This document shows, piece by piece, positions 1 to 30,514 of a stretch of DNA of 30,514 bases. The notes under the pieces were generated by a model that saw only the letters and a program-made list of their open reading frames with translations, was not told the origin of the DNA and did no database searches. The stretch spans positions 1 through 30,514 of the forward strand of contig CAZECW010000094.1 in assembly GCA_964510585.1 (NCBI GenBank), written 5' to 3'. The translations under genes were made by a program, and so were the position numbers. This DNA comes from an uncultured archaeon. Lineage in GTDB: Archaea > Asgardarchaeota > Jordiarchaeia > Jordiarchaeales > Jordiarchaeaceae. Within the stretch, counting starts at the first letter, position 1, and the number at the start of each line of letters is the position of its first letter.

Positions 1-134
1 GCGTCTTGTTTAGCCCCTTAAGCCCAAGCCAAACCCTTCAGCTACCAACAATCATCATCCTTTCCTACTTTCTTATAAGCTTTTTGGCGATTCATCCCCG
101 CGACTAAAGTCGGGGGCTTTCTCGCCAAGGTTCT
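1..134 (-). mobile_element. IS200/IS605-derived non-autonomous miniature element (left-end portion, truncated by window edge)
   Basis: 1-134 aligns closely with 17394-17529. It has a subterminal hairpin (CCCGCGACTAAAGTCGGGG) and abuts GTAAA at 135-139 (TTTAC on the minus strand), the same flank as the second copy. Confidence 0.85.
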
Positions 135-439
135 GTAAAAATTTTGTTCTGGTAAGGTTGAAGGACAAAAAAGTAGTTGACGTTGAAACGGTTAGTAATC
201 CCGCAATCAAGAGCGTACACGGCAAGGGTACAGAATCAGCTGAGTTCCTATATGGAAAAGGGATTAACGCGCTGGTGTGCAAGAATTTGGGTAAGCCCGC
301 TTTTTACGCTCTTAGAAATCTTGGTGCTTTCATATATGAAGGTGACGAAAGCACAGTAAGGGAACTCGTTGACGATTATCTGAATCAAAAATTGAGAATT
401 TTGCGTAAACCCAGCAGTGCTGGACACTCTGAAGAATGA
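135..439 (+). pseudogene. NifB/NifX (FeMo-cofactor-binding fold) family protein, 5' end cut off by the miniature IS element
   Basis: The frame reads (C)KNFVLVRLKDKKVVDVETVSNP...GKG...GINALVCKNLGKPAF from the element junction. The family N-terminal HFGR motif, present in the neighbouring paralog, is missing and replaced by IS sequence. Confidence 0.75.
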
Positions 440-482
440 GAGAAATGTTTGAAACAAAAAGATGATTTAAGAGGTGAAAACT

Positions 483-851
483 ATGGTGAGACTGGTATTT
501 CCTATATTGGAATTCGATGGAGAATATTCTATAATCTCAGACCATTTTGGAAGAGCCCCCTTCTTTGCAGTCGTAGACATATCAGAGGATGGAAGGATCA
601 TTTCAGTGGAGGCAAAGGAGAATACTAGTGAGCATTTCGGTGGTAGAGGTTACCCTCCAGACATAATCGCAGGATTCAACCCTGACTTTATGGTGGTCAA
701 GGGTATGGGTCCAAGAGCCATCAGTATGTTTCAGGAAAGAGGTATAAGAGTACTCATGTGCGACGCAGTTTCAATAGCCGAAGCAGTAAAGTTATTCGTA
801 AAGGGAAAACTGGGAGATGTCGAACCCTGCGAAGAACACAGACGCGAATAA
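483..851 (+). CDS. NifB/NifX family iron-molybdenum cluster-binding domain protein
   Basis: DHFGRAPFFAVV and GMGPRAISMFQERGIRV motifs, with C-terminal C-x-x-H. ATG 483 follows the SD GAGGTGA (the ORF track starts at GTG 474). Confidence 0.85.
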   Translation: MVRLVFPILEFDGEYSIISDHFGRAPFFAVVDISEDGRIISVEAKENTSEHFGGRGYPPDIIAGFNPDFMVVKGMGPRAISMFQERGIRVLMCDAVSIAEAVKLFVKGKLGDVEPCEEHRRE

Positions 852-906
852 GTATGAACATTAGCACATTTTAATAAAAAATCGGAGGATATGGAGGTTT
901 CAAAAA

Positions 907-1788
907 ATGGAAAACAAAAATAACATGAACGAAAGGAGAATTAGTCCTCAGGCTGCCCGTATGCAAGAAATCCTGGACGATGAGAAGAGAGTTAGGGAAA
1001 GAATGGCTAAGGTGAAGCATAAAATAATAGTGATGTCTGGAAAAGGTGGCGTTGGAAAGAGCACTGTAGCAGCTAACTTGGCGGTGGCGATGTCCAAATT
1101 GGGTAGCAGGGTAGGAATTTTAGACTCAGACATACACGGTCCATCGATACCAAAAATAATGGGTGTAGAGGGACTACGCCCTAGTGGAGGCCCTACCGGC
1201 ATTTATCCAATATTATCGGGTTACGGGGTAAGGGTTATTTCAATAGACTTATTCCTGGAAAACACTGAGGATCCAGTAATTTGGCGTGGCCCTTTGAAAA
1301 TGAGTGCTATTAGACAATTCCTATCGGATGTTGATTGGGGTGAACTTGATTACCTGTTCATTGACCTGCCACCGGGAACTGGTGACGAACCGCTGAGTGT
1401 GATGCAGCTTCTTCCTAATATGGATGGCGCAGTAATTGTCACAGCTCCCTCAGATTTATCAAAGCACGTAGTCAAAAAGGCTATTAATATGAGTATCAAA
1501 ATGAATATTCCAGTGATCGGAATAATAGAGAACATGAGTGGCTTTGTATGTCCCAATTGTGGGGAAAAATATGATCTCCTGGGCTCAGGCGTAGGTAAAG
1601 AAATGGCTGAAGAAATGAACGTTAGGTTTCTGGGCCAAATCCCCATCGACCCCGAAATAAGTAAAAACTCGGATAAAGGCGTTTCATTCCTAATCGAAGA
1701 TCCGAACAGAGAATCCTCAAAAATTTTTATGGGGATAGCCCAAAAAATTAAAAACATTGTAGAAAACAAAAATGATAGTGGAAAGTGA
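907..1788 (+). CDS. mrp: Mrp/NBP35 (ApbC) ATP-binding iron-sulfur cluster carrier protein
   Basis: Deviant Walker A SGKGGVGKST, plus DSDIHGPSIP, WRGP, DLPPGTGD and ENMSGFVCPNC (CxxC). SD GGAGG upstream. Confidence 0.95.
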   Translation: MENKNNMNERRISPQAARMQEILDDEKRVRERMAKVKHKIIVMSGKGGVGKSTVAANLAVAMSKLGSRVGILDSDIHGPSIPKIMGVEGLRPSGGPTGIYPILSGYGVRVISIDLFLENTEDPVIWRGPLKMSAIRQFLSDVDWGELDYLFIDLPPGTGDEPLSVMQLLPNMDGAVIVTAPSDLSKHVVKKAINMSIKMNIPVIGIIENMSGFVCPNCGEKYDLLGSGVGKEMAEEMNVRFLGQIPIDPEISKNSDKGVSFLIEDPNRESSKIFMGIAQKIKNIVENKNDSGK

Positions 1789-1796
1789 GCTAAAAA

Positions 1797-2144
1797 TTGC
1801 CGCATGGAAGATGCAAATGGAGAAGGGGTAGGTGCGGACGCCCAAAAATACCAAGATGCATAAGTAATCCGCCCTCAGTAAGTCAGCTCTCCCCCACATC
1901 TTTATTTAGAGAAGTGGACTTGGAGCCCATAAAAATGTTCTATGACGAATATGAAGTTCTAAGACTTATTGATTACCTAGGTCTAGATCAGGAGGAAGCC
2001 GGAAAAAGAATGGGAGTATCCCGTGGAACTGTATGGCGGCTACTTCAGAGTGCACGAAAAAAATTGGTCAGCACAATCGTTGAGGGAAGAGAACTCCAAC
2101 TGGTAGAGAATGAACAAGTAGGAACAGAGTCTCAAAAGTCTTAA
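1797..2144 (+). CDS. DUF134 domain DNA-binding protein
   Basis: GRPKIPRCI N-terminus and EYEVLRLIDYLGLDQEEAGKRMGVSRGTVWRLLQSARKK helix-turn-helix. TTG start. Confidence 0.9.
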   Translation: MPHGRCKWRRGRCGRPKIPRCISNPPSVSQLSPTSLFREVDLEPIKMFYDEYEVLRLIDYLGLDQEEAGKRMGVSRGTVWRLLQSARKKLVSTIVEGRELQLVENEQVGTESQKS

Positions 2145-2201
2145 CTCCAGAGACTGCTAGAAAAATAATTTTCCTTTAACTTATCGCTACTCTGACAGAA
2201 T

Positions 2202-2945
2202 GTGAAAGTTATGCTGGATGAAGTAGAATCGTTGAAAATCACAACTATAGTTGATAATAATACTCTAAGTAGAGAATTGGAGTCTACTTGGGGGCTTTCA
2301 TTTTTTGTTTCGGTTACTGTTAGGAATAAGCTTTTCAACGTTTTAGTGGACACCAGTGGCTCGGCTCAAGCCTTTTTCCATAATATTGATAAACTGGGGA
2401 TAAAGCCTCAGAACATTGACGCTATCTTCATATCCCACAGACATACAGACCACTTTGGAGCCTTGCCCTATGTCCTGGAATCAATTGCCAAGCCGGTAAT
2501 GGTTTATGTTCCATCTTTCAGATTTTTCGATTCAGACTATCTACAAGAACTGGGAGGAATACAGGTAGTGACAGACAGAGCTTCAATTCTATTTCCTGGA
2601 GGAATGTCCACTGGAGATGTGGGAAGGGGGTTAAGTGAACATGCTCTGATAGTGAACGTGAAGAATAAAGGATTAATGATAATTACGGGCTGCTCCCATC
2701 CGGGAGTAGTGGAAACCATTAGAAAGGCTTGCGAGGTGAGTGAGGTTTCAAGAATTTATGGAATTATGGGGGGATTTCACATCTCAGGCAAAGAGGCAGA
2801 AAAGGTAGCAGACTACCTGCAAGAAATTGGAGTGAAAATGGTTTCACCAGCCCACTGCACCGGCACAGAGGCAAAAGAAATAATTAAACAAAAACTAGAA
2901 AAAGAATACGTTGCCAATGGATCAGGACTAATAATTACAATTTAG
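2202..2945 (+). CDS. MBL-fold metallo-hydrolase
   Basis: WGLS, VDT, SHRHTDHFG (HxHxDH), ITGCSHPG, GGFH and HCTG motifs. Start may be ATG 2211. Confidence 0.9.
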   Translation: MKVMLDEVESLKITTIVDNNTLSRELESTWGLSFFVSVTVRNKLFNVLVDTSGSAQAFFHNIDKLGIKPQNIDAIFISHRHTDHFGALPYVLESIAKPVMVYVPSFRFFDSDYLQELGGIQVVTDRASILFPGGMSTGDVGRGLSEHALIVNVKNKGLMIITGCSHPGVVETIRKACEVSEVSRIYGIMGGFHISGKEAEKVADYLQEIGVKMVSPAHCTGTEAKEIIKQKLEKEYVANGSGLIITI

Positions 2946-3138
2946 CTCAATTAATCAGGAAGGCCCTAAACAAAAAAGAGATTTAAAACATTTGGAAGAT
3001 ATCACTTACCTACACAGGATATGCAATTGAAACCGTTCGACCTCTCAATTTTGAATAAACAACAGCATATTTTATGAAGTGGTAAGCAAATATGCAAAAT
3101 ACGGGATTTTAACGGTTTATTTTAATTTAAAGGGTTCC

Positions 3139-4122
3139 TCATTTCAGGCCTTTTTTTCTTCTACTTGGCAGCTTGCGCATATAGAATTTCTGTCCTTCAA
3201 ATTCGAGTTCAATGAGCTTGCCCTTTTTAATCAGGTTACGCACCACGCTCCAATCACTATCTGCCTTTTTCAAAAAATTTTCAAGGGCGTCCTCACGCAT
3301 TGGATGAACCGAAGTAATGTTCATCAAGTCCTCAACAAAATCTCCCGTGGAGGCGAAACTGTCTCCTTCATACCCAATCAAGTACTCAACTCTATTTTCC
3401 CCCAGCTTTTCTCTAAATTTTTGGTAGGCTAAATTGATAAAATGTTCGCTTGCCGGCTTTACCCAATTCTCCGCGGGGGGCCTTGTGGGTATAGCGACAT
3501 AAGATTTTACTGGTTTAAGGTTTACCAAGAATTCTGCAATACGACTAATTTCTTTTTCATCATCGTTAACACCGCGAATAAGCATCGTTTCGGTTATGAG
3601 GTCACCCTTAAACTCATGAGCAAACTTTACCATACCATCCAGAATATGATTATAGTTAAGTGAGCTGTGTGGTCTATCCACTAAACGCCAAAAATTCTCA
3701 CCAAAGGCATCCACCTTAAGAGATACTAAGTCAGCTATGGAAAGATCCCTTCTAACATCGGTTCTATCTATAAGTGAGGCATTAGTTATAACGGCTATTC
3801 TTATGCCAAGCTCTTTTAGTAAAGAGATCTCCTCACCTAGAGACTTGTCTAAAGTGGGCTCCCCGTCAGGAACAAAAGTTAAATAATCAATTTTATCCCC
3901 TCTTTTTCCAACCTTCTCAACAAGCCTCTGAACTTCTCTAAAAATTCTCTCGGGCTTGTAAAAGCTCCGTCGTTCAACCTGTTCTTTTATGGTGCTACCC
4001 AACTGGCAATAGATGCATGAATATGTACAAATTTTTGCAGGAATATTATTTACACCAAGACTACGCCCCAAACGCCTCGAGGGCACAGGTCCAAAAGCGA
4101 TAATAAATCTCGCCCCCATCAA
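3139..4122 (-). CDS. Radical SAM protein (FGPVPSRRLGRSLG family)
   Basis: CTYSCIYC (CxxxCxxC), DGEPTL and ITNASL motifs, with N-terminal FGPVPSRRLGRSLGVN. Confidence 0.9.
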   Translation of the reverse strand: MMGARFIIAFGPVPSRRLGRSLGVNNIPAKICTYSCIYCQLGSTIKEQVERRSFYKPERIFREVQRLVEKVGKRGDKIDYLTFVPDGEPTLDKSLGEEISLLKELGIRIAVITNASLIDRTDVRRDLSIADLVSLKVDAFGENFWRLVDRPHSSLNYNHILDGMVKFAHEFKGDLITETMLIRGVNDDEKEISRIAEFLVNLKPVKSYVAIPTRPPAENWVKPASEHFINLAYQKFREKLGENRVEYLIGYEGDSFASTGDFVEDLMNITSVHPMREDALENFLKKADSDWSVVRNLIKKGKLIELEFEGQKFYMRKLPSRRKKGLK

Positions 4123-4283
4123 AATCTGGTAACACTACCAGTTAACATATACAGAAGGGATATAACTATTTTCATTCTAAAAATTATGGGAAGCCTTAAA
4201 TTATTTCGGAAAGTGTTAGCCAAGTGGCACTGACGATTAGATTATAACGTGGCTAAATTTTTGGAGTTGTTTTTTGTGTTTTT

Positions 4284-4701
4284 CTAGTAGTTTGTAAGTT
4301 GTCTTATGTTTGTTCTCTTTAGCTCCTTTACAATGTCGAAGTCGGTGTCATCACTTATCATTGTTAGGTTTTTGCTCAGCGCCGCACTAGCATTTATTGC
4401 ATCTCTTTGTTTTAAATCGTATCTCTCCAAGAGTCTCTGTGCCTTAAGTAGTGCACTCCCGTCAACCTCTATGAATTTTAGTTTGGGGAATTGTAGCAGC
4501 ATTTTTCCCTTTCAGCTGCGTCTTTGCTCCCTAATGTTTTTTAACTACCCATACGAGTTCATCCCACGTGAGGGTTGAAGTGTAAGCGTCCACAAACCCT
4601 TTCTCGACACAGGCTAATATTACTCTTGCTTTTGCCGCTTGGAAAATTGTATCCCCATAAATTATTGGATATATTAAGACATTTGAGTCGAGGTATGCCA
4701 T
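4284..4701 (-). pseudogene. vapC: PIN-domain (VapC) toxin, frameshifted
   Basis: ATG 4701 gives MAYLDSNVLIY...TLTWDELVWVVKKH then a stop. Two single-base losses in A-runs (about 4540 and 4510) are needed to join the C-terminal half MLLQFPKLKF...QRDAINASAAL...ISDDTDFD. Confidence 0.8.
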
Positions 4702-4949
4702 CGGGCCGCAACCTCTTCCTCAATTAGTTTTTTAATATTTACAGGTTCATTTAATTTTGGAGAATGCGTCTTAACGAAGTATTCGGTGAAGGATTCTACT
4801 CTGTATTCTGGTTTTGCCCTTCTTATCACCACTTTATCCTCCTCCACCTCTATAATCACCTCACTTCCTTCCCGAAGCCCTAATGCGTCTCTCATTTCCT
4901 TGGGAATTACTACTTGGCCTTTTGGTCCGACGACACGCTTACTTATCAA
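4674..4949 (-). CDS. AbrB/MazE/SpoVT-family antitoxin
   Basis: VGPKGQVVIPKEMRDALGLREGSEVIIEVEEDKVVI. It overlaps the start of the PIN gene. Confidence 0.9.
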   Translation of the reverse strand: MISKRVVGPKGQVVIPKEMRDALGLREGSEVIIEVEEDKVVIRRAKPEYRVESFTEYFVKTHSPKLNEPVNIKKLIEEEVAARWHTSTQMS

Positions 4950-5045
4950 AGTATCACCAAAAGTTATACAGTATAATAAAAATTTATACCTAACTCGTTT
5001 ACAACAATACTAGCTTTGGAACCTGAACTCGAAGAAAGGTTTTTA

Positions 5046-5210
5046 GTCAACCACCTATGGATAAATCCGTGGGCTTGTAAGGGCTCGGTAGCAGCTTTAC
5101 GAAGAGGGGCTGCTTCATACTTTAATCGAGAGTTACATTCGAGGTATGAGGGTTCTCCGATTCCTCTCACCCATAAATAGTTGGTCTTCCTTGGAGAGAA
5201 TAGGTGAAAA
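5046..5210. mobile_element. IS200/IS605-superfamily end remnant (omega-RNA-like structured segment)
   Basis: GTCAACCACCTATGGATAAATCCGTGGGCTTG terminal hairpin, typical of TnpB/IscB element ends, followed by further hairpins (GCAGC...GCTGC). No transposase or nuclease ORF. The inner boundary is approximate. Confidence 0.55.
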
Positions 5211-5384
5211 ATCAAAGGAGACTTTCAGAGAAAGCCCCTTATTAATGAGAGATTCTACGTGAGATGATGTAGAAATGTTGGATTCTGTCTCTTTTAGGTT
5301 TTGAGTCGGAATAGCTTACTAAATGCTCCTTTTGTAGGCGAAATCGAACAATTCCATAATTACCTTTTCTGAGAAACAAGATTT

Positions 5385-5408
5385 AAATACTATAATTTTA
5401 TAGTATTT
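5385..5408. promoter_or_regulatory. Perfect palindromic operator overlapping TATA box of HTH/ABC operon
   Basis: AAATACTATAA-TT-TTATAGTATTT (11-bp arms) overlaps TTTAAATA at 5382-5389. Confidence 0.7.
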
Positions 5409-5420
5409 CACTGTAATATA

Positions 5421-5777
5421 TTGTCAACGACTCTAATATTACGGTGTATAAAATTGTGTGTTAAAATCCGCTCAGATGATAGATTGAGTAAGTTGCAAGA
5501 TCTTATGAGGGTGCTCCACTGTCCTACACGTTGGTTAATTATTGATTTCATAGGTGAGGGTGCTAAAAGCACGAAAGAAATATATGAATATCTAATAGCT
5601 AACAATGAAAAACTAACACCATCAGGACTTTATTATCATTTATCAGAATTAAAGAATGGGGGCATCATAGAGGTTGCCGAATACAAGGAAGAGGGCGGTG
5701 GGGCGCCAGAAAAAGTTTGGAGACTAAAAAAGAAGAAAATAGTAATCGATTTACTAAAATCCGAAGGAGATGAGTAA
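5421..5777 (+). CDS. Winged-helix (ArsR-like) transcriptional regulator
   Basis: LHCPTRWLIIDFI...STKEIY...SGLYYHLSELKNGGIIEV...GGGAPEKVWRL. The true start is probably downstream of 5421. Confidence 0.85.
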   Translation: MSTTLILRCIKLCVKIRSDDRLSKLQDLMRVLHCPTRWLIIDFIGEGAKSTKEIYEYLIANNEKLTPSGLYYHLSELKNGGIIEVAEYKEEGGGAPEKVWRLKKKKIVIDLLKSEGDE

Positions 5778-5985
5778 AGTGTGCGGAATTGGAACAGGTA
5801 AGCTTCACGGAACATTAGCTGCATGTGGTTGTCATAGTCCCTATTTGGAGGCAGAATTTAAAGAAATCTTTGCAGACACCTTGACAAAAAGGGAAAGAAT
5901 AGAAATTCTAAAGGATTATCGAAGAATCTTGGAAAAAGAGCTTGAAAAAGTGAATGAAGAAATAAAAAAACTTGAGGAAGAGTAG
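5770..5985 (+). CDS. Small protein with Cys/His N-terminus and C-terminal coiled coil (DUF5320-like)
   Basis: CGCH in the N-terminal part and TKRERIEILKDYRRILEKELEKVNEEIKKL heptad pattern. Translationally coupled to the upstream gene. Confidence 0.7.
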   Translation: MSKVCGIGTGKLHGTLAACGCHSPYLEAEFKEIFADTLTKRERIEILKDYRRILEKELEKVNEEIKKLEEE

Positions 5986-5994
5986 ATTAGGGGG

Positions 5995-6939
5995 ATGAAC
6001 GGCATTTTAAGAAGTGTCATAGAGGTAGACAACCTCACCAAATATTATGGCGAATTGAGAGCTGTTGACCATATAAGCTTCGAAGTGAAGGAAGGAAAAA
6101 TTTTTGGCTTTCTTGGACCAAACGGTGCAGGCAAAACAACCACTGTTAGAATGCTCACTGGAGTAATTATACCGGATGAAGGAACAGCCCAAATAATGGG
6201 ATACGACATTCTAAAGGAACCTATAAAGGCCAAAGAGGTTATGGGAATTGTACCCGAAGCATCGAATGCATACGTAGATTTCTCCGCCTGGAGCAATCTT
6301 ATGCTCATAGGACAACTCTACGGAGTTCCAAAAAAAGAAAGAGAGCACAGAGCAGACGAACTACTCAAGAAATTCGGCCTTCACGAAAGAAGGAACGAGA
6401 AAGTAAAGAGCTTCTCTCGTGGAATGAAACAAAGACTAATAATCTGCATGGCACTAATAAACAATCCCCAACTCCTATTCCTGGACGAACCTACAACTGC
6501 ACTCGACGTCCAGAGCGCCAGGATCATCCGAGATATGCTACTAGAACTCAACAAAGACGGCGTTACCATTTTTTTAACCACTCATAACATGGAGGAGGCA
6601 AATCTACTATGCGACGAAGTAGCAATCATCAACCAGGGTAAAATCGCAGCTATTGACAGTCCTGAAAGGCTAAGAACCAAAATTGGAAAGTTGAACGCAG
6701 TGGAGGTTAGTTTTACTTCGCCCCCTAATATGAAAAAGTTATCCGAAATACCTTCTGTAAGAGAGATTAAAAAATTTGGGGACAAGGTTAGATTGTACAC
6801 AAACAATCCCGGAGAAGTAATAACACACATAGTGGATTACACTAAAGAAAACAACTCCCAAATAACAACCCTTCAAACACTTGCTCCAACCTTGGAAGAC
6901 ATATTCGTTATGCTCACAGAGGAGAAAGAAGTGAATTGA
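5995..6939 (+). CDS. ABC transporter ATP-binding protein (DrrA/NodI-type exporter)
   Basis: GPNGAGKTT, FSRGMKQR signature, LFLDEPT and TTH switch motif. Confidence 0.95.
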   Translation: MNGILRSVIEVDNLTKYYGELRAVDHISFEVKEGKIFGFLGPNGAGKTTTVRMLTGVIIPDEGTAQIMGYDILKEPIKAKEVMGIVPEASNAYVDFSAWSNLMLIGQLYGVPKKEREHRADELLKKFGLHERRNEKVKSFSRGMKQRLIICMALINNPQLLFLDEPTTALDVQSARIIRDMLLELNKDGVTIFLTTHNMEEANLLCDEVAIINQGKIAAIDSPERLRTKIGKLNAVEVSFTSPPNMKKLSEIPSVREIKKFGDKVRLYTNNPGEVITHIVDYTKENNSQITTLQTLAPTLEDIFVMLTEEKEVN

Positions 6940-6940
6940 C

Positions 6941-7696
6941 ATGATACTCAGTAAGGAATACATTACACAAATTAGACGCGCCCTTGTACTTGCAAAGAAG
7001 GATATGCGCCTATACTATTTTAAGGGGCCAGTCATCATCTTTGGAGTGTTAATTCCCCTATTTTTATTCTTGGCATTCTCTATCGGGAGAAGCATCCCTA
7101 TAAATTCATCTGTATCGGGATTATTGGCAATGACTCTATTCTTTACCGCAACGGCAGTCAGCCCAGTAATCATACCGTGGGAAACCACCATGAGAACACT
7201 TGAACGATTAGTGTCAACTCCAATCACGCTATCAACAATCATACTGGGAAACATAATCGCCTCCTTCATCTTTGCACTCATCATATCCGCAGTACCAATC
7301 ATAGTGGGAGTCCTTATGGGAGCAACAATAGCAAACCCAATAATTCTAATAGTAGGCGTAATAATCGCAGCACTATGCTTCTCCAGCATTGGAATACTAC
7401 TTTCAACACCCCCCTCATCCATGCCATCCACCATAATGATGCTTGCCTCATTATTAAAATTTCCCCTAATATTTATCAGTGGAATCTTTATACCAGTAGA
7501 GCAAATGCCCGGATGGGGACAAGCGATAGCAGTATTCTCTCCACTCACCTACTTTACAGACCTAGCAAGACACGCCACCCAAGGAGTAGGATATTTCCCC
7601 GTAATTATGGACATAGGAATACTTCTAGCATTAACCGCGGTCTTTCTCTATGCATCAATTAAGCTCCATAAACGAAACTTATCAAAGAGACTATAG
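6941..7696 (+). CDS. ABC-2 type exporter permease
   Basis: About six hydrophobic segments with TLERLVSTP, FISGIFIPVEQMPGW and SPLTY motifs. Confidence 0.93.
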   Translation: MILSKEYITQIRRALVLAKKDMRLYYFKGPVIIFGVLIPLFLFLAFSIGRSIPINSSVSGLLAMTLFFTATAVSPVIIPWETTMRTLERLVSTPITLSTIILGNIIASFIFALIISAVPIIVGVLMGATIANPIILIVGVIIAALCFSSIGILLSTPPSSMPSTIMMLASLLKFPLIFISGIFIPVEQMPGWGQAIAVFSPLTYFTDLARHATQGVGYFPVIMDIGILLALTAVFLYASIKLHKRNLSKRL

Positions 7697-8084
7697 ACTT
7701 CATTTAATTCTCCTAATTATTTCTTATCTCCGCAATGTTTAAAGTGTCATCCAAGTGGAGCTTGGATAGCAGTTCAAAAAACAAATCCAAAAATTTAAAG
7801 AAAGGTAAAAATGAAAAATTAAAGAGGAAAACTAAGAAGGGGCCTTCAGAATTTATAATCTAAAAAGGCATATTTTTGGCTCATACATACTGATCTGATG
7901 TTGTACGCTTCATTTTGGGAGAAGGAGGGATTTATTTTCATGTTATTTTCCACTGTGGTTTAACGGTCGCCAAAAAAGGGGGTGAAATAGAGCATCACTT
8001 GGAGTTTAGAGCCCGCTACCCTTTATCCAACAACAGCTAAATACGTACCTAAAAAGAAAAAAGGGGACGGGGGTTCTCTGCTTT

Positions 8085-9239
8085 TCATCTAGTTATTTCC
8101 TTGGGTATGGGGGTTATTTCTTTTTTGAAGAGTTTATTTCTGAGCCATAAGGAAATGTTTACCATGTTTATGAGTACTGGGACTTCTAGTAGGGGTCCTA
8201 TGACTGCTGCGAATGCTTGACCTGAAGCTATGCCGAAGACTCCTATTGTTACCGCTATTGCCAATTCGAAGTTGTTACTGGCGGCTGTAAAGGCTATGGT
8301 TGCTGTATTCTCGTAGCTGAATCCTAGACGCCAAGACATCACATAGGATATTAGGAACATTATGACGAAGTATAGAACTAGTGGAATTGCGATTCTCAGA
8401 ACATCGTAGGGGAGGGAAATTATTTTTCCGCCTTGAAGCGAAAACATCATTATAACCGTGAAGAGTAGACCTATTAGAGCAGTTGGGGCCAGCTTCTTAA
8501 CAAAGTAGCCATCATACCACTCTTTTCCTCTTCTCCTTATCAGGCTGTATCTGGTTATCATACCGGCAAATAGAGGTATGCCCAAGTATATTATGACACC
8601 TTTAGCTATGTCAATAATTGACACGTTTACCACTGCGGCCCCCGTAAGGCTCAGTATCCAAGAGGGTACCCCAAGGATTCCCAGAATCCAGCTATATTCC
8701 GCAAACCATGTCGGTGTTCCAGTGAGCAACGAAGGAAGGAAGGTGATATATATGTAAGCTAGTATGGAGTACATTATCATCTGGAAAACCGAGTTTAGAG
8801 CAACTAAAACTGCGCAGAGTTCACTGTCCCCTTTTGCGAGCTGGTTCCAAACAAGTACCATAGCAATGCAGCGAGCCAGCCCAACAATTATGAGCCCCAT
8901 ACGGTACTCGGGCATGTCGGGTAAGAAAACCCACGCTAATGCAAACATTAGCGCTGGGCCAATTATCCAGTTTTGAACAAGGGATAACGCGAAGGCTCTC
9001 TTGGCTCCAAAGAGTCTTGAGAGTTCCTCGTATTTTACTCTGGCTAGTGGTGGATACATCATCCATATGAGTCCTATAGCGATGGGTAGGGAGACGGTGT
9101 CGAGCCTTAGTTCATTAAGAATTCCAGAAACCTCGGGAACCGTGGCGCCTAGTAAAACTCCGATAGCCATTGCCAGAAAAATCCACAGTGTTAGAAATCT
9201 GTCCAGAAGAGAGAGCTTTTGAGTACTTTGATTTGACAT
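8085..9239 (-). CDS. acr3: ACR3-family arsenite efflux transporter
   Basis: [55 protein letters not shown] and GPLLEVPVL motifs. Confidence 0.96.
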
Positions 9240-9304
9240 ACTAATTTTTCACCCGTAAAACATTATTTATTATTGGTTTTCGTACTAGGTCAAATTTTGA
9301 AAGT

Positions 9305-9324
9305 ATATCGATAAATGCAAATAT
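9305..9324. promoter_or_regulatory. Putative ArsR-type operator (copy upstream of acr3 / divergent arsR)
   Basis: ATATCG-ATAAATGC-AAATAT. Confidence 0.55.
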
Positions 9325-9512
9325 GGGGAGATTGTTGTATATTGCTAAACTAGTGCTTGAGCCGAACGCATTCAAACAAACACTCTTAATGAGAATCTTT
9401 TTATTTCTAAGCAAACACCAAGCGATTTTAATTAAGGACATTTTACGGTAGGTTTAAGTGTATTTAAGATTATCGTTTCATATTGATATTTATAGATTTA
9501 GGATGTGAATCG

Positions 9513-9893
9513 ATGGAACGTTTAGCACGCCTAATCGAGGAGGATGAGTGCTCGGCAAAGTGTGAAGAATACGCTGATGAACTAAAAAAATTAATGGTAG
9601 AGATGGATAAAACCCCGTTATGCAAGTTTGGATCTCTACTTTTTAAAGCCCTAGCGGATCGTAATCGTCTAAGAATTTTGAAGATGCTGGCTGTTAGAGA
9701 GATGTGTGTTTGCGAATTAAATGTGGCATTAGACATTTCTCAGGGAACAATATCGCACCATCTGAAAATCCTCCAAGAAGCCAAATTAATAAAGGGAAGA
9801 GTGAAAGGTAAATGGAACTATTACCGACTCAGCAGTAAACAAGTTGATAAATTCATAAAAATCAGCGAACAACTCATAAAGGAATTATACTAA
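9513..9893 (+). CDS. arsR: ArsR/SmtB-family metalloregulator
   Basis: FKALADRNRLRIL, EMCVCEL (alpha3 CxC) and SQGTISHHLKIL motifs. Extra N-terminal Cys (ECSAKC, PLC). ATG 9513 is preferred over the ORF-track start at 9483. Confidence 0.93.
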   Translation: MERLARLIEEDECSAKCEEYADELKKLMVEMDKTPLCKFGSLLFKALADRNRLRILKMLAVREMCVCELNVALDISQGTISHHLKILQEAKLIKGRVKGKWNYYRLSSKQVDKFIKISEQLIKELY

Positions 9894-10212
9894 AAAGCAA
9901 ACTCACGACTTTTCTTTACCCAAAAGGTAATATGGGAACCAACTAAATTTATTTTGATTCCAGGTAGCTACCTCCAAATAGAGCAGAAAAACACATCCTG
10001 AGAATTAAAACTAATTGAAAACTTTATAAACACTAGAAAAAGAAAAAACAGAAAAAGGAGGCACCGAAATTGGAACAGGCAGAAGCCACCAATCGCCATT
10101 TCACTAAACACCTCATGTAATTATGCTTCTGGGAACCATCAATGTCTAGCTTGAATTAAGCCTGAGGTATGAGTAGGAGGACAGTTTTTGTGGGTGCCAT
10201 GAATTTTTAGAT

Positions 10213-11250
10213 TTATTTAATTTTGTCCATTTCTTCTTTGATGCTTTCTAGAATTTGTTCTTGGGAGGGTGTGGTTTTTGTGAATTTTAGATTTCCATTG
10301 ATTATTAATGCGGGTATTAGAGAGTTTTTTCCTGCCTCTATTAATCCTTTTGAAACTGTGGTTCCTGGGGGGCGGGCTTCTCCTTTTCTCCAGATTCTGA
10401 GTTCTATTTTTTGTTCTTCTCCTGACTCCTCAATTGCTTTTTTAACGTTTTCCTCGATCTCTGAGCATGTTTCTGTTGGTGGGTTGTCTAAAAGTAGTTC
10501 GATTAACAGTTTTCCGTAGGCTAGGGGAGGGATTCCATAAAGCAACCATTTTTCTGTTGTGTACTTGGTTTCGAGAACTGTCTTGAGGAACTCTTTTTCC
10601 TGCGGCGTTAAGTCTCCTTTTACGAGTTTTACTTTGAAATCGTTAATTATTTTGATGCAGGTGTTCTTGATGAAATCCTCTCGGGATAAATTTTCCTTAT
10701 AACGGTTTTTTATGCTTGTAATTATTCTGGGAAGCAGATTTAACCTGTTTGGAACTGTGAAATTTGTATCAAGGTAAACGACTCCCTGAAAAACGAGTAC
10801 ATCATAGTACCAGAATTGGGCGGCTTGCGAAACAATTTTCCCATCTTCAACTAGATAAAAAGGATCCTCATACGTGCAGGGTATGCCGTAGGATCTGATG
10901 GCTCTTATTATGGGACTATAAATTGCCACATAAATTTCTCGGATATTCTTGGGCAAATCATAATTCTTTGTGTTGATAATGAAGGTGAATATTAGTGAGT
11001 TTTCATCGATGAAAAAGCTGGGACCGAAGGTGTGTCTCCTAGCAAGCTCAATTCCGTGCTTTTTGAGTGTGTCTATTTCCTCCTCTTCTAATGTGTCGTC
11101 GCCGATGCTTAATGTTGGTTTACAGCTCCAAAAATGGATGGTGCTTGGCGCTAGAGAGTTATGCACTTGGATCATGATTGTTTCATCCATTGCAAATCCT
11201 ACATGAGGGTTTAAATGCTCGTTAATTATTAGTCTAATTTCGTTAGCCAT
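10213..11250 (-). CDS. Degenerate lipoate-ligase (LplA/BPL fold) domain fused to C-terminal thioredoxin-like domain
   Basis: AMDETIM, TIHFWS and ARRHTFGP (vs RRxSGGG). KIVSQAAQ...FQG replaces RKISGNAQ...HGT. C-terminal IELL...PPTETCSEIE...IPALIING...PS. Confidence 0.8.
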   Translation of the reverse strand: MANEIRLIINEHLNPHVGFAMDETIMIQVHNSLAPSTIHFWSCKPTLSIGDDTLEEEEIDTLKKHGIELARRHTFGPSFFIDENSLIFTFIINTKNYDLPKNIREIYVAIYSPIIRAIRSYGIPCTYEDPFYLVEDGKIVSQAAQFWYYDVLVFQGVVYLDTNFTVPNRLNLLPRIITSIKNRYKENLSREDFIKNTCIKIINDFKVKLVKGDLTPQEKEFLKTVLETKYTTEKWLLYGIPPLAYGKLLIELLLDNPPTETCSEIEENVKKAIEESGEEQKIELRIWRKGEARPPGTTVSKGLIEAGKNSLIPALIINGNLKFTKTTPSQEQILESIKEEMDKIK

Positions 11251-11271
11251 CTCTTGGCTCCCATCATGGTT

Positions 11272-11613
11272 TTATTTAGATAGGGATTCTATGTCCTTTG
11301 TGGTTTCTGATATTCTGCGTAGGTGTTCTAGTATCATTTCATCGATCAGTTTTAGAACGAGGAATATTCGTGGATCCTTAACCTTATACTCCACTTTTTG
11401 CCCAATTTTTTTGTGCTCTAATATGTTGCAATTTTTTAGGATTTGAATGTGTTGGGAAACTGTAGATTGAGACTTGTAAACGTGGGGTAAAATATCGCAT
11501 TGACAGCACTCACCACTCCTCAGAAGATCCAGAATCTTCAACCTGGTTTCATCAGCCAAGGCTTTGAGCAGCTCAATCCTCTTCTTATACAGAAGCTCCT
11601 CCTTCTTCTCCAA
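11272..11613 (-). CDS. arsR: ArsR/SmtB-family metalloregulator (CCxC type)
   Basis: LKALADETRLKILDLLRSGECCQCDI and SQSTVSQHIQIL. Confidence 0.92.
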   Translation of the reverse strand: MEKKEELLYKKRIELLKALADETRLKILDLLRSGECCQCDILPHVYKSQSTVSQHIQILKNCNILEHKKIGQKVEYKVKDPRIFLVLKLIDEMILEHLRRISETTKDIESLSK

Positions 11614-11666
11614 ACCTGATCACATTGAGAATTCCTCATTTGAAATAATTCAAATAAGTTATCATA

Positions 11667-12263
11667 CTAAATTTGGATAACGTGAATCTTTTTTTCAAGC
11701 TCCGCAGATTTTTCACTATCCAAATAGGGACAAGCGCGGGGAGAGTTTTCACCAGTTGCTAGCTTTATGGCAAATCCGTAACATGTGGAAACCCCACACT
11801 CCCCACAATCCTTTTTGGGCAAAAATTTGTTGATTTCAATTGGGCTGAGCTTGGTTTTGCTACTCATCAACTCCGGAGATATCTTCCCGTGGCGATTCAC
11901 ATAAATAGAAGCTCGATTTAAAAGATCCTTAACGTATCTCAGGATACTTTCGGCTTCTTCCCTATCTTTAAGATTTGTAACAGTTATTTTCCCAGCACCA
12001 AAAATTGTGATTAGATGCTCCTGAAACATGAAGCTCATGGACTCCGACTGCCTATTATATGTGGCCTGGGGAAGGTAAAGGTAAATGGCGGGAAGCAAAT
12101 CATCCAGATTTTCACTAGTGGTTCCCACAACTCTTATCCTCTCGGAGCTTGTCAAACAGGGAAGAACTTCAGATATTTTAATCTCCTTCACTCTGGGAGG
12201 AATAAGTAGATTAATAAGGGAAGACCCCTTTTGCCCATCATCAACCATAATCATATCCTCCAT
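11667..12263 (-). CDS. Fe-S-binding protein (COG4871-like; C-terminal putative Fe-S domain)
   Basis: N-terminal LPCLTSSERIRV...HLITIFGAGKITV and C-terminal LPKKDCGECGVSTCYGFAIKL...CPYL. ATG 12263 follows the SD AGGTG. Confidence 0.8.
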   Translation of the reverse strand: MEDMIMVDDGQKGSSLINLLIPPRVKEIKISEVLPCLTSSERIRVVGTTSENLDDLLPAIYLYLPQATYNRQSESMSFMFQEHLITIFGAGKITVTNLKDREEAESILRYVKDLLNRASIYVNRHGKISPELMSSKTKLSPIEINKFLPKKDCGECGVSTCYGFAIKLATGENSPRACPYLDSEKSAELEKKIHVIQI

Positions 12264-12366
12264 TAACACAAACACCTAAACATCACATTAGTTTCTACCC
12301 GCATTTCTAACAAGTTAAAAGACCATCAACTCCTACTGCATTGAACATAGAAAAAAATGCATTTAA

Positions 12367-12386
12367 ATATTGCTATATGATAATAT
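12367..12386. promoter_or_regulatory. Putative ArsR-type operator
   Basis: ATATTG-CTATATGA-TAATAT adjacent to TTTAAAT, upstream of the Fe-S/ArsR/ligase-like unit. Confidence 0.5.
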
Positions 12387-12565
12387 ACTAATATAACGCC
12401 GAAGCCTAAAAAACAACCGAAAACAAACAAAAATTGAACCAGCAAAACAAAACGCCAAAAAGAAAATCCTTGGAGGTATAGGATTTTGCAAATCTTAATC
12501 ATTCACTCGATAGTATCTGGATATTAAGCGCCTACGGGCATAAGAATTTCTAGTTTCAGACTTAA

Positions 12566-12844
12566 CTAATTAGTAACATTCTTTGATTCTAGTATGGATT
12601 CCAGTATTGCCTCCTCCAAGGTTTCTGGCTGGACATTTTTGATAAACTTTTTGGTTCCATTTATCACAATGCCTACATCTTTAATATTGTACTTCCTTGC
12701 TTCCTCAGAAAGAGAGGATTTTAAAATGAATTCGATGTGGTCTCTGTATTTTAGGGAAGTGCTCCACACGCGATCTAGAAATTCTGAATAGTAGCAGCCG
12801 CACAACTCTATGGGAACAAAAATTTCTAATTTGATTTTTGACAT
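12566..12844 (-). CDS. Small thioredoxin-fold-like protein with CxC motif
   Basis: KIKLEIFVPIELCGCYYSEFLDRV...GIVINGTKKF. Clear paralog of 28749..29009. Confidence 0.75.
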   Translation of the reverse strand: MSKIKLEIFVPIELCGCYYSEFLDRVWSTSLKYRDHIEFILKSSLSEEARKYNIKDVGIVINGTKKFIKNVQPETLEEAILESILESKNVTN

Positions 12845-12924
12845 GGAAATTCACCCTTGTTTTTAATTTTCGTGGAGATGGATTCTCATCCCATTTATAT
12901 ATACAGAAGTTTAAATATTTAAAT

Positions 12925-12944
12925 ATATCGATAAATGGTTATAC
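12925..12944. promoter_or_regulatory. Putative ArsR-type operator (weak right arm)
   Basis: ATATCG-ATAAATGG-TTATAC adjacent to TTTAAATA repeats. Confidence 0.45.
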
Positions 12945-13310
12945 TATGATAAAACTGTGCTCCAACATTCACGAGAAACAGTAGGACTCCTTCAACAAGC
13001 AAACCAAAGAACTGCAAAACAAAGCCCGAACCAAAAACAAATTGCAGAAAAACATAAAAACAAGGGAACAGCCAAAAAGGCAAAAAGGCAAACACAGCAC
13101 CTTCTCAGCACACAACCATTTTTAAAAAGAGTTTCCCATCCAAAAATTCAAACCTCCCTATTCCAAGAATAAAGGCATTATGATCAGTGTTTTGCGTGAA
13201 TTCTTTTCTCTTTCAAAGTATGAGCTAATGATTATTCTAATATGTAAAGTGTTTATCTTAAAAAATAGCAAAAATAAAAAAATTTAAATATTATGTTTGG
13301 TAAATAAAAT

Positions 13311-13330
13311 ATATCGTTTAATGGCAATAT
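13311..13330. promoter_or_regulatory. Putative ArsR-type operator downstream of TATA of radical SAM pair
   Basis: ATATCG-TTTAATGG-CAATAT, with TTTAAATA at 13283-13290. Confidence 0.6.
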
Positions 13331-13475
13331 AACGTTAATAACTCCGAAAATTTTTCAAATTGATAAATATGTGTAAGAAACAATAATTCAAAATGCCATT
13401 AAAGTTCACAGATCTATAAAAAATAACACTGGTAGAAAATCCCAAAGAGGGTAAGGGCTGGTAGGAGGTTTAAAA

Positions 13476-14930
13476 ACGGTTAGTACAATCTCCTCAATAG
13501 AGGTTTTAAAATCTACAATTGACAACAGATTTGTTCGTTTCCTGTTAAGAAGACTAACCCGTAAATGTAGGATAGACGGAAAAAGCCGCTTAAACATCGC
13601 CCTAGAACTTTTTTCAGGAGCTAGAGAAAAAGCTTGCTTTACTTGCAGCCACATAACCCTACCTATTGTTCGGTGGACTATAAACAGAGGCGGCGCAGCA
13701 TTTGGAGTTTCAGAGGAAGATTTGAAAACCAGGTTCAAAGACCCCTATTGGCGCACAGGCCTCGTGGACGTAATTAAGGGAATAGCAAAATATGGTGTAA
13801 AAAAGCCCTTCGTTCCCGGAGCGCCATTCCTCATTGTGTGGGACTACACCTACGCCTGCAACCTGAGATGCAAACACTGCTACGCCTCAGCCGGTAAGCC
13901 TCTACCCAACGAATTCAGCGCCAGGGAGGCACTCGACACTGCTGATGAGCTTGCCGACGCCGGAGTTACCGCTGTTGCATTCTCGGGAGGAGAACCCCTG
14001 ATGCGGAAAGATCTATTCGACACCATGAAGAGGCTGAGAGACAACGGAGTATTCACAGCTGTTGCAACAAACGGAACCCTCATAACTAGGGAGGTTGCTA
14101 AAAAACTTGCAGACCTCGGTGCGGGTTTTGTTCAGATAAGTCTGGATGGCGCAAGCGCCGAAACCCACGATAGTTTCCGCGGTGTGCCTGGCACCTATGA
14201 GAGAACACTCCAAGCTATTAAAAATTGTGTTGAAAACGGCCTCTTCGTTGAGATCTCAACCACAGCTACAAAAATGAATTATGAAGAAGTTCCCAAGATC
14301 GCTGATTTGTGTGAGAAGATTGGCGTCGACTGGTACATGATTTTTAACTTCGTTCCAACTGGTAGAGGATACTTCATGATAGAAAACGACCTAACACCCG
14401 AAGATAGGGAAGATCTTCTCAAGATACTGTGGAACAGGTTGAAAAGTGGTGGTAAACTACAGTATCTATCCACAGCACCTCAATTTGCCAGGGTGGCTCT
14501 ACAAGAAGAGAAAGATTCGGAAAAGAAGATTATACCGGGACACTTCTACAATCCTACGCTAATGGGGCAACTCTCTAACTTGGGTGACTTCATTGGTGGT
14601 TGTGGAGCGGGTAGAATGTATGCAGCCCTTGAGCCTGAGGGCACTCTGCAGCCTTGTGTTTTTCTACCAATTAAACTGGGAAATCTCAGGGAGGAGAGAT
14701 TCGAAGAGATATGGGACAATCATCCCATCCTTCAAACGCTTAGAAACAGGGATGAGCTGAAGGGAAGATGTAAAACCTGCGAGTACAGAGATGTCTGCGG
14801 AGGATGCAGAGCAAGAGCCTACGGATACTTTGGCGATGTCACCGCCCCAGATCCGGGATGCATATATAATAAGGATGTTTTCTACAAACTTAAGACTGAA
14901 TTCGAGGAGAAAAAGGTGATCGAGATTTAG
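13476..14930 (+). CDS. Radical SAM/SPASM protein with archaeal N-terminal extension
   Basis: CNLRCKHC, FSGGEP, QISLDG and SPASM motifs (GCGAG...QPCVF; CKTC...CGGCRARAY...DPGC). The frame is open and protein-like from about 13455. The only SD-supported start is ACG at 13476 (GGAGGT 13464-13469). The ORF-track start at 13722 truncates the conserved N-terminus. Confidence 0.88.
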   Translation, partial: TVSTISSIEVLKSTIDNRFVRFLLRRLTRKCRIDGKSRLNIALELFSGAREKACFTCSHITLPIVRWTINRGGAAFGVSEEDLKTRFKDPYWRTGLVDVIKGIAKYGVKKPFVPGAPFLIVWDYTYACNLRCKHCYASAGKPLPNEFSAREALDTADELADAGVTAVAFSGGEPLMRKDLFDTMKRLRDNGVFTAVATNGTLITREVAKKLADLGAGFVQISLDGASAETHDSFRGVPGTYERTLQAIKNCVENGLFVEISTTATKMNYEEVPKIADLCEKIGVDWYMIFNFVPTGRGYFMIENDLTPEDREDLLKILWNRLKSGGKLQYLSTAPQFARVALQEEKDSEKKIIPGHFYNPTLMGQLSNLGDFIGGCGAGRMYAALEPEGTLQPCVFLPIKLGNLREERFEEIWDNHPILQTLRNRDELKGRCKTCEYRDVCGGCRARAYGYFGDVTAPDPGCIYNKDVFYKLKTEFEEKKVIEI

Positions 14931-14943
14931 GGGATACCTCTGT

Positions 14944-16335
14944 ATGCGTGTCTTGTTTGTTTTTCCCCCCTCTGTTTCAGCCATTCTCAACATTCTTGGT
15001 ACTACCTCTCCGCCTCTCGGGCTTGCTTATCTAGCCTCTTCGCTTGAGAGGGAGGGTGTGAATGTTAAGATTCTTGACGCGCAGGCACTAAATTTGAGCT
15101 TTGAGGAAATCGAAAGAGAGATAAGAGTTTGGAAACCCGATGTTGTCGGTGCCACGGGCGCCACACCAGCCTGCTTTGATGCACTCAGGGCTTTGGAGAT
15201 AGCTAAAAATTATGGTGCTAAAACTGTGGTGGGTGGTCCTCACTTCTCGTTTACAGACGTTGAAACTCTTGATAACTATCCTTTTGTGGACTTTGTTGTG
15301 AGAGGTGAGGGTGAAGAAACAATTGTGGAGCTTATAAGGGCTCTCGAGGGAAGCGGAAAAGTTTCGGAGGTATTAGGCTTGACGTACAGGGATGGAGAAA
15401 GTGTTCGAAAGAATCAGGATAGGCCGCTCATTAAAAATATTGACAGTATTCCCTTTCCAGCGTTCCACCTTCTCCCCATGAACAAGTACACTTTCGGCAA
15501 GTACCATTACGCAACAGCTATGACAAGCCGGGGTTGCCCTTACAGATGTGTTTTTTGCGCCTCATCAAAACTATTCGGTAAAAGGTGGAGGGGCAGAAGC
15601 CCAGAGAACGTGGCAGATGAGCTGGAACAACTTACTGAAAATTACCGTGTTAGAAACATTGAGTTTCTCGACGATACATTCACCCTAGACAAGGAACGGG
15701 CGGAGAAGATTTGTGACGAAATAATTAAGAGGGGACTGGATATAGTTTGGAATTGCTCCTCTAGGGTAAACACCATCAGCCGCAGTTTACTTGAAAAAAT
15801 GAAGAGAGCTGGCTGTACCTCCATATACTACGGCGTTGAATCTGGCTCCCAAGAAATACTGGATCGCATGAAGAAGGGAATCACACTAGACCAGATAGTA
15901 AGGGCGTTTAAAATAACCAAACGGGTGGGTATGGAGATAATAGGTTCATTCATAATCGGCTTCCCGGGTGAAACAATAAACACGATTAAAAAAACTATTA
16001 GTTTCGCAAAGTTTCTAAAACCGGACTACGCCCAATTCACCATCTGCACTCCATATCCCGGAACAGAACTCTTCGAAATCATTGAAAACAGTGACAATAT
16101 GCAGCTTTTAACCAAGGACTGGAGTGAATACGATGCCTTGAAACCAGTGTTTACGATAAACGATACACTCTATCCCTCACCATTAGATCTTATAAAATGG
16201 GTGAAGAAAGCCTATTTGAATTTCTATGTTTCACTGAGCTTTCTGTTTCAGCAGCTTAAAAAGAAACGCTTCATTGTTTGGAGAAAGGTGCTAAACGCAT
16301 TTAAGAATTATATAAAAGGCAATATCAGGTTCTGA
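14944..16335 (+). CDS. Cobalamin-binding radical SAM protein (class B methyltransferase-like)
   Basis: PPLGLAYLAS, GGPH, GEGE, SRGCPYRCVFC, DDTF, YGVESGSQ, IIGFPGET and TPYPGT motifs. Confidence 0.93.
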   Translation: MRVLFVFPPSVSAILNILGTTSPPLGLAYLASSLEREGVNVKILDAQALNLSFEEIEREIRVWKPDVVGATGATPACFDALRALEIAKNYGAKTVVGGPHFSFTDVETLDNYPFVDFVVRGEGEETIVELIRALEGSGKVSEVLGLTYRDGESVRKNQDRPLIKNIDSIPFPAFHLLPMNKYTFGKYHYATAMTSRGCPYRCVFCASSKLFGKRWRGRSPENVADELEQLTENYRVRNIEFLDDTFTLDKERAEKICDEIIKRGLDIVWNCSSRVNTISRSLLEKMKRAGCTSIYYGVESGSQEILDRMKKGITLDQIVRAFKITKRVGMEIIGSFIIGFPGETINTIKKTISFAKFLKPDYAQFTICTPYPGTELFEIIENSDNMQLLTKDWSEYDALKPVFTINDTLYPSPLDLIKWVKKAYLNFYVSLSFLFQQLKKKRFIVWRKVLNAFKNYIKGNIRF

Positions 16336-16769
16336 GAGTGTAGGAAACAATATCTCAATCTTAACTTGAATCTCTTTAGGCAAGATATAAGACAGTAACA
16401 CCATAGAATTTATTTTTAGGAAGCGTTGAAGCATTCTTTGTCTTTTTTCTTATGAATGTGAATCAGGTGCTTTGCCAAAATTCTTCTCTGACAGTCTTGC
16501 GGTCTTGAGTTAAATTTTCAAGAAGGACAAGATAATCAAGGCTGATGAAACGGTTATAACTGAAAAGGAAGAAACGCTTCAATGGAGAATAAATTAGGAA
16601 AGACCTTATGAAGAGTATTTTTAATGAATCGAGGTCCTTAGCGTGAATTTTCATAGTAGAAGAAGGGGCCAGCCTATAATTTCTACAATGTGAACCTACG
16701 CCAATTTAGGGTGGTTTATATACACCAGCGCAATTTTAATCATGCATTTACATGAATTTATTTTAATCA

Positions 16770-16928
16770 TTAACAGCACCCACCACTGGAGCCACCAGAA
16801 GGTAAAATTTTTTTAAATTCATTTTTCCAGCACTCGGTACACAGCCAAATTTTTCCTAAACTGCGATGTGTACCGCAAAGCAGGCTCACGTTTTCGCCAC
16901 TTTTACCGCAGATACCACACTTGTCCAT
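16770..16928 (-). CDS. Unannotated 52-aa Cys-rich protein (CxxC...CxxH...CxxC...terminal CC)
   Basis: MDKCGICGKSGENVSLLCGTHRSLGKIWLCTECWKNEFKKILPSGGSSGGCC*. It has the SD GGTGA, a TATA at 16982-16989 and a perfect operator between them. Below the ORF-track length cutoff. Confidence 0.8.
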   Translation of the reverse strand: MDKCGICGKSGENVSLLCGTHRSLGKIWLCTECWKNEFKKILPSGGSSGGCC

Positions 16929-16948
16929 TTTTTTTCACCATCTCCAGA

Positions 16949-16989
16949 GTTATATTGCTATACGCCAATATAACGATTTATTATTTAAA
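16949..16989 (-). promoter_or_regulatory. Promoter with perfect 9-bp inverted-repeat operator
   Basis: GTTATATTG-CTATACGC-CAATATAAC (16949-16974) lies downstream of TTTAAATA and a purine-rich BRE on the minus strand. Confidence 0.75.
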
Positions 16990-17250
16990 CCTTTTTTCCA
17001 CTAACGAAAAGATTTATGTGAAGAGGTACAAGGTATTTGGAGGATTGGTTTGGGGCAATGTTTTAGTGTTTTTACAGTGAAAAACCTTGGACAAAGCGAG
17101 GTTCAAGAAGAATAGAGGGACAAATGGGCAACCATAGTAACTTTAACCCAAAACTTACAAACATATATGACCTTTTTTTAGCGTATCTATTTATTTATTA
17201 GACAGCTTCCCTTGATTGAAAACTCAAGCGGGATTAACTCCTCAACTTTA

Positions 17251-17529
17251 TTGACACTCTCCGCGACTAAAGTCGGGAGATTCTTGCTTCTGGCTCATTG
17301 GGAGCCTTAGGAAGCAATGGGTGTGCCATCACCCAGTTAACACGCCCCTTCCCTCAAGGGAACGGCGTCTATTTTGGCACCCTCATGGGGGCTGCGTCTT
17401 GTTTAGCCTCTTAAGCCCAAGCCAAACCCTTCAGCTACCAACAACTATTTATGTACCCTACTTTCAAATAAGCTTTTTTGGCGATTCATCCCCACGACTT
17501 GAAGTCGGGGGCTTTCCCGCCAAGGTTTT
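17251..17529 (-). mobile_element. Complete 279-bp IS200/IS605-derived miniature element
   Basis: On the minus strand it starts after TTTAC with a left-end hairpin (CCCCCGACTTCAAGTCGTGGG) and ends GAAGCAAGAATCTCCCGACTTTAGTCGCGGAGAGTGTCAA (right-end hairpin plus TCAA). No coding capacity. A second copy lies at 1-134. Confidence 0.88.
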
Positions 17530-17631
17530 GTAAAAGAAACATAAATAACCAAAAAACATCGGCAAGTTCTTGTAAGAACACTTGAAAAAAGTTAAATACA
17601 TGTATATGTGTATTTAATTTTGGTGGTATCA

Positions 17632-17880
17632 TTGGGACATAAGACCATTACAATTTCCGAGGAGGCATATAATTCACTAGCTGCGCTTAAACGTGAGAAT
17701 GAAAGTTTCACAGAGGTAATCCTCAGAGTAGTTTCCGAACTAAACAGGAAGCCGCTAACTTGGTTCGCGGGGAAATGGATTGGCGATAAATCAGAGCTTG
17801 ATGAGATTCTTAGGGTAATTCGCAGCGCCTGGACTGAGTATGAGGCAGAGCTAGGTGAGAGGAAAAATGGTTTGTTTTGA
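17632..17880 (+). CDS. vapB: VapB-type antitoxin (DUF217/COG1753-like)
   Basis: KTITISEEAYNSLAALKRENESFTEVILR...FAGKW. TTG 17632 is preferred as start. Confidence 0.88.
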   Translation: MGHKTITISEEAYNSLAALKRENESFTEVILRVVSELNRKPLTWFAGKWIGDKSELDEILRVIRSAWTEYEAELGERKNGLF

Positions 17881-18262
17881 TACTGATTTTATGGTGGCTT
17901 TACTCAAGGGACAGAGTGAAGCTATAAAAAAGGCGGAAGAGATAGAGAGTAGGGGAGAGAGGAAGACAACAACACCCATAGGCGCGTTTGAACTGTTCCT
18001 CGGTGCGAATCTTTCCAAGCATCAATTACAGAACATTAAATTAGTAAATAACTTCCTGCGAAACTTGGAGATTCTGAACTTTGATTTGGCAGCAGCAGAG
18101 AGAGCCGGAAAGATAGAAGCAGAACTCAGAAGATCAGGGAAGCCTATCGGGGTCAGAGACTCTATAGTTGCAGGAATAGCACTAAGACACGAACAAAAAA
18201 TTATCACAAAAAATGTTAAGCATTTTAGTCAAATTAGCGGCCTTTCTTATGAATCTTGGTAA
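17867..18262 (+). CDS. vapC: PIN-domain (VapC) ribonuclease toxin
   Basis: MVCFDTDF, GAFELFLG, IGVRDSIVAGIAL and ITKNVKHF motifs. Confidence 0.92.
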   Translation: MVCFDTDFMVALLKGQSEAIKKAEEIESRGERKTTTPIGAFELFLGANLSKHQLQNIKLVNNFLRNLEILNFDLAAAERAGKIEAELRRSGKPIGVRDSIVAGIALRHEQKIITKNVKHFSQISGLSYESW

Positions 18263-18389
18263 AACACTCACAAAGTTTGGTAATTTTCTAGGGGGATTCA
18301 AACGGATAAGGTTAAGTAACTAAGTAATGAGTACTTGGGATAATAAGTAGGAGGAGTGCGGTTTGAGTAAACATACCAACTTGAAGGGA

Positions 18390-18961
18390 ATGAAGGCAAC
18401 CGTAATTCTGGGCTCACCGAGGAAAAACGGTAATACCTTTTTTGTTAAATAAAACCCTTAATCCACTTAGCAAAGAGCTGGATGCCGAAACATTATTCCT
18501 AGAGGACTATTATTGGGCTATGTACCTCGTGCCTTTCTTGTAAGGAAACCGGCCAATGTTCCATAAAAGATGATATGCGAACAATTTATAGAAAGCTATT
18601 TGAAGCTAATGCTATCATTCTTGCAAACCCTTCACATTTTGGCAGCGTCACAGCTCAGATGAAGACATTTATGGACAGAACATGGCCCTTGAGAAACGGA
18701 AGACTAAAAGACAAGATAGGGGGATCCATCGTCGTGGGAAGAAGATACGCCGAAAACACCCTAGTTACGCTCAACACATTTCTCCTAAGATATGGAGCAA
18801 TAATTGGACGCAGGGGAGTCCTAGGATACGCCTTTGAAAAAAGAGAGATCACCAGAGATCTAGAGGCGATCAAGACGATGCGCGAGCTTCGTGAGGGAAT
18901 GCTTGAACTCATTAAAAATTTTGACAGAAAAGGTAACGGTTTCAAAGAGTGTGAGAAGTAG
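18390..18961 (+). pseudogene. Iron-sulfur flavoprotein / NADPH-dependent FMN reductase family, frameshifted twice
   Basis: ATG 18390 gives MKATVILGSPRKNGNT. A shift at the T6 run (about 18440) and a second at about 18510 lead into IGLCTSCLSCKETGQC (CxxCxxCx5C)...DDM...ANPSHFGSVTAQMKTFMDR. Confidence 0.8.
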
Positions 18962-19095
18962 AACTCGGAAAGGAACTCATAAAGAAAATTTTCAAAATGA
19001 CTAAAGGTACCAAAAAATATAACCGTATTCAGCTCTGGATTTACCTTCTTTTATGATTATGTTGTTTATTTTCTAAACATATTTTATTGAAAAGG

Positions 19096-19132
19096 TTTAA
19101 ATATCAAATGATTAATCGTTAAATGCAAATAC
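19096..19132 (+). promoter_or_regulatory. TATA box plus putative ArsR-type operator of TauE gene
   Basis: TTTAAATA at 19096-19103 and TAATCG-TTAAATGC-AAATAC at 19113-19132. Confidence 0.5.
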
Positions 19133-19151
19133 AACGGTAAAGGTGTAAATT

Positions 19152-20144
19152 ATGGATCCTTTAGTTCTACTGGTGATAATACTGATCTTTGTTGGGATAG
19201 TGGTAGGATTCGCTAATGGTTTCTTTGGAGTCGGTGGCTGTTTTCTAATGGTTCCCTTCATGCATTTTCTCTTTGTCGGTATGGGTGTACCCGCAGACCT
19301 CGCTATAAAGCTAGCCTTCGGTACAAATATGCTGGTGGTTGCACCCACAGCATTCTTCGGAGCTTGGCGCTATCGAAGAGAGATAAAAGAGGCTTTCCCA
19401 ACAAGGAGAGCACTCATACTCACGCTTGGCGCGGCTATAGGTGGTGCTATAGGGAGCTCCTTTGCTCTTCTAACACCGGGTGAATTCTTGAAGATTATCT
19501 TTGGTGTCTTTTGTATTATTGGTGCCTATCGCTTTATGACTGCCAAGCCCAAGCCAATCCAGGTTCTTCCAGAGGCGTTTAGCAGGAAGCAATATTTCTT
19601 GTCAGGCGTTGCAGGTGGTGGAGTTGCACACTACCTGGGTATCGGTGGGGGTCTGGTTTACCTGCTAATTCTAAACTGGTATCTTTCAATCCCCATACAC
19701 CTTAGTGTGGCAGTGTCCCTCGCAACAATGACAGTTAGCTCCGGTGTGGGTGCCACAGTGTTTGGTGTACTGGGTTCACTGTTTCCGCATTCGTCCCTGA
19801 TTTTCATTGATGGGTTTTCCATTAATACAGCGTTAACCCTTTACATACTTTACAATTGGGGATTCACCTACGTGTACCAGCTCTACTACCTAAGCTATCT
19901 TGGGCTTATACCCAATTTCATAAACATGTTCCTCATGAGCCCGTTCCCGCCATTCACCATAGGTTACGTCAATCTCTTAGCATTTGTATCTCTAGCTGCG
20001 ACCAGTATTCCATTCTCAATGGTTGGAGCATGGGCCTCAGTAAGAGTTTCTCCTAGGAAGCTCAGCATACTATTGGCCATCACTTACATCTACGTTGGAT
20101 TGAAACTGATAGGGGTCTTTTCCTACCTTGGATTGCCCATCTAG
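19152..20144 (+). CDS. TauE/SafE (DUF81) sulfite-exporter family membrane protein
   Basis: GFANGFFGVGGCFLMVP, AFGTN, HYLGIGGG and GYVN motifs, with many transmembrane segments. Confidence 0.9.
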   Translation: MDPLVLLVIILIFVGIVVGFANGFFGVGGCFLMVPFMHFLFVGMGVPADLAIKLAFGTNMLVVAPTAFFGAWRYRREIKEAFPTRRALILTLGAAIGGAIGSSFALLTPGEFLKIIFGVFCIIGAYRFMTAKPKPIQVLPEAFSRKQYFLSGVAGGGVAHYLGIGGGLVYLLILNWYLSIPIHLSVAVSLATMTVSSGVGATVFGVLGSLFPHSSLIFIDGFSINTALTLYILYNWGFTYVYQLYYLSYLGLIPNFINMFLMSPFPPFTIGYVNLLAFVSLAATSIPFSMVGAWASVRVSPRKLSILLAITYIYVGLKLIGVFSYLGLPI

Positions 20145-20267
20145 AATAAACCGAATTTAGCAACTAACCTCTTTTCTTTTTATTTTGGTAACCGGCTCTT
20201 TTTTCGAGTTTAAACTCATTATTTGATTATGAATAATTATAGTAGGGGTGTTGAGAGAAGGAGGAGG

Positions 20268-20750
20268 TTATGTTACCTTTTTTGTTACTGGGGCTTTTTT
20301 ACATACGCTGTTTTTTGGGGAAACTATTTGTTTCTCGTAGAGTTCATCCACCTTTTTTGCGATTTCTTCTGCGATTTTGTACGCTAATTCGTAACCAGCC
20401 TCGCCGAGGTCTTCTCGGGATTTGGGAACCAAAGCAGGGTATTTTTTCATTATTTCCTTTACTCTAATGGTTGCTGCTACAGGGCCGCTGTAGTTTTCCA
20501 CAGCAGTTCTGGCACATTCTTCTTCGCACCCTTCAATTGTGATTGTTGGGTGGGTCTTTGCAAATTCCCTTTCTTGGTTTCTACCTTTTCTTTCTAGTCC
20601 TCCAGCCATGAATAGGGGTTGACATAGGATTACAGTTTTTTCAGGTCGTAACTTTTCAAAAGCTATTATTGCAGCAACTCGGGATAAGGTGCCTTCAACC
20701 AAGTCTTCGCCACTGCAGGCAATGAGCCCAATTTTCTGTCTTATAGGCAA
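20268..20750 (-). CDS. DGC-domain putative zinc-binding protein (type B)
   Basis: IACSGEDLVEGT, ILCQP and IEGCEEECA (Cys4). TTG 20750 follows the SD GGTGA (the ORF track starts at 20786). Confidence 0.85.
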   Translation of the reverse strand: MPIRQKIGLIACSGEDLVEGTLSRVAAIIAFEKLRPEKTVILCQPLFMAGGLERKGRNQEREFAKTHPTITIEGCEEECARTAVENYSGPVAATIRVKEIMKKYPALVPKSREDLGEAGYELAYKIAEEIAKKVDELYEKQIVSPKNSVCKKAPVTKKVT

Positions 20751-20751
20751 G

Positions 20752-21171
20752 TTAATCACCGTTTCTTTTTTCTTCAAGTAACTCATTTATTTTTTGGTAG
20801 ATTTTTTCTGCAAGTTTGCGGGATAGTTTTTTTGCATTTTCTCCTAGTGGATAAACACTTCTTTCTGGTTTCAATTCACGATTTTCTTTTAATACATCTG
20901 TTGACAGGAATTGAGCATCAATTTTTCCCACAGCTTCTGAAACATCATTATACGAACACTTTAGAGAACACCCGTCAATCACAATAACTTTGTTTGATTT
21001 TAGTTTATCAATAACTTCTTTTTTCCCCTTAACAATTAGTGGGAGACATTCTGTGTCCGCCTTGCCTTTAGCTAGTTCGTTTACCACGATGTATGCTGCT
21101 TCTCTGCCTATACTGCCATAGACTTTACCTATTCCACTGCAGGGAAGCAGGTAAACTATTTCTTTTGTCAA
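20752..21171 (-). CDS. DGC-domain putative zinc-binding protein (type A)
   Basis: LPCSGIGKVYG, ECLP and IDGCSLKCS. Confidence 0.88.
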   Translation of the reverse strand: MTKEIVYLLPCSGIGKVYGSIGREAAYIVVNELAKGKADTECLPLIVKGKKEVIDKLKSNKVIVIDGCSLKCSYNDVSEAVGKIDAQFLSTDVLKENRELKPERSVYPLGENAKKLSRKLAEKIYQKINELLEEKRNGD

Positions 21172-21173
21172 GC

Positions 21174-22055
21174 TCAGTCGCCTATGTTTTGTGCTCTGTG
21201 TTTTCGTTCTTCTTCTATTTTCTTTTTCATATACTCAAAATAGGCTGGACCGTCCATTAATAATTCTTTATCCTCTTCAAAGTTTTTCAGTTCTACTTCT
21301 ACGAACCATCCCTTCCCATAGGGATCTTGATTTAATAGTTCGGGTGATTTTTCTAGTTCCTTGTTCACCGCGACGACTTTGCCTGAAGCGGGAGTAATCA
21401 GTTGGAGGACAATTTTTATGGATTCAAAGCTTCCTATGTCGTCAAACTGTTCAAATTCCAAACCGATTTCGGGAAATTCCACAAAAATTATGTCGCTTGC
21501 CATGTTTTGGAGGAAATCAGAGATGCCCATAAGCGCCTTTTTACCCATGGGTTTTACCCAGCAATCATTTTCATTAAAATAGTAGCCAGACTTTGGAACT
21601 CTGAAACGGAACTTATCTACGGTGGTTTCAAAATATTCGATTTCTTCCAGCTCCCTAATCTCAGCAACCTCACCTTCTGATTCCTTTAAACTTTCAAGAA
21701 TTTCGGACGCTATGAATTCGGCTAATTTTTGCCCCTCCTCATCCAAAATGAGAGATTTTCCGGGGTTCAACTTGTACTTTTTAACCATGTCGGGCGTAAA
21801 AATTTTTTTACCGGGCCTTAATGATCTTTCATCAAGTAGCTTAGTTGCGCAGCGAGTCATACATCCATCAATCACAATTATATCAGATTCCTTCAAGAGT
21901 TCTTCGTATTTTTCATCTCCCGTATTCAGGAGAACGGGGCATATCAGCTCGATGTCAGGATTCTTTTCTATTAATTTCAATGCCACGTTTCTAGCAACAA
22001 CACCCAAAGACTTATCAAGCCCATTGCAGGGCAAAACACAAACCTTCTTACCCAT
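21174..22055 (-). CDS. DGC-domain / glycine-cleavage-H (lipoyl carrier) fusion protein
   Basis: N-terminal LPCNG, ICP and IDGCMTRCA. C-terminal GISDF..DIIFVEFP..GSFESIK (lipoyl Lys, codon 21414-21416)..PASGKVVAVN..PELLNQDPYGKGW. Confidence 0.9.
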   Translation of the reverse strand: MGKKVCVLPCNGLDKSLGVVARNVALKLIEKNPDIELICPVLLNTGDEKYEELLKESDIIVIDGCMTRCATKLLDERSLRPGKKIFTPDMVKKYKLNPGKSLILDEEGQKLAEFIASEILESLKESEGEVAEIRELEEIEYFETTVDKFRFRVPKSGYYFNENDCWVKPMGKKALMGISDFLQNMASDIIFVEFPEIGLEFEQFDDIGSFESIKIVLQLITPASGKVVAVNKELEKSPELLNQDPYGKGWFVEVELKNFEEDKELLMDGPAYFEYMKKKIEEERKHRAQNIGD

Positions 22056-22068
22056 GAGAAATTCACCT

Positions 22069-22371
22069 CTACTCGCTTTCCTTCCTTAATTCTTTGATTA
22101 GCTTGGTAATCTCTCTTTTGTCGGGAAATGATAGTGCGTCCACAGCGCAGGTTTTGGCGCAAGCCCTACAAAAAACTACACAGTTGTATGGGTTTTTTAC
22201 TATCAGTTTCTTTTCCTCATTTTCTCTCCGCTCGTAAACGTTGTGGGGACAAAACTTGTCGCACTCCATACAGAAATTGCACTTGCTGTAGTCGATTGTG
22301 GGGAACCAGGGAATTTTCTTTCTGGGAACGCCCATAAAGGTTTCCTGTTCCGCATCGTACTCTTTACTCAT
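22069..22371 (-). CDS. 2x[4Fe-4S] ferredoxin-like protein
   Basis: CNFCMECDKFCP and CVVFCRACAKTC, with an N-terminal FMGVPRKKIPWFPTIDY extension. Confidence 0.9.
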   Translation of the reverse strand: MSKEYDAEQETFMGVPRKKIPWFPTIDYSKCNFCMECDKFCPHNVYERRENEEKKLIVKNPYNCVVFCRACAKTCAVDALSFPDKREITKLIKELRKESE

Positions 22372-22762
22372 TCTTTTCTTCCTCCTCCTCTTTCTTTTCT
22401 TGGTATTCTTCTAGGGTTTTTTCAACTAGTTCTACAGCTTGGTCTGTTGTCATTTCTCTTATGTCGAGGGGTATGAGGTCTTTTTTTACATCTAGACCCG
22501 CTTTTTCGAAAGAGTCACGAAACAGTTTATATTGCATGTTGGGAGCGCAACCCGCTATGAGGTATTTTCGTCCGGGACGCAGAAAATCTTCAAGGAAGCG
22601 GTCACCATCTTCTTCGCAAAGCTGTGGATGAATAAACGCATATTCTACGGGTAGTTCTACACGTACCCGGTTAATAAAGTCCCAAATATCCATTTTTGCA
22701 AATCCTGGACATTTACCGGTGCATACGCACATTATAACGCCGATGTCTTTTTCTTCACTCAT
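22364..22762 (-). CDS. Stand-alone HdrA N-terminal-domain-like protein
   Basis: IGVIMCVC, QLCEEDG, IAGCAPNM..LFR and DIRE mirror the HdrA N-terminus (IGVYxCHC, MCSDPG, VAACSP..FR, NIRE). ATG 22762 is preferred; the ORF-track extension runs through the promoter. Confidence 0.7.
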   Translation of the reverse strand: MSEEKDIGVIMCVCTGKCPGFAKMDIWDFINRVRVELPVEYAFIHPQLCEEDGDRFLEDFLRPGRKYLIAGCAPNMQYKLFRDSFEKAGLDVKKDLIPLDIREMTTDQAVELVEKTLEEYQEKKEEEEEKNE

Positions 22763-22880
22763 TTCAAATTTCCACCTTTTTTGCAATGCTTGCCAAAAAT
22801 TTTTCCGAATGAATCTGCCTCTATAATTCTGGAATAAATTTTTTATGAACATAAGGACGAGGGAGTAGATAAATATAAAT

Positions 22881-22900
22881 ATATCGATTAATGGCAATAT
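22881..22900. promoter_or_regulatory. Putative ArsR-type operator
   Basis: ATATCG-ATTAATGG-CAATAT in the divergent intergenic region. Confidence 0.65.
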
Positions 22901-23066
22901 TATAATAAAAGATGTGTAGGTGTCCAAATATTTTCAAAATCCCGACATTAAAGCATTTTTTATTCAAAGATGCTACCAAAAATATCGTTTATAGATAGCA
23001 ATTATAACATTTGTTCTTTTTTGTAGAAAGAGGAAGCGGAATTAATTCAGGCCTAGTAATATTGAT

Positions 23067-23095
23067 ATATTGTCATAAAACGATAAGTTTAAATA
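23067..23095 (+). promoter_or_regulatory. Putative ArsR-type operator plus TATA box
   Basis: ATATTG-TCATAAAA-CGATAA (23067-23086) immediately before TTTAAATA (23088-23095). Confidence 0.6.
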
Positions 23096-23275
23096 CTTCA
23101 CTGAAATTGTACCATTGTCAGAAAGTCTATTTCGCACCCAACTATAACACAAAGAAAGAAATCCTTAAAGCAAATCTTTGACGCATTGCCAAAGAGAAAA
23201 GTGCGGACAATGTAATTTTGTATTCTGGAAATATGTGAAGAACAATTCAGACCTCAGTCAGGGAGGAAGTGAAAA

Positions 23276-23692
23276 TTGACTAAAAAGGTTGTAGTGCTAC
23301 CCTGCAGCGGCGTTGGAAAAGTTTACGGAACAATTTCACGTGAAGCAGCCTACAAAGCAGTCGAAGAACTTAAACTAGGAAAAACATCAATCACCTGTCT
23401 ACCACTACTAGTGGTGGGAGACGATGACGCCGAAAAGCTGGTTCAGGAGAATCCCTGTATCGTCATAAATGGTTGTCCATCAGGCTGCGCGACCTTAGCA
23501 ACTGAGAAGGCTGGAGGAAAGATAGTTCAGATAATTGACGTTACCAAAGTGCTCAAGGAGAACAGAGATTTAAAACCTAACCAGATGGCCATAAGAGAAC
23601 TTGACCCGAAGGGGAAAAAGTTAGCTGAGATAATAGCGGAAAAGATCAGTCAAGAGGTAGATAGAATATTAGACTCAGAGGAAGGAGGTTGA
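23276..23692 (+). CDS. DGC-domain putative zinc-binding protein (type A)
   Basis: LPCSGVGKVYG, TCLP and INGCPSGCA. Paralog of 20752..21171. Confidence 0.88.
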   Translation: MTKKVVVLPCSGVGKVYGTISREAAYKAVEELKLGKTSITCLPLLVVGDDDAEKLVQENPCIVINGCPSGCATLATEKAGGKIVQIIDVTKVLKENRDLKPNQMAIRELDPKGKKLAEIIAEKISQEVDRILDSEEGG

Positions 23693-23696
23693 AACA

Positions 23697-24122
23697 TTGT
23701 TTATTCCAATGGTAGGAGTGGTTCCCTGTAGTGGCGAGGAAATACCTGAAGGGACTGTTGCGAGAATTGCTGCACGCATTGTTTTGGAGAAGTTGAGACC
23801 CACCAAAACCATGACCATCTGCTTGCCTCTATATCTTGCTGGAGGAAAAGATGAGCAGGAGTTTGTCAGGAGGCAACCCACAATTGTCATAGATGGCTGC
23901 GGCAAGGGATGCGCTGAAAAAAGTATAAGAAAAAATGGGGGAAACATAGCCGCAGTAATCAGGGTTCCCGAAATAATGAATGGATGTAAACTTAGGGCAA
24001 AGACCAGGGCCAAGCTGGATGAAGAAGGCGAAAAACTGGCTGAGATAGTAGCAGAAAAAATCGCAGAGGAGGTAGACAGAGTACTCCAAGAAATGAAAAA
24101 GAAAAGCGAACAAGGAGGATAA
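23697..24122 (+). CDS. DGC-domain putative zinc-binding protein (type B)
   Basis: VPCSGEEIPEGT, ICLP and IDGCGKGCA. Paralog of 20268..20750. Confidence 0.88.
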   Translation: MFIPMVGVVPCSGEEIPEGTVARIAARIVLEKLRPTKTMTICLPLYLAGGKDEQEFVRRQPTIVIDGCGKGCAEKSIRKNGGNIAAVIRVPEIMNGCKLRAKTRAKLDEEGEKLAEIVAEKIAEEVDRVLQEMKKKSEQGG

Positions 24123-24253
24123 AACTGACCAAAAAATCAAAAAACGAAATGTTACTTGTCTAACTTTTTCAAATACAAAGTTTTGCGAAAAATTCGCTAA
24201 ACGAATAGTACTCAGGTAAAAAATTTGAAAATGAATTTAGAGGAGGAAAAGAA

Positions 24254-24661
24254 ATGGAAGGAAAAGAAGGTAAGACTGTTATCTATGCTTGTTTTGGTGG
24301 TTTTTCCAATACCGGCATTACTACTGCTTTAGCCAGCATGGATGCGGTAAAAGAGGTTGGACTAGACAAGGTATGTATAGGTTGCTTGGGTGGATTGCCA
24401 ATAAACGTAAGACCTGTTTATGAAAACACTGATAAAGCGAAGAAAATTATTACCGTTGACGGTTGCCCGATGGAATGTTCAAGGAAAACAGTGGAGAATG
24501 CAGGATACAAGATAGCTAAAAGCATTGTACTAGCAAGAGACATCGGAATGAAGAAAAAGTCACTATATGAAGGAAATGAGAAAAACCTGACAGACAACAT
24601 TAATGGGGAAGATGTCAGAAAAGCAAAAGAGCTAATTGTCAAAGCAATACTAGAGGATTAA
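24254..24661 (+). CDS. DGC-domain putative zinc-binding protein (type C)
   Basis: YACFGGFSNTG, IGCLGG and VDGCPMECS. Confidence 0.88.
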   Translation: MEGKEGKTVIYACFGGFSNTGITTALASMDAVKEVGLDKVCIGCLGGLPINVRPVYENTDKAKKIITVDGCPMECSRKTVENAGYKIAKSIVLARDIGMKKKSLYEGNEKNLTDNINGEDVRKAKELIVKAILED

Positions 24662-24987
24662 AAACATCTTAACTAGCCACACCTTATACCTTTTTATTTC
24701 CCAATATTCTCAAAAGGGATAATACACTCTTGCCTAAGGTTAATTCCAAATAATCGATCAAAGTAAAGAAGCGAGTAATAGTTGCAATGTATAGTTAGGA
24801 ATAGTACTAGTAAGCGAAGATTTAAGAGATTCAAGTCTCTTTTTTAAAGGTCTTTCAAACACCAAAATAAAATTACTACTCTTTTTTAATTGTACGCTCT
24901 AGAGAATCTTCGTTATTTGTTGTTAAGTCAAGATTTTTATTTTGATCTTTTGTAATTTTTGTGGACTTCGATCGCTAAGTATAAAAT

Positions 24988-25440
24988 CTAGTCACTTAGT
25001 TTATCGACTGCTTCTGTAGGTGTTAAAGCTTGAATGTTGAGATAGTCTTTGAAGTCTGCGGGGTTCCAGGTTACCAAAACCTCGGAGTAGGCTTCTGCGT
25101 GGGAGGCTATAAGGAAGTCTGGTAAAATTCTTTTTCTCGCTCCTGGCCGTTGAAGAAGGTACTGGGAAAACATTTGCCCAGCTCTCTTTGCGACCTCCAA
25201 GGAACCACCAAGGTGAACTAATATATTGTTTACCGCAAGGAATTTTTGAACATTATACTCTTCTTCCTCCGGATTCCCACTGAGAAATATTCCCGCATAT
25301 AGTTCTGCATACACAACTCCAGAAATTATCAGACTCAGTTTTTTATCTCTAGCCCATCTGAAAAATTTGAGTGTCTCGTGAAAGAATTCGTCGGCTTTGA
25401 GATGGCTAATTATAACACTTGTATCAAGTGAAACTCTCAA
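24988..25440 (-). CDS. vapC: PIN-domain (VapC) toxin
   Basis: LDTSVII, VYAEL, ILPDFLIASHA and LVTWNPADF motifs. Confidence 0.92.
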   Translation of the reverse strand: MRVSLDTSVIISHLKADEFFHETLKFFRWARDKKLSLIISGVVYAELYAGIFLSGNPEEEEYNVQKFLAVNNILVHLGGSLEVAKRAGQMFSQYLLQRPGARKRILPDFLIASHAEAYSEVLVTWNPADFKDYLNIQALTPTEAVDKLSD

Positions 25441-25442
25441 CC

Positions 25443-25700
25443 CTAATCCTCTTCTTCGGCTTTGCCTCTAAGCCATCGTACAATTTCTACTGAGTTTTTC
25501 ATTTTTCCAAAGATAGGATGGTTGTTCCAGACCCCTGCAGTTTCCGCCATGACTTTCTCCCACTCTCCGCCAACCTTCTCTATAATTATTTTGCCGTCTA
25601 CATATCGGACATCGACAATGTCTCCTATGGTTAGCCCTACTTTCTCCCTAATCTCTTGAGGAATTGTTACCTGAAAGCGACGCGTGACCTTTACAAACAA
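25443..25700 (-). CDS. AbrB/MazE/SpoVT-family antitoxin
   Basis: VKVTRRFQVTIPQEIREKVGLTIGDIVDV...GKIIIEK. Confidence 0.9.
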   Translation of the reverse strand: MFVKVTRRFQVTIPQEIREKVGLTIGDIVDVRYVDGKIIIEKVGGEWEKVMAETAGVWNNHPIFGKMKNSVEIVRWLRGKAEEED

Positions 25701-25803
25701 AATACGCTCACCTATTCCTATTAGGTTAATAGGACTATTTAAAAATGTCGAAGATAGTTTTAGGAAGAGACATACTAGAGAAGGAAGAGGTATATTTTTG
25801 TGG

Positions 25804-26859
25804 TTATGGGAGAATTGTTTTTGCTTGCATTATTGCTACTATGAGGTCTGTTGGTTTTATTCCAGGTGTAATAATATTTTGTTTATAAAAATCTTCGACT
25901 ATTTGTTTTATGTTTTGATAGTTGTATGGTTTGTCTTTTAGCATTTTTTCGAGTTGTTTTAGTGCCTGTGGAGGGGTTATGAAGAAGTCTCCGCTTATGT
26001 TTATTTCTTTAATATTGTTGTTGGATATGTTTAGTGAGACGCGTATTAGTCCTCCGGGTGCCTTGTACACGGTTTCGTGTTCAAACTCGAGGCTGCTTCC
26101 AAAAATCCACTCGGGGGAGCTATACTTTTTTTGGAGTTCCCGGGCCATTTCGAGTTCTTCTGGTGTGAGTTTCGAGTCCTGGAACTCGACGCCAAGAGCT
26201 TCTTGGTATCCCCTGCGAACCGCGTTTTTCACAATACTCACGGGAATTGTTGTCCCCAGCTCCCTTTTTATTGTTGTCACTCTATCTCTTACTGAGGATG
26301 CATTCTTGTCCCTGAGTTTTTCGGTGGACACTCTCAGAGCATTTTCTAAATTTTCAAAGTTTAGATCTATGAGGAGTGTTCCGTGATGGATGAGAACATT
26401 ATGGAGTTGGTGCTGAGCGTTTCCAGAAATTTTTCTTTTACCAATAACAATATCATTTACGGGCTTAAACTCTGCCTCCAGTCCCAATAATTTAAGGGCG
26501 ATAATTAAACCTCTACAGAGATACGAGTATGATTCTATGGGGTCTTTGAAGGATCTGAACTTGTTAGTGTCTATGTAGAGTGAGTAGTTTAGGTTTCCCG
26601 AATCCTGGTACACTGCCCCGCCCCCCGATAGTCTTCTAACTATTTTTATTCCCTTCTGTTTACAGTAGTCTACATTCACTTCTTTCTCTACCCGCTGGTT
26701 GCACCCTACACTTACGATTAGGGGGTGTTGCCACACTCTGAGAGCGTTTGGAGAATTTTTTTCCAGTATGCTTCTGGCCATGGTTTCTTCTATTGCTAGG
26801 TTCATGTATGGGTCATCTGAACTATAGTCGATAAAGCGCCAGGACTCCTTCAAAGTCAC
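25804..26859 (-). CDS. lplA: Lipoate-protein ligase A (with C-terminal adenylation-assisting domain)
   Basis: YMNLAIEE, VRRLSGGGAVYQDSGNLNYS, VNDI, RKISGNAQ, HHGTLL and C-terminal YKAPGGLIRV...ISGDFF. Confidence 0.93.
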   Translation of the reverse strand: MTLKESWRFIDYSSDDPYMNLAIEETMARSILEKNSPNALRVWQHPLIVSVGCNQRVEKEVNVDYCKQKGIKIVRRLSGGGAVYQDSGNLNYSLYIDTNKFRSFKDPIESYSYLCRGLIIALKLLGLEAEFKPVNDIVIGKRKISGNAQHQLHNVLIHHGTLLIDLNFENLENALRVSTEKLRDKNASSVRDRVTTIKRELGTTIPVSIVKNAVRRGYQEALGVEFQDSKLTPEELEMARELQKKYSSPEWIFGSSLEFEHETVYKAPGGLIRVSLNISNNNIKEINISGDFFITPPQALKQLEKMLKDKPYNYQNIKQIVEDFYKQNIITPGIKPTDLIVAIMQAKTILP

Positions 26860-26867
26860 CCCGCCCC

Positions 26868-27902
26868 TTACTTTATTCTTTTAATCTCTTCCCTTACAAT
26901 ATTTGAAAACTCTTCAGGGGTGGGAACAGTTCTTCCATATTTTAGTTCGCCGTTTACTATCACTGCAGGAATCTGGGACTTTTTAGCAGCTTCTATTAAC
27001 CCGTTTGTAACAGTGACACCGGGAGGTAGACCTCTCCCCCTTCTCCATATCCTTAACTCAATTTCTTCTTCGTTCCCAGACATTTTTATTCCCTCCTTCA
27101 CATTTTTTTCTATCTGGGAACACATTTTAGTGGGGGGAGAAGCAGTCAAAACCTCTATGAGAAGTTTACCATAAGCTAGAGGTGGAGAAAACTCCAAATT
27201 CCACCTTGGAGACTGATACTTAGTTTTCAAAACCCGTTCAAAAGTTTTATTCTCTAAATCTGTCAAGCTTCCCTCAATAAGGGTGGCTCCAAATTTTTCC
27301 CTTATTCTACTTGAGGCTTCCTCTATAAACTCTCTAACAGTTTTTTTGCTTGATGAGAGCCGTGTTAGACTGGATACCTTTTTGGGGAGGATACCCGCAG
27401 AGTTGGCAAAATCCACGTCGACATCCAAGTAAACGACGCCCTGAAAAACTAATATATCATAGTACCAAAACTGTGAAACTTGAGAGGTTACCACATCATC
27501 TACGAATAGGTAAGATGTATTATCAAAGGCACATTTTACGCCAAAATTTTCTATTGTTTCGATTATTGGAGAGTAAACCAGCCGGTACAAATCATTTAAC
27601 TCTCTTGGAAAAAGAGGATCACGTGTATCAAGGATGAAGCCAAATAGTAATGAACCTTCATCAGCGTAGAATGTTGGTCCATCAGTAACCCTCCTAATAA
27701 TTCGGACGTTTTTCTCTTTGAGGAAACTCATCTGGTCTTGGTTCAACCGCAGGTTTCCTAAAACTATGGAGGGAGGGCTTCTCCAAAAATGTACTGTGTT
27801 GGGTGCATCTCCACCCTTGACGTGGAGCATGATGGTTTCATCTAAAGCCCACCCCAAGCTTGGCTCAACAAGGTCTTGGATAAAAATTCTTAGTTCCTTA
27901 AT
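26868..27902 (-). CDS. Degenerate lipoate-ligase domain fused to C-terminal thioredoxin-like domain (paralog of 10213..11250)
   Basis: ALDETIM, TVHFWR, IRRVTDGP and VVTSQVSQ..FQG (no catalytic Lys), with PPTKMCSQIE...IPAVIVNG..PT. ATT 27902 (SD GGAGGT, 1 nt after the upstream stop) fits the paralog alignment. The alternative ATGs at 27953/27977 overlap the upstream gene. Confidence 0.8.
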   Translation of the reverse strand: MKELRIFIQDLVEPSLGWALDETIMLHVKGGDAPNTVHFWRSPPSIVLGNLRLNQDQMSFLKEKNVRIIRRVTDGPTFYADEGSLLFGFILDTRDPLFPRELNDLYRLVYSPIIETIENFGVKCAFDNTSYLFVDDVVTSQVSQFWYYDILVFQGVVYLDVDVDFANSAGILPKKVSSLTRLSSSKKTVREFIEEASSRIREKFGATLIEGSLTDLENKTFERVLKTKYQSPRWNLEFSPPLAYGKLLIEVLTASPPTKMCSQIEKNVKEGIKMSGNEEEIELRIWRRGRGLPPGVTVTNGLIEAAKKSQIPAVIVNGELKYGRTVPTPEEFSNIVREEIKRIK

Positions 27903-27903
27903 T

Positions 27904-28599
27904 TTAGTGACCTCCCTTATAATATACACATTTATCCTTTTTACATTCTTCATTGTTGGAAGAAAAGGGACACCCATCGAAATTTGAGGGTAATTTGATT
28001 TGAAAATTTTTTTCTAAAAAGTCTACGGCGCTTTTTAACGAGGCATAAACGCTGGCTTTGCAGCATCTTGGACCTCCCAACTTTGAGATAGAGAGTAGTG
28101 ATTCACCACTGGCATCCAAAGACTGCGTCCTTTCAGTGTCAGACTTGTAAGTTGCTCCCGTTAGAACGCTCATGGCAATTCCAACACCTGCCCCAGCTCC
28201 GCAAATCCCCCAGGATCCGCAAGTACCATAAGGTATCATTTTCCCCCTCTTAATGGCAATTCTAATTGCTCTGGATGGCAATTCGTGCCCTACATTTTTT
28301 ATTGTGGTTAATAGTACAGCGGGAACAAGGTAGTGATGGATGGGAGAATGCATGGGTATTGCGGGATGCTTCATTATTAGGTTAGCTAGTTCGTATGGGT
28401 TTTTTATTTCACTTCTCTCACAGGTTTTTAAAACTAATTCTTCTGGGAGAGCTAGTCTACAGTTCTCGCACACAAAGTGGTGGTCATCGCAAGTATAGTC
28501 TGCAACTGAAACCTCCTTACAATATATGCACCTTAGCTCTTCAGAAGTTGGGTGAAGAACTTTATTGCAAATATTGCAGTAGAAAACCTCGTTTTCCAA
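27904..28599 (-). CDS. DUF5714-like Cys-rich protein with N-terminal zinc-finger-like domain
   Basis: CNIC, CIYC, C..HHFVCENC, HSPIHHYLVPAVLL, GTCGSWGICGAG, GGPRCCK and CPFS..N.EC....C motifs. Confidence 0.75.
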   Translation of the reverse strand: MENEVFYCNICNKVLHPTSEELRCIYCKEVSVADYTCDDHHFVCENCRLALPEELVLKTCERSEIKNPYELANLIMKHPAIPMHSPIHHYLVPAVLLTTIKNVGHELPSRAIRIAIKRGKMIPYGTCGSWGICGAGAGVGIAMSVLTGATYKSDTERTQSLDASGESLLSISKLGGPRCCKASVYASLKSAVDFLEKNFQIKLPSNFDGCPFSSNNEECKKDKCVYYKGGH

Positions 28600-28748
28600 G
28601 AACAGCCCTCAACCGGTATGAATAATTTGTTGCCTTCTCCGAGTTACGGACTTGCTGGTTCATTGATGTGCTTCCACCCGTGAAGCAACCTGCAAAAGTC
28701 GCAGTCGAGTATTTTTTGAAAAAACATATAAAGGAGGAGGTTTGTGGC

Positions 28749-29009
28749 TCATGCTTTTAGAGCATTTTCTATTGCTTTTTCTAGGCTTTCTGGCTTAAAA
28801 AACTCTGGAAACACTTCGCTGCCGTTTACCACCAGCCCCTTACTGCCGATTTTGAATTTCCTAGCCTCATCTGAGAAAGAAGGCTTTACATCAAATTCCA
28901 CTTGGTCTCGGTACTTTGTCAGTACTGCAAATACGCGGTCCATGAATGCTGAGAATTGGCAGGCGCATGAACCCATAGGGATGAAAATATCTACTTTAAC
29001 TTTTGACAT
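28749..29009 (-). CDS. Small thioredoxin-fold-like protein with CxC motif
   Basis: KVKVDIFIPMGSCACQFSAFMDRV...GLVVNG. SD GGAGG. Confidence 0.78.
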   Translation of the reverse strand: MSKVKVDIFIPMGSCACQFSAFMDRVFAVLTKYRDQVEFDVKPSFSDEARKFKIGSKGLVVNGSEVFPEFFKPESLEKAIENALKA

Positions 29010-29136
29010 GGAATCATTCCTCCTATTTCTAGTCTTGTTCTGTTTTATTCACCTTTTTATTTTTGATTAAACTTGTGGTTTGACGCCCATTAACATGGTT
29101 TTCCTTGTATAGTATTAGTGTCGACGGCTTTTAAAT

Positions 29137-29156
29137 ATATCGACGTATAACAATAT
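29137..29156. promoter_or_regulatory. Putative ArsR-type operator
   Basis: ATATCG-ACGTATAA-CAATAT overlapping TTTAAATA, upstream of the CxC/DUF5714/ligase unit. Confidence 0.65.
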
Positions 29157-29225
29157 ATCAATAATCGCGTACAACACCAAAAAAATTCTAAAAGTGGAAA
29201 AAAGGAGCAAAACAAATAGAGAAAT

Positions 29226-29588
29226 TTAGAAAATGATTATGGCTTCGCCCTGTTTTAGAATTATTTTTACCAACTCTTCTTCTTCAATGGGAGTGATGCC
29301 TTTTATTATTCTTGCTTCAGGTATTCTTCTTTCCTGAAGAGATTTTTTGTGAACATATAATTCGGACTCGGGAAGAAGTGTATAGATTAAATCTTCCACG
29401 CTGGGCATAGATATTTTCTCTGGGTTTTGATTTGAAATTGTGGCATATACTCCATCGCCCATAAATAATATTGTGCATTTAAGCCCGCTGTTGAGGCATG
29501 CTACGGCTACATATAGTCCACTGAAACAGTCTTCAAAACCGTAGGGCGCTTTTGTGATGATTAGCAGTACCGTGTTAATTTTAATCAC
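29226..29588 (-). CDS. DsrE/DsrF-like family protein (DsrF/TusC-like)
   Basis: LLIITKAPYG, LFMGDGVY and LYVHKKSLQERRI motifs. Confidence 0.85.
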   Translation of the reverse strand: MIKINTVLLIITKAPYGFEDCFSGLYVAVACLNSGLKCTILFMGDGVYATISNQNPEKISMPSVEDLIYTLLPESELYVHKKSLQERRIPEARIIKGITPIEEEELVKIILKQGEAIIIF

Positions 29589-29592
29589 CTTC

Positions 29593-29976
29593 TTAAAGGG
29601 CTAATACCTTATCACTATTTTTGAGCCAGTAGCCCAAGTCACGCAGATTAGCTATGTGAACCCCACTAACATGTTGGCTGGTGGGATAAATTCCATCTTT
29701 CTCCTCCCCCTCAACATAACCCCTAGCTCCTGCACAACGCGAGCAGGATTTTATTTTTGCTCCCTTCTCAGCCAGTTCACTGAGTTTTTCACCAACATTG
29801 GGGAAATATTTTGGACTCTGCCCCTTTTTAGCAGAGTGAACTGCCTCCATATAAAGAAAAATGTTAACGTTGTAACCCTTCTCAAGAGCCTTCTCAGCTA
29901 TTAAGAGACCAATATCCACTCTTTGAGAAGCATAAGGACCATGATATAGAACTAAGGTCAATGTCTTGCCCATCAT
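29593..29976 (-). CDS. DsrE/TusD-like sulfurtransferase family protein
   Basis: VLYHGPY, VNIFLYMEAV and KSCSRCAGARG (conserved Cys). Confidence 0.87.
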   Translation of the reverse strand: MMGKTLTLVLYHGPYASQRVDIGLLIAEKALEKGYNVNIFLYMEAVHSAKKGQSPKYFPNVGEKLSELAEKGAKIKSCSRCAGARGYVEGEEKDGIYPTSQHVSGVHIANLRDLGYWLKNSDKVLAL

Positions 29977-29982
29977 AATCAC

Positions 29983-30324
29983 CTAGAAGCATAAAATTCT
30001 ATCAGCACTTTCCATAATATCAACTACCATCTTTTCAACCAAGTTATATTGACATTTTACCCGTTTTGTAAGTAAATCCTCCTGAATCCCCCGTGCCTCC
30101 AAATCCTCCTTACTCGCAAAAACTTGAATGTGCTCAGAATCAATAGTTTCTAGATTCATTCCTCTCATTCCACAGTATACTCCATCACCAATCAAGTACA
30201 CTGTGACACTAGCATCAGTTCTAATAATTTCACTTATTAAGTCGAATGCTTTCTCTACCCGCTCCGAAATTGGAGGATCCATTATGATAGAAACAACTTT
30301 CAACAAGACACTACCACCACACAC
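29983..30324 (-). CDS. DsrH/TusB-like protein
   Basis: VYLIGDGVY and FASKEDLEARGI. The start is probably TTG 30303 or 30306. Confidence 0.75.
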   Translation of the reverse strand: MCGGSVLLKVVSIIMDPPISERVEKAFDLISEIIRTDASVTVYLIGDGVYCGMRGMNLETIDSEHIQVFASKEDLEARGIQEDLLTKRVKCQYNLVEKMVVDIMESADRILCF

Positions 30325-30514
30325 TTAACTGTTCAACTTCTTTTATCCTTATTCCAACAACTCTAAAAATATCTAAACTAACTTGCTTTATGCTCCTCTT
30401 TTCTGACTTTAGGGCCACCTATACTGTGGAAATTCAACGAAGATTGAATATGTATGTAAATATTATAATATTTCGATAATTTTATAAAAATTTTAGGTTC
30501 TAAATAGTATAGAG

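Follow-up and report, generated by a model that had tools for sequence, protein, structure and literature searches.

Dihydrolipoamide and other vicinal dithiols bind As(III) tightly, and in the Bacillus lipoyl relay (LipM/LipL) a GcvH protein is a known intermediate. In the literature that we searched, we found no published description of a lipoyl-carrier module of the kind reported below; only a DGC gene in an ars operon is mentioned in passing. Within this literature, the system is thus undescribed, as the initial annotation of the DNA had proposed.

The window analyzed here, a stretch of 30,514 nucleotides, comes from the 3.78-Mb genome (96% complete) of a hot-spring Asgard archaeon of the Jord/Freyarchaeial lineage. 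Gene content was checked with Pfam and NCBIfam, and all genes named in the initial annotation were recovered (Table 1). Based on gene content, conserved synteny, the physical link to ars genes, a shared operator, and domain homologies, we favor, with a probability of roughly 55%, the reading that the 22-kb region is a single gene island that responds to arsenite, forming a local regulon controlled by ArsR-type repressors, in which a five-protein module acts as a lipoyl/cysteine relay. A high-copy repeat at 17251-17535 is the break point of contigs in related strains; despite this repeat, the gene order of the region is collinear with the chromosome of a closed relative.

Table 1. Genes and operator copies of the island, in window coordinates
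Feature	Position	Strand	Basis or context
acr3 arsenite efflux permease	8085..9239	-	TIGR00832 429 bits (cut-off 282.8)
Operator copy	9305..9324		upstream of acr3
ArsR family regulator, alpha-3 motif EMCVCEL	about 9600..9893	+	PF01022 58.5 bits
LplA-like catalytic domain plus C-terminal thioredoxin-like domain	10213..11250	-	PF21948 75 bits; TIGR00545 68 (cut-off 280)
Second ArsR family regulator, motif GECCQCD	11272..11613	-	PF01022 52.6 bits
Protein with C-terminal PF04060 "putative Fe-S cluster" domain	11667..12275	-	Pfam, NCBIfam
Operator copy	12367..12386		upstream of PF04060-ArsR-ligase-like operon
Small CGC protein, CxC family, 92 aa	12566..12844	-	Cys motif
Operator copy	12924..12943		upstream of CGC gene; also in repeat search
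Operator copy	13311..13330		877-nt spacer ahead of radical SAM pair; also in repeat search
Radical SAM/SPASM protein, AhbD/NirJ-like	13722..14930	+	under every equivalog cut-off (Pfam/NCBIfam)
B12-binding radical SAM protein, BchE/HpnJ-like	14944..16335	+	under cut-offs
52-aa Cys-rich protein, GGCC at C-terminal end	16770..16928	-	operator site 24 nt upstream
Operator copy	16952..16971		upstream of 52-aa Cys-rich gene
TauE/SafE-type anion exporter	19152..20144	+	PF01925, 122 bits
DGC protein, conserved position 2 after fusion	20268..20786	-	PF08859; orthologue alignment A7
DGC protein, conserved position 1 after fusion	20752..21171	-	PF08859; orthologue alignment A6
DGC-GcvH fusion: Cys4 DGC domain plus lipoyl-carrier H domain	21174..22055	-	PF08859 + PF01597
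2x[4Fe-4S]-type dicluster ferredoxin, 100 aa	22069..22371	-	Fer4 families
HdrA-N-terminal-domain-like Fe-S protein	22364..22762	-	five invariant Cys; profile and fold matches
Operator copy	22881..22900		upstream of core operon; also in repeat search
Inverted operator copy (inverted pair I2)	23067..23086		upstream of divergent DGC operon
Second DGC gene pair, divergent from core operon	23276-23692 and 23697-24122	+	PF08859
DGC protein, separate subfamily "DGC5"	24254..24661	+	PF08859 61.8 bits
Full-length lipoate-protein ligase LplA	25804..26859	-	TIGR00545 283.3 bits (cut-off 280); PF10437 C-terminal domain
Second LplA-like/thioredoxin-like fusion	26868..27977	-	Pfam, NCBIfam
DUF5714 protein, Cys-rich	27904..28599	-	PF18978 191.7 bits
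Second small CxC protein (CAC), 86 aa	28749..29009	-	paralogue of 12566-12844
Operator copy	29137..29156		upstream of CxC-DUF5714-ligase-like-LplA operon; also in repeat search
DsrE/DsrF/DsrH-like trio	29226-29588, 29593-29982, 29983-30324	-	PF02635 + PF04077

The core set consists of the HdrA-N-terminal-like Fe-S protein, the 2x[4Fe-4S] ferredoxin, the DGC-GcvH fusion, and two DGC proteins. A PDB profile search matched the first of these to HdrA residues 5-94 (E = 5.6e-4), and the seven best solved matches of its predicted model (pLDDT 86.6) were HdrA N-terminal domains; Asgard and Firmicute copies share 62-88% identity (alignment A2). For the fusion we found 993 homologues. Its lipoyl lysine, placed in an FES-x-K motif, is invariant in 65 homologues, its Cys4 set is kept, and in its model (pLDDT 91) the H domain matches the human H protein with a Z score of 22.7. 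The six DGC domains noted initially, five stand-alone genes plus the fusion, proved to be the complete DGC set of the genome. The same extra DGC pair is present in four other loci (L023, L027, L030, and L098), and in Acetobacterium loci the DGC5 subfamily sits between arsR and arsC. Such a Cys4 site suits a Zn ion or an Fe-S cluster no less than three-coordinate As(III), which counts against the relay.

The order HdrA-N-like, ferredoxin, fusion, DGC, DGC is kept in 80 loci, 33 from Asgard archaea and 47 from bacteria, mostly acetogenic Firmicutes; the ferredoxin was detected in 59 of these by ORF clustering and in 77 by tblastn. Could the fusion be a plain glycine-cleavage H protein that partners with gcvP/T/L products from other loci? 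Its H domain scores 109-113 bits, slightly below the GcvH equivalog cut-offs of 116-117, its model superposes with plant and human H proteins (Z 22), and gcvP1/P2 and gcvT are present on contig C76. However, the genome holds four further GcvH genes, the best scoring 154 bits, so glycine cleavage does not require the fusion. Throughout the 80 loci gcvP/T was never beside the fusion, which was always accompanied by DGC, ferredoxin, and HdrA-N-like genes under ArsR, and its distribution is patchy, making this explanation extremely improbable. The initial annotation had named an H domain working in ordinary glycine cleavage as a finding that would overturn its proposal; the gcvP1/P2/T and GcvH genes elsewhere weaken that objection but do not settle it. 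We found a module marker gene in 52 of the 301 Asgard genomes, covering 24 of 70 genera, and given this patchy spread and the other gcv genes, the module is not housekeeping.

We then consider its link to arsenic genes. Among loci of at least 10 kb, acr3 lay within the fetched flank (10 kb) in 13 of 24 from Asgard archaea, and any one of acr3, arsA, arsD, arsC, or arsP was found in 28 of 40 from bacteria. A separate sample comprised 301 Asgard species genomes; in at least 22 of these acr3 was within about 6 kb of the HdrA-N-like gene, and in at least 11 it directly adjoined that gene. Genome-level co-presence is weak evidence, because acr3 is common in Asgard genomes (210/301). The regulators point in the same direction: helix alpha-3 contains C-x-C-D/E in all 23 Asgard ArsR genes that are a first or second neighbor of the core, and we take this position to be the As(III) site of R773 ArsR. 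The start codon of the ArsR gene at 9600..9893 is uncertain, as its ORF begins at 9483. ArsR/SmtB regulators whose alpha-3 helix bears cysteines can respond to Sb, Cd, or Pb as well, which counts against the arsenic-relay reading.

The recurring operator motif of the initial annotation is real and marks seven to eight promoter regions. The pattern ATATYG-N8-CRATAT, with at most one mismatch, gave 8 matches against 0.27 expected, a statistic that is partly circular because the pattern was derived from sites within the window; this circularity does not extend to the sites at 12367, 16952, and 23067, nor to the genome-wide count or the sites in relatives, none of which entered the derivation. The 3.78-Mb genome has six exact copies, four of them on this contig, and an independent repeat search returned four 33-nt operator copies and one inverted copy. 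The acr3 gene, the sole copy in the genome by tblastn, has its site 62 nt upstream. In L026, L027, and L098 this motif is found ahead of acr3 as well as ahead of the module, and in the first two of these loci a site identical to the 22881..22900 copy precedes hdrL.

These data also bear on whether the module is arsenic-specific at all, or a general thiol, persulfide, or soft-metal (Zn, Cd, Sb) cassette under ArsR/SmtB control that merely accumulates in ars islands. About half of the Asgard loci, among them the Heimdall-type loci L045, L050, L051, and L053, have just ArsR with the core and lack an ars structural gene within 10 kb, which also weighs against the relay; the same lack is seen in about one bacterial locus in four. 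Common neighbors also include cation-diffusion (CDF) exporters and genes for DsbD, peroxiredoxin, and thioredoxin, and NCBI labels the DGC proteins "putative zinc-binding protein." Nevertheless, arsA, arsD, acr3, arsC, and arsP neighbors are far above chance for a single-copy gene within 10 kb, the adjoining regulators carry the CVC(D/E) motif, and acr3 and the module have a common operator in the Jord/Frey lineage. We therefore regard a general cassette as very unlikely. The initial proposal was to fall if lipoyl/DGC genes were rarely beside ars genes elsewhere; instead, we found recurrent co-occurrence, CVC-type ArsR neighbors, and the operator common with acr3. Overall, the initial interpretation has partial support.

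In the favored reading, LplA, the two ligase-like/thioredoxin-like fusions, the DUF5714 protein, and the CxC proteins make up the module's own lipoylation set. The fusions keep neither the GGG loop nor the aligned catalytic lysine and are probably pseudo-ligases, judging from their sequences. Their initial description as ligase-like/thioredoxin fusions holds for the two LplA-like parts; the thioredoxin part falls under the Pfam cut-off (16-18 vs 24.8 bits) and has T-x-x-C in place of CxxC. This family is rare, with 12 clusters only, all from Asgard archaea, and the same island is seen in L111 and L112, where a ligase-like fusion, DUF5714, LplA, and the PF04060 protein recur near ArsR and ACR3. 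In L025 and L111 the DUF5714 gene adjoins both the module and LplA-type genes, and its product is related to the "MbdU" metal-binding selenoprotein model (NF045648, 137 bits, under the cut-off of 600). The two CxC genes share 72% DNA identity. Residues C15 and C17 do not vary within the family, which stands beside ArsR in 19-20 of 33 Asgard module loci. Both proteins are present as annotated, but "thioredoxin-like" is a lead only (hhalign 13% for Thioredoxin_3, language-model neighbor score 0.90), and a Pfam search with the two returned no match.

Such a set could instead protect lipoylated enzymes, or renew them, during arsenic stress. A lipoyl relay would then be formed by LplA, the GcvH-type carrier, and the ligase-like fusions, and H and E2 proteins poisoned by arsenic would be re-lipoylated or de-arsenylated through it, with the DGC and Fe-S proteins serving cofactor handling. 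The Bacillus relay counts in favor of this explanation, as do the dedicated full LplA and two LplA-derived proteins in the window, the Lpl-type genes found after the core in 12 or more bacterial loci, and L023, whose module abuts LplA, an E2-E3 fusion, and a radical SAM gene. It is distinctly unlikely, however: the core has no nearby ligase in most Asgard loci, three to six DGC proteins and an Fe-S pair have no role in known lipoyl relays, and the ligase-like fusions lack the LplA signature loop.

Several further genes flank the core. The 52-aa Cys-rich protein has an 88% identical paralogue on contig C26, and a TauE/SafE-type gene adjoins the core in L026 as well. The two radical SAM genes at 13722-16335 encode AhbD/NirJ-like and BchE/HpnJ-like proteins rather than LipA; the second belongs to a multi-copy family in this genome. 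The PDB matches of the middle DsrE/F/H-like protein are YchN and DsrE.

An arsenic-transforming complex is another explanation for this gene content. Low-potential electrons, from ferredoxin, the HdrA-N-like cluster, or Lpd/NADH in bacteria, would act with the lipoyl dithiol to reduce arsenate or organoarsenicals, or sulfane sulfur would be added to arsenite before export. The core always includes its two Fe-S proteins, and neither ArsC family is represented in the 96%-complete genome. Bacterial loci often include an Lpd-type flavoprotein (17), cysteine desulfurase (15), and the PF04060 protein (18), the last mostly beside cysteine desulfurase and present also in L112. DsrE-like and TusA/YeeE-like sulfur-trafficking genes adjoin the module in four Loki loci, the window contains its own DsrEFH-like trio, and here and in the closed relative's chromosome the interval from acr3 to the core contains the radical SAM/SPASM gene. 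On the other hand, ArsC and the module occur together in 14 bacterial loci, which argues against a simple ArsC replacement; we detected neither a known arsenate-reductase fold nor a known methyltransferase fold in the core, and sulfur-relay genes are confined to a minority of loci. We consider such a complex unlikely.

Returning to the favored relay, we propose that the module is arsenite-induced and ferredoxin-powered and serves arsenite handling, although we infer every chemical step. As(III) would release ArsR from the common ATATYG-N8-CRATAT operators, and LplA would lipoylate the H domain of the fusion. Low-potential electrons from the ferredoxin and the HdrA-N-like protein may maintain both the lipoyl dithiol and the cysteines of the DGC proteins in reduced form. 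As(III) could then be bound, or As-thiol adducts resolved, at the Cys4 sites and on the swinging dihydrolipoyl arm, and the metalloid would be handed on toward Acr3, or toward ArsD/ArsA in bacteria, sparing the cell's own lipoyl enzymes. Simple As(III) transfer has no need of Fe-S proteins, which counts against this relay.

Together, because the same set adjoins arsenic genes in many archaea and acetogenic bacteria, the five-protein lipoyl-carrier module is probably an undescribed part of arsenic defense. Its presence in culturable acetogenic bacteria makes an arsenic role testable there. In bacteria the module co-occurs with ArsD, ArsA, ArsC, and Lpd and thus replaces none of these.

The window holds an ArsR-linked and acr3-linked, operator-defined island with an invariant five-protein module and its own lipoate ligase. 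The members of this module are a lipoyl carrier, at least three Cys4 proteins, and a pair of Fe-S proteins. The contig, which is the window in full, belongs to a 3.78-Mb genome that is 96% complete. Its nearest protein relatives carry the names Jordarchaeaceae or Freyarchaeota, which are Asgard archaea, and hot-spring metagenomes of at least six studies contain the same DNA. Pfam and NCBIfam scans bore out every gene listed in the initial annotation, including, besides the features collected in the table, DUF5714, a DsrE/F/H-like trio, TauE, and a dicluster ferredoxin. The island genes are interspersed with two radical SAM genes, two toxin-antitoxin pairs, and a broken FMN-reductase gene. We detected no tRNA genes or Rfam families in the window, and a search for selenoprotein genes with TGA read as Sec in the long spacers 12845-13721 and 16336-17607 gave nothing convincing.

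Coordinates of the features discussed in the text
Feature	Position (strand)	Remarks
~140-nt repeat, first copy	1-140	contig start
ArsR/HTH_20-like gene and ABC-2 exporter pair	5421-7696	just outside the finding, beside acr3
ABC-2 ATPase	5995-6939
ABC-2 permease	6941-7696
acr3	8085-9239	TIGR00832, 429.1 bits (cut-off 282.8), residues 9-362
Ligase-like fusion	10213-11250 (-)	LplA-like/thioredoxin-like
CxC protein	12566-12844 (-)	CGC
AhbD/NirJ-like radical SAM/SPASM gene	13722-14930	between acr3 and core
52-aa Cys-rich protein	16770-16928 (-)	operator 24 nt upstream
High-copy repeat	17251-17535	contigs of related strains end here
~140-nt repeat, second copy	17394-17535	beside VapBC pair
FMN_red/flavodoxin-like gene	18330-18961	broken
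Core (module)	22762-20268 (-)	HdrA-N-like protein, ferredoxin, DGC-GcvH fusion, two DGC proteins
DGC-GcvH fusion	21174-22055 (-)
Strain-specific insertion	24676-25463
PIN toxin	24988-25440
MazE-type antitoxin	25443-25700
LplA	25804-26859	TIGR00545, 283.3 bits (cut-off 280); PF10437 C-terminal domain, 54.6 bits
Ligase-like fusion	26868-27977 (-)	LplA-like/thioredoxin-like
CxC protein	28749-29009 (-)	CAC

The gross gene order of the window is sound, because it is collinear with the closed chromosome of a relative from its GTDB genus (ABC transporter, acr3, radical SAM/SPASM, core, DGC pair, CxC). Relative to that chromosome, the window has three inserted blocks (9240-13497, 14889-20318, and 24120-28751). 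Contigs of related strains from other hot-spring samples end at the high-copy repeat (17251-17535), which also makes up the first 140 bases of the contig.

Several local features of the contig were also recorded. The two copies of the ~140-nt repeat (86-94% identical) reach a depth in hot-spring metagenomes of 50-100x that of their flanks, and the repeat is probably a mobile or repetitive element of high copy number. The PIN toxin and MazE-type antitoxin fall on a strain-specific insertion; in two related strains (runs X4 and X6) position 24675 is joined straight to 25464, so that these strains lack the PIN toxin gene together with the final antitoxin codons. In the broken FMN_red/flavodoxin-like gene, an N-terminal MKATVILGSPRKNGNT stretch lies in another frame and is followed by several stops, and the sole remaining ORF is a 128-aa C-terminal one; a 128-aa ORF adjoins TauE in another locus (L026) too. 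The ABC-2 exporter pair and the weak ArsR/HTH_20-like gene with it have collinear, duplicated counterparts in the closed relative.

We then considered the core proteins. The label "HdrA-N-like" of the initial annotation proved correct: a profile of 27 orthologues matched residues 5-94 of methanogen HdrA (E=5.6e-4), and the seven best solved matches to the AlphaFold model (pLDDT 86.6) were HdrA N-terminal domains, with MvhD lower down. The protein is 124-132 aa long, with five invariant cysteines and the motif C-V-C-T-G-K-C. Asgard and Firmicute copies are 62-88% identical in an alignment of the orthologues, implying strong constraint and inter-domain transfer. Judged from this alignment, the identity far exceeds the expectation for vertical descent and implies that the cassette has, in all likelihood, moved recently between domains.

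The model of the DGC-GcvH fusion (pLDDT 91) superposes in its C-terminal half on H proteins (human, Z 22.7; plant, Z 22.4), with an rmsd of 1.0 Å over 121 residues against the human protein. This domain matches PF01597 at 109.6 bits, and its GcvH equivalog scores fall under the cut-offs (TIGR00527, 109.3 versus 115.85 bits; NF002270, 113.3 versus 117). Across 65 aligned fusion sequences, the lipoyl lysine (K214) and two DGC cysteines are invariant, and the other two DGC cysteines are kept in at least 90%. Ordinary glycine cleavage, which would make the fusion a conventional carrier of that system, is a very unlikely role and the rival explanation of least weight, because the genome has gcvP/T and four further GcvH genes at other sites and never beside the fusion: gcvP1/P2 and gcvT are on another contig (C76), and neither gcvP nor gcvT adjoins the fusion in any of the 80 loci surveyed.

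The DGC half of the fusion is a flavodoxin/DsrE-like α/β domain. Its best solved match is 3pu6, an uncharacterized Wolinella protein (Z 10.3), followed by generic flavodoxin-like folds, and the DGC profile gave no meaningful match against the PDB. We know of no characterized member of this family (PF08859). The six matches in the window (40.8-63.9 bits, cut-off 27), namely the fusion and five further genes, are the entire set of the genome. In ten aligned domains, the cysteines at positions 11, 68, and 72 are invariant, and Cys-42 is kept in nine. We also predicted a complex of the DGC part of the fusion (residues 1-128) with the two core DGC proteins, to see whether the three paralogues might form a DsrEFH-like hetero-oligomer; run without controls, the prediction scored 0.31 against a mark of 0.32.

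The initial annotation had called for a gene-neighborhood survey. We scanned one genome per species and called ORFs, which were clustered and named with Pfam. There were 993 homologues of the fusion, and the loci compared numbered 80 (33 Asgard and 47 bacterial). The bacterial loci come mostly from Acetobacterium, Eubacterium, Clostridium, Moorella-type, and other anaerobes, and the module is present in the cultured Clostridium ljungdahlii, Eubacterium callanderi, and several Acetobacterium type strains. Across the surveyed loci, the gene order (HdrA-N-like, ferredoxin, fusion, DGC, DGC) shows practically no variation, and an ArsR gene adjoins the core in most of them. When only loci of 10 kb or more were counted, 13 of 24 Asgard loci carried acr3, and 28 of 40 bacterial ones carried one or more of acr3, arsA, arsD, arsC(LMWP), and arsP. 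In the typical Acetobacterium layout, arsC-arsC-DGC-arsR is followed by the core and then by a PF04060 protein-cysteine desulfurase-Lpd-arsA-arsD.

As a second, independent sample, we used 301 Asgard species genomes with the HdrA-N-like gene as the marker, which is present in 52 genomes and in 24 of 70 genera. Among these 52, acr3 lies within ~6 kb of the marker in at least 22 and is directly adjacent in at least 11; the chance of proximity within 10 kb for a gene at 1-2 copies per genome is ~1%. In a hand tally of the listed genomes, acr3 was present in 48 of 52 genomes with the module compared with 162 of 249 without it, a genome-level co-presence too weak and too kinship-dependent to serve as evidence. 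The arsenic association of the island and module is supported. These neighborhoods could also be explained by a general thiol or soft-metal cassette that just happens to occupy the same islands as ars genes; this account comes third by weight among the rival explanations. An arsenic-linked accessory module is the reading that we regard as probable.

The surveyed loci also contain genes beyond those of the window. An uncharacterized gene of ~95 aa, with no Pfam match and no copy found in the window, adjoins acr3 in 13 Asgard module loci (L028, L029, L031-L034, L036, L038, L043, L047, L049, L071, and L072). In Lokiarchaeial-type loci (L028-L043 and others), the core operon has DUF166 (PF02593) as its sixth gene, in 16 Asgard loci in all, and in 17 loci the CxC gene behind ArsR is followed by a 158-aa DGC variant; both are absent from the window. 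Beside the module of a Lokiarchaeota locus (L023, 2525-5140), an 871-aa protein combines lipoyl, E3-binding, and E2 catalytic domains with a complete E3-type flavoprotein and is flanked by LplA and a radical SAM gene.

Both ArsR proteins of the window match HTH_5 (PF01022; 58.5 and 52.6 bits, cut-off 22) and carry cysteine motifs in helix α3 (EMCVCEL and GECCQCD); C-x-C-D/E is present in 23 of 23 Asgard ArsR genes sitting one or two genes from the core. A repeat search of the window revealed a 33-nt operator in four direct copies and one inverted copy. With at most one mismatch, the motif ATATYG-N8-CRATAT has eight matches in the window against 0.27 expected. Seven of these fall within promoter-side spacers, upstream of acr3, the PF04060-ArsR-ligase-like operon, the radical SAM pair, the 52-aa Cys-rich gene, the core operon, the divergent DGC operon, and the CxC-DUF5714-ligase-like-LplA operon; the eighth (25602) is within the MazE gene. 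Another pattern detected one further, more divergent copy ahead of the CGC gene. The motif recurs upstream of most units, as had been noticed at the outset. Four of the six exact copies in the 3.78-Mb genome are inside the 30.5-kb contig, and three related genomes carry the motif ahead of the HdrA-N-like gene, acr3, the CxC gene, and the DGC pair. Because the predicted operator is common to both, the acr3 pump and the lipoyl module appear to form one regulon in this Jord/Frey-type lineage.

An exact operator copy near an LplA/radical SAM locus on another contig (C173) was taken as chance because it lies between convergent genes and not in a promoter. The 52-aa Cys-rich protein contains two CxxC pairs and ends in a GGSSGGCC tail, and a paralogue on contig C26 is 88% identical to it.

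The ligase-like/thioredoxin-like fusions form a rare family of 12 clusters, Asgard throughout, with a weak C-terminal thioredoxin-like region. In the two other contexts examined, the sub-operons of the window are reproduced: one reads ArsR / small protein-DUF5714-ligase-like-LplA / DGC-DGC-GcvH-DGC-DGC-Thioredoxin_3 / ACR3 (L111), and the other PF04060 protein-ArsR-ligase-like / ArsR / ACR3 (L112). The two window proteins do not reach the LplA equivalog TIGR00545 (68.0 bits for the one at 10213 and 61.1 bits for the one at 26868, versus 280). When they were aligned with LplA, at an identity of merely 19-20% and in an uncertain register, FGPSFF and DGPTFY occupied the position of the RRxxGGGAV loop, and I and V stood in the catalytic Lys column before (I/V)SG, one fusion having a Lys one column earlier. 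These proteins are probably not ordinary ligases. Across the whole genome, the LplA/LipB catalytic domain has 17 matches (on C24, C32, C37, C96, C99, C105, C134, C139, C179, C189, C193, and other contigs), ~12 of them 360-400-aa frames with merely 20-27% identity to the LplA of the window; these divergent ligase-like paralogues make up an unusually large family.

CxC proteins accompany ArsR in 19-20 of the 33 Asgard loci, and hhalign comparisons of the family with the ArsD profile (2% probability) and with Thioredoxin_3 (13% probability) showed no sequence relation. The DsrE/F/H trio is encoded by three adjacent genes (PF02635, 49 and 72.7 bits; PF04077, 36.3 bits) with YchN and DsrE matches in the PDB, and DsrE-like genes flank the module in four Loki loci, alongside TusA- and YeeE-like genes. 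The initial annotation saw no lipoyl synthase in the window, and this held: no protein there reached the LipA model TIGR00510 (cut-off 310), for which the best scores in the whole genome were 42.6 bits (C173) and 27.6 bits (C25), and the radical SAM proteins of the window best match AhbD/NirJ and BchE/HpnJ models. Since NCBIfam places the pair with models of these types, we dropped the idea that it is the archaeal lipoyl synthase LipS1/LipS2. The AhbD/NirJ-like gene also lies between acr3 and the core in the closed relative (G038:C1:629157-630547), and in seven bacterial loci arsR is followed by a radical SAM/SPASM gene of a different kind.

We propose that As(III) would derepress the island and that LplA would lipoylate the fusion. 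Ferredoxin and the HdrA-N-like protein would hold the lipoyl and DGC thiols reduced, and in bacteria Lpd may supply NADH as a second electron source. The dithiol arm and the Cys4 sites would then capture As(III) or resolve As-thiol adducts, feeding exporters. This specific lipoyl/Cys relay chemistry is offered tentatively, at somewhat worse than even odds. The rival with the greatest weight is an arsenic-transforming complex that reduces or thiolates arsenic; it is favored by the constancy of the Fe-S proteins in the module, by the neighboring cysteine desulfurase and sulfur-relay genes, and by the fact that no ArsC was found in this genome. Renewal of poisoned lipoyl enzymes comes second. The boldest reading, to which we assign a probability of roughly 0.4, is that the HdrA-N-like protein, ferredoxin, fusion, and DGC proteins constitute a previously unknown lipoic acid-dependent arsenic-handling machine, shared horizontally by Asgard archaea and acetogenic bacteria. 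The cofactor that arsenite poisons would serve in it as a capture or reduction arm driven by low-potential ferredoxin, and DGC proteins would be a new class of metalloid-binding Cys4 proteins.

Arsenite toxicity is classically explained by binding to dihydrolipoyl groups. If a resistance module rests on a lipoyl carrier, the target of arsenite becomes a tool, and lipoyl-based resistance would be a new mechanism in a field often regarded as having an almost complete gene list. It would bear on how anaerobes cope with reduced arsenic in arsenic-rich hot springs and sediments. Genetic tools are available for some of the cultured carriers named above, making the hypothesis directly testable.

In literature searches that paired DGC, GcvH, or lipoyl with arsenic or ars operons, we found no description of the module. 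The sole record found of PF08859 in an ars operon concerns Pseudodesulfovibrio mercurii ND132, where the gene is noted in passing in an ArsR-ArsP-ArsE(Thioredoxin_3)-DGC operon (bioRxiv 10.1101/2022.10.17.512643). That record is of a single DGC gene, with no lipoyl carrier or Fe-S pair and no functional test.

The fusion resembles GcvH in its H-protein fold and lipoyl-lysine motif but differs in its N-terminal DGC domain, in the Cys of an NENDCW motif present in at least 90% of 65 homologues, and in a score just under the equivalog cut-off. As in DsrEFH/TusBCD, three paralogous small α/β proteins occur in a fixed gene order, and Pfam calls DGC distantly DsrE-like; however, DGC has four cysteines and DsrE a single one. 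The HdrA N-terminal domain and MvhD of the heterodisulfide reductase complexes of methanogens (PDB entries 7bkb, 5odc, and 8rvu) are the best profile and fold matches of the HdrA-N-like protein (22-24% identity, query-normalized TM ~0.58). Within HdrA, the domain holds an Fe-S cluster on the path by which electrons enter. By contrast, the module protein stands alone, with C-V-C-T-G-K-C and five invariant cysteines, and has a small ferredoxin and DGC proteins as partners.

Like the arsenic metallochaperone ArsD and the pump ATPase ArsA, to which no sequence relation was detected, the module comprises Cys-rich soluble proteins of ars operons that would pass As(III) to an exporter. It is no replacement for them, because ArsD and ArsA co-occur with it in bacteria. 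Relays from a protein-bound lipoyl dithiol to a thiol protein reportedly operate in Mycobacterium tuberculosis (Lpd-DlaT-AhpD-AhpC) and in Trichomonas, where the H-protein, L-protein, and OsmC are said to reduce peroxide. The module is like the Lpd-DlaT-AhpD-AhpC relay in logic, not in parts: the window lacks Lpd, AhpD, AhpC, and OsmC. Bacterial versions often include an Lpd-type flavoprotein (17 loci). Compared with Lpd-type relays, the electron input of the module appears to come from Fe-S proteins, and its acceptors would be the uncharacterized DGC proteins.

The sHdr-LbpA sulfur-oxidation system, reportedly described by Cao et al. in 2018, is said to have its own ligase sLpl(AB) and a DsrE3/TusA sulfur relay. 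Common to it and the island are a GcvH-like lipoyl carrier outside glycine cleavage, a dedicated lipoate ligase, Hdr-derived Fe-S parts, and DsrE/TusA-type proteins. The island is not a member of that system, because it has neither HdrB/C nor the flavin portion of HdrA: its HdrA is the N-terminal domain only (124-132 aa), and Pfam scans gave no HdrB/HdrC CCG-domain or FAD-domain match in any window ORF. In contrast to sHdr-LbpA, the carrier of the island is joined to a DGC domain, and its setting is ArsR and acr3 rather than sulfur oxidation.

Follow-up and report, generated by a model that had tools for sequence, protein, structure and literature searches.

Genes and candidate operator sites of the island

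The window (the whole stretch of 30,514 nucleotides that was analysed) is one entire contig, C94, of a 3.78-Mb MAG from a hot-spring archaeon of the Jordarchaeia/Freyarchaeia (Asgard). An earlier note on this DNA had described a motif, ATAT(C/T)G-N8-CAATAT, recurring nine times, and all nine sites are present, together with a weaker tenth at 30460. The nine are intergenic, as the note had held, once the starts of orf132 (ATG 22762) and of the FeS/TBP-like gene (ATG 12263) are corrected, and the 9-bp arms that it assigned to the perfect site at 16952 are real. Scores of sites 1 to 9 are leave-one-out values, for which a matrix built from eight sites scored the ninth and ~7.5 million positions were scanned; "none outside" means that no position outside the contig scored equally well.

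9305..9324, plus strand: site 1, ATATCGATAAATGCAAATAT; 25.1 bits, none outside; 66-85 nt upstream of the acr3 ATG (9239), ATATCG side facing acr3
12367..12386, plus strand: site 2; 20.6 bits, none outside; adjoins TATA box TTTAAAT (12360-12366) and heads the minus-strand FeS/TBP-like, arsR-B, LplA-like/Trx operon (predicted)
12925..12944, plus strand: site 3, right arm degenerate; 18.6 bits, none outside; adjoins TATA box 12917-12924, upstream of minus-strand orf92
13311..13330, plus strand: site 4, perfect match; 25.9 bits; ~26 nt downstream of TATA box 13277-13284, at the predicted transcript start of the radical-SAM pair
16952..16971, no strand: site 5, perfect palindrome with arms GTTATATTG / CAATATAAC; between TATA box (16985-16992) and ATG (16928) of the 52-aa Cys-rich gene
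19113..19132, plus strand: site 6, weakest core, TAATCGTTAAATGCAAATAC; 15.8 bits, eight equal-or-better positions outside the contig; between TATA box (19098-19105) and TauE ATG (19152)
22881..22900, plus strand: site 7, perfect match; 26.4 bits, the top leave-one-out score; adjoins TATA-like element 22868-22880 and heads the minus-strand orf132 operon
23067..23086, minus strand: site 8; 22.8 bits, none outside; adjoins TATA box 23088-23095 and heads the plus-strand three-gene DGC operon
29137..29156, plus strand: site 9, perfect match; 12.9 bits; adjoins TATA box 29128-29136 and heads the minus-strand orf86m operon (predicted)
30460..30479, minus strand: site 10, newly found and weak, TTATCGAAATATTATAATAT; 14.6 bits; adjoins TATA-like element 30480-30490, between dsrH (minus) and arsR-C (plus, contig C83)

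The ten sites would head about ten transcription units, the predicted targets, which extend from acr3 through arsR-C/dsrEFH, and each unit named in the earlier note is preceded by a site.

8085..9239, minus strand: unit 1, acr3, arsenite efflux pump (TIGR00832, 429 bits, cut-off 283)
9513..9893, plus strand: arsR-A, adjoining acr3 (EMCVCEL; recognition helix ISQGTISHHLK)
10213..12263, minus strand: unit 2, FeS/TBP-like protein, arsR-B, LplA-like/thioredoxin fusion (Pfam)
11272..11613, minus strand: arsR-B, the candidate binder in the window (NCBIfam NF033788, 81 bits, cut-off 55)
downstream of site 3, minus strand: unit 3, orf92, small CxC protein
13476..16335, plus strand: unit 4, radical SAM/SPASM and B12-radical SAM enzymes (Pfam, NCBIfam)
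16770..16928, minus strand: unit 5, 52-aa protein with seven cysteines (96-100% identity in genomes G003 and G004)
19152..20144, plus strand: unit 6, TauE/SafE-family exporter (Pfam PF01925, E = 3.9e-35)
20268..22762, minus strand: unit 7, orf132, ferredoxin, DGC-GcvH fusion, DGC, DGC (Pfam)
23276..24661, plus strand: unit 8, three DGC-domain genes (Pfam)
25804..29009, minus strand: unit 9, orf86m (CxC), DUF5714, LplA-like/Trx, LplA (Pfam)
29226..30324, minus strand: dsrE-dsrE-dsrH-like genes, divergent from arsR-C (Pfam)

The genes of unit 2, separated by gaps of 53 and 21 nt, probably form one operon, and those of unit 7 overlap or lie at most 13 nt apart, and unit 9 is a single operon only tentatively, given the 150-nt gap that follows orf86m. 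The N-terminal extension of unit 4 to 13476 shows in-frame conservation in G003 and G004. The dsrE-dsrE-dsrH-like genes may be the target of site 10. Their divergent neighbour arsR-C belongs to contig C83, which adjoins the end of C94 with an 8-nt overlap; the two contigs are collinear with a G003 contig. Segments of the island are duplicated, namely orf92/orf86m and the two LplA-like/Trx genes (repeat families D3, D5, D14). Many of the targets (DsrEFH, TauE, lipoyl carriers) appear sulfur-related, not arsenic-related.

Occurrence of the motif in the genome

The consensus ATATCG-N8-CAATAT is a 20-bp quasi-palindrome of 6-8-6 organization holding ~19 bits. Its strict form, ATATYG-N8-CAATAT, has four matches in the window (13311, 16952, 22881 and 29137) and none in 100 dinucleotide-preserving shuffles of it. 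Genome-wide there are just six, four of which fall within this 30-kb contig. Sites 9305, 12367 and 23067 deviate from the strict pattern at one base. The site at 12925, the only one that the earlier note had flagged as weak, is indeed off by three to four bases, but so is the one at 19113. In leave-one-out scoring, seven of the nine sites had no equal-or-better position outside the contig; 19113 and 29137 each scored weakly, the latter with 33 such positions, because its spacer is unusual. Scanning the full genome gave 21-28 bits for the nine sites and 19.3 for the top match elsewhere, and the outside matches inspected lay within genes or next to unrelated toxin-antitoxin genes. The predicted regulon is limited to the island and is not genome-wide.

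The sites also came up as the leading families (D1, D2, D4, I2, I9, I11) of an independent repeat finder. Site 3 is positioned paralogously to site 9 (family D1/D3), and sites 4, 5 and 6 have a 3' AACG flank in common (D4). With duplicated segments in the island and a TATA box adjoining seven sites, the motif might be a remnant of a duplicated promoter cassette, a small mobile repeat or an extended BRE for an alternative TFB rather than an operator. We consider this extremely unlikely, since the likeness of the copies stops after 33-47 nt, neither terminal repeats nor target duplications were found in the repeat comparison, and spacers diverged after the orf92/orf86m duplication while the site stayed. 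Moreover, a BRE could not lie downstream of the TATA box, as three sites do, and the dyad recurs upstream of arsR in other classes amid unrelated flanks.

Promoter layout and predicted repression

Inspection of the promoters revealed the two architectures relative to the TATA box that had been described before, the calls being TATA-like words in AT-rich DNA where alternative words of this kind exist closer to the genes. Three sites (13311, 16952, 19113) cover the predicted transcription start, between TATA box and start codon. In the remaining seven, it is the ATATCG end that adjoins the TATA box, on its gene-distal flank, the BRE side. Both layouts predict repression. With the TATA boxes that adjoin sites, 5' leaders would measure 50-190 nt, which is rather long for this genome and counts against these promoter assignments. 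Archaeal wHTH repressors such as MsvR, Phr, TrmB and MDR1 block TBP/TFB binding or RNA polymerase recruitment depending on operator position. The position-dependent repression proposed here is alike, although effectors and motifs differ, and to our knowledge no repressor of this type has been described in Asgard archaea.

As a dimer, the repressor would set one recognition helix on each half-site, ATATCG and CAATAT/CGATAT, whose centres are separated by 14 bp. Bound at 13311, 16952 or 19113, it would block recruitment of RNA polymerase; at the seven remaining sites it would cover the place where TFB reads the BRE and shut out TFB and TBP. The CxC cysteines of helix alpha-3 would bind a thiophilic metalloid, As(III) or Sb(III) being the likeliest, which would release the repressor and thereby induce the whole island at once, including arsR-B and arsR-C, which would themselves be autoregulated.

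Alternatively, the same regulator could act in two ways, repressing at 13311, 16952 and 19113 and activating from the seven upstream sites by recruiting TBP/TFB, as SurR, TrmBL1 and Ptr2 of other archaea do from upstream of TATA/BRE. The site layouts are plainly distinct, and the fixed orientation of the seven sites, whose ATATCG end always faces the TATA box, could place an activating surface. However, the CGATAT half fills the BRE position and leaves no room for a separate BRE, which favours occlusion, and ArsR/SmtB proteins are overwhelmingly effector-released repressors. Since arsR genes of different lineages show both layouts, which autorepression explains more simply, we regard dual action as quite unlikely compared with repression at all sites.

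Candidate binder and inducer

The earlier note had tied the motif to a local ArsR protein. Dimer geometry of the ArsR/SmtB family and comparative genomics support this, and the latter points to the ArsR-B/C clade, rather than ArsR-A, as the likely binder. The operator in the CadC-DNA crystal, ATTCAA-N8-TTGAAT, shares the layout of the motif and has a non-palindromic centre (bioRxiv 10.64898/2026.09.30.755606). Like this CadC box and the '12-2-12' imperfect inverted repeats bound by CadC, ArsR and SmtB, the motif forms a 20-bp dyad of 6-8-6 organization with such a centre, lies over promoter elements and is linked to a regulator gene proposed to be autoregulated. In contrast to these systems, the half-site is ATATCG, the promoter is archaeal, with predicted rivalry with TBP/TFB at TATA/BRE instead of sigma-70 at -35/-10, and there are ten operators per island instead of one or two. 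Among solved relatives, CadC, HlyU and SmtB are the nearest. The gene for ArsR-B (alpha-3 ECCQCD) sits inside the predicted operon headed by site 2; its recognition helix, KSQSTVSQHIQ, is invariant with ArsR-C orthologues, and the two paralogues have KSQST(I/V)SQH in common.

Motif and ArsR-B/C co-occur across genomes. Within the genus, G001, G003 and G004 contain ArsR-B/C and 5-10 matches each to the pattern fitted on the G000 sites. In the congener G002 (99% complete), neither an ArsR-B/C homologue nor the DGC-GcvH fusion was found, the island is absent and the single motif match equals the level of the reversed-pattern control. The complete genome of the congener G005 encodes a single ArsR-C and retains five sites, at acr3, the radical SAM gene, the DGC operon, orf86m and arsR-C. 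The sister family (G006, G007) possesses arsR-C, dsrHEF, orf86, GcvH, two DGC genes and the FeS/TBP-like gene, with sites preceding the DGC operon and the FeS/TBP-like gene.

Conservation among congeners, which is weak evidence except at acr3 because many spacers are ~90% identical, was seen at most sites. When the regions preceding acr3 in G000, G003 and G005 are aligned, site 1 is the only block that is conserved. Sites 2, 7 and 8 have the same sequence in G001 and G004 (site 2 differs at one base in G003), site 9 is conserved in G001, G003 and G004, and sites 3 and 4 in G003 and G004. The promoter block of site 5 is likewise conserved in G003 and G004, with abrupt divergence beyond it. G003 also retains site 10, and G004 has it with a single base changed; the G004 orthologue of site 6 has diverged (14.2 bits).

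In other Asgard classes, the motif occurs directly upstream of the arsR-B/C orthologue, for example in Sifarchaeum, Borrarchaeum and G016, where it lies between arsR and FeS/TBP-like-dsrHEF. The divergent arsR-C/dsrHEF pair also occurs in G003, G004, G006, G007, G010 and G016. A set of 50 loci outside Jordarchaeia/Freyarchaeia gave 14 site clusters scoring 14 bits or more within 300 nt upstream of an arsR homologue (0.63 expected) and just three in 69 kb of other non-coding DNA from these loci (P ~1e-14), P values that overstate the evidence because the distant loci are mutually related and represent, by eye, perhaps eight to ten independent lineages. The half-site ATATCG/CGATAT reached 4.2 per kb in the DNA preceding these arsR genes versus 0.57 per kb in other non-coding DNA; the control hexamer ATATGC, which overlaps the motif centre, reached 1.85 versus 0.40, and two further controls 0.27-0.82 versus 0.29-0.40. 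This recurrence looks like a signature of autoregulation, and ArsR-B/C is the likely binder of the motif.

It appears very unlikely that the motif is bound by another protein, whether ArsR-A, the island's FeS/TBP-like protein or an unlinked one. Although the arsR-A gene adjoins site 1, G005, G006 and G007 all keep the motif but yielded no orthologue of ArsR-A, and the recognition helix of ArsR-A differs; it is thus probably not the binder. In several lineages the FeS/TBP-like gene accompanies the motif, and its product weakly matches a TBP domain (E = 8e-4, below the cut-off), but neither the complete genome of G005 nor the surroundings of the Borrarchaeum sites yielded a full-length copy. In G005, G006, G007 and Borrarchaeum, the motif persists beside arsR-B/C.

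The motif thus probably serves as operator for a repressor that belongs to the ArsR-B/C clade of the ArsR/SmtB family and through which the island would be co-induced, most likely by As(III) or Sb(III), because the sensor cysteines align with the CxC of ArsR and CadC and not with persulfide sensors. ArsR-C EMCQCD aligns residue for residue with CadC ELCVCD, its residue at the first HlyU cysteine position is Gln, and a C-terminal cysteine is absent from the ArsR-C and ArsR-B sequences. From the aligned CxC pair and ACR3 as a target we infer As(III) as inducer. Release of the predicted repressor would most likely turn on the arsenite pump jointly with unexplained lipoic-acid, sulfur-carrier and radical-SAM genes, linking enigmatic lipoyl, DGC and DsrE genes to the arsenite response.

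A similar island exists in Hyphomicrobium denitrificans, where the ArsR-type repressors sHdrR and SoxR control sHdr/lipoate-binding-protein sulfur-oxidation genes (PMC12423496, PMC10451225). Both islands combine two paralogous ArsR-type repressors with lipoyl-carrier, DsrE-type and lipoate-ligase genes, and several promoters with overlapping targets, here predicted. By this analogy, ArsR-B/C could bind the same operator and respond to a sulfur species (persulfide, polysulfide, sulfite or thioarsenate), which we consider possible but unlikely. The targets include DsrEFH-like sulfur carriers, TauE and GcvH-like lipoyl carriers with ligases, and HlyU, a sensor of sulfur species, is among the nearest solved relatives. 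In G003 and G004, the operator also precedes a molybdopterin oxidoreductase, whose family matches are formate dehydrogenase alpha and then thiosulfate reductase PhsA (far below the cut-off). Against a sulfur inducer, ArsR-B/C lack both defining cysteines of persulfide sensors (Cys50 and Cys116, with which sHdrR/SoxR sense sulfane sulfur), their CxC pair aligns with the CadC/ArsR metal site, and the target ACR3 has retained its site in the congener that diverges most. Unlike the Hyphomicrobium island, the one described here lacks sHdr genes and carries ACR3 and DGC-domain genes, and its host is an anaerobic archaeon.

Control of several separate arsenic-resistance promoters by one ArsR-family protein or two paralogues, as proposed here, is known from TtSmtB/TtArsR of Thermus thermophilus (PMC5658604) and the ArsR1/ArsR2 bifan of Pseudomonas putida (PMC7994332); those systems are bacterial and comprise canonical ars genes only, whereas most targets here are of unknown function. 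Arsenite as the favoured inducer need not hold for every relative: one ArsR-C of G006 has CQY in place of CQC and the Loki homologues are without the cysteines altogether, so the inducer may differ among lineages.

Occurrence and exclusivity of the motif

The earlier note had described nine recurrences of an ATAT(C/T)G-N8-CAATAT operator motif, and all nine were found: the strict pattern ATATYG-N8-CAATAT matched the window at 13311, 16952, 22881 and 29137 (sites are named by their start coordinate), the sites at 9305, 12367 and 23067 were one mismatch away from it, and those at 12925 and 19113 differed at 3-4 bases. A tenth, weaker site was present at 30460-30479. The proposed location of the motif in intergenic DNA near a TATA-like box held at every site, all of them adjoining TATA-like words, and an independent repeat finder returned the sites as its leading families. 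In eight of the ten, whichever way the gene runs, the ATATCG end points left on the plus strand; this bias in orientation is not significant alone (about P = 0.1).

The suggested enrichment over background was likewise observed, with no strict-pattern match in 100 shuffles of the window DNA. The whole 3.78-Mb, 217-contig genome (G000, a Jordarchaeia/Freyarchaeia MAG) contained six perfect matches, four of them on the window contig, C94. In a leave-one-out analysis, in which each site was scored over ~7.5 million positions with a 20-column matrix built from the other eight, seven of the nine sites had no equal-or-better position outside the contig, and 8 and 33 such positions were counted for 19113 and 29137. 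A genome scan with the full matrix placed the nine sites at 21-28 bits vs 19.3 bits for the next best position. The top matches outside the contig were intragenic or beside unrelated toxin-antitoxin genes, and contigs C146, C216, C121, C163 and C24 were dropped as carriers of wider regulon members, their matches being of these same two kinds. The motif thus stands well above the genomic background and is restricted to promoters of the putative regulon, which is not genome-wide.

The genes of the island were mapped with Pfam and NCBIfam. Because contig C83 overlaps the window end (30507-30514) by 8 nt, and C94 and C83 are contiguous on one contig of the congener G003, the island continues onto C83.

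Features of the island, with coordinates in the window unless C83 is named
ACR3 (TIGR00832, 429 bits)
ArsR-A, the ArsR regulator beside acr3
LplA-like/thioredoxin fusion
11272-11613, ArsR-B
11667-12263, FeS/TBP-like protein
12566-12844, orf92
Radical SAM/SPASM enzyme and B12-radical SAM enzyme
52-aa Cys-rich protein
TauE
Operon of orf132, ferredoxin, DGC-GcvH, DGC and DGC
Three further DGC genes
LplA, second LplA-like/thioredoxin fusion, DUF5714 (27904-28599) and orf86m (28749-29009)
DsrE-DsrE-DsrH
C83:156-458, arsR-C, about 160 nt beyond site 10 (30460)
17608-18262, VapBC, and 24988-25700, PIN/MazE, toxin-antitoxin pairs between regulated units, without operator

The open reading frame orf71 (12957-13172) was rejected as coding, and so as a target gene; frame changes break it in the congeners G003 and G004.

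Putative operator class and position relative to promoters

The ten G000 sites yielded the consensus wTATCG-wT-wwAT-G-nc-AATAT, with an information content of about 19 bits and with A3, T4, G6, A11, A17, T18 and A19 invariant. The motif is a quasi-palindrome, the G000 matrix correlating at 0.62 with its own reverse complement. A matrix made from 19 sites of other genomes correlated at 0.96 with the G000 matrix and at 0.86 with its own reverse complement, and points to ATATCG-nn-ATAT-nn-CGATAT as the probable ancestral motif.

Imperfect inverted repeats that overlie the promoter or lie close to it are the usual form of ArsR/SmtB operators. The motif of the ten sites is such a repeat, with half-sites spaced for a winged-helix dimer (6-8-6 / 12-2-12). 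In the crystal of the ArsR/SmtB protein CadC, the box is ATTCAA-N8-TTGAAT, 20 bp with a non-palindromic centre, and binding is strongly spacer-dependent (bioRxiv 10.64898/2026.09.30.755606); the 6-8-6 geometry on 20 bp is common to the CadC box and the Asgard motif. Moreover, linked ArsR-family genes have a site in their own upstream region, as would suit autoregulation: site 2 (12367) heads the operon with arsR-B, arsR-C lies behind site 10, and the same holds for arsR genes of the congener G005, Sifarchaeum, Borrarchaeum, the Asgard genome G016 and Loki lineages. The feature is a putative ArsR/SmtB operator set and as such of a known kind; it stands out by how many promoters of a single island carry it, by an invariable TATA-abutting arrangement in an archaeal promoter setting and by its conservation across Asgard classes. 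A literature search returned nothing specific on the motif, on Asgard ArsR operators or on a DGC/lipoyl arsenic module.

Two other identities were rejected. A mobile, MITE-like repeat was dismissed, as the repeat finder placed the end of similarity between copies after 33-47 nt, with unrelated flanks, and the copies did not show the whole-element similarity, terminal inverted repeats and target duplications of a MITE. Nor is the motif an extended BRE, because three sites sit downstream of the TATA box.

Promoter positions were derived from TATA-like words in the sequence alone, and the two architectures that the earlier note had told apart, operator downstream of TATA (13311, 16952, 19113) and operator immediately upstream of TATA or overlapping it, were both seen. 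Sites 16952 and 19113 are preceded by a TTTAAATA word at a distance of 13 and 7 nt and followed by the start codon 24 and 20 nt further on, which places them over the expected transcription start; at 13311 the elements are arranged likewise, with 26 nt between the upstream TATA word and the site. Sites 12367, 12925, 22881, 23067, 29137 and 30460 have a TTTAAAT-type word immediately next to their ATATCG end, with the gene on the TATA side. At 9305, acr3 is likewise on the ATATCG side, and only the G003 and G005 orthologues show a clear TATA-like word against this end, that of G000 being weak. In the abutting layout, which also occurs in G005 at orf86m and arsR-C, the operator would fill the BRE position plus 15 bp beyond.

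Repression is predicted from both site positions. A protein bound at the TATA-abutting sites would shut out TFB and TBP, and one bound over the transcription start would block polymerase recruitment. The leaders implied for the abutting type are 50-190 nt long. Genome-wide, TATA-to-ATG spacing is broad (-50 to -90, no sharp peak) and therefore gives no choice between alternative TATA boxes. The public runs found to contain window DNA were all hot-spring metagenomes, with no RNA run among them.

The candidate regulator and its probable inducer

The candidate binder is the clade formed by ArsR-B and ArsR-C. The family profile match of ArsR-B exceeded the curated cut-off (NF033788, 81 bits vs 55; Pfam HTH_5, E = 4e-14), and the recognition helix KSQST(I/V)SQH is invariant in ArsR-B and ArsR-C, while ArsR-A has ISQGTISHH. 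Sites in congeners were counted with a degenerate pattern derived from those of G000, the reversed pattern serving as control. G001, G003 and G004 contain ArsR-B/C and 5-10 matches each; G002 (99% complete) has no ArsR-B/C homologue and no DGC-GcvH fusion, and its single match equals the level of the reversed-pattern control. In the closed genome G005, which has neither an ArsR-A orthologue nor a full-length FeS/TBP-like gene, one ArsR-C is present and five sites are kept in the island, the one at acr3 being the only conserved block of the upstream spacer. The sister-family genomes G006 and G007 have no ArsR-A and carry a compact cluster of arsR-C, dsrHEF, orf86, GcvH, two DGC genes and the FeS/TBP-like gene, with motif sites ahead of the last of these and of the DGC operon.

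The arsR-A promoter (9468-9499; 4300-4325 in locus L047) has a different dyad, ATTGATA-TT-TATCAAT, over a TATA-like word. It is perfect in G003 and imperfect in G000, scores weakly with the island matrix (13.6-16.9 bits) and may be ArsR-A's own operator.

Aligned to S. aureus CadC (1u2w), EMCQCD of ArsR-C and ECCQCD of ArsR-B fall on ELCVCD, and ArsR-B/C thus has the alpha-3 CxC thiolate site of the ArsR(R773)/CadC type; one G006 orthologue has CQY in the sensor position. ACR3 is a conserved, predicted target of the operator, and in G003 and G004 a full-length FMN reductase gene lies downstream of an operator-headed transporter unit. The FMN reductase family includes ArsH. Together, the ACR3 target and the FMN reductase make As(III)/Sb(III) our best guess for the inducer.

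Many of the targets resemble sulfur carriers, and in G003 and G004 the same operator precedes the gene of a molybdopterin oxidoreductase with weak resemblance to PhsA, as would suit a sulfur-linked signal. Such an inducer is nevertheless unlikely given the sensor residues of ArsR-C, which carry the ArsR/CadC thiolate signature and not that of persulfide sensors. The latter (SqrR, BigR, HlyU, sHdrR, SoxR) have two conserved cysteines, in alpha-2 and alpha-5, that form a sulfur bridge (PMC12423496, PMC10451225). In ArsR-C aligned to HlyU, the first sulfur-sensing cysteine position (ILCML) is Gln (ILQFL) and there is no C-terminal cysteine, so the persulfide-sensor signature is absent. The closest functional parallel, the two ArsR-type repressors of the Hyphomicrobium lipoate-binding-protein sulfur island (PMC12423496, PMC10451225), also differs from ArsR-B/C in its sensor residues.

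G004 has two extra operator sites (locus L040, contig C234, 6142-13798), one of which is shared by G003 (L047:11554), where the contig ends before the remainder. One heads genes for a molybdopterin oxidoreductase and an Fe-S/CMD subunit. The other stands before the gene of a second SBF/ACR3-like transporter; further downstream, that strand also carries DUF1805, CMD and FMN-reductase genes. G000 is without these genes at the corresponding place.

Conservation across Asgard classes and extent of the putative regulon

Scanning GTDB species with the ArsR-B/C alignment gave 60 loci, 50 of them outside Jordarchaeia/Freyarchaeia. In these 50 loci, 14 site clusters of at least 14 bits lay within 300 nt upstream of an arsR homologue, against only 3 in their other non-coding DNA (69 kb), the bare half-site was seven-fold enriched upstream of arsR genes and 23 loci had at least two half-site copies there; the loci are mutually related, so these statistics overstate independence, and several classes are involved nonetheless. 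In Sifarchaeum, a site lies 46 nt upstream of arsR, in a cluster of DGC, DGC-GcvH, orf86, FeS/TBP-like and LplA genes. Borrarchaeum has ATATCGACATATGACCATAT between a TATA word and arsR, and G016 has ATATCGTAATATGCTGATAT between arsR and FeS/TBP-like-dsrHEF. Isolated matches in genomes G036 and G027, with no island-protein homologue nearby, were discarded as chance or unrelated.

Many Lokiarchaeial loci carry two half-sites in tandem, CGATAT-gc-CGATAT, with about 125 nt between them and the downstream arsR. In the Lokiarchaeial and Hermodarchaeial loci L072-L104, this tandem belongs to a conserved block, ...TAATAA-CGATAT-gc-CGATAT-ATAAATATTACGGTG..., again at about 125 nt from the downstream arsR homologue, and its half-sites repeat with an 8-bp period and are not inverted; the ArsR homologues of these loci are without sensor cysteines.

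A bolder reading would make the recognition helix KSQSTISQH and the half-site ATATCG an ancient regulator-operator pair kept in several Asgard classes and enlarged in Jordarchaeia/Freyarchaeia to a ten-promoter switch that represses at the start site and activates from BRE-proximal positions, with the lipoyl-carrier/DGC/DsrE/radical-SAM module as a response to arsenite (or thioarsenate). We hold this improbable, and somewhat more so than a sulfur-linked inducer; if true, the regulon would be the first functional handle on this widespread, uncharacterised module. Our main reading remains repression of about ten units by ArsR-B/C with release by As(III)/Sb(III); beyond the sequence pattern and the co-occurrence, all of this we infer. 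Co-regulation would itself be evidence on the module: a confirmed arsenite pump lies under the same putative switch as DGC-domain proteins and the DGC-GcvH lipoyl carrier, together with dedicated and degenerate lipoate ligases, DsrEFH-like carriers, the radical-SAM pair and Cys-rich microproteins. The common operator would independently support one signal to the island genes and delimit membership of the system. Its main value is that it would mark out the arsenite pump and the uncharacterised lipoyl/DGC/DsrE/radical-SAM genes as one co-regulated system, a proposal precise enough for a test with three small proteins and 20-bp oligonucleotides.

Several observations concern individual genes. 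The radical SAM/SPASM frame is conserved for ~82 codons upstream of the listed TTG start (13476-13721), and its likely start, behind GGAGG, is ACG in G000 and G004 and ATG in G003, which suggests that translation begins either at a non-canonical ACG or later in the frame. A truncated FMN-reductase fragment lies at 18575-18961, after VapBC; G004 carries FMN-reductase copies on both sides of VapBC, the upstream one full-length (194 aa) and the downstream one partial. Both orf92 and orf86m encode small CxC proteins (MSK.K..IF.P...C.C), which are paralogues; the 5' ends of the two genes are 72% identical in DNA, an operator heads each, orthologues occur in G005, G006 and Sifarchaeum, and the adjoining LplA-like/thioredoxin genes are duplicated too. 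The DUF5714 protein matches the NCBIfam entry 'metal-binding double selenoprotein MbdU' at E = 9e-40, far below its cut-off, which hints at a metal-binding role. The FeS/TBP-like protein (198 aa) carries an Fe-S domain of the CdhE/RnfB type in its C-terminal part and matches the TBP fold weakly, and its gene is kept beside arsR-B/C and dsrHEF in several Asgard lineages.

Follow-up and report, generated by a model that had tools for sequence, protein, structure and literature searches.

What does a protein with the fold of a lipoate ligase (LplA), but without the ligase residues, do in an arsenic-resistance island? The question is raised by a 30,514-nt stretch of DNA from an uncultured archaeon (GCA_964510585.1, CAZECW010000094.1:1-30514; the window in what follows), which encodes a fusion of a degenerate LplA-type domain and a thioredoxin-like domain (copy 1; Table 1). 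Lipoate is known from a small number of central enzymes, as their cofactor, and its use in sulfur oxidation has been added more recently; the dithiol of lipoate is the classic cellular target of arsenite. Copy 1 is a conserved, selected pseudo-ligase joined to a one-cysteine thioredoxin, and it is encoded in a lipoylation module inside an ArsR/ACR3 island that has a lipoyl carrier of its own.

Table 1. Copy 1, its domains and motifs, and neighbouring features (positions counted from the first nucleotide of the window).
Feature	Position	Strand	Basis or comment
Copy 1 gene: degenerate LplA-fold domain and PPTxxC thioredoxin-fold domain	10213..11250	minus	ORF, 345 aa
Copy 1 N-domain, LplA catalytic fold, residues 1–240	10531..11250	minus	Foldseek, Pfam
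RRHTFGP, degenerate RRxSGGG adenylate loop, residues 71–77	11020..11040	minus	alignment to intact LplA (RRLSGGG)
GKIVSQ, residues 137–142, Ile139 at catalytic Lys position	10825..10842	minus	alignment to intact LplA
FQG, residues 154–156, in place of HHG	10783..10791	minus	alignment to intact LplA
Copy 1 C-domain, thioredoxin fold, small archaeal Trx / MTH895-ArsE type, residues 243–345	10216..10524	minus	profile, model, Foldseek
PPTETC, residues 257–262, TxxC at CxxC position, N-terminus of helix 1	10465..10482	minus	alignment to CPYC of 1nho
IPALIING, residues 312–319, cis-Pro loop and strand 3	10294..10317	minus	aligns to VPAIAING of 1nho
ArsR/SmtB regulator	11272..11613	minus	21 nt upstream of copy 1
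Protein with C-terminal PF04060 Fe-S domain	11667..12275	minus	first gene of FeS-ArsR-target unit
Island operator-like palindrome	12367..12386	.	motif count; upstream of FeS-ArsR-target unit
Small CxC protein, 92 aa	12566..12844	minus	paralogue of 28749-29009
Second ArsR/SmtB regulator	9483..9893	plus	
ACR3 arsenite efflux transporter	8085..9239	minus	TIGR00832, 429 bits vs cut-off 283 (equivalog level)
DGC-GcvH fusion, the island's own lipoyl carrier	21174..22055	minus	
Intact LplA with canonical C-terminal domain	25804..26859	minus	catalytic domain E 2.8e-59; above TIGR00545 cut-off
Copy 2 of the fusion	26868..27977	minus	
DUF5714, Cys-rich, similar to MbdU	27904..28599	minus	constant neighbour of copy-2-type genes

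Two domains of the fusion protein

The N-terminal domain of copy 1 matched the Pfam family LplA-B_cat (PF21948) over residues 14–195 (E 7.7e-21) and, in Foldseek searches, Thermoplasma LplA (2c8m; TM 0.80 by target, E 2e-16) as well as other ligases. It has the fold and the Pfam family of LplA, as also represented by the two-part LplA/LplB enzyme of Thermoplasma acidophilum (2c8m, 2art, 3r07). Copy 1 keeps the motif residues Glu (NLAxEE), Trp (xxxW) and Arg (RR) and a K-Y...W where the domain ends, whereas other residues stand in for the GGG loop, the catalytic Lys and the HG histidine, and PF10437 has given way to a thioredoxin fold.

These losses were located by aligning copy 1 with the intact LplA that the window encodes. 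The ligase sequence GKRKISG aligns to DGKIVSQ in copy 1, so that the catalytic Lys corresponds to Ile139 and the Gly of K-I-S-G to Gln. This isoleucine and the change of RRLSGGG to RRHTFGP had been read correctly in a preliminary description of the locus; a third change given there, HGT to FQG, is a genuine replacement but was off in register, as FQG aligns to HHG (equivalently, HGT becomes QGV). Having lost the adenylate-binding glycine loop, its catalytic Lys and the HG histidine, the N-terminal domain is predicted to be unable to activate or transfer lipoate by itself. As judged from its residues, copy 1 is a pseudo-enzyme, i.e. a ligase fold without the ligase residues, much as that description had supposed.

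In a 23-sequence alignment, Glu23 and Arg71 were invariant and Arg6, Trp41 and Asp82 nearly so; all of these except Arg6 are common to live LplA, as compiled in a motif table. From the engineering of E. coli LplA, we take the counterparts of Glu23 and Trp41 to line the lipoate pocket. By alignment, Glu23, Trp41 and Arg71 of copy 1 would thus be retained lipoate-pocket residues of LplA.

In the C-terminal part, Pfam and NCBIfam searches of copy 1 returned no match to the canonical accessory domain (PF10437 or NF053749); instead, residues 243–345 form a different domain, as had been noticed early on. A diverged copy of the canonical accessory domain was considered and ruled out (hhalign probability of 0.1%), which makes the C-terminal domain a replacement. 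Its sequence profile matched the archaeal thioredoxin 1nho (MTH807) over the full length (E 2.6e-5), with Thr259 falling on the first and Cys262 on the second Cys of the CPYC site. When modelled alone from 24 sequences, the domain reached a pLDDT of 93 with the order beta-alpha-beta-alpha-beta-beta-alpha, and its top Foldseek matches were Mj0307, MTH895 and MTH807 (E down to 7.5e-6); matches in the PDB were thioredoxins, with the arsenic-resistance protein ArsD (3mwh, TM 0.56) among them. The thioredoxin signature first recognized by eye from PPTETC (TxxC in place of CxxC) and IPALIING was borne out by both profile and structure comparison. According to profile and model, the C-terminal domain is a true thioredoxin fold in which TxxC replaces CxxC and a single Cys is left.

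Fold and length class are shared with the small archaeal thioredoxins of the MTH895/ArsE type (PF13192, TIGR00412; Mj0307, MTH807 = 1nho, MTH895 = 1ilo), as are the cis-Pro and the '..PA.I.NG' strand. The domain differs from them in having TxxC rather than CxxC, an insert of 12–20 residues carrying PPG, and a fused ligase fold. It also stays below the family cut-offs, with a sub-threshold match of residues 312–337 to Thioredoxin_3 (PF13192; 18.4 bits vs 24.8) and a weak one of copy 1 to TIGR00412 (18.2 bits vs 62). Across the domain alignment, the cis-proline Pro313 was invariant; in the 24-sequence version so was the Thr of PPTxxC, and both Pro of PPT were invariant or nearly so. An equivalent of Cys262 was present in ~60 of 64 distinct domain sequences, with natural exceptions in P0021 (D), P0029 (G) and P0158 (R).

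In thioredoxins, the first Cys of CxxC is exposed and the second usually buried. TxxC is a recognized active-site variant of the thioredoxin fold, typified by peroxiredoxins, in which the remaining Cys is a reactive thiolate (PMC2757866). Peroxiredoxin 'cxxC' sites of the TxxC type resemble the C-terminal domain in having Thr for the first Cys and a single Cys in the first helix turn, but the latter is a minimal thioredoxin without the peroxiredoxin elaboration of the fold; its prolines stand at –5/–4 instead of –7, so that the PxxxTxxC register is unmatched, as is the conserved Arg, and copy 1 had no peroxiredoxin family match in Pfam or NCBIfam. The AlphaFold model of the whole protein, with 14 family members as input, had a mean pLDDT of 84. 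As its inter-domain linker (residues 234–244) had a pLDDT below 50, the model leaves Cys262 unplaced relative to the old active site.

Family, distribution and selection

The genome appears to be that of a Freyarchaeota-like Asgard archaeon, going by how its nearest proteins are named. Seventeen LplA-domain matches were found in the whole genome, only two of which are of the fused type, both located in the window; the second, copy 2, is 43% identical to copy 1. The nearest relatives of copy 1 are all Asgard, and its motifs were invariant or nearly so over 14 Asgard sequences. An exhaustive search added ~25 further clusters (at 50% identity) with the same two-domain build and 24–34% identity, Bathyarchaeia included and none with an informative name, and the ESM Atlas contains a 154-member cluster of the same shape, mostly from Bathyarchaeota. 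Conservation of the motifs among the Asgard sequences, together with the recurrence of the architecture in ~25 clusters, argues that the pattern is not due to chance. The fusion is an unnamed archaeal family (Asgard, Bathyarchaeia). Neither its architecture nor the gene set was found to be described in the literature searched, in keeping with the initial impression that the architecture is uncharacterized.

According to the motif table, every degenerate member lacks GGG as well as the SG following the Lys; Lys itself is retained at the catalytic position by a few distant members (P0015, P0017). The ligase-domain tree placed every degenerate member on the same side of a branch with 99% SH-aLRT support. 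Three forms of the PPTxxC thioredoxin domain were found: free-standing (P0052, P0099 and P0150; loci L011, L019, L025 and L026), joined to a dead ligase and joined to a live one. The last form is represented by P0024, P0027 and P0031, which combine intact GGG, K-x-SG and HG motifs with a shorter TxxC thioredoxin domain and group with ordinary ligases.

Comparison with the orthologue from a congener gave a dN/dS of 0.117 for copy 1, which is under purifying selection. The distribution of the domain is patchy: a strong PPTxxC domain was present in 13 of 301 Asgard genomes. DUF5714 accompanied it in all 13, and was found in 80 of the 301 genomes overall, often alone. As DUF5714 is frequent without the PPTxxC domain, the dependence runs one way only, and the idea of mutually obligate partners was rejected.

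Gene neighbourhood and the arsenic island

All six DGC genes of the genome and its sole DUF5714 gene are located in the window. The palindrome ATATYG-N8-CRATAT occurs at eight sites in the window, as compared to 0.27 expected by chance, including sites before the copy 1 operon, between ACR3 and ArsR, and before the copy 2 operon. Sharing of the palindrome among these operons suggests a single, putative regulon, and expression of copy 1 is probably under ArsR control together with ACR3. With respect to copy 2, comparison with orthologues points to a start downstream of its first ATG. The paralogue of the small CxC protein (28749-29009) resembled the thioredoxin-like domain weakly by hhalign (E 0.0015).

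For a comparison of neighbourhoods, 18 related loci were read against the window proteins, and two arrangements emerged. The copy-2-type order, [small CxC protein] – DUF5714 – fusion or free thioredoxin domain – live LplA, was seen in 16 of 16 loci, usually near ArsR, ACR3, DGC-GcvH, more DGC genes, a ferredoxin and a PF04060 Fe-S protein, and sometimes near DsrE/DsrH. The copy-1-type order, CxC protein – Fe-S protein – ArsR – fusion beside a second ArsR and ACR3, was found in the window, L010 and L015, with the CxC gene in the window and L015 only; the partial locus L017 comprises ArsR, ACR3 and the end of the fusion gene, within which the locus ends. Members of the MTH895/ArsE family occur in two related loci (L009, L011).

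When defined as DUF5714 plus PPTxxC thioredoxin plus LplA, the module comprises the copy 2 locus and 15 further loci. Copy 1 has the PPTxxC domain but sits outside this definition, in a FeS-ArsR-X unit beside ACR3, and is a displaced paralogue of the module. A radical SAM gene of the window (3139-4122) was considered as lipoyl synthase and dismissed, having weak generic radical SAM matches and no LipA/LipS match. Other Asgard genomes contain the island gene set as well. This archaeal set, hitherto undescribed, ties protein lipoylation to an arsenic-resistance island.

Candidate functions of the fusion

The reading that we favor, at a probability of roughly 45%, is that copy 1 is a non-ligating adaptor which brings a one-cysteine thioredoxin site to the lipoyl arm of the island. 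The dead ligase domain would dock the lipoyl-lysine arm or the island's lipoyl carrier, DGC-GcvH; the thioredoxin site would then exchange with the dithiolane or dithiol, be it via a mixed disulfide, sulfane sulfur or a hand-over of As(III); and this exchange would keep the putatively arsenic-induced lipoyl protein serviceable. Retention of the pocket residues (Glu23 and Arg71 strictly, Trp41 and Asp82 almost so) alongside loss of the adenylation residues suggests that the ligase fold was kept as a docking device. The setting, i.e. an ArsR operon, ACR3, a shared operator, DGC-GcvH and a live LplA, likewise fits an arsenic or thiol role.

There is precedent for parts of this mechanism. In mycobacteria, mammals and E. 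coli, thioredoxin-like proteins receive electrons from lipoate that is attached to protein (PMC3426790). The closest functional analogues are the mycobacterial DlaT-AhpD-AhpC relay and the E. coli lipoyl proteins that reduce glutaredoxins, in both of which a protein-bound dihydrolipoyl arm undergoes exchange with a thioredoxin-like partner (PMC3426790); those partners differ from the fusion in being free dithiol proteins, with neither a ligase-fold docking domain nor a tie to ars genes. In Pseudodesulfovibrio, a PF13192 'ArsE' and DGC proteins are encoded in an ArsR/ArsP operon, which the study lists with those operons of the ArsR regulon whose expression differed with arsenic (bioRxiv 10.1101/2022.10.17.512643).

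Prediction of a complex of copy 1 with the GcvH domain of DGC-GcvH scored 0.01 in a run without controls, which speaks neither for nor against binding. Other observations count against an adaptor. The usual burial of the second Cys of CxxC, the absence of Cys262 from the vicinity of the old active site in the whole-protein model, and the peroxiredoxin features that the C-terminal domain fails to match (PxxxTxxC and the conserved Arg) weigh in this direction, and the three exceptions that have lost the Cys while conserving PPT imply that the Cys may not be the essential group. Lastly, presence of the same thioredoxin domain on live ligases favors a role in the ligation step over later servicing.

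The latter point leads to the main rival, on balance doubtful and nevertheless a serious alternative missing from the preliminary description, namely that the fusion is a ligase accessory subunit. The PPTxxC domain would replace LplB or the C-terminal accessory domain needed for the formation of lipoyl-AMP, the dead domain would dimerize with live LplA, and the redox site may select lipoate or set its redox state. A serious case is made by the domain sitting on intact ligases (P0024, P0027 and P0031) exactly at the usual place of the accessory domain, by stand-alone copies adjoining LplA in L011, L019, L025 and L026, and by island LplAs that, in several genomes, are devoid of any accessory domain: in one Asgard family, the island LplA consists of the catalytic domain only (~265 aa), and in genome G238 the nearest LplB-like sequence adjoins a different LplA. 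Outside the copy-1 type, moreover, a live LplA was adjacent in every one of the 16 loci.

Two-ligase systems offer a parallel. Plasmodium LipL1/LipL2 and mammalian LIPT1 keep the catalytic Lys. They still transfer the lipoyl group, whereas copy 1 lacks this Lys and has a fused thioredoxin domain. Shared with the fusion is the arrangement of a non-adenylating ligase paralogue beside an activating ligase, and in the Plasmodium system, in which one of two ligases is non-activating, the redox state of lipoate matters for LipL2 (PMC8600131).

Against an accessory subunit speaks that the adjacent LplA of this genome, like that of L009, has a PF10437 domain of its own, and that copy 1 adjoins no ligase, sitting instead in an ArsR operon beside ACR3. 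Nor is the domain detectably related to the canonical accessory domain by the hhalign comparison given above, and a purely structural part would have no need of an invariant Thr, a cis-Pro and a near-invariant Cys at the active site. The accessory and adaptor readings are mutually compatible, as copy 2 may act in ligation while copy 1 may have moved to a servicing role.

An ArsD-like metalloid chaperone independent of lipoate, which would hold As(III) with Cys262 and Cys125 and pass it to ACR3 or to DGC proteins, appears improbable. No Cys other than Cys125 and Cys262 is conserved throughout the Asgard members, and their counterparts are the only two Cys of copy 2; ACR3 and ArsR are neighbours, and the structural matches include ArsD, an arsenic-resistance protein that likewise has a thioredoxin-like fold lacking CxxC. 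Conversely, Cys125 is not conserved outside Asgard, As(III) sites usually require three thiolates, and the Cys12-Cys13-Cys18 site of ArsD is absent from copy 1, whose C-terminal domain holds a single Cys. A sequence relation to ArsD was undetected and the window contains no gene for its partner ArsA; a chaperone would also fail to explain why the link to LplA is constant and why pocket residues of the ligase are retained.

Even less credible is a still-active ligase or lipoyl/octanoyl transferase relying on other residues. Copy 1 does have a Lys one residue before the catalytic position, and the distant P0015 and P0017 keep theirs in place, but the candidate, Lys138, is missing from the orthologue P0003 and the whole copy 2 group, and the GGG loop is gone in all degenerate members. 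Copy 1 further lacks a Cys-Lys dyad of the LipB/LipM/LipL type, having no Lys at the dyad position, and its scores against ligase-type NCBIfam models span 17–68 bits vs cut-offs of 280–800 (TIGR00545, the LplA equivalog, 68 vs 280; for the LipB/LipM/LipL families, NF053589 19 vs 400 and NF047857 17.6 vs 450). A decaying duplicate without function, for which the lost catalytic residues and a relative split over three frames (L018 in genome G025) might be cited, has next to no likelihood in view of the low dN/dS, long invariant blocks common to Asgard classes and a synteny kept in 4 copy-1-type and 16 copy-2-type loci. Copy 1 therefore fails the defining features of LplA, LipB/LipM/LipL, CxxC thioredoxins and ArsD, while keeping the folds of LplA and thioredoxin.

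As for the system at large, we tentatively suggest, while rating it unlikely in this full form, that the fusions, DUF5714 and LplA might build and service a dedicated lipoylated DGC-GcvH, and that a new arsenic pathway of Asgard and Bathyarchaeia would use the dithiol arm of this protein as its working thiol. The arm could feed ACR3 as a carrier of As(III) or thioarsenic, or could be an arsenate reductant replacing thioredoxin- or glutaredoxin-coupled ArsC, and the fusion could be the enzyme that loads, unloads or re-reduces it. The prospect that the system around copy 1 is a novel type of arsenic or sulfur pathway, built on a lipoyl protein, is a realistic one.

A lipoyl carrier, a ligase and a one-cysteine pseudo-ligase are wired into an ArsR/ACR3 island conserved across Asgard, with a related set in Bathyarchaeia. 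If the fusion is an accessory subunit, it would represent a third solution beside the fused and the split accessory domain of lipoate ligases. If it is the adaptor proposed here, cells would deliberately use a lipoyl protein in metalloid or sulfur handling, a ligase fold would have been recycled as a docking module, and three unnamed families, the PPTxxC thioredoxin domain, DUF5714 and DGC, would gain their first functional handles.

LplA paralogues in the genome

Genome-wide, LplA-domain searches returned 17 matches, among which ~14 form a family of paralogues of 360–400 aa, an unusual expansion within one archaeon. The lysine at the ligase position was retained in all three members inspected, and several of the ~14 paralogues weakly matched the accessory domain.

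Gene content of the two fusion units and of the arsenic island

The two units that encode the degenerate LplA–thioredoxin-like fusions (copy 1 and copy 2) each begin with one of two paralogous small CxC proteins (86–92 aa), the second of which bears weak profile similarity (E 0.0015) to the thioredoxin-like domain. For the PF13192 thioredoxin family (MTH895/ArsE), CxU/UxC selenoprotein forms have been listed (PMC13188914). The Cys-rich DUF5714 protein of the copy-2 unit is similar to the double selenoprotein MbdU (NCBIfam), and DUF5714 matches in genomes G293, G005 and G181 carry one in-frame TGA; together, these two observations suggest that some Asgard genomes encode selenocysteine forms of DUF5714. 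At a related locus (L018, genome G025), a copy-2-type gene is broken across three reading frames, owing either to pseudogenization by frameshift or to a mistake in the assembly.

Three DsrE/DsrF/DsrH-like (TusBCD-like) genes immediately precede the copy-2 unit on its upstream side, a trio that recurs in L012, L014 and L016 and hints at a role in sulfur relay. Around the predicted lipoyl carrier DGC-GcvH, the operon order Cys-rich protein–ferredoxin–DGC-GcvH–DGC–DGC is kept in four related loci (L022, L023, L024 and L026). The block running from a NifX-like to a radical SAM gene adjoins the arsenite efflux gene ACR3 in several Asgard genomes and is conserved in L009, L010 and L017; its radical SAM protein (327 aa) yielded no LipA or LipS match. 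Scattered among the island genes are toxin–antitoxin genes of the MazE-like, VapB/PIN and additional PIN types, in line with a patchy, accessory distribution of the island.

Coordinates of the features discussed (window positions unless a contig or locus is named)
Feature	Position	Strand
NifX-like, Mrp/NUBPL ATPase, DUF134, metallo-beta-lactamase fold, radical SAM	474-4122	
MazE-like antitoxin	4674-4949	
CxC proteins (motifs CGC and CAC)	12566-12844; 28749-29009	minus
VapB/PIN pair	17608-18262	
DGC-GcvH fusion, ferredoxin, 187-aa Cys-rich protein, five further DGC genes	20268-24661	
Further PIN gene	24988-25440	
DsrE/DsrF/DsrH-like genes (three)	29226-30324	minus
ATATYG-N8-CRATAT sites (motif search)	9305; 12367; 13311; 16952; 22881; 23067; 25602; 29137	
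LplA-domain matches (examples)	C189:7192-8277; C193:38064-39182; C96:774-1904	
Broken copy-2-type gene	L018:9859-10916	

A recurrent palindrome

With one mismatch allowed, the palindrome ATATYG-N8-CRATAT occurred at eight sites in the window, as compared to 0.27 expected from shuffles. As the majority of these copies are intergenic relative to the called genes, their recurrence suggests that the whole island constitutes a single regulon.

Follow-up and report, generated by a model that had tools for sequence, protein, structure and literature searches.

A conserved 52-codon gene in the Jordarchaeia window

The window (the whole 30,514-nt stretch of DNA that we analysed) comes from a MAG of a hot-spring member of the Jordarchaeia (Asgard) and forms an island of Acr3, ArsR, DGC and DsrEFH genes. 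Within it lies a solitary gene for a microprotein (Table 1). The distance to a DGC cassette is 3.3 kb and that to the ArsR and Acr3 genes about 7 kb; a toxin-antitoxin pair and a high-copy repeat flank the gene. Genes for a radical SAM/SPASM protein and a B12-radical SAM protein (13722-16335) run convergent to it at a distance of 434 nt. No Rfam families or tRNAs were found in the window, and no intrinsic-terminator-like site was found 3' of the microprotein gene.

The translation of the ORF is exactly the 52 aa quoted in an earlier reading of the locus made without database searches (the sequence-only reading), which had described a Cys-rich microprotein with seven Cys residues, two CxxC motifs, a Gly/Ser linker and a terminal Cys pair. 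For this copy the description is accurate: the Cys residues are C4, C7, C18, C30, C33, C51 and C52, the linker reads PSGGSSGG, and the protein ends in GGCC followed by the stop codon. Its N-terminus, MDKCGICGK, is without a hydrophobic segment. The count of seven does not extend to the relatives, however, as C18 is replaced by Tyr in a paralog from the same genome, in the related genome G004 and in an Odinarchaeota homolog. Judged from the aligned proteins, the conserved Cys set is made up of the four residues of the putative zinc ribbon and the terminal pair, with C18 outside it. The AF2 model (pLDDT 79.6) predicts a hairpin over residues 16-30 and a helix over residues 31-41, both ordered, with a disordered tail of pLDDT below 50. 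A PDB sequence search and Foldseek retrieved nothing significant, the AFDB clusters matched were unnamed family members only, and the ESM-atlas feature search likewise returned only unnamed clusters.

Table 1. Positions of the microprotein gene, its control elements and related genes in the window.
Feature	Position	Strand	Remarks
ArsR, 136 aa, CVC metal(loid) site	9483..9893	plus	Pfam HTH_5
Conserved unit, gene and proximal promoter	16761..17005		flanking sequence replaced in related strains
Microprotein CDS, 52 aa	16928..16773, stop TAA 16772..16770	minus	ORF read from sequence
Putative zinc ribbon, residues 1-41 with C4, C7, C30, C33	part of 16770..16928 CDS		
Gly/Ser arm, residues 42-50; terminal Cys-Cys, residues 51-52	part of 16770..16928 CDS		
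Shine-Dalgarno-like GGAGATGGTGA	16935..16945	minus	read from sequence; kept in G003 and G004
Perfect palindrome GTTATATTG-N8-CAATATAAC	16949..16974		arms 16949-16957 and 16966-16974, 8-nt spacer
Presumed archaeal TATA box TTTAAATA	16982..16989	minus	about 54-61 nt 5' of ATG; invariant in G003 and G004
Purine-rich AAAAAAGG, putatively BRE-like	16990..16997	minus	directly 5' of TATA box; kept in G003 and G004
Cassette HdrA-N-like, ferredoxin, DGC-GcvH, DGC, DGC	20268..22927	minus	Pfam

Strong purifying selection acts on the ORF (dN/dS 0.018-0.026), which is thus a real gene. Compared with the window gene, the paralog, which faces an ArsR gene, carries 22 synonymous and 6 non-synonymous codon changes (dN/dS 0.018), the G004 copy 13 and 2 (dN/dS 0.026), and the copy in the related genome G003 8 and 0; in a related strain, 9 of the 11 coding differences fall at third codon positions. 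The protein of a 98%-identical relative has been called as 65 aa. No sequencing run listed as containing the gene is on record as RNA. The gene and its proximal promoter form one conserved unit: contigs of a strain with about 93% identity, taken from two runs labelled metatranscriptomic but flagged "probably DNA", align to 16761-17005 only and carry other letters in the flanks, and the alignment of G003 and G004 with the window diverges upstream of the purine run. At the 3' end, the window gene closes with CC-TAA-TGA and the paralog with CSCT-TGA, followed by non-conserved sequence. Two further ideas about the tail were set aside, namely selenocysteine read-through (no CU variant was seen, and the paralog's post-stop sequence is not conserved) and C-terminal lipidation of the kind associated with Rab-like CC/CxC motifs, for which we saw no supporting enzyme context.

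Promoter and palindrome

The sequence-only reading had credited the gene with its own BRE/TATA elements, a Shine-Dalgarno sequence and a perfect inverted repeat with 9-bp arms, and all of these could be located. The TATA box, whose role we take from the archaeal promoter consensus, is preceded by the purine run, and the ribosome site GGTGA (16939-16935, minus strand) lies 7 nt 5' of the ATG. The inverted repeat is placed between the TATA box and the ribosome site, where it would overlap the predicted transcription start and is a candidate repressor operator. The claim that it is the strongest operator in the window was wrong, as a palindrome with 11-bp arms lies at 5385-5408, directly 5' of an HTH gene at 5421.

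The window has 3 sites with perfect 9-bp inverted repeats spaced by at most 20 nt, whereas composition-matched shuffles give about 3.6 on average, so the repeat by itself is not beyond chance. What makes it credible is where it lies, that relatives conserve it and that it is unique in the genome. G004 and the strain with about 93% identity (runs X9/X13) have both arms intact, G003 has one arm mismatch, and the paralog's promoter lacks the palindrome. It is the sole perfect copy in the 3.78-Mb genome, and a genome-wide search allowing up to 2 mismatches returned, besides this copy, one unrelated site with a 6-nt spacer. Matches to the half-site in the window number 47, with 43.5 expected, so there is no enrichment. 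The palindrome is conserved and well placed, and statistically unexceptional. Folded as an RNA hairpin it reaches -9 kcal/mol at 37 C (z -2.4), which is probably weak in the heat in which a hot-spring organism is expected to live.

An archaeal family of zinc-ribbon-like microproteins

A profile search of 1.84 billion proteins (E<=1e-3) gave a family of about 45 cluster representatives. It occurs in Asgard archaea and, among 401 Thermoproteota genomes, in 46, with Pyrobaculum (Pars_1774), Thermoproteus and Thermofilum among them. Both the Cys spacing and the Cys pair at the end are retained in the homologs, and the architecture holds across the family: members are 50-75 aa long, C4, C7, H21, G25, C30, C33 and W34 are conserved at 90% or more in the family alignment, and at least two Cys residues stand within the last 12 residues, following a Gly/Ser-rich linker, in 35 of 42 members. 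Endings include GGCC, GGCCG, GCSC, GCAC and CPTCG, and the spacing of the tail Cys residues varies freely (CC, CxC, CxxC, multi-Cys). A subgroup linked to PadR carries an extra vicinal pair (SCCD) at the N-terminus and has its own 11-bp-arm palindrome at the equivalent promoter position. There is no Pfam or NCBIfam model for the family, the Pyrobaculum orthologs are annotated as "hypothetical protein", and no paper on it was found in the literature searched; the family is undescribed, uncharacterised and widespread in archaea.

Gene neighbourhoods

Neighbours were counted over 52 family loci, and the genomic association is recurrent. An ArsP_1 permease is present in 12 loci at a median distance of 51 nt, PadR in 9 (53 nt), ArsR in 8, and an HdrA-N-like gene with a ferredoxin in 6. 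The peptide and ArsP_1 are paired in six different operon orders, and of the 10 Thermoproteota genomes that have both, 9 have them no more than 500 nt apart. Only this adjacency is striking, not co-occurrence at the level of genomes, which is flat within the Thermoproteota: ArsP_1 is found in 10 of 46 genomes with the peptide (22%) and in 66 of 355 without it (19%). Since ArsP_1 is absent from 36 of the 46 peptide-bearing genomes and co-occurrence is flat, the permease cannot be an obligatory partner.

The CSC motif is invariant in the permeases adjoining the peptide, and their best scores, below cut-off, are to Cu/Zn (SO_0444) and SaoE efflux models. Most adjacent ArsRs carry a CVC or CAC motif, and motifs of the GGCCGP type are present in unknown proteins encoded in the same operons. 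Thioredoxin-like, DGC and ferredoxin genes also recur, Thioredoxin_3, nitroreductase and an LMWP/ArsC-type phosphatase are among the neighbours, and an ArsD-like CC protein is co-operonic with an Odinarchaeota homolog. Other lineages present other contexts: CooT/CooC in one lineage, which links it to Ni chaperones; a selenocysteine-machinery cluster in one Asgard family (f26), where the peptide gene lies between selD and Sel_Asgard-SepSecS-SelB; and, in Pyrobaculum, a conserved neighbour that is not a metal gene but encodes gamma-glutamyltransferase. In the host genome, no ArsP_1 permease or ArsD-like gene was detectable by tblastn, no family member was found in the selenocysteine cluster (C146), and no tRNA was called there.

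Parts of these neighbourhoods have relatives in the window. The window ArsR shares 55% identity over the core with the ArsR directly after the peptide gene at locus L040, and 43% over 115 aa with a divergent ArsR at locus L130. No other protein of the window is closer to the ArsRs that adjoin family members elsewhere, and we therefore regard it as a candidate regulator of the microprotein gene. A second window ArsR is encoded at 11272-11613. Additionally, the first two genes of the window's cassette form an operon with the microprotein gene in other archaea, and the ORF at 22364-22927 is 57% identical to a 124-aa protein that heads the unk124-Fer4-peptide operons of loci L045, L122 and L125.

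Proposed function

Elsewhere in the archaea the family adjoins arsenic-type exporters and sensors and therefore probably carries thiol-loving metal(loid)s. We give an even chance to the reading that the microprotein is a cytoplasmic, zinc-ribbon-anchored dithiol-arm carrier or buffer for thiophilic metal(loid)s. Residues 1-41 would fold as a small treble-clef/zinc ribbon in which C4, C7, C30 and C33 hold a structural Zn, and this domain would serve as a stable handle and probable docking surface. The Gly/Ser arm of about 10 residues would present the terminal Cys-Cys dithiol for chelation of soft species, most likely As(III) or Sb(III) here, as the window is an arsenic island; for other lineages, Hg, Cd, Cu(I) or Se are possible. 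By ligand exchange, the arm may then pass its load to other Cys-motif proteins, candidate recipients being CSC-motif ArsP-type permeases where present, CVC-type ArsRs, and thioredoxin-like, ArsD-like or DGC proteins. Transcription would start from the gene's own TATA promoter, and a dimeric repressor bound to the 9-8-9 palindrome would probably prevent it.

The sequence-only reading had already proposed a zinc-finger-anchored metalloid handler. The proposal gains from homologs that keep the Cys spacing and terminal pair and whose neighbours include CSC ArsP-type permeases, CVC ArsRs, PadR, an ArsC-type phosphatase, and CC proteins that are ArsD-like as well as thioredoxin-like proteins. Its arsenic component does not gain in the same way: the adjacent permeases score toward Cu/Zn and SaoE models, selenium, nickel and gamma-glutamyltransferase contexts occur, and tblastn detected no ArsP-type permease in the host. 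Nothing that we found shows arsenic in particular to be the element handled.

The nearest parallel is SaoC, a CD2366-family CysCys-COOH protein of the bacterial SAO locus, where it is encoded with the ArsP-family CSC permease SaoE, the thioredoxin-like SaoT and the DsrE-like SaoD (Haft & Gwadz 2022, bioRxiv 10.1101/2022.07.06.499078). SaoC was "dark matter" without a model until that work, which proposed that it contacts a heavy metal. Similar to SaoC, the microprotein terminates in Cys-Cys-COOH. An ArsP-family CSC permease adjoins the peptide gene in 12 of 52 family loci; the window gene has no such neighbour. SaoC is bacterial, about 158 aa long and bears a signal or lipoprotein peptide, whereas the archaeal family is 50-75 aa, predicted to be cytoplasmic and apparently built on a zinc ribbon. 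The sequences are unrelated, and an NCBIfam scan of the 52-aa protein returned no family at E<=0.01.

ArsD of the R773 type binds As(III)/Sb(III) through vicinal Cys pairs, one region of which is a Gly-rich CC stretch at the C-terminus, and delivers it to an efflux system. This protein of about 120 aa, with a thioredoxin fold, works for the ArsA ATPase, whereas the microprotein has no Pfam ArsD match and its AF2 model is a hairpin-plus-helix zinc ribbon. The best reading is that the microprotein family is analogous to SaoC and ArsD and not homologous with them. The DUF466 proteins YbdD/YjiX are also small, end in CC or CU (Arg-Cys-Cys-COOH, or Lys-Cys-Sec-COOH in Campylobacter) and are encoded beside transporters; unlike the microprotein, which has no Pfam match, they are bacterial, unrelated in sequence and located beside CstA-type pyruvate/peptide transporters.

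Alternative explanations

MerA (with a CC pair) and thioredoxin reductase (GCUG/SCCS) have flexible C-terminal arms in which adjacent Cys or Cys-Sec residues perform shuttling. Together with the two-Cys arm of DsrC, the thioredoxin reductase arm is the model for a different reading, in which the terminal vicinal dithiol/disulfide would be an electron-carrying swinging arm that reduces partner disulfides or oxyanions, with the thioredoxin-like, HdrA-N-like and ferredoxin proteins encoded alongside regenerating it. MerA and thioredoxin reductase are large enzymes, whereas the arm of the microprotein extends from a zinc domain of 40 residues and lacks a catalytic partner in cis. We consider a redox role unlikely. 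Several members end in GGCCG, operons of HdrA-N-like, ferredoxin and peptide genes recur, Thioredoxin_3 and nitroreductase are among the neighbours, and DsrE/F/H and a lipoyl-carrier cassette are present in the window. Nevertheless, the free variation of the tail spacing fits chelation better than a defined redox couple, the co-located regulators are metal-sensor types with CVC motifs, and the commonest neighbour is an efflux permease.

The same regulators could instead point to a mainly regulatory role following the CopZ-to-CopY logic, in which the peptide would capture a metal(loid) and deliver it to, or bind, an adjacent PadR or ArsR, relieving repression. A PadR or ArsR gene adjoins the peptide in 17 of 52 loci, including PadR-peptide-permease and peptide-ArsR-permease arrangements with 1-nt gene junctions, and the PadR proteins are without obvious metal sites. 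However, many members, such as those of Pyrobaculum, Asgard family f26 and the window itself, have no regulator nearby, and CVC-type ArsRs are able to sense metal(loid)s unaided. We consider this role improbable.

It is likewise quite improbable that the protein is a generic small zinc finger binding nucleic acid or protein, with an incidental Cys tail. Many archaeal zinc-finger microproteins have no assigned role, and there is weak, sub-threshold likeness to DUF4428 (PF14471), the ClpX zinc-binding domain and uS14. With DUF4428 and ClpX, both treble-clef C4 fingers, the microprotein shares the knuckle-hairpin-helix layout and the CxxCGK...C.EC spacing, and the UniRef label of the Thermofilum adornatum ortholog is DUF4428. 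Matches to DUF4428 were found in 13 of 42 members (best E 3.2e-4, below the curated cut-off) and not in the window protein; the ClpX-type C4 domain (PF06689) matched 5 of 42 members, at E>=0.015, and Foldseek against 2ds6 (the ClpX domain, among the top rows) gave E 0.9 with TM 0.46/0.54. Both domains lack the Gly/Ser arm and terminal Cys pair. The "RpoP/RPC12" name carried by orthologs is an IMG automatic label only, and no RpoP model match appeared in Pfam scans of 42 members, even at E<=10. Additionally, 35 of 42 members, from different phyla, have kept the tail, which is under purifying selection, and the neighbourhood is non-random.

Finally, a ribosomal natural product or cofactor precursor, with the zinc ribbon as leader and the Cys tail as core modified by the radical SAM/SPASM and B12-radical SAM enzymes, is very improbable: the enzyme pair is convergent with the gene and stays nearby in G003 and G004, and a conserved N-terminal part with a variable Cys-rich C-terminus does resemble a leader/core layout, but a SPASM gene lies within 5 kb in only 5 of 52 loci and is adjacent in none (1.8-4.8 kb), about 4.5 kb of other genes intervene in G004, no protease or exporter set recurs, the SPASM protein's best scores, below cut-off, are to the heme-pathway AhbD/NirJ models, and a folded zinc domain would be unusual as a leader.

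Significance

Small proteins under annotation cut-offs are seldom given roles, and this microprotein family, which spans cultured hyperthermophiles (Pyrobaculum, Thermoproteus, Thermofilum) and Asgard archaea, has a clear design and a strong neighbourhood signal. Returning to the dithiol-arm carrier, we offer as a tentative and, in its full breadth, rather doubtful extension that the family is an archaeal, convergently evolved counterpart of the bacterial CysCys-COOH proteins, a general dithiol "fishing-rod" that would hand thiophilic (organo)metal(loid)s to CSC-motif ArsP/SO_0444-type permeases and to sensors, and that in one Asgard family may have been recruited to feed selenium into the selenophosphate synthetase/selenocysteine pathway. 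The position of that Asgard member in the selenium cluster suggests it as a candidate for selenide delivery to SelD in archaea.

If the arm does carry As, Sb, Hg, Cd or Se, the family would be an archaeal metallochaperone-type family without a curated model, and would supply a soluble substrate-handling component for the poorly understood archaeal modules of ArsP_1, thioredoxin-like, DGC and HdrA-N-like proteins. It would also offer an experimentally tractable parallel to the bacterial SaoC proposal, and a minimal scaffold, zinc ribbon plus arm, for capturing metal(loid)s at high temperature.

The microprotein gene and its conservation

The 52-aa Cys-rich microprotein is encoded by a real, conserved and previously undescribed gene, and translation of its ORF gave a product identical to the sequence quoted in the sequence-only reading. 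A paralog on another contig of the source genome (C26) is 88% identical and ends in GGCSCT, copies in two congeneric genomes, both Candidatus Jordarchaeia MAGs, are 100% and 96% identical, and a full-length homolog in an Odinarchaeota MAG is 50% identical. Codon changes between the gene copies are overwhelmingly synonymous, with 22 synonymous and 6 non-synonymous changes relative to the paralog (dN/dS 0.018), 13 and 2 relative to the copy in the congeneric genome G004 (dN/dS 0.026), and 8 and 0 relative to that in G003 (dN/dS 0). The stretch occurs in runs from hot-spring metagenomes, and in contigs of a ~93%-identical strain the match is limited to 16761-17005, with unrelated sequence on either side; the conserved unit is therefore the gene with its proximal promoter. 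Third codon positions account for 9 of the 11 coding differences in this strain. The source assembly comprises 217 contigs (3.78 Mb).

An archaeal microprotein family

A word-based search for the microprotein retrieved one near-identical relative only. Scoring a four-sequence profile against 1.84 billion representatives yielded 45 proteins at E<=1e-3, six of them at E<=1e-10, and the architecture of this archaeal family is clear. In a 42-member alignment, C30 and C33 are invariant and C4, C7, H21, G25 and W34 are at least 90% conserved; the family does not conserve the window copy's C18. The zinc ribbon is followed by a Gly/Ser-rich linker, and 35 of the 42 members have at least two Cys among their last 12 residues, with endings that include GGCC, GGCCG, GCSC, GCAC, GCNC, CPTCG and longer multi-Cys forms. 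An AlphaFold2 model from the family alignment (mean pLDDT 79.6) predicts a beta-hairpin (residues 16-30) and a helix (31-41), followed by a tail with pLDDT <50.

Pfam and NCBIfam scans of the window protein matched no model. Family members yielded sub-threshold matches to generic zinc fingers only, to DUF4428 in 13 of the 42 (best E 3e-4) and to the ClpX zinc finger in five. Nothing significant was retrieved by PDB sequence search or Foldseek, with the ClpX ZBD in the top rows at E 0.9, and AFDB clusters returned only unnamed members of the family. Among 400 Asgard genomes, strong matches were found in three of the six Jordarchaeia of the source genus (source genome counted), all three genomes of the Asgard family f26 and one of four from an Odinarchaeota genus, while 46 of 401 Thermoproteota genomes hold a member. 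Members occur in Pyrobaculum arsenaticum (Pars_1774), P. oguniense (Pogu_0358), P. aerophilum and P. ferrireducens, as well as in Thermoproteus tenax (annotated as 'Zn finger protein'), Thermofilum pendens and T. adornatum ('DUF4428 domain-containing'). Many are named RpoP in IMG, which is a mislabel, and a literature search on these family loci found no paper mentioning them.

Genomic neighborhoods

The neighborhood survey covered 52 loci with family members, each taken with flanks of at most 6 kb per side; the ORFs clustered were all those no more than 5 kb from the peptide gene. An ArsP-type permease (ArsP_1) is a neighbor at 12 loci (median distance 51 nt), PadR at nine (median 53 nt), ArsR at eight, an HdrA-N-terminal-like 124-aa protein with a ferredoxin at six, and a nitroreductase at six. 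The peptide and permease are paired in six distinct layouts: ArsP_1, ArsD-like, peptide, PadR (Odinarchaeota); PadR, peptide, ArsP_1; unk115, peptide, ArsR, ArsP_1 (1-nt junctions); ArsR divergent from HdrA-N-like, Fer4, peptide, ArsP_1; ArsP_1, Trx_3, DGC, DUF169, DGC, peptide; and peptide convergent with ArsP_1, Trx_3. Gene orders that shuffle while linkage is kept usually point to functional coupling, and the pairing shows this pattern. Of the 46 Thermoproteota genomes with the peptide, 10 also have the permease, and in nine of these ten no more than 500 nt separates the two genes. Genome-level co-occurrence in Thermoproteota is flat (22% vs 19%), and no ArsP_1 was detectable in the peptide-bearing Pyrobaculum, Thermoproteus, Thermofilum or source Jordarchaeia genomes. 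The permease is a frequent client of the peptide, not an obligatory partner.

Members in the PadR, peptide, ArsP_1 subgroup (Thermoproteota loci L116, L117, L119, L120, L123 and L134) have a ~20-residue N-terminal extension bearing a second vicinal pair (SCCD).

Promoter and palindromes

Coordinates of the microprotein gene, its upstream elements, the 11-bp-arm palindrome and the 14-nt motif in the window. The A run, GGTGA, TATA box and purine run are from sequence reading.
Feature	Position	Strand	Context
Microprotein ORF	16928..16773	-	52 aa; stop 16772-16770
7-A run		-	just upstream of ATG
GGTGA within GGAGATGGTGA	16939-16935	-	upstream of ATG
Perfect palindrome GTTATATTG-N8-CAATATAAC	16974-16949	- (reading)	upstream of GGTGA
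TATA box TTTAAATA	16989-16982	-	7 nt above palindrome
Purine run (BRE-like)	16997-16990	-	above TTTAAATA
Palindrome AAATACTATAA-NN-TTATAGTATTT, perfect 11-bp arms	5385-5408		13 nt before TTG start of HTH_20 regulator gene at 5421
TATATCG[AT]T[AT]AATG	9304-9317, 12924-12937, 13310-13323, 22880-22893		perfect
TATATCG[AT]T[AT]AATG	19112-19125		2 mismatches

At usual archaeal spacing, transcription of the microprotein gene would presumably start inside its palindrome, and a palindrome overlapping the start site is in the classic position for a repressor. The palindrome is the sole perfect copy in the source genome; it is kept in G004 and in the hot-spring strain (both arms unchanged in the latter), differs at a single position in G003 and does not occur in the promoter of the paralog. 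By itself it is not beyond chance, as perfect 9-bp inverted repeats (spacer <=20 nt) occur at three places in the window, where shuffles average 3.6 hits. Its half-site is not enriched within the window. The earlier description of it as the strongest operator in the window does not hold, because the palindrome before the HTH_20 gene has longer arms. Each of the window's three palindromes directly precedes a gene start; the third, with 9-bp arms at 17592-17617, overlaps the start of vapB. A separate family subgroup, with the order PadR, peptide, ArsP_1, carries a perfect palindrome of its own with 11-bp arms, CCATATATAGA-acc-TCTATATATGG, between TATA box and ATG, so a regulated private promoter looks like a family habit.

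A 14-nt motif, TATATCG[AT]T[AT]AATG, has four perfect sites in the window and one with two mismatches; 1.0 is expected, and at least five were reached in 0 of 100 shuffles. They occupy the Acr3/ArsR intergenic region, the stretches preceding the radical SAM pair and TauE, and the head of the HdrA-N-like/Fer4/DGC cassette. The motif, distinct from the microprotein palindrome, is a candidate shared island operator. The half-site of the microprotein palindrome, CAATATAAC, directly follows the motif site at 13310.

The gene island

The island around the microprotein gene holds Acr3, two Cys-motif ArsRs, six DGC proteins, a DGC-GcvH fusion, a ferredoxin, an HdrA-N-like protein, TauE, lipoate ligases and DsrE/F/H. 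The HdrA-N-like ORF (22364-22927) is 57% identical to the head protein of HdrA-N-like, Fer4, peptide operons elsewhere; the window thus contains the same parts as these operons, with a VapBC pair, a truncated flavodoxin-like gene and a high-copy repeat between them. In the same genome, the paralog of the microprotein gene faces an ArsR-family gene.

The repeat (~287 nt, at 17250-17535 and 1-140) is the reason why the spacer from the microprotein promoter to vapB is long and not conserved. It has 32 near-full-length copies in the source genome (~126 HSPs at E<=1e-20, identity 93-97%) and CGACT-nnn-AGTCG hairpins close to both ends, many contigs end within it, and source-run word depth rises more than 100-fold across it. 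No Rfam match was found, and it looks like a MITE-type mobile element. The FMN_red/WrbA-like ORF beside the VapBC pair (18575-18961) matches profile positions 62-139 only, indicating N-terminal truncation, and is probably what remains of a gene. In the long intergenic region upstream of the radical SAM genes there is an A/C-rich low-complexity tract of ~180 nt (12960-13140).

Partner chemistry and proposed function

Permeases adjoining the peptide share an invariant Cys-Ser-Cys; their best scores, which stay under the cut-off, are with the SaoE and SO_0444 Cu/Zn efflux models. Most adjoining ArsRs have a CVC/CAC metal(loid) site. Gly-flanked CC motifs occur in three small, unrelated-looking co-operonic proteins: SGGCCGPGG (L032 9076-9471), GGGSCCGP (L040 178-525) and GGGDCCCGP (L077 1834-2205). 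Apart from a weak Thioredoxin_3 hit of the first, the ArsD-like protein of Odinarchaeota, whose layout resembles ArsD, they match nothing in Pfam, NCBIfam or the PDB. One family locus with an LMWP/ArsC-type phosphatase and one with CooT and a CooC-like ATPase point the same way.

Other lineages have contexts of their own. In Pyrobaculum, the gene follows a gamma-glutamyltransferase and has its own TATA box. In the Asgard family f26 (three genera; L071, L072 6140-6331, L073) it lies between SelD and Sel_Asgard-SepSecS-aSelB, inside a selenocysteine-machinery cluster, and encodes a longer tail, CGPC-x5-CxSC. The Asgard selenoproteome paper mentions an associated hypothetical protein, presumably Sel_Asgard, and does not mention the microprotein (PMC11227280). 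The source genome has its own SelB / SepSecS / Sel_Asgard-like / SelD cluster (contig C146, 13348-18446); the 680-nt gap between its last two genes holds no family member, and ARAGORN called no tRNA there.

The most economical reading, to which we give about an even chance, is that the zinc ribbon would serve as a handle and the dithiol of the flexible arm would bind thiophilic metal(loid)s, exchanging them with Cys-motif partners (permease, sensor, thioredoxin-like or DGC proteins), while a repressor on the palindrome would gate expression. The metalloid scavenger or shuttle proposed in the sequence-only reading is retained in this generalized form. A redox swinging arm would fit the Fe-S and thioredoxin neighbors and the GCCG tail endings, but the Cys spacing of the tails varies freely and the regulators alongside are metal-type, and we regard it as unlikely. 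We assign a low probability to a sensor adaptor serving PadR or ArsR, and a lower one still to a generic zinc finger. A precursor modified by the two nearby radical SAM enzymes (13722-16335) is very improbable, as their genes are close by in the source genus only and a SPASM gene lies within 5 kb at 5 of the 52 loci, adjacent at none.

Among described designs, the nearest is that of the bacterial SAO locus, which encodes SaoC (CysCys-COOH), the ArsP-family CSC permease SaoE, the thioredoxin-like SaoT and the DsrE-like SaoD, a system that is itself a bioinformatic proposal only (bioRxiv 10.1101/2022.07.06.499078). SaoC and the microprotein are both CysCys-COOH proteins, yet are non-homologous. 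Further analogies are ArsD, the C-terminal Cys arms of MerA and thioredoxin reductase, and the DUF466 RCC-COOH proteins. The window protein fails each sequence or fold test for membership in the SaoC, ArsD, MerA/thioredoxin reductase or DUF466 families; at most, it may work like these systems, and it belongs to none.

The family has a strong, quantified association with genes for thiophilic-metal(loid) export and sensing, and its function is one that we infer. Arsenic is a plausible cargo in this island, and selenium, Hg, Cd, Cu or Ni may be the cargo in other lineages.

Follow-up and report, generated by a model that had tools for sequence, protein, structure and literature searches.

Six genes for DGC-domain proteins in a hot-spring Asgard archaeon may represent the DGC parts of a conserved, unstudied module, in which a redox centre at the interface of two subunit types, A and B, feeds a lipoyl carrier and thereby contributes to arsenic defence. 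We assign this reading a probability of roughly 40%. The A–B pairs are part of a lipoyl-carrier module that is linked to ArsR/ACR3 and includes two Fe-S proteins as the putative entry point for electrons, a context absent from the sequence-only reading of this DNA. A literature search for the DGC/lipoyl-carrier module returned no paper.

Six DGC genes within 4.4 kb

The window (i.e. the whole stretch of 30,514 nucleotides that was analysed) contains six ORFs that match the Pfam DGC family (PF08859) with 40.8–63.9 bits, all above the gathering threshold of 27 bits. Scanning the organism's own 3.78-Mb genome returned exactly these six. Only 771 cluster representatives of the family exist among 1.84 billion proteins, and at this rarity the presence of six copies within 4.4 kb is not due to chance. 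Three of the genes are read leftward, encoding a DGC::GcvH fusion (21174–22055, minus strand), type A (A_L; 20752–21171, minus strand; 55 bits) and type B (B_L; 20268–20786, minus strand; 40.8 bits). The start of B_L is uncertain, as its longest ORF shares 35 nt with A_L and translation may in fact begin downstream of 20786. The other three are read rightward and encode a second type A (A_R; 23276–23692, plus strand; 58.5 bits), a second type B that begins 4 nt after A_R (B_R; 23697–24122, plus strand; 55.2 bits), and a third type, C (24254–24661, plus strand; 61.8 bits). Thus, all six ORFs previously described, including the third type and the GcvH-fused type, are present and carry a recognizable DGC domain. 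The order A-B-C is also present in another locus (L029), and the nearest relatives of C in the tree are single-copy DGC genes adjoining ACR3/ArsR elsewhere, a placement that may be affected by long branches.

In an alignment of the six ORFs, C11, G13, C42, G67, C68 and C72 (A_L numbering) are invariant, and the central motif reads DGC, NGC or EGC. These columns match the four-cysteine pattern (CxG, C, [D/E/N]GC, xxxC) that the sequence-only reading had described. The type signatures given there also agree with the sequences, being LPCSGIGKVYG in A_L, LPCSGVGKVYG in A_R, ACSGEDLVEGT in B_L and PCSGEEIPEGT in B_R. Across the family, Cys1, Cys3 and Cys4 are 98–100% conserved in both types, while Cys2 is conserved in 84% of A and 97% of B proteins. 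In B proteins from bacteria, the C terminus is extended and contains a CxC motif.

A and B are inherited as an ordered pair

DGC matches in relatives occur as tandems about 430 bp apart, and phylogeny separates their members by position. A tree of 56 rows contains a B clade (support 98/96) made up solely of last genes of tandems. In a larger tree of 220 sequences, the A clade comprises 92 rows, all of them first genes (SH-aLRT 98), and the B clade 94 rows, all of them second genes (SH-aLRT 99); the exceptions are two first genes outside the A clade and two second genes outside the B clade. Clustering this strong was seen in none of 500 shuffles. A_L and A_R fall in the A clade, the latter with first genes of Trx3-A-B-GcvH operons, and B_L and B_R fall in the B clade, the former with last genes of the core operons described below.

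We collected 80 loci with a B-type query from Asgard archaea, Bathyarchaeia and six or more bacterial phyla. In 78 of these, B is immediately preceded by an A gene on the same strand, and the remaining two correspond to an A–B fusion and a locus that ends at a contig edge. A–A and B–B identities are correlated across pairs (r = 0.75). Eight representatives contain two fused DGC domains; one of these (P0121), an unambiguous A-then-B fusion, occupies the slot GcvH-[A::B]-OsmC-ArsR. Its AF2 model reaches a pTM of 0.77 despite a disordered linker. A-B adjacency across genomes had been named beforehand as a check of the proposed A-then-B arrangement in both operons, and the order proves to be conserved across archaea and bacteria, far beyond the source genome. 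As judged from these comparisons, the A-then-B order is ancient rather than local, and A and B appear to be ancient paralogues, co-inherited as a gene pair.

The duplication of the pair, also proposed earlier, is real but old, as A_L/A_R and B_L/B_R are each 46% identical. The rightward A–B genes are old paralogues of the leftward ones; their orthologues in relatives lie in operons of a different type, with the order thioredoxin-like/A/B/GcvH. One further A–B pair type of relatives has no GcvH, ArsR or ACR3 gene nearby.

Predicted structure of the A–B complex

Using B_L as the partner chain of A_L, ESMFold2 predicted a complex with a score of 0.71 (runs 0.71, 0.74 and 0.68), compared to 0.02 for the best control. 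Of 78 solved complexes, 51 attain the mark passed here, as do 2 of 108 mismatched pairs; such a pass does not distinguish A–B from A–A or B–B pairing. At least 96% of contacts are common to the runs, and the partner pLDDT is at least 78. Structure searches found no solved DGC structure, making it unlikely that the pass reflects memory. The predicted interface consists of A residues 8–15, 40–50 and 70–76 and B residues 23–28, 53–67 and 89–95, which correspond to the cysteine loops. Together with the conserved adjacency and order and the natural A::B fusions, this prediction, with its clean controls, lends good in silico support to the heteromer that had been suggested from sequence. Most likely, the pair is a pseudo-symmetric heterodimer, with the cysteine-bearing loops of one subunit in contact with those of the other.

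The AF2 model of A_L (pLDDT 95) is a flavodoxin-like three-layer sandwich, with the four cysteines distributed over three loops and the start of a helix, at the C-terminal ends of parallel strands. Fold searches indicate that this is a generic flavodoxin-like sandwich; they gave no informative solved relative, and HdrA is absent among their top rows. Aligning DGC with the HdrA-N-terminal-like protein of the leftward operon gave an hhalign probability of 1.3%, which is not significant, with cysteine columns that nonetheless line up.

The leftward operon and its lipoyl carrier

The leftward operon corresponds to a conserved five-gene core, encoding an HdrA-N-terminal-like Fe-S protein (X), a ferredoxin, DGC::GcvH, A and B. 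In DGC::GcvH, the DGC domain is joined to a GCV_H domain (Pfam, 1.2e-31) whose predicted lipoyl lysine, in ESIK, aligns with ESVK of GcvH 1ONL. About 1000 homologues were found, mostly in Asgard archaea. The protein falls below the gcvH equivalog model TIGR00527 (109.3 versus a cut-off of 115.85); gcvP is located on another contig, and the genome encodes four other GcvH paralogues. On these grounds, DGC::GcvH is best described, by homology, as a GcvH-like carrier rather than the glycine-cleavage H protein.

The ferredoxin (22069–22371, minus strand; 100 aa) is of the 2x[4Fe-4S] type, as judged by Pfam Fer4 families, and is conserved upstream of DGC::GcvH in relatives. X (22364–22762, minus strand) has a longest ORF of 22364–22927, with 22762 the probable start, as in orthologues. 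Across Asgard lineages, X proteins are 65–90% identical and share five invariant cysteines. When compared to PDB entries, the X profile matches HdrA 7BKB_A at residues 6–93 with modest statistics (E 0.001), the cysteine motifs CxCG, xC and xxCxP being aligned, and also matches 9SFI (E 0.013) and 5ODC (E 0.18) from residues 2–3 to 90. Hence, X appears to be a stand-alone counterpart of the [4Fe-4S]-binding N-terminal domain of HdrA and lacks the flavin part.

X and the ferredoxin precede the DGC genes in 29 of the 80 loci, and an OsmC gene follows B in 45 loci, of another architecture; thioredoxin-like genes are also common among the loci. X plus ferredoxin and OsmC are almost mutually exclusive (27 versus 43 loci, and 2 with both), suggesting that the electron chain differs between architectures. 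No OsmC gene is present on the source contig.

Arsenic context and operator-like motifs

GcvH, fused or free, is found within 5 kb of A-B in 76 of the 80 loci, compared to 54 for ArsR and 40 for ACR3. These counts suggest that the module is usually tied into the ArsR/ACR3 arsenic regulon. The source window is itself an ArsR/ACR3 island, with one ACR3 pump and two ArsR/SmtB proteins. The ACR3 arsenite efflux transporter (8085–9239, minus strand) scores 429 bits against the equivalog TIGR00832 (cut-off 283) and has an operator-like site at 9305. The first ArsR/SmtB-family regulator (9483–9893, plus strand) is identified by Pfam HTH_5 and NF033788, and the second (11272–11613, minus strand) is of a type that adjoins the core operon in relatives. 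An operator-like motif, ATATCG-N8-CAATAT, lies upstream of X (22881–22900), and a second site with one mismatch (23067–23086) lies in the divergent intergenic region. The pattern occurs at 8 sites in the window versus 0.27 expected, and it is common to the acr3/arsR promoter and the divergent DGC promoter, with two sites between the DGC operons.

Farther along, the window contains three LplA-like genes. These include an LplA-type lipoate-protein ligase with catalytic and C-terminal domains (25804–26859, minus strand; Pfam LplA-B_cat 2.8e-59, Lip_prot_lig_C) and a divergent LplA-like protein (26868–27977, minus strand; LplA-B_cat 3.8e-19). Next to the latter is a gene for a Cys-rich DUF5714 protein (27904–28599, minus strand; Pfam 9.5e-57), conserved beside LplA-like genes in two other loci (L008, L060). 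DsrE/DsrE/DsrH-like genes identified by Pfam (29226–30324, minus strand) are lineage-specific neighbours, whose occurrence beside the A-B operon is confined to Jordarchaeia relatives, where the operon type is Trx3-A-B-GcvH. A TauE gene is also present in the window.

A proposed function for the module

In the mechanism we favour, the target of the module would be a protein-bound lipoyl group. The eight cysteines at one A–B interface would form a redox-active centre, most likely iron-sulfur. For the leftward operon, electrons would enter via the ferredoxin and X and travel through the DGC subunits to DGC::GcvH, where they would reduce its lipoyl disulfide. The resulting dihydrolipoyl dithiol could then contribute to arsenic defence by supplying thiol-dependent enzymes with reducing power or by chelating As(III). 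The rightward A–B pair, which comes from the thioredoxin-like/A/B/GcvH operon type, probably uses the same fused carrier. Four cysteines would suit zinc or As(III) equally well. One consideration against a link to arsenic is that ArsR-family regulators also respond to sulfur species and other metals. Three Pyr_redox_dim proteins are encoded in the genome; since a normal lipoamide dehydrogenase may be among them, a separate lipoyl reductase is not obviously needed. A more specific version of the proposal, which we regard as rather speculative, is that the A–B heterodimer and the carrier-fused DGC domain make up a novel type of Fe-S disulfide reductase, with ferredoxin, not NADH, reducing protein-bound lipoyl. 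If true, strict anaerobes, including Asgard archaea, would gain a dedicated supply of dihydrolipoyl groups that arsenic turns on.

There is partial precedent for these ideas. Ferredoxin:thioredoxin reductase (FTR) couples one-electron input from ferredoxin to two-electron disulfide reduction through an Fe-S centre beside thiols. The resemblance, a small Cys-rich heterodimer with a possible Fe-S centre near thiols, is one of idea only. DGC proteins have no sequence or fold relation to FTR and lack its CPC...CPC...CHC motif. Thiol peroxidase relays that use lipoyl groups include Lpd-DlaT-AhpD-AhpC of M. tuberculosis, bacterial lipoyl-protein/Ohr systems and L-protein/H-protein/OsmC of Trichomonas. 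In these, too, a protein-bound lipoyl group shuttles as a dithiol and serves small thiol enzymes, and the OsmC genes after B in related loci fit this picture. However, the relays draw their electrons from the NADH flavoenzyme Lpd and have no DGC components, and the source window lacks OsmC, having instead the ferredoxin and X in an ArsR/ACR3 setting.

Alternative explanations

Arsenite could itself be the ligand. Like ArsD/ArsA and further thiol proteins accessory to ars operons, DGC proteins are small, carry cysteines and are encoded next to an arsenite pump under ArsR, and the cysteine sites of A–B and the carrier-fused DGC domain, with the dihydrolipoyl dithiol, might bind As(III) directly, to pass it to ACR3 or to shield essential lipoyl enzymes, the Fe-S proteins only keeping thiols reduced. 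Dihydrolipoamide is a classic As(III) target, single-copy DGC genes directly adjoin ACR3 or ArsR (L025, L026, L028), A-B is often within 5 kb of both, and the CxC of bacterial B extensions resembles the vicinal cysteines with which ArsR binds As(III). We nevertheless find this unlikely, as As(III) sites normally consist of three cysteines rather than the four conserved here, a dedicated ferredoxin and HdrA-like domain favour electron transfer over metal hand-off, and one A–B pair type occurs without ars genes nearby. ArsD, with its thioredoxin-like fold, its three As-binding cysteines and its ArsA partner, differs from DGC proteins, which are modelled as flavodoxin-like, have four cysteines, occur as A–B pairs and accompany a lipoyl carrier. 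An ArsD-type metallochaperone with a Cys12-Cys13-Cys18 site was rejected on the model, given its flavodoxin-like sandwich and the position of its four cysteines on three loops and at the start of a helix. A structural role for zinc seems less probable still. Each DGC domain would bind one Zn via four cysteines and act, possibly as a homodimer, as a scaffold or adaptor for the carrier, with no redox chemistry of its own. Cys4 sites are common zinc sites, the 16% of A proteins that lack Cys2 might reflect a structural site tolerant of loss, and Pfam and NCBI label the family putative zinc-binding, although this label is a guess from conservation alone. In the models, however, the cysteines occupy the usual active-site position of the fold and also make up the predicted subunit interface, and the constant Fe-S, thioredoxin-like, OsmC and lipoyl neighbours suggest redox or thiol chemistry.

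A parallel to the carrier is found in sulfur metabolism, where lipoyl carriers of a GcvH-like kind, the LbpA proteins, have ligases of their own (Cao et al. 2018, PMC6067878; Tanabe et al. 2023, PMC10332631). The sHdr-LbpA system of sulfur oxidation (PMC6067878, PMC10332631) shares with our cluster a dedicated, non-canonical carrier, LplA-type ligases, an HdrA-related part, DsrE-family proteins and an ArsR-type regulator, and by similar logic the DGC proteins and carrier might move sulfane sulfur or sulfite with DsrEFH and TauE under a sulfur-sensing repressor. The window does carry DsrE/E/H and TauE genes, DsrEFH adjoins the Trx3-A-B-GcvH operon in Jordarchaeia relatives, and ArsR-type repressors include sensors of sulfite and sulfane sulfur, among them BigR-like proteins, to which there were weak matches. 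The sHdr system itself contains no DGC proteins. We consider such a relay improbable, since DsrE occurs in only 2 of 80 A-B loci versus 40 for ACR3, and for two further reasons, on which the cluster was also rejected as an sHdr-LbpA system: X covers approximately the first 90 residues of HdrA, lacking the flavin part, and none of the HdrB/HdrC-type CCG genes is on the source contig, all 67 CCG matches lying elsewhere in the genome. It is similarly hard to credit the DGC proteins with care of the cofactor, in which they would join the three LplA-like proteins and DUF5714 in building, loading or repairing the lipoyl group (e.g. by stripping it of arsenic or by restoring a damaged dithiolane to its reduced state). 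LplA adjoins A-B, after B, in 18 of 80 loci, and DUF5714 and LplA-like genes occur in this window and border the core operon of both L008 and L060, yet most A-B loci lack LplA. Sulfur insertion into the octanoyl group is carried out by radical-SAM enzymes (PMC10332631), and DGC proteins contain no radical-SAM motif. Moreover, three to six DGC paralogues would be many for an assembly factor.

The DGC genes of the window

Six ORFs at 20268-24661, in a window of ∼40% G+C, encode proteins that pass the Pfam model for DGC; one is a fusion with an additional GcvH domain. Alignment shows that four cysteines and the glycines of the CxG and GC motifs are kept in all six, and a scan of the whole 3.78-Mb genome found no DGC genes beyond these, bearing out the claim, made from sequence alone, of six DGC proteins with four cysteines each. 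The family is small, with 771 cluster representatives in a collection of 1.84 billion proteins, and uncharacterised. Full-text literature searches found no description of PF08859, of COG4273, or of ars operons containing lipoyl or DGC genes, and all matches for 'DGC domain' concerned diguanylate cyclases; we thus found no published description of the module. The stretch itself turns up in metagenomes of hot springs sampled in several studies, and no RNA data set was listed for it. Judged by its nearest protein matches, the genome belongs to an Asgard archaeon of Jordarchaeia/Freyarchaeia type.

The leftward genes follow one another closely, in the order X, ferredoxin (22069-22371), DGC::GcvH (21174-22055), A_L (20752-21171) and B_L (20268-20786), where A and B denote two DGC types encoded in tandem. 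Overlaps or gaps between the first four genes are −8, 13 and 2 nt, and the start of B_L is uncertain. X (22364-22762, longest ORF to 22927) is a stand-alone HdrA-N-like Fe-S protein with five invariant cysteines and 65-90% identity across Asgard lineages. Its profile matches the [4Fe-4S] domain at the N terminus of heterodisulfide reductase subunit A (7BKB, E 0.001), and the cysteine motifs of the two line up; a profile comparison between DGC and X was not significant. The GcvH part of DGC::GcvH retains the lipoyl lysine and falls below the gcvH equivalog cut-off. This fusion, one of five GcvH paralogues in the genome, has ∼1000 homologues, mostly from Asgard archaea. Another of the paralogues, at C193:51482-53064, is directly followed by an LplA-type ligase gene. 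The complete five-gene order recurs on a Lokiarchaeota contig, on a contig labelled Bathyarchaeia, in a complete Freyarchaeia genome, in two other Asgard families, and in Acidobacteriota, Planctomycetota, Thermoleophilia and others.

On the rightward strand, A_R (23276-23692) is followed after 4 nt by B_R (23697-24122) and, after a further 131 nt, by type C (24254-24661). Type C is nearest to DGC genes that, in other Asgard lineages, occur as single copies adjoining ACR3 or ArsR, a placement subject to a long-branch caveat. A VapBC-like pair (24988-25700) separates the rightward DGC operon from the LplA genes; it consists of a gene for a PIN-domain toxin and a small gene of AbrB/SpoVT-like antitoxin type.

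Conserved order and ancient divergence of A and B

The proposal that A is directly followed by B was tested across genomes. In 40 relatives, DGC matches were almost exclusively tandems ∼430 bp apart, and in a 56-row tree all but two of the last tandem genes fell in one clade (support 98/96). A B-type alignment was then searched against one genome per species, giving at least 552 relatives, of which the best 80 loci were examined. In 78 of these 80, B is immediately preceded by an A-type gene in the same orientation; of the remaining two, one has A and B in a single ORF and one is a contig that begins at B. One caveat here is that the survey was anchored on B-type sequences only, and hence A genes without B cannot show up. 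Adjacency and order held among the loci covered.

In a 220-row tree, 92 first genes form an A clade (SH-aLRT 98) and 94 second genes a B clade (SH-aLRT 99), the only exceptions being two pairs that belong to a divergent type (L007 8510/8898; L024). None of 500 label shuffles came near the observed clustering. Each A is 24-41% identical to its own B, and A-A and B-B identities correlate across loci (r = 0.75). The clades, the conserved adjacency and the correlated identities indicate that A and B arose by duplication before the pair spread through Archaea and Bacteria, and that the two have been co-inherited, with their order kept, ever since.

The window was described as holding a duplicated A-B pair. 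Two pairs are indeed present, but a recent duplication is ruled out, as the pairs are only 46% identical (A_L/A_R and B_L/B_R alike) and each has its own orthologues. Jordarchaeia relatives have another operon type, composed of a thioredoxin-like protein, A, B and a stand-alone GcvH, and adjoining DsrEFH and ArsR; A_R clusters with its first DGC gene and B_R with its second. Judged from these relationships, the second pair is an old paralogous pair that derives from this separate type of operon. Both the complete Freyarchaeia genome and the Lokiarchaeota contig have the extra A-B pair immediately before X, in the same orientation; in the window, it has been turned round, so that it now faces the core operon. 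Since the rightward pair has no carrier of its own here, it probably shares the DGC::GcvH fusion with the leftward operon.

A predicted A-B heteromer with a cysteine-lined interface

Complex prediction for A_L and B_L gave a score of 0.71 (runs 0.71, 0.74 and 0.68), compared to 0.02 for the best control; among reference cases, 51 of 78 solved complexes attained that mark, as did 2 of 108 mismatched pairs. The runs have at least 96% of contacts in common, with partner pLDDT of at least 78. A sequence search of solved structures found neither a DGC structure nor a sequence relative, making it unlikely that the score merely reproduces a structure already seen by the predictor. The predicted interface is formed by equivalent segments of both chains (A 8-15, 40-50 and 70-76; B 23-28, 53-67 and 89-95), which are the loops carrying Cys1, Cys2 and Cys4 of the four conserved cysteines. 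In the predicted complex, Cys42 of A adjoins Cys91 of B.

Eight representatives are natural two-DGC proteins. In P0121, which takes the place of A and B between GcvH and OsmC, the first half scores as A and the second as B. Its AlphaFold2 model, built on a shallow alignment, has a pTM of 0.77 despite a disordered 26-residue linker, suggesting that the halves are packed in a defined way. The predicted complex, the conserved order and the natural fusions together support, in silico, the earlier suggestion of an A-B heteromer, with A predicted to bind B. The prediction would also be compatible with A-A or B-B binding in the same way, A_L+B_L being the pair scored.

A_L is modelled (pLDDT 95) as a flavodoxin-like sandwich in which the cysteines follow strands 1, 2 and 3 and sit at the start of the next helix. 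In this fold, the ends of the strands are the usual cofactor position. The best Foldseek hit had an E value of only 0.039, a wide structural search returned generic flavodoxin-like entries only (top 3pu6_A, Z 8.9, rmsd 2.9 over 112 residues), and AlphaFold DB clusters held nothing beyond other DGC entries. Cys1, Cys3 and Cys4 are 98-100% conserved in both A and B, and Cys2 is conserved in 84% of A and 97% of B. A fifth cysteine occurs in about half of A members and is absent from the commonest B patterns. Candidate ligands of the site are Fe-S, Zn and As(III). Signatures of A are PCSGxGK, Tyr27 and Asp50; those of B are a glycine at a strand start, CSGE and an invariant Phe. Bacterial B proteins (L033-L107) have an extra C-terminal domain of ∼80 aa, not recognised by Pfam, with a conserved CxC(G/S)S..P motif and an LPLIF...VKIYN signature; in a few B proteins (L065, P0136), the extension is a Thioredoxin_3 domain instead.

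Gene neighbourhood and possible function

We counted gene families within 5 kb of B at the best 80 of at least 552 loci. GcvH was found at 76, ArsR at 54, OsmC at 45, ACR3 at 40, ferredoxin at 37, a thioredoxin-like protein at 30 and X at 29. Two architectures dominate, X and ferredoxin with the DGC genes (27 loci) and GcvH-A-B-OsmC (43 loci), with both present at 2. Given this near mutual exclusion, X plus ferredoxin and OsmC look like alternative redox partners of A-B. In hundreds of anaerobic species, a dedicated lipoyl carrier accompanies arsenic-resistance genes, always together with A and B; one cultivable carrier of the module is Ornatilinea apprima P3M-1 (locus L090). A third pair type (L010, L012, L014 and L016, Jordarchaeum-family) has no GcvH, ArsR or ACR3 nearby, and two KaiC/GvpD-like ATPases and a zinc-type alcohol dehydrogenase lie downstream; the pair is thus the more basic unit.

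With the lipoyl carrier and A-B as constant partners, and Fe-S carriers or thiol enzymes as variable ones, we infer that A-B acts on the lipoyl group. It would form a heterodimeric centre acting on the lipoyl dithiol/disulfide, most likely a redox centre, which in this operon would be fed by X and ferredoxin and whose output would serve arsenic defence. The main rival is that the pair binds As(III) directly and hands it off; lipoic acid is a textbook victim of arsenite. A sulfur relay with DsrEFH, genes that adjoin the operon type orthologous to A_R/B_R, is less likely; DsrE occurs at 2 of the 80 loci. Also less likely are a structural zinc scaffold, which would have to be reconciled with cysteines at the strand ends, and cofactor care, LplA being found at 18 of the 80 loci.

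No 2-oxoacid dehydrogenase E2 core was found in the genome (completeness 96%). An argument from the absence of lipoamide dehydrogenase was dropped, as three Pyr_redox_dim proteins are possible lipoamide dehydrogenases; their presence weakens any argument from need.

Lipoyl-dependent peroxidase relays and sHdr-LbpA (PMC6067878, PMC10332631) have the lipoyl shuttle idea in common with the redox reading, but both lack DGC proteins and an ars setting. The cluster is not of the sHdr type, as the defining CCG subunits are absent, and it also lacks the defining features of the glycine cleavage system. Elsewhere in the genome there are 67 CCG-domain matches (HdrB/HdrD/GlpC type) in ∼35 genes, none on this contig, an expansion that is unusually large given a genome size of 3.8 Mb. 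If A-B is a redox or metalloid-binding heterodimer acting on a lipoyl group, the DGC family gains a function and lipoate a new role, and anaerobes, including Asgard relatives of eukaryotes, would have an unrecognised arsenic-handling step. What this analysis adds is the division of A and B into clades, an interface predicted to be lined with cysteines, the source of the second pair, and an operator test within the window.

An operator-like motif shared with arsenic genes

ACR3 of the window scores above its equivalog model. The operator-like palindrome ATATYG-N8-CRATAT occurs eight times in the window, compared to 0.27 expected, at 9305, 12367, 13311, 16952, 22881, 23067, 25602 and 29137. Two sites fall between the DGC operons, and others lie at the promoters of acr3/arsR, an Fe-S/TBP-like gene, a radical-SAM pair and a small ORF, and on the dsrE side. 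The sharing of the motif among acr3/arsR, DGC and dsrE-side promoters suggests a single putative regulon spanning 20 kb and including acr3 and the DGC operons.

Several other genes of the window recur near A-B elsewhere. A 202-aa protein (11667-12275), whose N-terminal Fe-S motif is of the RnfB/CdhE type (PF04060) and part of which weakly resembles TBP, is found at 12 of the best 80 of at least 552 loci. At 13722-16335, behind an operator-like site, a radical-SAM/SPASM gene lies beside a B12-binding radical-SAM gene; in L009, the Freyarchaeia genome, and at some bacterial loci, the SPASM enzyme is also encoded next to the core operon. A DUF5714 protein (27904-28599) resembles part of the NCBIfam 'metal-binding double selenoprotein MbdU' (137 bits, below cut-off), and in L008 and L060, DUF5714 is again found with LplA-like genes alongside the core operon.

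Follow-up and report, generated by a model that had tools for sequence, protein, structure and literature searches.

Few enzyme systems, a handful in all, are known to use lipoic acid. Lipoyl groups also take part in thiol relays, represented by Lpd-SucB(DlaT)-AhpD-AhpC of M. tuberculosis, by Ohr/OsmC and by the L-protein/H-protein/OsmC of the Trichomonas hydrogenosome. Proteins with a DGC domain (PF08859) are widespread, and we know of no biochemical function for them; the sole studied member, to our knowledge, is AnvM (PA3880). In the P. aeruginosa proteome the Cys most sensitive to oxidation belongs to AnvM, and no significant Zn, Cu or Fe was detected in the protein recovered from inclusion bodies (PMC6650552). 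(Zinc binding by DGC cysteines is a database prediction.) A lipoyl carrier with another role is LbpA of the sHdr system (Cao et al. 2018; PMC10332631), which resembles the protein described here in being a GcvH-like carrier outside glycine cleavage, in having lipoate ligase genes of its own and in having Hdr-related Fe-S partners.

The gene described here joins a lipoyl carrier and a DGC domain in a single protein, and does so within an ordered cassette that is found from Asgard archaea to acetogenic Clostridia, near arsenic-type repressors and arsenite pumps. Literature searches found no publication on the DGC-lipoyl fusion or its cassette, and none linking a DGC domain with lipoate ('DGC domain' combined with arsenic returns only papers on diguanylate cyclases). 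A search for ACR3 with GcvH and arsR returned only an unrelated proteomics paper, and one for lipoate-protein ligase with arsenic resistance and glycine cleavage found nothing.

Architecture and conservation of the fusion

The fusion is encoded in a window of 30,514 nucleotides, that being the whole stretch of DNA that was analysed. Its parts are:

21174..22055, minus strand: DGC::GcvH fusion of 293 residues (ORF with ATG start, Pfam, AF2 model, alignment of 96 family members)
21678..22055, minus strand: DGC domain, residues 1-126, flavodoxin-like alpha/beta fold (AF2 domain model, pLDDT 94.8, pTM 0.89)
21207..21605, minus strand: GcvH-like lipoyl-carrier domain, residues 151-283 (superposition on 1dxm_A, phmmer, NCBIfam)
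21414..21416, minus strand: codon of Lys214, the predicted lipoyl-lysine in E211-S212-I213-K214 (E-S-x-K invariant in 96 of 96 fusions)

A DGC domain, an acidic linker and a complete GcvH domain with its Lys in ESIK had been made out by an earlier, sequence-only reading, and the ORF, Pfam and AF2 analyses confirm this layout. PF08859 matches residues 6-97 (E 1.6e-17; 63.9 bits, cut-off 27) and PF01597 (GCV_H) matches residues 158-278 (E 1.2e-31; 109.6 bits, cut-off 22.2). The intervening disordered linker is rich in Glu, with pLDDT below 50 at residues 127-133; the rest of the AF2 model is confident (mean 88.4). Superposition of the modelled GcvH part on the pea H-protein 1dxm_A (Z 21.8, rmsd 1.1 Å, 131 residues) shows an H-protein fold, and phmmer matches this part to 1onl_A at E 7.9e-25. 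Cys165 takes the place of the Glu/Gln of the canonical H-protein H-E-W cavity motif.

The DGC domain has four cysteines, C10, C39, C65 (in D63-G64-C65) and C69, the first three of which are placed by the AF2 domain model at the C-terminal ends of strands 1-3, while C69 opens the next helix. The solved chain closest to this model is 3pu6_A (VIA-align Z 10.2), followed by generic flavodoxin-like folds; a likeness to pI258 ArsC (1jf8_A, Z 7.7) lies inside that generic background and was discarded as evidence. A Foldseek search of the PDB with the DGC-only model gave zero matches at E <= 0.001, and the DGC profile made only a chance match to PDB sequences. Matches in AFDB are exclusively DGC clusters, and the AFDB model of AnvM superimposes with a TM score of 0.73.

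The fusion is real, widely conserved and not a one-off. A family search gives 993 matches, with both Pfam domains present in 118 of the 120 matches listed. The full-length fusion occurs in ~64 of 400 Asgard genomes, and bacterial orthologues, including those of Acetobacterium, Clostridium ljungdahlii and Eubacterium limosum, are 43-50% identical to it over their full length. Recurrence as hundreds of proteins in two domains of life disposes of the concern, raised with the first reading, that the fusion might be a rare accident. (In one Bathyarchaeota locus the DGC and GcvH parts are adjacent separate genes.) In the family alignment K214, C65 and C69 are invariant in 96/96 fusions and C10 in 91/91; C39 is kept in 81 and C165 in 83 of the 96, and one Asgard subfamily has neither. 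What had been called a 'Cys4' site is thus present as four Cys in this protein, but family-wide it reduces to the invariant trio C10, C65 and C69.

The five-gene cassette and its surroundings

The fusion gene is the third of five in the following order:

22364..22762, minus strand: gene 1, 5-Cys protein of 132 residues, C-x-C-x3-C...C...C, homologue of the HdrA N-terminal [4Fe-4S] domain (start by alignment)
22069..22371, minus strand: gene 2, 2x[4Fe-4S] ferredoxin of 100 residues (Pfam Fer4 families)
21174..22055, minus strand: gene 3, the fusion
20752..21171, minus strand: gene 4, stand-alone DGC protein, A type (Pfam DGC 9.2e-15; its orthologue lies 3' of the fusion in all loci read)
20268..20786, minus strand: gene 5, stand-alone DGC protein, B type (Pfam DGC 2.5e-10)

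Genes 1 and 2 overlap by 8 nt, gaps of 13 nt and 2 nt separate the fusion from the ferredoxin gene and from gene 4, respectively, and genes 4 and 5 overlap. This spacing is consistent with a single operon, and fits the single transcription unit proposed earlier for the fusion, the ferredoxin, the HdrA-N-like protein and two DGC genes. Across 95 loci the cassette retains the ferredoxin in 94, the 5-Cys protein in 89 and at least two further DGC genes in 92; its two Fe-S proteins are better conserved than its DGC proteins. The whole bacterial cassette is spanned by RNA-library contigs from four studies, which is weak evidence, contig depth not being taken as expression level. Just 0.11 of the words sampled from the C. 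ljungdahlii ERI-2 locus occur in RNA runs, the source being a ~91% identical relative.

The 132-residue protein has no significant Pfam or NCBIfam match (nor do the small C-x-C proteins listed below), and its protein Atlas clusters are either unnamed or 'HdrA-like'. All five of its Cys are invariant across 92 homologues. A profile built on it matches residues 6-93 of HdrA 7bkb_A at E 4.2e-4 (9sfi_A, 0.012; 5odc_A, 0.076), with C12, C14, C49 and C72 aligned with HdrA Cys and C18 extra. This comparison makes the protein a homologue of the HdrA N-terminal [4Fe-4S] domain, the four Cys of the predicted cluster included.

Further genes and sites of the window are:

8085..9239, minus strand: ACR3 arsenite efflux transporter (TIGR00832 429 bits, cut-off 282.8; sole match in the genome)
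9305..9324: palindrome copy with 1 mismatch, between ACR3 and ArsR
9483..9893, plus strand: ArsR-family repressor with an E-M-C-V-C-E-L box
10213..12844, minus strand: second unit, comprising a C-x-C thioredoxin-like protein (12566-12844), an RnfB-type Fe-S protein (11667-12275), an ArsR with an E-C-C-Q-C-D box (11272-11613) and a pseudo-ligase (10213-11250)
19152..20144: TauE-family exporter
22881..22900: operator-like palindrome ATATCG-N8-CAATAT, ~120 bp upstream of the cassette
23067..23086: second palindrome copy, 1 mismatch, upstream of the divergent DGC operon
23276..24661, plus strand: divergent operon coding for three additional DGC proteins (23276-23692, 23697-24122, 24254-24661; Pfam DGC)
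25804..26859, minus strand: intact lipoate-protein ligase LplA (TIGR00545 283.3 bits, cut-off 280)
26868..27977, minus strand: LplA-like pseudo-ligase with Val at the catalytic Lys and a thioredoxin-like, Cys-bearing C-terminal part
27904..28599, minus strand: DUF5714 Cys-rich protein, MbdU-like (Pfam 9.5e-57; NCBIfam MbdU 1e-39, below cut-off)
28749..29009, minus strand: C-x-C thioredoxin-like protein of 86 residues, gene 1 of the ligase operon (ORF; paralogue of 12566-12844)
29137..29156: perfect palindrome copy, upstream of the C-x-C/DUF5714/pseudo-ligase/LplA operon
29226..30324: DsrE/DsrE/DsrH trio

All six DGC domains of the host genome lie inside the window. The palindrome ATATYG-N8-CRATAT has 8 matches there against 0.27 expected, and a single predicted operator of this form marks the cassette, the ACR3/ArsR pair and the lipoate-ligase operon. 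The LplA of that operon, 3.7 kb from the fusion and preceded by the same operator motif, retains the catalytic Lys and RRxSGGGAVY and is the genome's best LplA match (202.5 bits, first of 17 LplA-like matches); in seven bacterial loci LplA is directly downstream of the cassette. The DUF5714 gene adjoins the cassette in loci labelled Heimdall or Bathy, and homologues of the small C-x-C thioredoxin-like protein adjoin ArsR at 32 of 95 cassette loci.

An ArsR gene is found at 72 of the 95 loci, and the nearest ArsR has an E-x-C-x-C-D/E As(III) box at 74 of 75. ACR3 lies within 6-10 kb at 32/95 loci, while at roughly two thirds the flanks sampled do not contain it; in four loci it is adjacent to the cassette and co-directional with it, and these ACR3 genes pass TIGR00832. 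Judged by its neighbours, the context of the cassette is arsenic, neither glycine cleavage nor sHdr sulfur oxidation. Since sensors of Cd/Pb are also found among ArsR/SmtB repressors with a C-x-C box, a different soft metal could be the inducer. A DGC gene also occurs in a predicted ars operon of P. mercurii, whose operon with ArsE and ArsP homologues is reported in a preprint to be differentially expressed with arsenic (bioRxiv 10.1101/2022.10.17.512643).

The host genome (96% complete) has no match to LMWPc or ArsC/Spx. That the cassette replaces ArsC was rejected as a general rule: it is not a simple ArsC substitute, because LMWPc (arsenate-reductase-type) co-occurs with it in 50 of 64 cassette-bearing Asgard genomes, compared with 294 of 400 Asgard genomes overall.

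A proposed ferredoxin-driven lipoyl arm and its alternatives

In the reading that we favour, with a probability of about 0.45, the fusion acts as lipoyl-carrier subunit in a conserved, ArsR-controlled five-gene cassette through which anaerobes would respond to arsenic (a thiophilic metalloid) by means of a ferredoxin-driven arm. The LplA encoded next to the cassette would lipoylate Lys214. Electrons would pass from the 2x[4Fe-4S] ferredoxin to the HdrA-N-terminal-like protein, with its [4Fe-4S] site and fifth invariant Cys, and the latter would reduce the lipoyl disulfide in the way that ferredoxin:thioredoxin reductase or Hdr do with one-electron donors. The dihydrolipoyl arm would then swing on its flexible acidic linker of ~25 residues to DGC Cys sites, and deliver its dithiol to the C10/C65/C69 sites, C39 included or not, both in its own DGC domain and in the two co-encoded DGC proteins. 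These sites may spend the dithiol on arsenic species or arsenic-damaged thiols, ahead of the exit of As(III) through ACR3. A tentative extension, possible but on the unlikely side, is that Asgard archaea and anaerobic bacteria share a hitherto undescribed arsenic enzyme system, in which a ferredoxin-driven Fe-S lipoamide reductase charges an arm serving three-Cys DGC sites. At these sites an arsenic species, such as arsenate, thioarsenate or an organoarsenical, would be converted or carried, or As(III) would be handed off to ACR3.

Rosetta-stone logic had led the sequence-only reading to propose that the lipoyl arm works directly with the DGC Cys site. The premise stands: the fusion recurs, its Lys and three Cys are invariant, its parts are adjacent separate genes at one Bathyarchaeota locus, and an intact ligase is linked to it. 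Contact between the arm and its own DGC domain stays a proposal, because the AF2 model of the whole fusion shows domains without a fixed mutual arrangement (pTM 0.55); a complex prediction for the DGC domain (1-126) and the GcvH domain (140-293) scores 0.00, which speaks neither for nor against contact. The two co-encoded DGC proteins, or the Fe-S protein, are equally plausible partners of the arm. As to the cargo, for which electrons, sulfur or As(III) had been suggested, electrons and/or As(III) are favoured over sulfur because of the As(III)-box ArsR, ACR3, the ferredoxin and the HdrA-N-like Fe-S protein.

Dihydrolipoyl groups are a classic target of arsenite, and the arm may be an As(III) carrier or trap and not an electron relay. 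Once reduced, the lipoyl dithiol, perhaps with Cys165 of the arm-docking cavity as third sulfur, would capture As(III) and pass it by way of three-Cys DGC sites to ACR3, much as ArsD does for ArsA, with the ferredoxin and the Fe-S protein merely keeping thiols reduced. The invariant trio C10/C65/C69 would suit trigonal S3 binding of As(III), and the replacement of the H-E-W Glu/Gln by Cys in most fusions, the ACR3 genes that adjoin or share an operon with the cassette at several loci and the small C-x-C thioredoxin-fold proteins that accompany it all fit such a role. On the other hand, a stoichiometric carrier has no obvious need for two dedicated and highly conserved Fe-S proteins, one subfamily does without C165 and C39, and an ACR3 chaperone would be without precedent, none being known to us. 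We regard this as unlikely, if worth serious weight.

It is distinctly improbable that the cassette provides an arsenic-triggered, lipoyl-dependent thiol or peroxide defence, in which the arm would reduce peroxidase-like or disulfide-reductase-like DGC proteins by analogy with Lpd-SucB-AhpD-AhpC, lipoyl-dependent Ohr/OsmC and the Trichomonas H-protein/OsmC. The hyper-reactive Cys and oxidant phenotype of AnvM (PMC6650552) argue for it, but peroxidase-type families were not found in the cassette or its conserved flanks, and the regulators bear the metalloid C-x-C box and are not of the peroxide-sensor type.

A sulfane-sulfur relay like that of LbpA/sHdr, with the arm moving persulfide sulfur between DsrE-type proteins and DGC sites and sulfite leaving through TauE, is very unlikely. 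It would find its components in the DsrE/DsrE/DsrH trio and TauE-family exporter of the window; DsrE-like genes are also close to the cassette at a few loci elsewhere, and dedicated ligases occur in LbpA systems too (PMC10332631). Nevertheless, none of the genome's 67 matches to CCG/HdrB-type genes is in the window or on its contig, DsrE genes occur at 3-4 and TauE genes at 2 of 79 loci surveyed, and the conserved partners are As-box ArsR and ACR3. No sHdr genes are labelled in the conserved cassette flanks. Membership in the sHdr-LbpA group was rejected: a ligase does lie beside the carrier, but the carrier does not lie beside an shdr cluster (hdrC1B1A-hyp-hdrC2B2, with CCG-domain HdrB). Finally, an ordinary glycine-cleavage H protein with an extra zinc-binding domain can all but be dismissed: the host does have GcvP and GcvT, and the GcvH domain is close to canonical, but a separate canonical GcvH is encoded on contig C72 and GcvP/T on C76, far from the window, the fusion never adjoins gcvP/T in the loci read, its cavity Glu is swapped for Cys, and it falls below the equivalog cut-offs (TIGR00527, 111.1 vs 115.85; NF002270, the NCBIfam GcvH model, 115.3 vs 117) of models on which the C72 paralogue scores 166.6 and 168.6 bits, respectively.

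Comparison with known systems

If the ferredoxin-driven arm is as proposed, it would add to the arsenic handling of anaerobes a ferredoxin-powered lipoyl-dithiol step that is missing from textbooks and reviews of ars operons. The tentative extension, if true, would provide the first biochemical function for the DGC superfamily and a sixth type of lipoyl-dependent system. The presence of the cassette in the genetically tractable and non-pathogenic Acetobacterium woodii, Clostridium ljungdahlii and Eubacterium limosum makes the proposal directly testable.

LbpA differs from the fusion in its surroundings. There are no nearby sHdr genes (HdrB/C, CCG) here, the Fe-S partner corresponds to the HdrA N-terminal domain only, the carrier is fused to DGC, and its neighbours are ArsR and ACR3 instead of sulfur-oxidation genes. 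AnvM shares the fold and a DGC motif with a reactive Cys, but is a stand-alone protein with 11 Cys and no lipoyl partner, and is described as regulating anaerobic virulence genes (PMC6650552).

Ferredoxin:thioredoxin reductase and heterodisulfide reductase, which use Fe-S clusters and one-electron donors to reduce disulfides, resemble the proposed reductant in this respect; in sequence, however, the 5-Cys protein is related neither to HdrB nor to the catalytic subunit of FTR. Classical ars operons (ArsR-ACR3/ArsB-ArsC with thioredoxin/glutaredoxin; ArsD-ArsA) have in common with the cassette loci the As(III)-box ArsR, ACR3 and small thioredoxin-fold Cys proteins, but in most cassette genomes the ArsC-type genes lie elsewhere. 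We know of no described ars operon with a lipoyl carrier, DGC proteins, a ferredoxin or an HdrA-like Fe-S protein. In the lipoyl thiol relays a protein-bound dihydrolipoyl arm gives its dithiol to a detoxifying protein that works through Cys, as is proposed here, and in Trichomonas the donor is an H-protein. Those relays are reduced by NADH-dependent Lpd, whereas the candidate reductant of the cassette is the ferredoxin with the 5-Cys Fe-S protein, its acceptors would be DGC proteins, and its regulation is of the arsenic type.

The fusion protein and its distribution

The DGC::GcvH fusion is encoded by the third of five minus-strand genes that make up a cassette:

22364-22762, minus: HdrA-N-like protein with five cysteines (5-Cys protein)
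22069-22371, minus: ferredoxin
21174-22055, minus: DGC::GcvH fusion, ATG start, 293 aa
20752-21171, minus: A-type DGC protein
20268-20786, minus: B-type DGC protein

Its proposed make-up, a DGC domain with four cysteines joined to a lipoyl-carrier H protein with its lysine in ESIK, is confirmed by the open reading frame, Pfam, the residues themselves and an AF2 model. The DGC domain (PF08859; aa 6-97, E 1.6e-17) and the GCV_H domain (PF01597; aa 158-278, E 1.2e-31) both score far over the gathering threshold; the former contributes Cys10, Cys39, Cys65 (within D-G-C) and Cys69, the latter the lipoyl-lysine hairpin E211-S212-I213-K214. The model, built from 119 relatives, has high confidence within each domain (mean pLDDT 88.4). 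Its pTM of only 0.55, together with predicted disorder at residues 127-133 of the Glu-rich linker, implies two rigid domains without a fixed mutual position. The modelled C-terminal domain superimposes on pea H protein (1dxm_A) with Z 21.8 and an rmsd of 1.1 A over 131 residues. Modelled separately, the DGC domain (pLDDT 94.8, pTM 0.89) is flavodoxin-like alpha/beta, with its cysteines at the C-terminal ends of strands 1-3 and where the next helix begins; its sole clear structural relatives are DGC proteins (AFDB clusters), AnvM/PA3880 (TM 0.73) and an uncharacterised Wolinella protein (3pu6_A, Z 10.2).

A rare one-off fusion would have counted against the sequence-only reading. Instead, a search of a 5.8-billion-protein collection returns 993 matches, full-length fusions are present in ~64 of 400 Asgard species genomes, and there are bacterial orthologues. 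Both Pfam domains are found in 118 of the 120 matches listed (the window's own two entries included), one being without DGC annotation; names on these entries are Jord-, Loki-, Thor-, Heimdall- and Hermod-archaeota, and the closest named matches among those listed (92% identical), as well as the matching contigs, are assigned to Candidatus Jordarchaeia / 'Freyarchaeota'. Thirty-five of the Asgard fusions are 54-93% identical to that of the window; the other 29 constitute a divergent subfamily (31-39% identity) that includes two single-contig genomes (4.36 and 6.04 Mb). The bacterial full-length fusions from a wider scan of 185,579 species genomes are 43-50% identical, and their carriers are:

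six Acetobacterium species
Clostridium ljungdahlii and C. tepidiprofundi
Eubacterium limosum and E. callanderi (two copies)
Caloramator fervidus
Acididesulfobacillus and Desulfofundulus
MAGs of Actinomycetota, Dehalococcoidales and Melainabacteria type

In 96 aligned fusions K214, C65 and C69 are invariant, as are K148, W166 and E211, and C10 is kept in all 91 that have the N-terminus. C39 (81/96) and C165 (83/96) are both gone from the divergent Asgard subfamily. At a Bathyarchaeota locus (L092) the DGC and GcvH halves are separate adjoining genes, with a TGA stop, 4 nt and an ATG in the same frame.

The cassette and its predicted lipoylation machinery

The spacing of the five genes in the window (8-nt overlap, 13 nt, 2 nt, overlap) fits a single operon. 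In every locus read the fusion is gene 3 of an identically ordered set: a 5-Cys protein (~125-135 aa, C-x-C-x3-C...C...C), a 2x[4Fe-4S] ferredoxin (~100 aa), the fusion, and the A-type and B-type DGC proteins. Across 95 loci the ferredoxin is found in 94, the 5-Cys protein in 89 and at least two further DGC genes in 92. Conservation is highest for the 5-Cys protein, whose Jord- and Lokiarchaeota versions share 90% identity and whose five cysteines are invariant in 92 homologues. Its profile matches the HdrA N-terminal domain in three heterodisulfide reductases of known structure (7bkb_A residues 6-93, E 4.2e-4), with four cysteines aligned to those of HdrA and Cys18 as an extra. The HdrA N-terminal domain binds a [4Fe-4S] cluster, and on these combined grounds the label 'HdrA-N-like' was rightly given. 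RNA-seq contigs from four libraries of four studies, with ~91% identity to the ERI-2 locus of C. ljungdahlii, span all five genes unbroken, and in one library both ends of a 2,404-nt contig coincide with the cassette borders. (Such contigs prove neither a single transcript nor its level, and they support transcription of the bacterial cassette as a unit only weakly.)

Other genes recur nearby. The window encodes a 202-aa RnfB/CdhD-type 'FeS' (PF04060) protein with a weakly TBP-like N-terminal part (11667-12275, minus). Homologues are encoded close to the cassette in 21 of 95 loci, those of Acetobacterium, Eubacterium and C. ljungdahlii among them. In many Lokiarchaeial loci a DUF166 (PF02593) gene follows the B-type DGC gene (L006:4519-5250, with equivalents in L027, L028, L030, L033 and L038), and a trio of ArsR, a 92-aa C-x-C thioredoxin-like protein and a 158-aa DGC protein is divergently upstream.

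The window's genome encodes five GcvH-like proteins and no E2-type lipoyl domain; its lipoyl acceptors are therefore the five H-like proteins. The best of its 17 LplA-like matches, LplA 25804-26859, exceeds the cut-off of the lipoate-protein ligase equivalog (283.3 against 280) and retains the catalytic lysine and the RRxSGGGAVY motif. Two paralogues (26868-27977 and 10213-11250, both minus) have Val or Ile for that lysine, a degenerate or lost RRxxGGG nucleotide motif, and, in place of the LplA C-terminal domain, a thioredoxin-like Cys-bearing part with conserved P-P-T-x-x-C and P-P-G; they are, for these reasons, pseudo-ligases. The cassette is directly followed by an LplA gene in at least seven bacterial loci.

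Proteins similar to the pseudo-ligases accompany the cassette in two other loci (L023, L037). The 17 LplA-B_cat matches (C173:67120-67728, C193:52054-52623, C96:1218-1772 and 14 more) in a 3.8-Mb genome, set against five GcvH-like acceptors and no E2-type lipoyl domain, constitute an unexplained expansion; most are low-scoring ~370-400-aa ORFs resembling the two pseudo-ligases. Elsewhere in this genome (L002, G000:C193:51483-53065) a second GcvH-like paralogue (148 aa, E-T-G-K lysine motif, Cys in N-D-H-C-W) is directly followed by its own 364-aa LplA, a carrier-ligase pair outside glycine cleavage.

The arsenic setting

The genome (3.78 Mb, 96% complete) has six DGC domains, all of them within the window, which also contains the genome's only ACR3 arsenite pump (8085-9239; TIGR00832, 429 bits, cut-off 282.8). 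Two ArsR repressors in the window have the boxes E-M-C-V-C-E-L and E-C-C-Q-C-D. The palindrome ATATYG-N8-CRATAT occurs eight times in the window, against 0.27 expected:

9305: between ACR3 and ArsR
12367
13311: upstream of a radical-SAM pair
16952
22881: ~120 bp upstream of the cassette
23067: upstream of the divergent DGC operon
25602: within a VapB-like gene; may be chance
29137: upstream of an operon for a C-x-C thioredoxin-like protein, DUF5714, pseudo-ligase and LplA

These copies would join ACR3/ArsR, both DGC operons, the ligase operon, the radical-SAM pair and site 16952 in one putative regulon.

The association extends to other genomes. ArsR genes accompany the fusion in 72 of 95 loci; the nearest ArsR has the E-x-C-x-C-D/E box in 74 of 75 loci, and in all 55 with ArsR no more than 1.5 kb away. 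Flanks of 6-10 kb contain ACR3 in 32 of 95 loci, and in three (L025, L036, L037) ACR3 immediately precedes the cassette in the same orientation; a Bacillota locus (L068) has the order ArsR, ACR3, four DGC genes, 5-Cys gene, ferredoxin gene, fusion. Both ACR3 types at fusion loci exceed the TIGR00832 cut-off, and chance adjacency would be well below 1% (a rough estimate, for 1-2 ACR3 genes per 3-4 Mb genome). By every testable criterion the cassette sits in an ars island. A literature search on the arsenic and lipoate context of DGC proteins yielded two relevant sources. In Pseudodesulfovibrio mercurii a DGC gene is placed within an ArsR5-ArsP-ArsE ars operon, and an operon with ArsE and ArsP homologues is reported to be differentially expressed with arsenic (preprint, bioRxiv 10.1101/2022.10.17.512643); the DGC protein AnvM, which yielded no significant Zn, Cu or Fe when recovered from inclusion bodies, has the most oxidation-sensitive cysteine of the P. 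aeruginosa proteome (PMC6650552).

Further features of the island are as follows. A radical SAM/SPASM gene (13722-14930, plus), AhbD/NirJ-like and below all cut-offs, ends 13 nt before a B12-binding radical SAM gene (14944-16335, plus); a SPASM gene also lies between ACR3 and the cassette in a related complete genome (L020). Two toxin-antitoxin-like pairs, judged from their translations by eye, interrupt the island: a small antitoxin-like with a PIN-like gene (17608-18262, plus) and an AbrB/SpoVT-like with a PIN-like gene (24988-25700, minus). A 128-aa ORF (18575-18961, plus) matching only FMN_red profile positions 62-139 resembles an NADPH-dependent FMN reductase truncated at its N-terminus. 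A 108-aa ORF (28744-29070, plus) is probably spurious, being antisense to a real 86-aa C-x-C thioredoxin-like gene (28749-29009, minus). At the island edge is a DsrE / DsrE / DsrH-like trio (29226-30324, minus) of TusBCD/DsrEFH-type sulfur-relay proteins; DsrE-like genes lie near the cassette in L028 and L039 also.

A proposed lipoyl relay and its alternatives

A lipoyl arm lets its carrier reach several active sites, and the presence of two Fe-S proteins dedicated to the system implies that electrons enter from low-potential ferredoxin. In the most economical scheme, electrons would pass from ferredoxin through the [4Fe-4S]/Cys18 site of the HdrA-N-like protein to the lipoyl disulfide; the resulting dihydrolipoyl arm would serve the DGC cysteine sites, the fusion's own and those of its two partners, each offering three or four clustered thiols, and these would act on an arsenic-related substrate, As(III) leaving last via ACR3. 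For the final step the candidates are that an As(V) species is reduced, that As(III) is released or handed on, or that thiols blocked by As are repaired. The main rival has the cassette only carry As(III), bound by the lipoyl arm with Cys165 and by the S3 sites of the DGC domains.

The fusion is not taken for the H protein of glycine cleavage: a canonical GcvH (168.6 bits) is on contig C72 and GcvP/T on C76, the fusion's GcvH domain (115.3 and 111.1 bits) falls slightly below both curated GcvH cut-offs, and Cys165 stands at the Glu of H-E-W of the T. thermophilus H protein (and of the pea and E. coli proteins), which in H proteins keeps the loaded arm within its cavity. Nor is it taken for part of an sHdr sulfur-oxidation system, since none of the genome's 67 CCG (HdrB-type) matches is on the window's contig, and the window's DsrE/DsrE/DsrH trio and TauE gene are not conserved partners in the loci compared. 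A simple stand-in for ArsC is rejected because LMWPc, despite its absence (with ArsC/Spx) from Jordarchaeaceae, occurs in 50 of the 64 Asgard genomes with the cassette, a share not below the phylum average.

Under the ferredoxin-to-DGC scheme the cassette would be a lipoyl-carrier thiol relay inside ars operons. No published description was found in the searchable literature, and that the cassette represents a new enzyme system is a realistic possibility. By analogy it would work like the lipoyl-dithiol relays LbpA/sHdr, Lpd-SucB-AhpD-AhpC and H-protein/OsmC. The cassette combines a ferredoxin/HdrA-N-like pair with DGC partners and a DGC::GcvH fusion, none of which is known from a described ars operon or lipoyl system.

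Follow-up and report, generated by a model that had tools for sequence, protein, structure and literature searches.

An HdrA-N-like gene is coupled to a ferredoxin gene

The 30.5-kb window (the whole stretch of DNA analyzed here) contains, at 22364..22762 on the minus strand, an open reading frame for a stand-alone protein of 132 aa that we call HdrA-N-like, as the N-termini of HdrA proteins are its best matches in a phmmer search of the PDB and in structural comparisons with Foldseek and VIA-align. The ATG of this frame lies at 22762 and its stop at 22364-22366; a longer frame, from 22927 and with TTG as its start, is also present, and the family alignment favors the ATG. The cysteines of the protein are arranged in a CxCxxxC motif (Cys12, Cys14, and Cys18), a QLC motif (Cys49), and a GCAP motif (Cys72), all of them invariant in an alignment of 25 close homologs. 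No Pfam model matches the protein, which hence lacks an FAD or pyridine-nucleotide domain; by its length and by the Pfam search, the thioredoxin-reductase-like FAD domain of HdrA is absent, and comparison with NCBIfam gave only a sub-threshold match to the N-terminus of HdrA2. Frame, translation, and Pfam search bear out an earlier note, made from the sequence alone, that had described a 132-aa protein with CxCxxxC, LC, and GCAP motifs and no FAD region.

The same note had reported that the stop of this gene overlaps the start of a ferredoxin gene, and the coupling is real. The ferredoxin (100 aa, 22069..22371, minus strand) has Fer4_10, Fer4_7, and Fer4 matches (PF13237, PF12838, and PF00037, above their cut-offs), and Fer4 dicluster families are the only ones matched, as befits a 2×[4Fe-4S] protein. 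It carries a CxxCxxCxxxCP motif and a variant CxxxCxxCxxxC motif, whose eight cysteines are invariant (n = 72 orthologs), and its nearest solved relatives are the polyferredoxin units FwdF and MvhB, NuoI, and HdrA's C-terminal ferredoxin domain. Stop and start overlap by 8 nt (ATGAGTAA, 22364..22371, minus strand). Across related loci, the first in-frame ATG of the ferredoxin gene overlaps the upstream HdrA-N-like stop in 60/76 cases, a retention that is not due to chance and that speaks for co-translation and for a complex of fixed ratio.

Three further genes follow on the minus strand: a fusion of a DGC domain with a GcvH-type lipoyl carrier (DGC-GcvH, 21174..22055; PF08859 and PF01597), a type A DGC protein (20752..21171; assigned by PF08859 and synteny, model pLDDT 93.6), and a type B DGC protein (20268..20786; PF08859 and synteny). 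The carrier part of the fusion contains the sequence ESIK within its PF01597 match, and a dedicated lipoate ligase, LplA, is encoded at 25804-26859. The window also holds all six DGC domains of the genome and its only ACR3 arsenite efflux permease (8085..9239, minus strand; TIGR00832, 429 bits versus a cut-off of 282.8). Two ArsR-family regulators, at 9483..9893 (plus strand; NF033788 and PF01022) and at 11272..11613 (minus strand; an ArsR-family match), carry CVC and CCxC motifs within the sequences EMCVCEL and GECCQCDIL, respectively, at a position that we take to be that of the As(III)-binding cysteines of R773 ArsR. An operator-like palindrome, ATATCG-N8-CAATAT, lies at 22881..22900 (no strand assigned), approximately 120 nt upstream of the ATG of the operon, and the same palindrome is found in the acr3/arsR intergenic region (9305-9324); in the relaxed form ATATYG-N8-CRATAT it occurs at eight sites in the window, compared with 0.27 expected. 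Judged by its neighbors and by these motifs, the pair appears to belong to an ArsR-controlled regulon of strict anaerobes and would be induced by arsenic.

The palindrome sites (9305, 12367, 13311, 16952, 22881, 23067, 25602, and 29137) join acr3/arsR, a radical-SAM pair, two DGC operons, and the DsrE-side genes into what may be one regulon. We also observed that pairs of a VapB/MazE-type antitoxin and a PIN toxin have been inserted within the island, at 17608-18262 and 24988-25700.

The protein is a detached homolog of the HdrA N-terminal domain

When all PDB sequences were searched with phmmer, HdrA chains took ranks 1, 2, and 4 of the best four, led by 7bkb_A (E 0.011, query residues 4-92 against chain residues 6-94) and including 9sfi_A and 5odc_A. 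An AlphaFold model built on 25 homologs (pLDDT 83, with approximately 66 around residues 11-20) has four β-α units. With this model as query, the top seven Foldseek matches are all HdrA (E 3.5e-5 to 5.7e-4, prob 1.0), and the top seven rows from VIA-align are likewise HdrA N-termini (Z 8.9-10.5 over approximately 120 residues), followed by generic designed Rossmann folds at Z ≤7.8. The N-domains of seven HdrA-like paralogs from the same genome match the protein cysteine for cysteine at positions 12, 14, 49, and 72 and have an (N/D)IRE motif in common with it. Sequence search, both structural comparisons, and the paralog alignment thus agree with the HdrA-N likeness that had been proposed for the 132-aa protein, and the similarity to HdrA structures on which that proposal leaned is present. 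The protein is an autonomous, detached homolog of HdrA's [4Fe-4S]-binding N-terminal domain.

In HdrA the [4Fe-4S] cluster of this domain is part of the low-potential branch toward the ferredoxin domains (PMC13518236, PMC6019823), with electrons passing from the bifurcating flavin to the N-terminal-domain cluster and on to the ferredoxin-domain clusters (PMC13518236, PMC6019823, PMC13580544); papers are inconsistent as to whether cluster HA3 belongs to the N-terminal part of HdrA or to its C-terminal part (PMC13518236 versus PMC12350162, the latter placing it C-terminally). The HdrA N-domain (PDB 5ODC, 7BKB, 8RVY) and the HdrA-N-like protein share a Rossmann-like β-α-β-α-β-α-β-α fold, four cysteines at equivalent positions (CxC, C, and xCxP) together with the (N/D)IRE motif, and partnership with 2×[4Fe-4S] ferredoxin units. 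They differ in that the HdrA-N-like protein is a separate 132-aa polypeptide, without flavin domain and without HdrB/C, that lacks the QCSWVH insertion of HdrA and instead has an extra Cys18 (CxCxxxC), and in that it is found in an ArsR regulon and not in methanogenic or bifurcating Hdr complexes. Similarity at the sequence level is marginal, at E 0.011 in the PDB search and only approximately 2e-4 for profile matches to long proteins.

As a side observation, two HdrA-like open reading frames of the window's genome, of 1028 and 1014 aa (G000:C76 L003 and G000:C188 L005), carry the "N-terminal" domain internally, at approximately residue 458, which implies that something large is fused ahead of HdrA in this genome.

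The cysteines of the HdrA-N-like protein are not equally conserved. Among 23 of the most divergent full-length members of the family (23-60% identity), Cys12, Cys14, Cys49, Gly53, and Cys72 are invariant, whereas Cys18 is missing in seven. For this reason we consider Cys12, Cys14, Cys49, and Cys72 to be the likely ligands of a predicted [4Fe-4S] cluster. Cys18, which stands four residues beyond the second predicted ligand, is present in 80/80 genes of the clade to which the window belongs (clade A) and in 51/53 genes of a sister clade (clade B); on the evidence of these alignments, it is an addition retained in the arsenic-linked clades.

The family is widespread, stand-alone, and distinct from split hdrA genes

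We found more than 1,300 matching stand-alone proteins of 72-231 aa, with the best 120 of these spanning 117-165 aa, and relatives of the HdrA-N-like protein are encoded in at least 343 species genomes. The typical member is a protein of approximately 125 aa that is 70-95% conserved across archaeal and bacterial phyla; the best 120 homologs, at 70-89% identity, belong to Asgard lineages, Bathyarchaeia, Bacteroidales, Actinomycetota, Clostridia, Armatimonadota, and Eremiobacterota. When 1.84 billion cluster representatives were searched with a profile, 127 matches were obtained, nearly all of ≤208 aa and only three of them long proteins (E ~2e-4); the family is thus tight, stand-alone, and separate. 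Fused forms were not found among proteins of 232-2000 aa, where a single partial match was seen, although this result by itself is weak evidence, and an open reading frame for the HdrA flavin domain is near the gene in only 3/80 clade-A loci, at a distance of several kb.

These observations lead us to reject the possibility that the gene is a split or decayed hdrA, a reading that is also contradicted by the seven HdrA paralogs of the same genome, all of which keep their own copy of the N-domain. The earlier note had described a detached module and had named a fragment of a split hdrA as an outcome that would overturn this description; with more than 1,300 stand-alone homologs, it is the split-gene reading that failed. 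The gene has a patchy distribution in the window's phylum (33/201 genomes), as would be expected of an accessory island, and a tblastn search of PLSDB gave no match that would indicate carriage on plasmids.

In databases, members of the family are named "hypothetical protein" or "HdrA-like polyferredoxin", clusters in the protein atlas are likewise labeled "hypothetical" or "HdrA-like", and neither Pfam nor NCBIfam has a model for the family. The literature on DGC/PF08859, on ars operons with glycine cleavage and ferredoxin genes, and on arsenic and Hdr in Asgard archaea yielded no account of this pair; the one relevant item concerns P. mercurii ND132, in which an ars operon includes a PF08859 protein whose function is not known (bioRxiv 10.1101/2022.10.17.512643). 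The HdrA-N-like/ferredoxin pair would appear, from genome comparison, to be a widespread but undescribed component of arsenic-controlled gene sets in oxygen-free microbes.

The clade-A cassette lies among arsenic genes

Across 80 clade-A loci from genome assemblies, the order of the cassette is fixed as HdrA-N-like, ferredoxin, DGC-GcvH, DGC, DGC. The ferredoxin gene comes next after the HdrA-N-like gene in 79/80 loci, the DGC-GcvH fusion directly after the ferredoxin in 75/80, and DGC genes are found in 73/80; a thioredoxin gene is present in 30/80. A GcvH-type lipoyl carrier, fused to a DGC domain, is a regular companion of the pair throughout this clade.

An ArsR-family gene is found in 69/80 of these loci and an arsenic-specific gene (with representatives above NCBIfam cut-offs) in 55/80, so that 74/80 have one or the other; among the six loci with neither, five are short or cut near the cassette. 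Of the arsenic-specific genes, ACR3 occurs in 32 loci, a fusion of ArsF with ArsG in 36, and ArsC/ArsM of the thioredoxin type in 24. With respect to the fusions, we observed that ArsF (nitroreductase subunit-like) and ArsG (an aromatic arsenical efflux permease) are joined in one gene ≤8 kb from the cassette in these 36/80 loci (for example, L060:2625-3809), and that ArsC of the thioredoxin type is fused to ArsM close to the cassette in the 24/80.

A sister clade has the pair without the lipoyl and DGC genes

To sample clade B, metagenome contigs were scanned with P0158, a stand-alone relative at 31% identity, giving 64 loci, of which the 41 with room downstream were used for counting. A homologous ferredoxin follows in 37/41, an ArsR gene lies ≤1.5 kb away in 31/41, and a PF13192 (ArsE/MTH895-type) thioredoxin-like gene adjoins the pair on the same strand in 14/41. 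The DGC-GcvH fusion is found in one clade-B locus only, approximately 6 kb upstream of the pair. Two metagenome loci that were checked in detail (L131:5290-6743 and L163:5611-6777) are minimal units of arsR, the HdrA-N-like gene, and the ferredoxin gene, and their flanking genes are unrelated (glutamate synthase, AcrB).

Since the pair occurs in this clade without a lipoyl protein, lipoyl cannot be its sole or obligatory substrate; what is conserved as a functional unit is the Fe-S pair under ArsR control, for which the lipoyl/DGC genes are one partner set among several. In clade B, many operons consist of arsR-hdrAN-fdx and nothing more, with no obvious thiol partner, so that the pair may be active in its own right. 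The lipoyl-free sister clade also weakens the suggestion, made in the earlier note, that the HdrA-N-like module may replace dihydrolipoamide dehydrogenase, as do two full-length Lpd-like open reading frames in the window's genome (G000:C53:181-1542 and G000:C144:10347-11693), which score 393-395 bits versus a TIGR01350 cut-off of 408.8.

A candidate ferredoxin-driven route for reducing thiol proteins

We tentatively propose, with a confidence that stops a little short of even, that the pair is an ArsR-regulon, ferredoxin-driven electron-input module for thiol proteins, probably a disulfide reductase. The HdrA-N-like protein and its dedicated 2×[4Fe-4S] ferredoxin would be made in fixed proportion; a cellular low-potential reductant would charge the two ferredoxin clusters, and these would pass electrons to an HdrA-N-type cluster ligated by Cys12, Cys14, Cys49, and Cys72, which together with Cys18 may cleave disulfides on co-encoded thiol proteins in one-electron steps, in the manner of FTR. 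In clade A the candidate clients would be the lipoyl arm and the Cys4 DGC domains of DGC-GcvH along with the two DGC proteins, and in the sister clade the ArsE-type thioredoxin-like proteins. Once reduced, their thiols could bind or reduce arsenicals for subsequent export by the ACR3 pump. The proposal fits the thiol-rich partners of the pair (lipoyl-GcvH, Cys4 DGC proteins, thioredoxins, and ArsE-like proteins), and it fits strictly anaerobic hosts together with the chemistry of trivalent arsenicals, which bind dihydrolipoyl dithiols avidly.

So constituted, the pair would do for anaerobes, with electrons from ferredoxin, what the ArsT/ArsX thioredoxin system does with NADPH. ArsT (an NADPH thioredoxin reductase) and ArsX (a thioredoxin) are auxiliaries for disulfide reduction linked to ars clusters (PMC6514093), and both systems would place an auxiliary disulfide-reducing capacity under an arsenic regulon; ArsT, however, is an NADPH flavoenzyme, whereas the pair consists of Fe-S proteins only, is presumably driven by ferredoxin, and is found in strict anaerobes. 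The likeness to FTR is one of logic only: a small [4Fe-4S] protein would take single electrons from ferredoxin with one or more cysteines beside the cluster, and thiol-disulfide proteins would, by analogy, be the likely clients. The CPC/CHC site of FTR has seven cysteines and includes an internal redox-active disulfide. In contrast, the HdrA-N-like protein has one extra cysteine only, in the pattern CxCxxxC...C...C and not CPC...CPC...CHC; FTR is not among the structural matches listed, and no relation to it was detected in sequence or fold.

Arsenic resistance is textbook biology drawn from few proteins, mostly those of aerobes and facultative bacteria. If the pair does drive thiol or lipoyl reduction from ferredoxin, this would explain how arsenic defense is powered in strict anaerobes, including Asgard archaea without either known type of ArsC, and would put an Hdr building block to a new use, perhaps in an Fe-S disulfide reductase of a new kind. 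In a bolder form of the idea, which we think on balance unlikely, Fe-S disulfide/metalloid reductases of independent type would number three, with the pair joining FTR and HdrB. Running on ferredoxin electrons alone, the pair would either reduce arsenate or other arsenicals directly at Cys18 and the cluster or regenerate a protein-borne dihydrolipoyl "anti-arsenical" dithiol; were this so, strict anaerobes such as Asgard archaea would obtain from it the ArsC/thioredoxin-reductase function that is missing in them. As both proteins are small and the activities proposed for them simple, the question is directly testable.

Alternative readings of the pair

An alternative that we regard as possible, if improbable, is that the pair does nothing but carry electrons: the HdrA-N-like cluster and the ferredoxin would form a relay to the DGC proteins or to an unlinked enzyme, with Cys18 serving as a structural residue or an alternative ligand. 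This would suit the ferredoxin, whose nearest relatives are polyferredoxin relay units, and the HdrA N-terminal cluster itself, which is a shuttle and not a catalytic site (PMC13580544, PMC13518236). It would also suit the absence of Cys18 from some remote relatives, but not its retention in 131/133 genes of the two clades, and the bare arsR-hdrAN-fdx operons encode no adjoining acceptor to which such a relay could lead.

We find it doubtful that the pair acts by itself to reduce an arsenic species such as arsenate with ferredoxin electrons, the substrate binding at Cys18 beside the cluster. Minimal arsR-hdrAN-fdx operons do occur beside ACR3, and the window's genome, which is 96% complete and encodes ArsR regulators and one ACR3, has no match to TIGR02691, PF01451, or PF03960, and so to either known family of cytoplasmic arsenate reductase (ArsC). 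However, chemical precedent for such a reaction is lacking, and the thioredoxin-type ArsC/ArsM present in 24/80 clade-A loci indicates that the pair is no simple replacement for ArsC.

It is just as doubtful that the HdrA-N-like protein is a metalloid chaperone or buffer, using Cys12, Cys14, and Cys18 as an S3 site for As(III)/Sb(III) in the way that ArsD uses Cys12, Cys13, and Cys18. Its MCVCTGKCPG motif does resemble the MCCSSGVCG of an ArsD open reading frame in a related locus, and the protein is a member of the ArsR regulon. The likeness remains at the level of the motif: hhalign against that ArsD frame gave a probability of 0.35% over 11 residues, and in the absence of a Pfam match (PF06953) we reject homology to ArsD. 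The fold matches HdrA-N and not the thioredoxin fold, which is presumably that of ArsD; Cys49 and Cys72 show the same invariance as Cys12 and Cys14, relatives without Cys18 exist, and a metalloid-binding role would leave the obligate ferredoxin partner unexplained.

Sulfur or persulfide handling akin to that of the sHdr-LbpA system, with the ArsR-type regulators sensing sulfane sulfur or thioarsenate, appears very improbable. ArsR-family regulators also sense sulfane sulfur, and the window contains a lipoyl carrier, LplA genes, DsrE/DsrH-like genes, and TauE; such regulators of sulfur oxidation are known (PMC10451225), and there are weak, sub-threshold matches to the BigR and TsoR models. As in sHdr-LbpA, an Hdr-derived Fe-S protein has beside it a GcvH-like lipoyl carrier that is served by lipoate ligases of its own. 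The HdrA-N-like cassette nevertheless lacks sHdrA/B/C and has arsenic genes for neighbors, and its Hdr-derived part is the N-terminal domain, which sHdrA is not known to have. Genes of the shdrC1B1AHC2B2 type occur neither in the window nor beside the cassette in the 80 loci, where bona fide arsenic genes dominate the neighborhoods and DsrE-like genes are found in only 3/80. The earlier note was right that no HdrA, HdrB, or HdrC is present, as annotation of the 30.5-kb window confirms, but its sHdr sulfur-oxidation frame is not supported, given a context of ArsR, ACR3, ArsFG, and ArsC/ArsM without Hdr-like catalytic subunits.

Finally, it is scarcely credible that the HdrA-N-like protein is an hdrA fragment or an adaptor docking on the Hdr/Mvh complexes of the genome, which does encode seven HdrA-like genes and approximately 35 CCG-domain proteins, in view of the N-domain that every one of these seven paralogs owns and of a cross-phylum family of ~125-aa proteins with no fused forms and the flavin part near in 3/80 loci.

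Fold of the DGC proteins

We considered whether the HdrA-N-like and DGC proteins are homologous and rejected this, as hhalign probabilities were ≤39% and mostly <3%; HdrA was not among the top 50 structural matches of the type A DGC model. That model (20752-21171, pLDDT 93.6) has a flavodoxin-like fold, in which an invariant P-C-S-G-x-G-K...R loop past strand 1 may correspond to a Cys-headed anion-binding loop. Thioredoxin-coupled ArsC/LMW-PTP proteins appear only as weak Foldseek rows (prob 0.28-0.47), and the best solved match is 3pu6_A, an uncharacterized Wolinella protein (Z 8.7).
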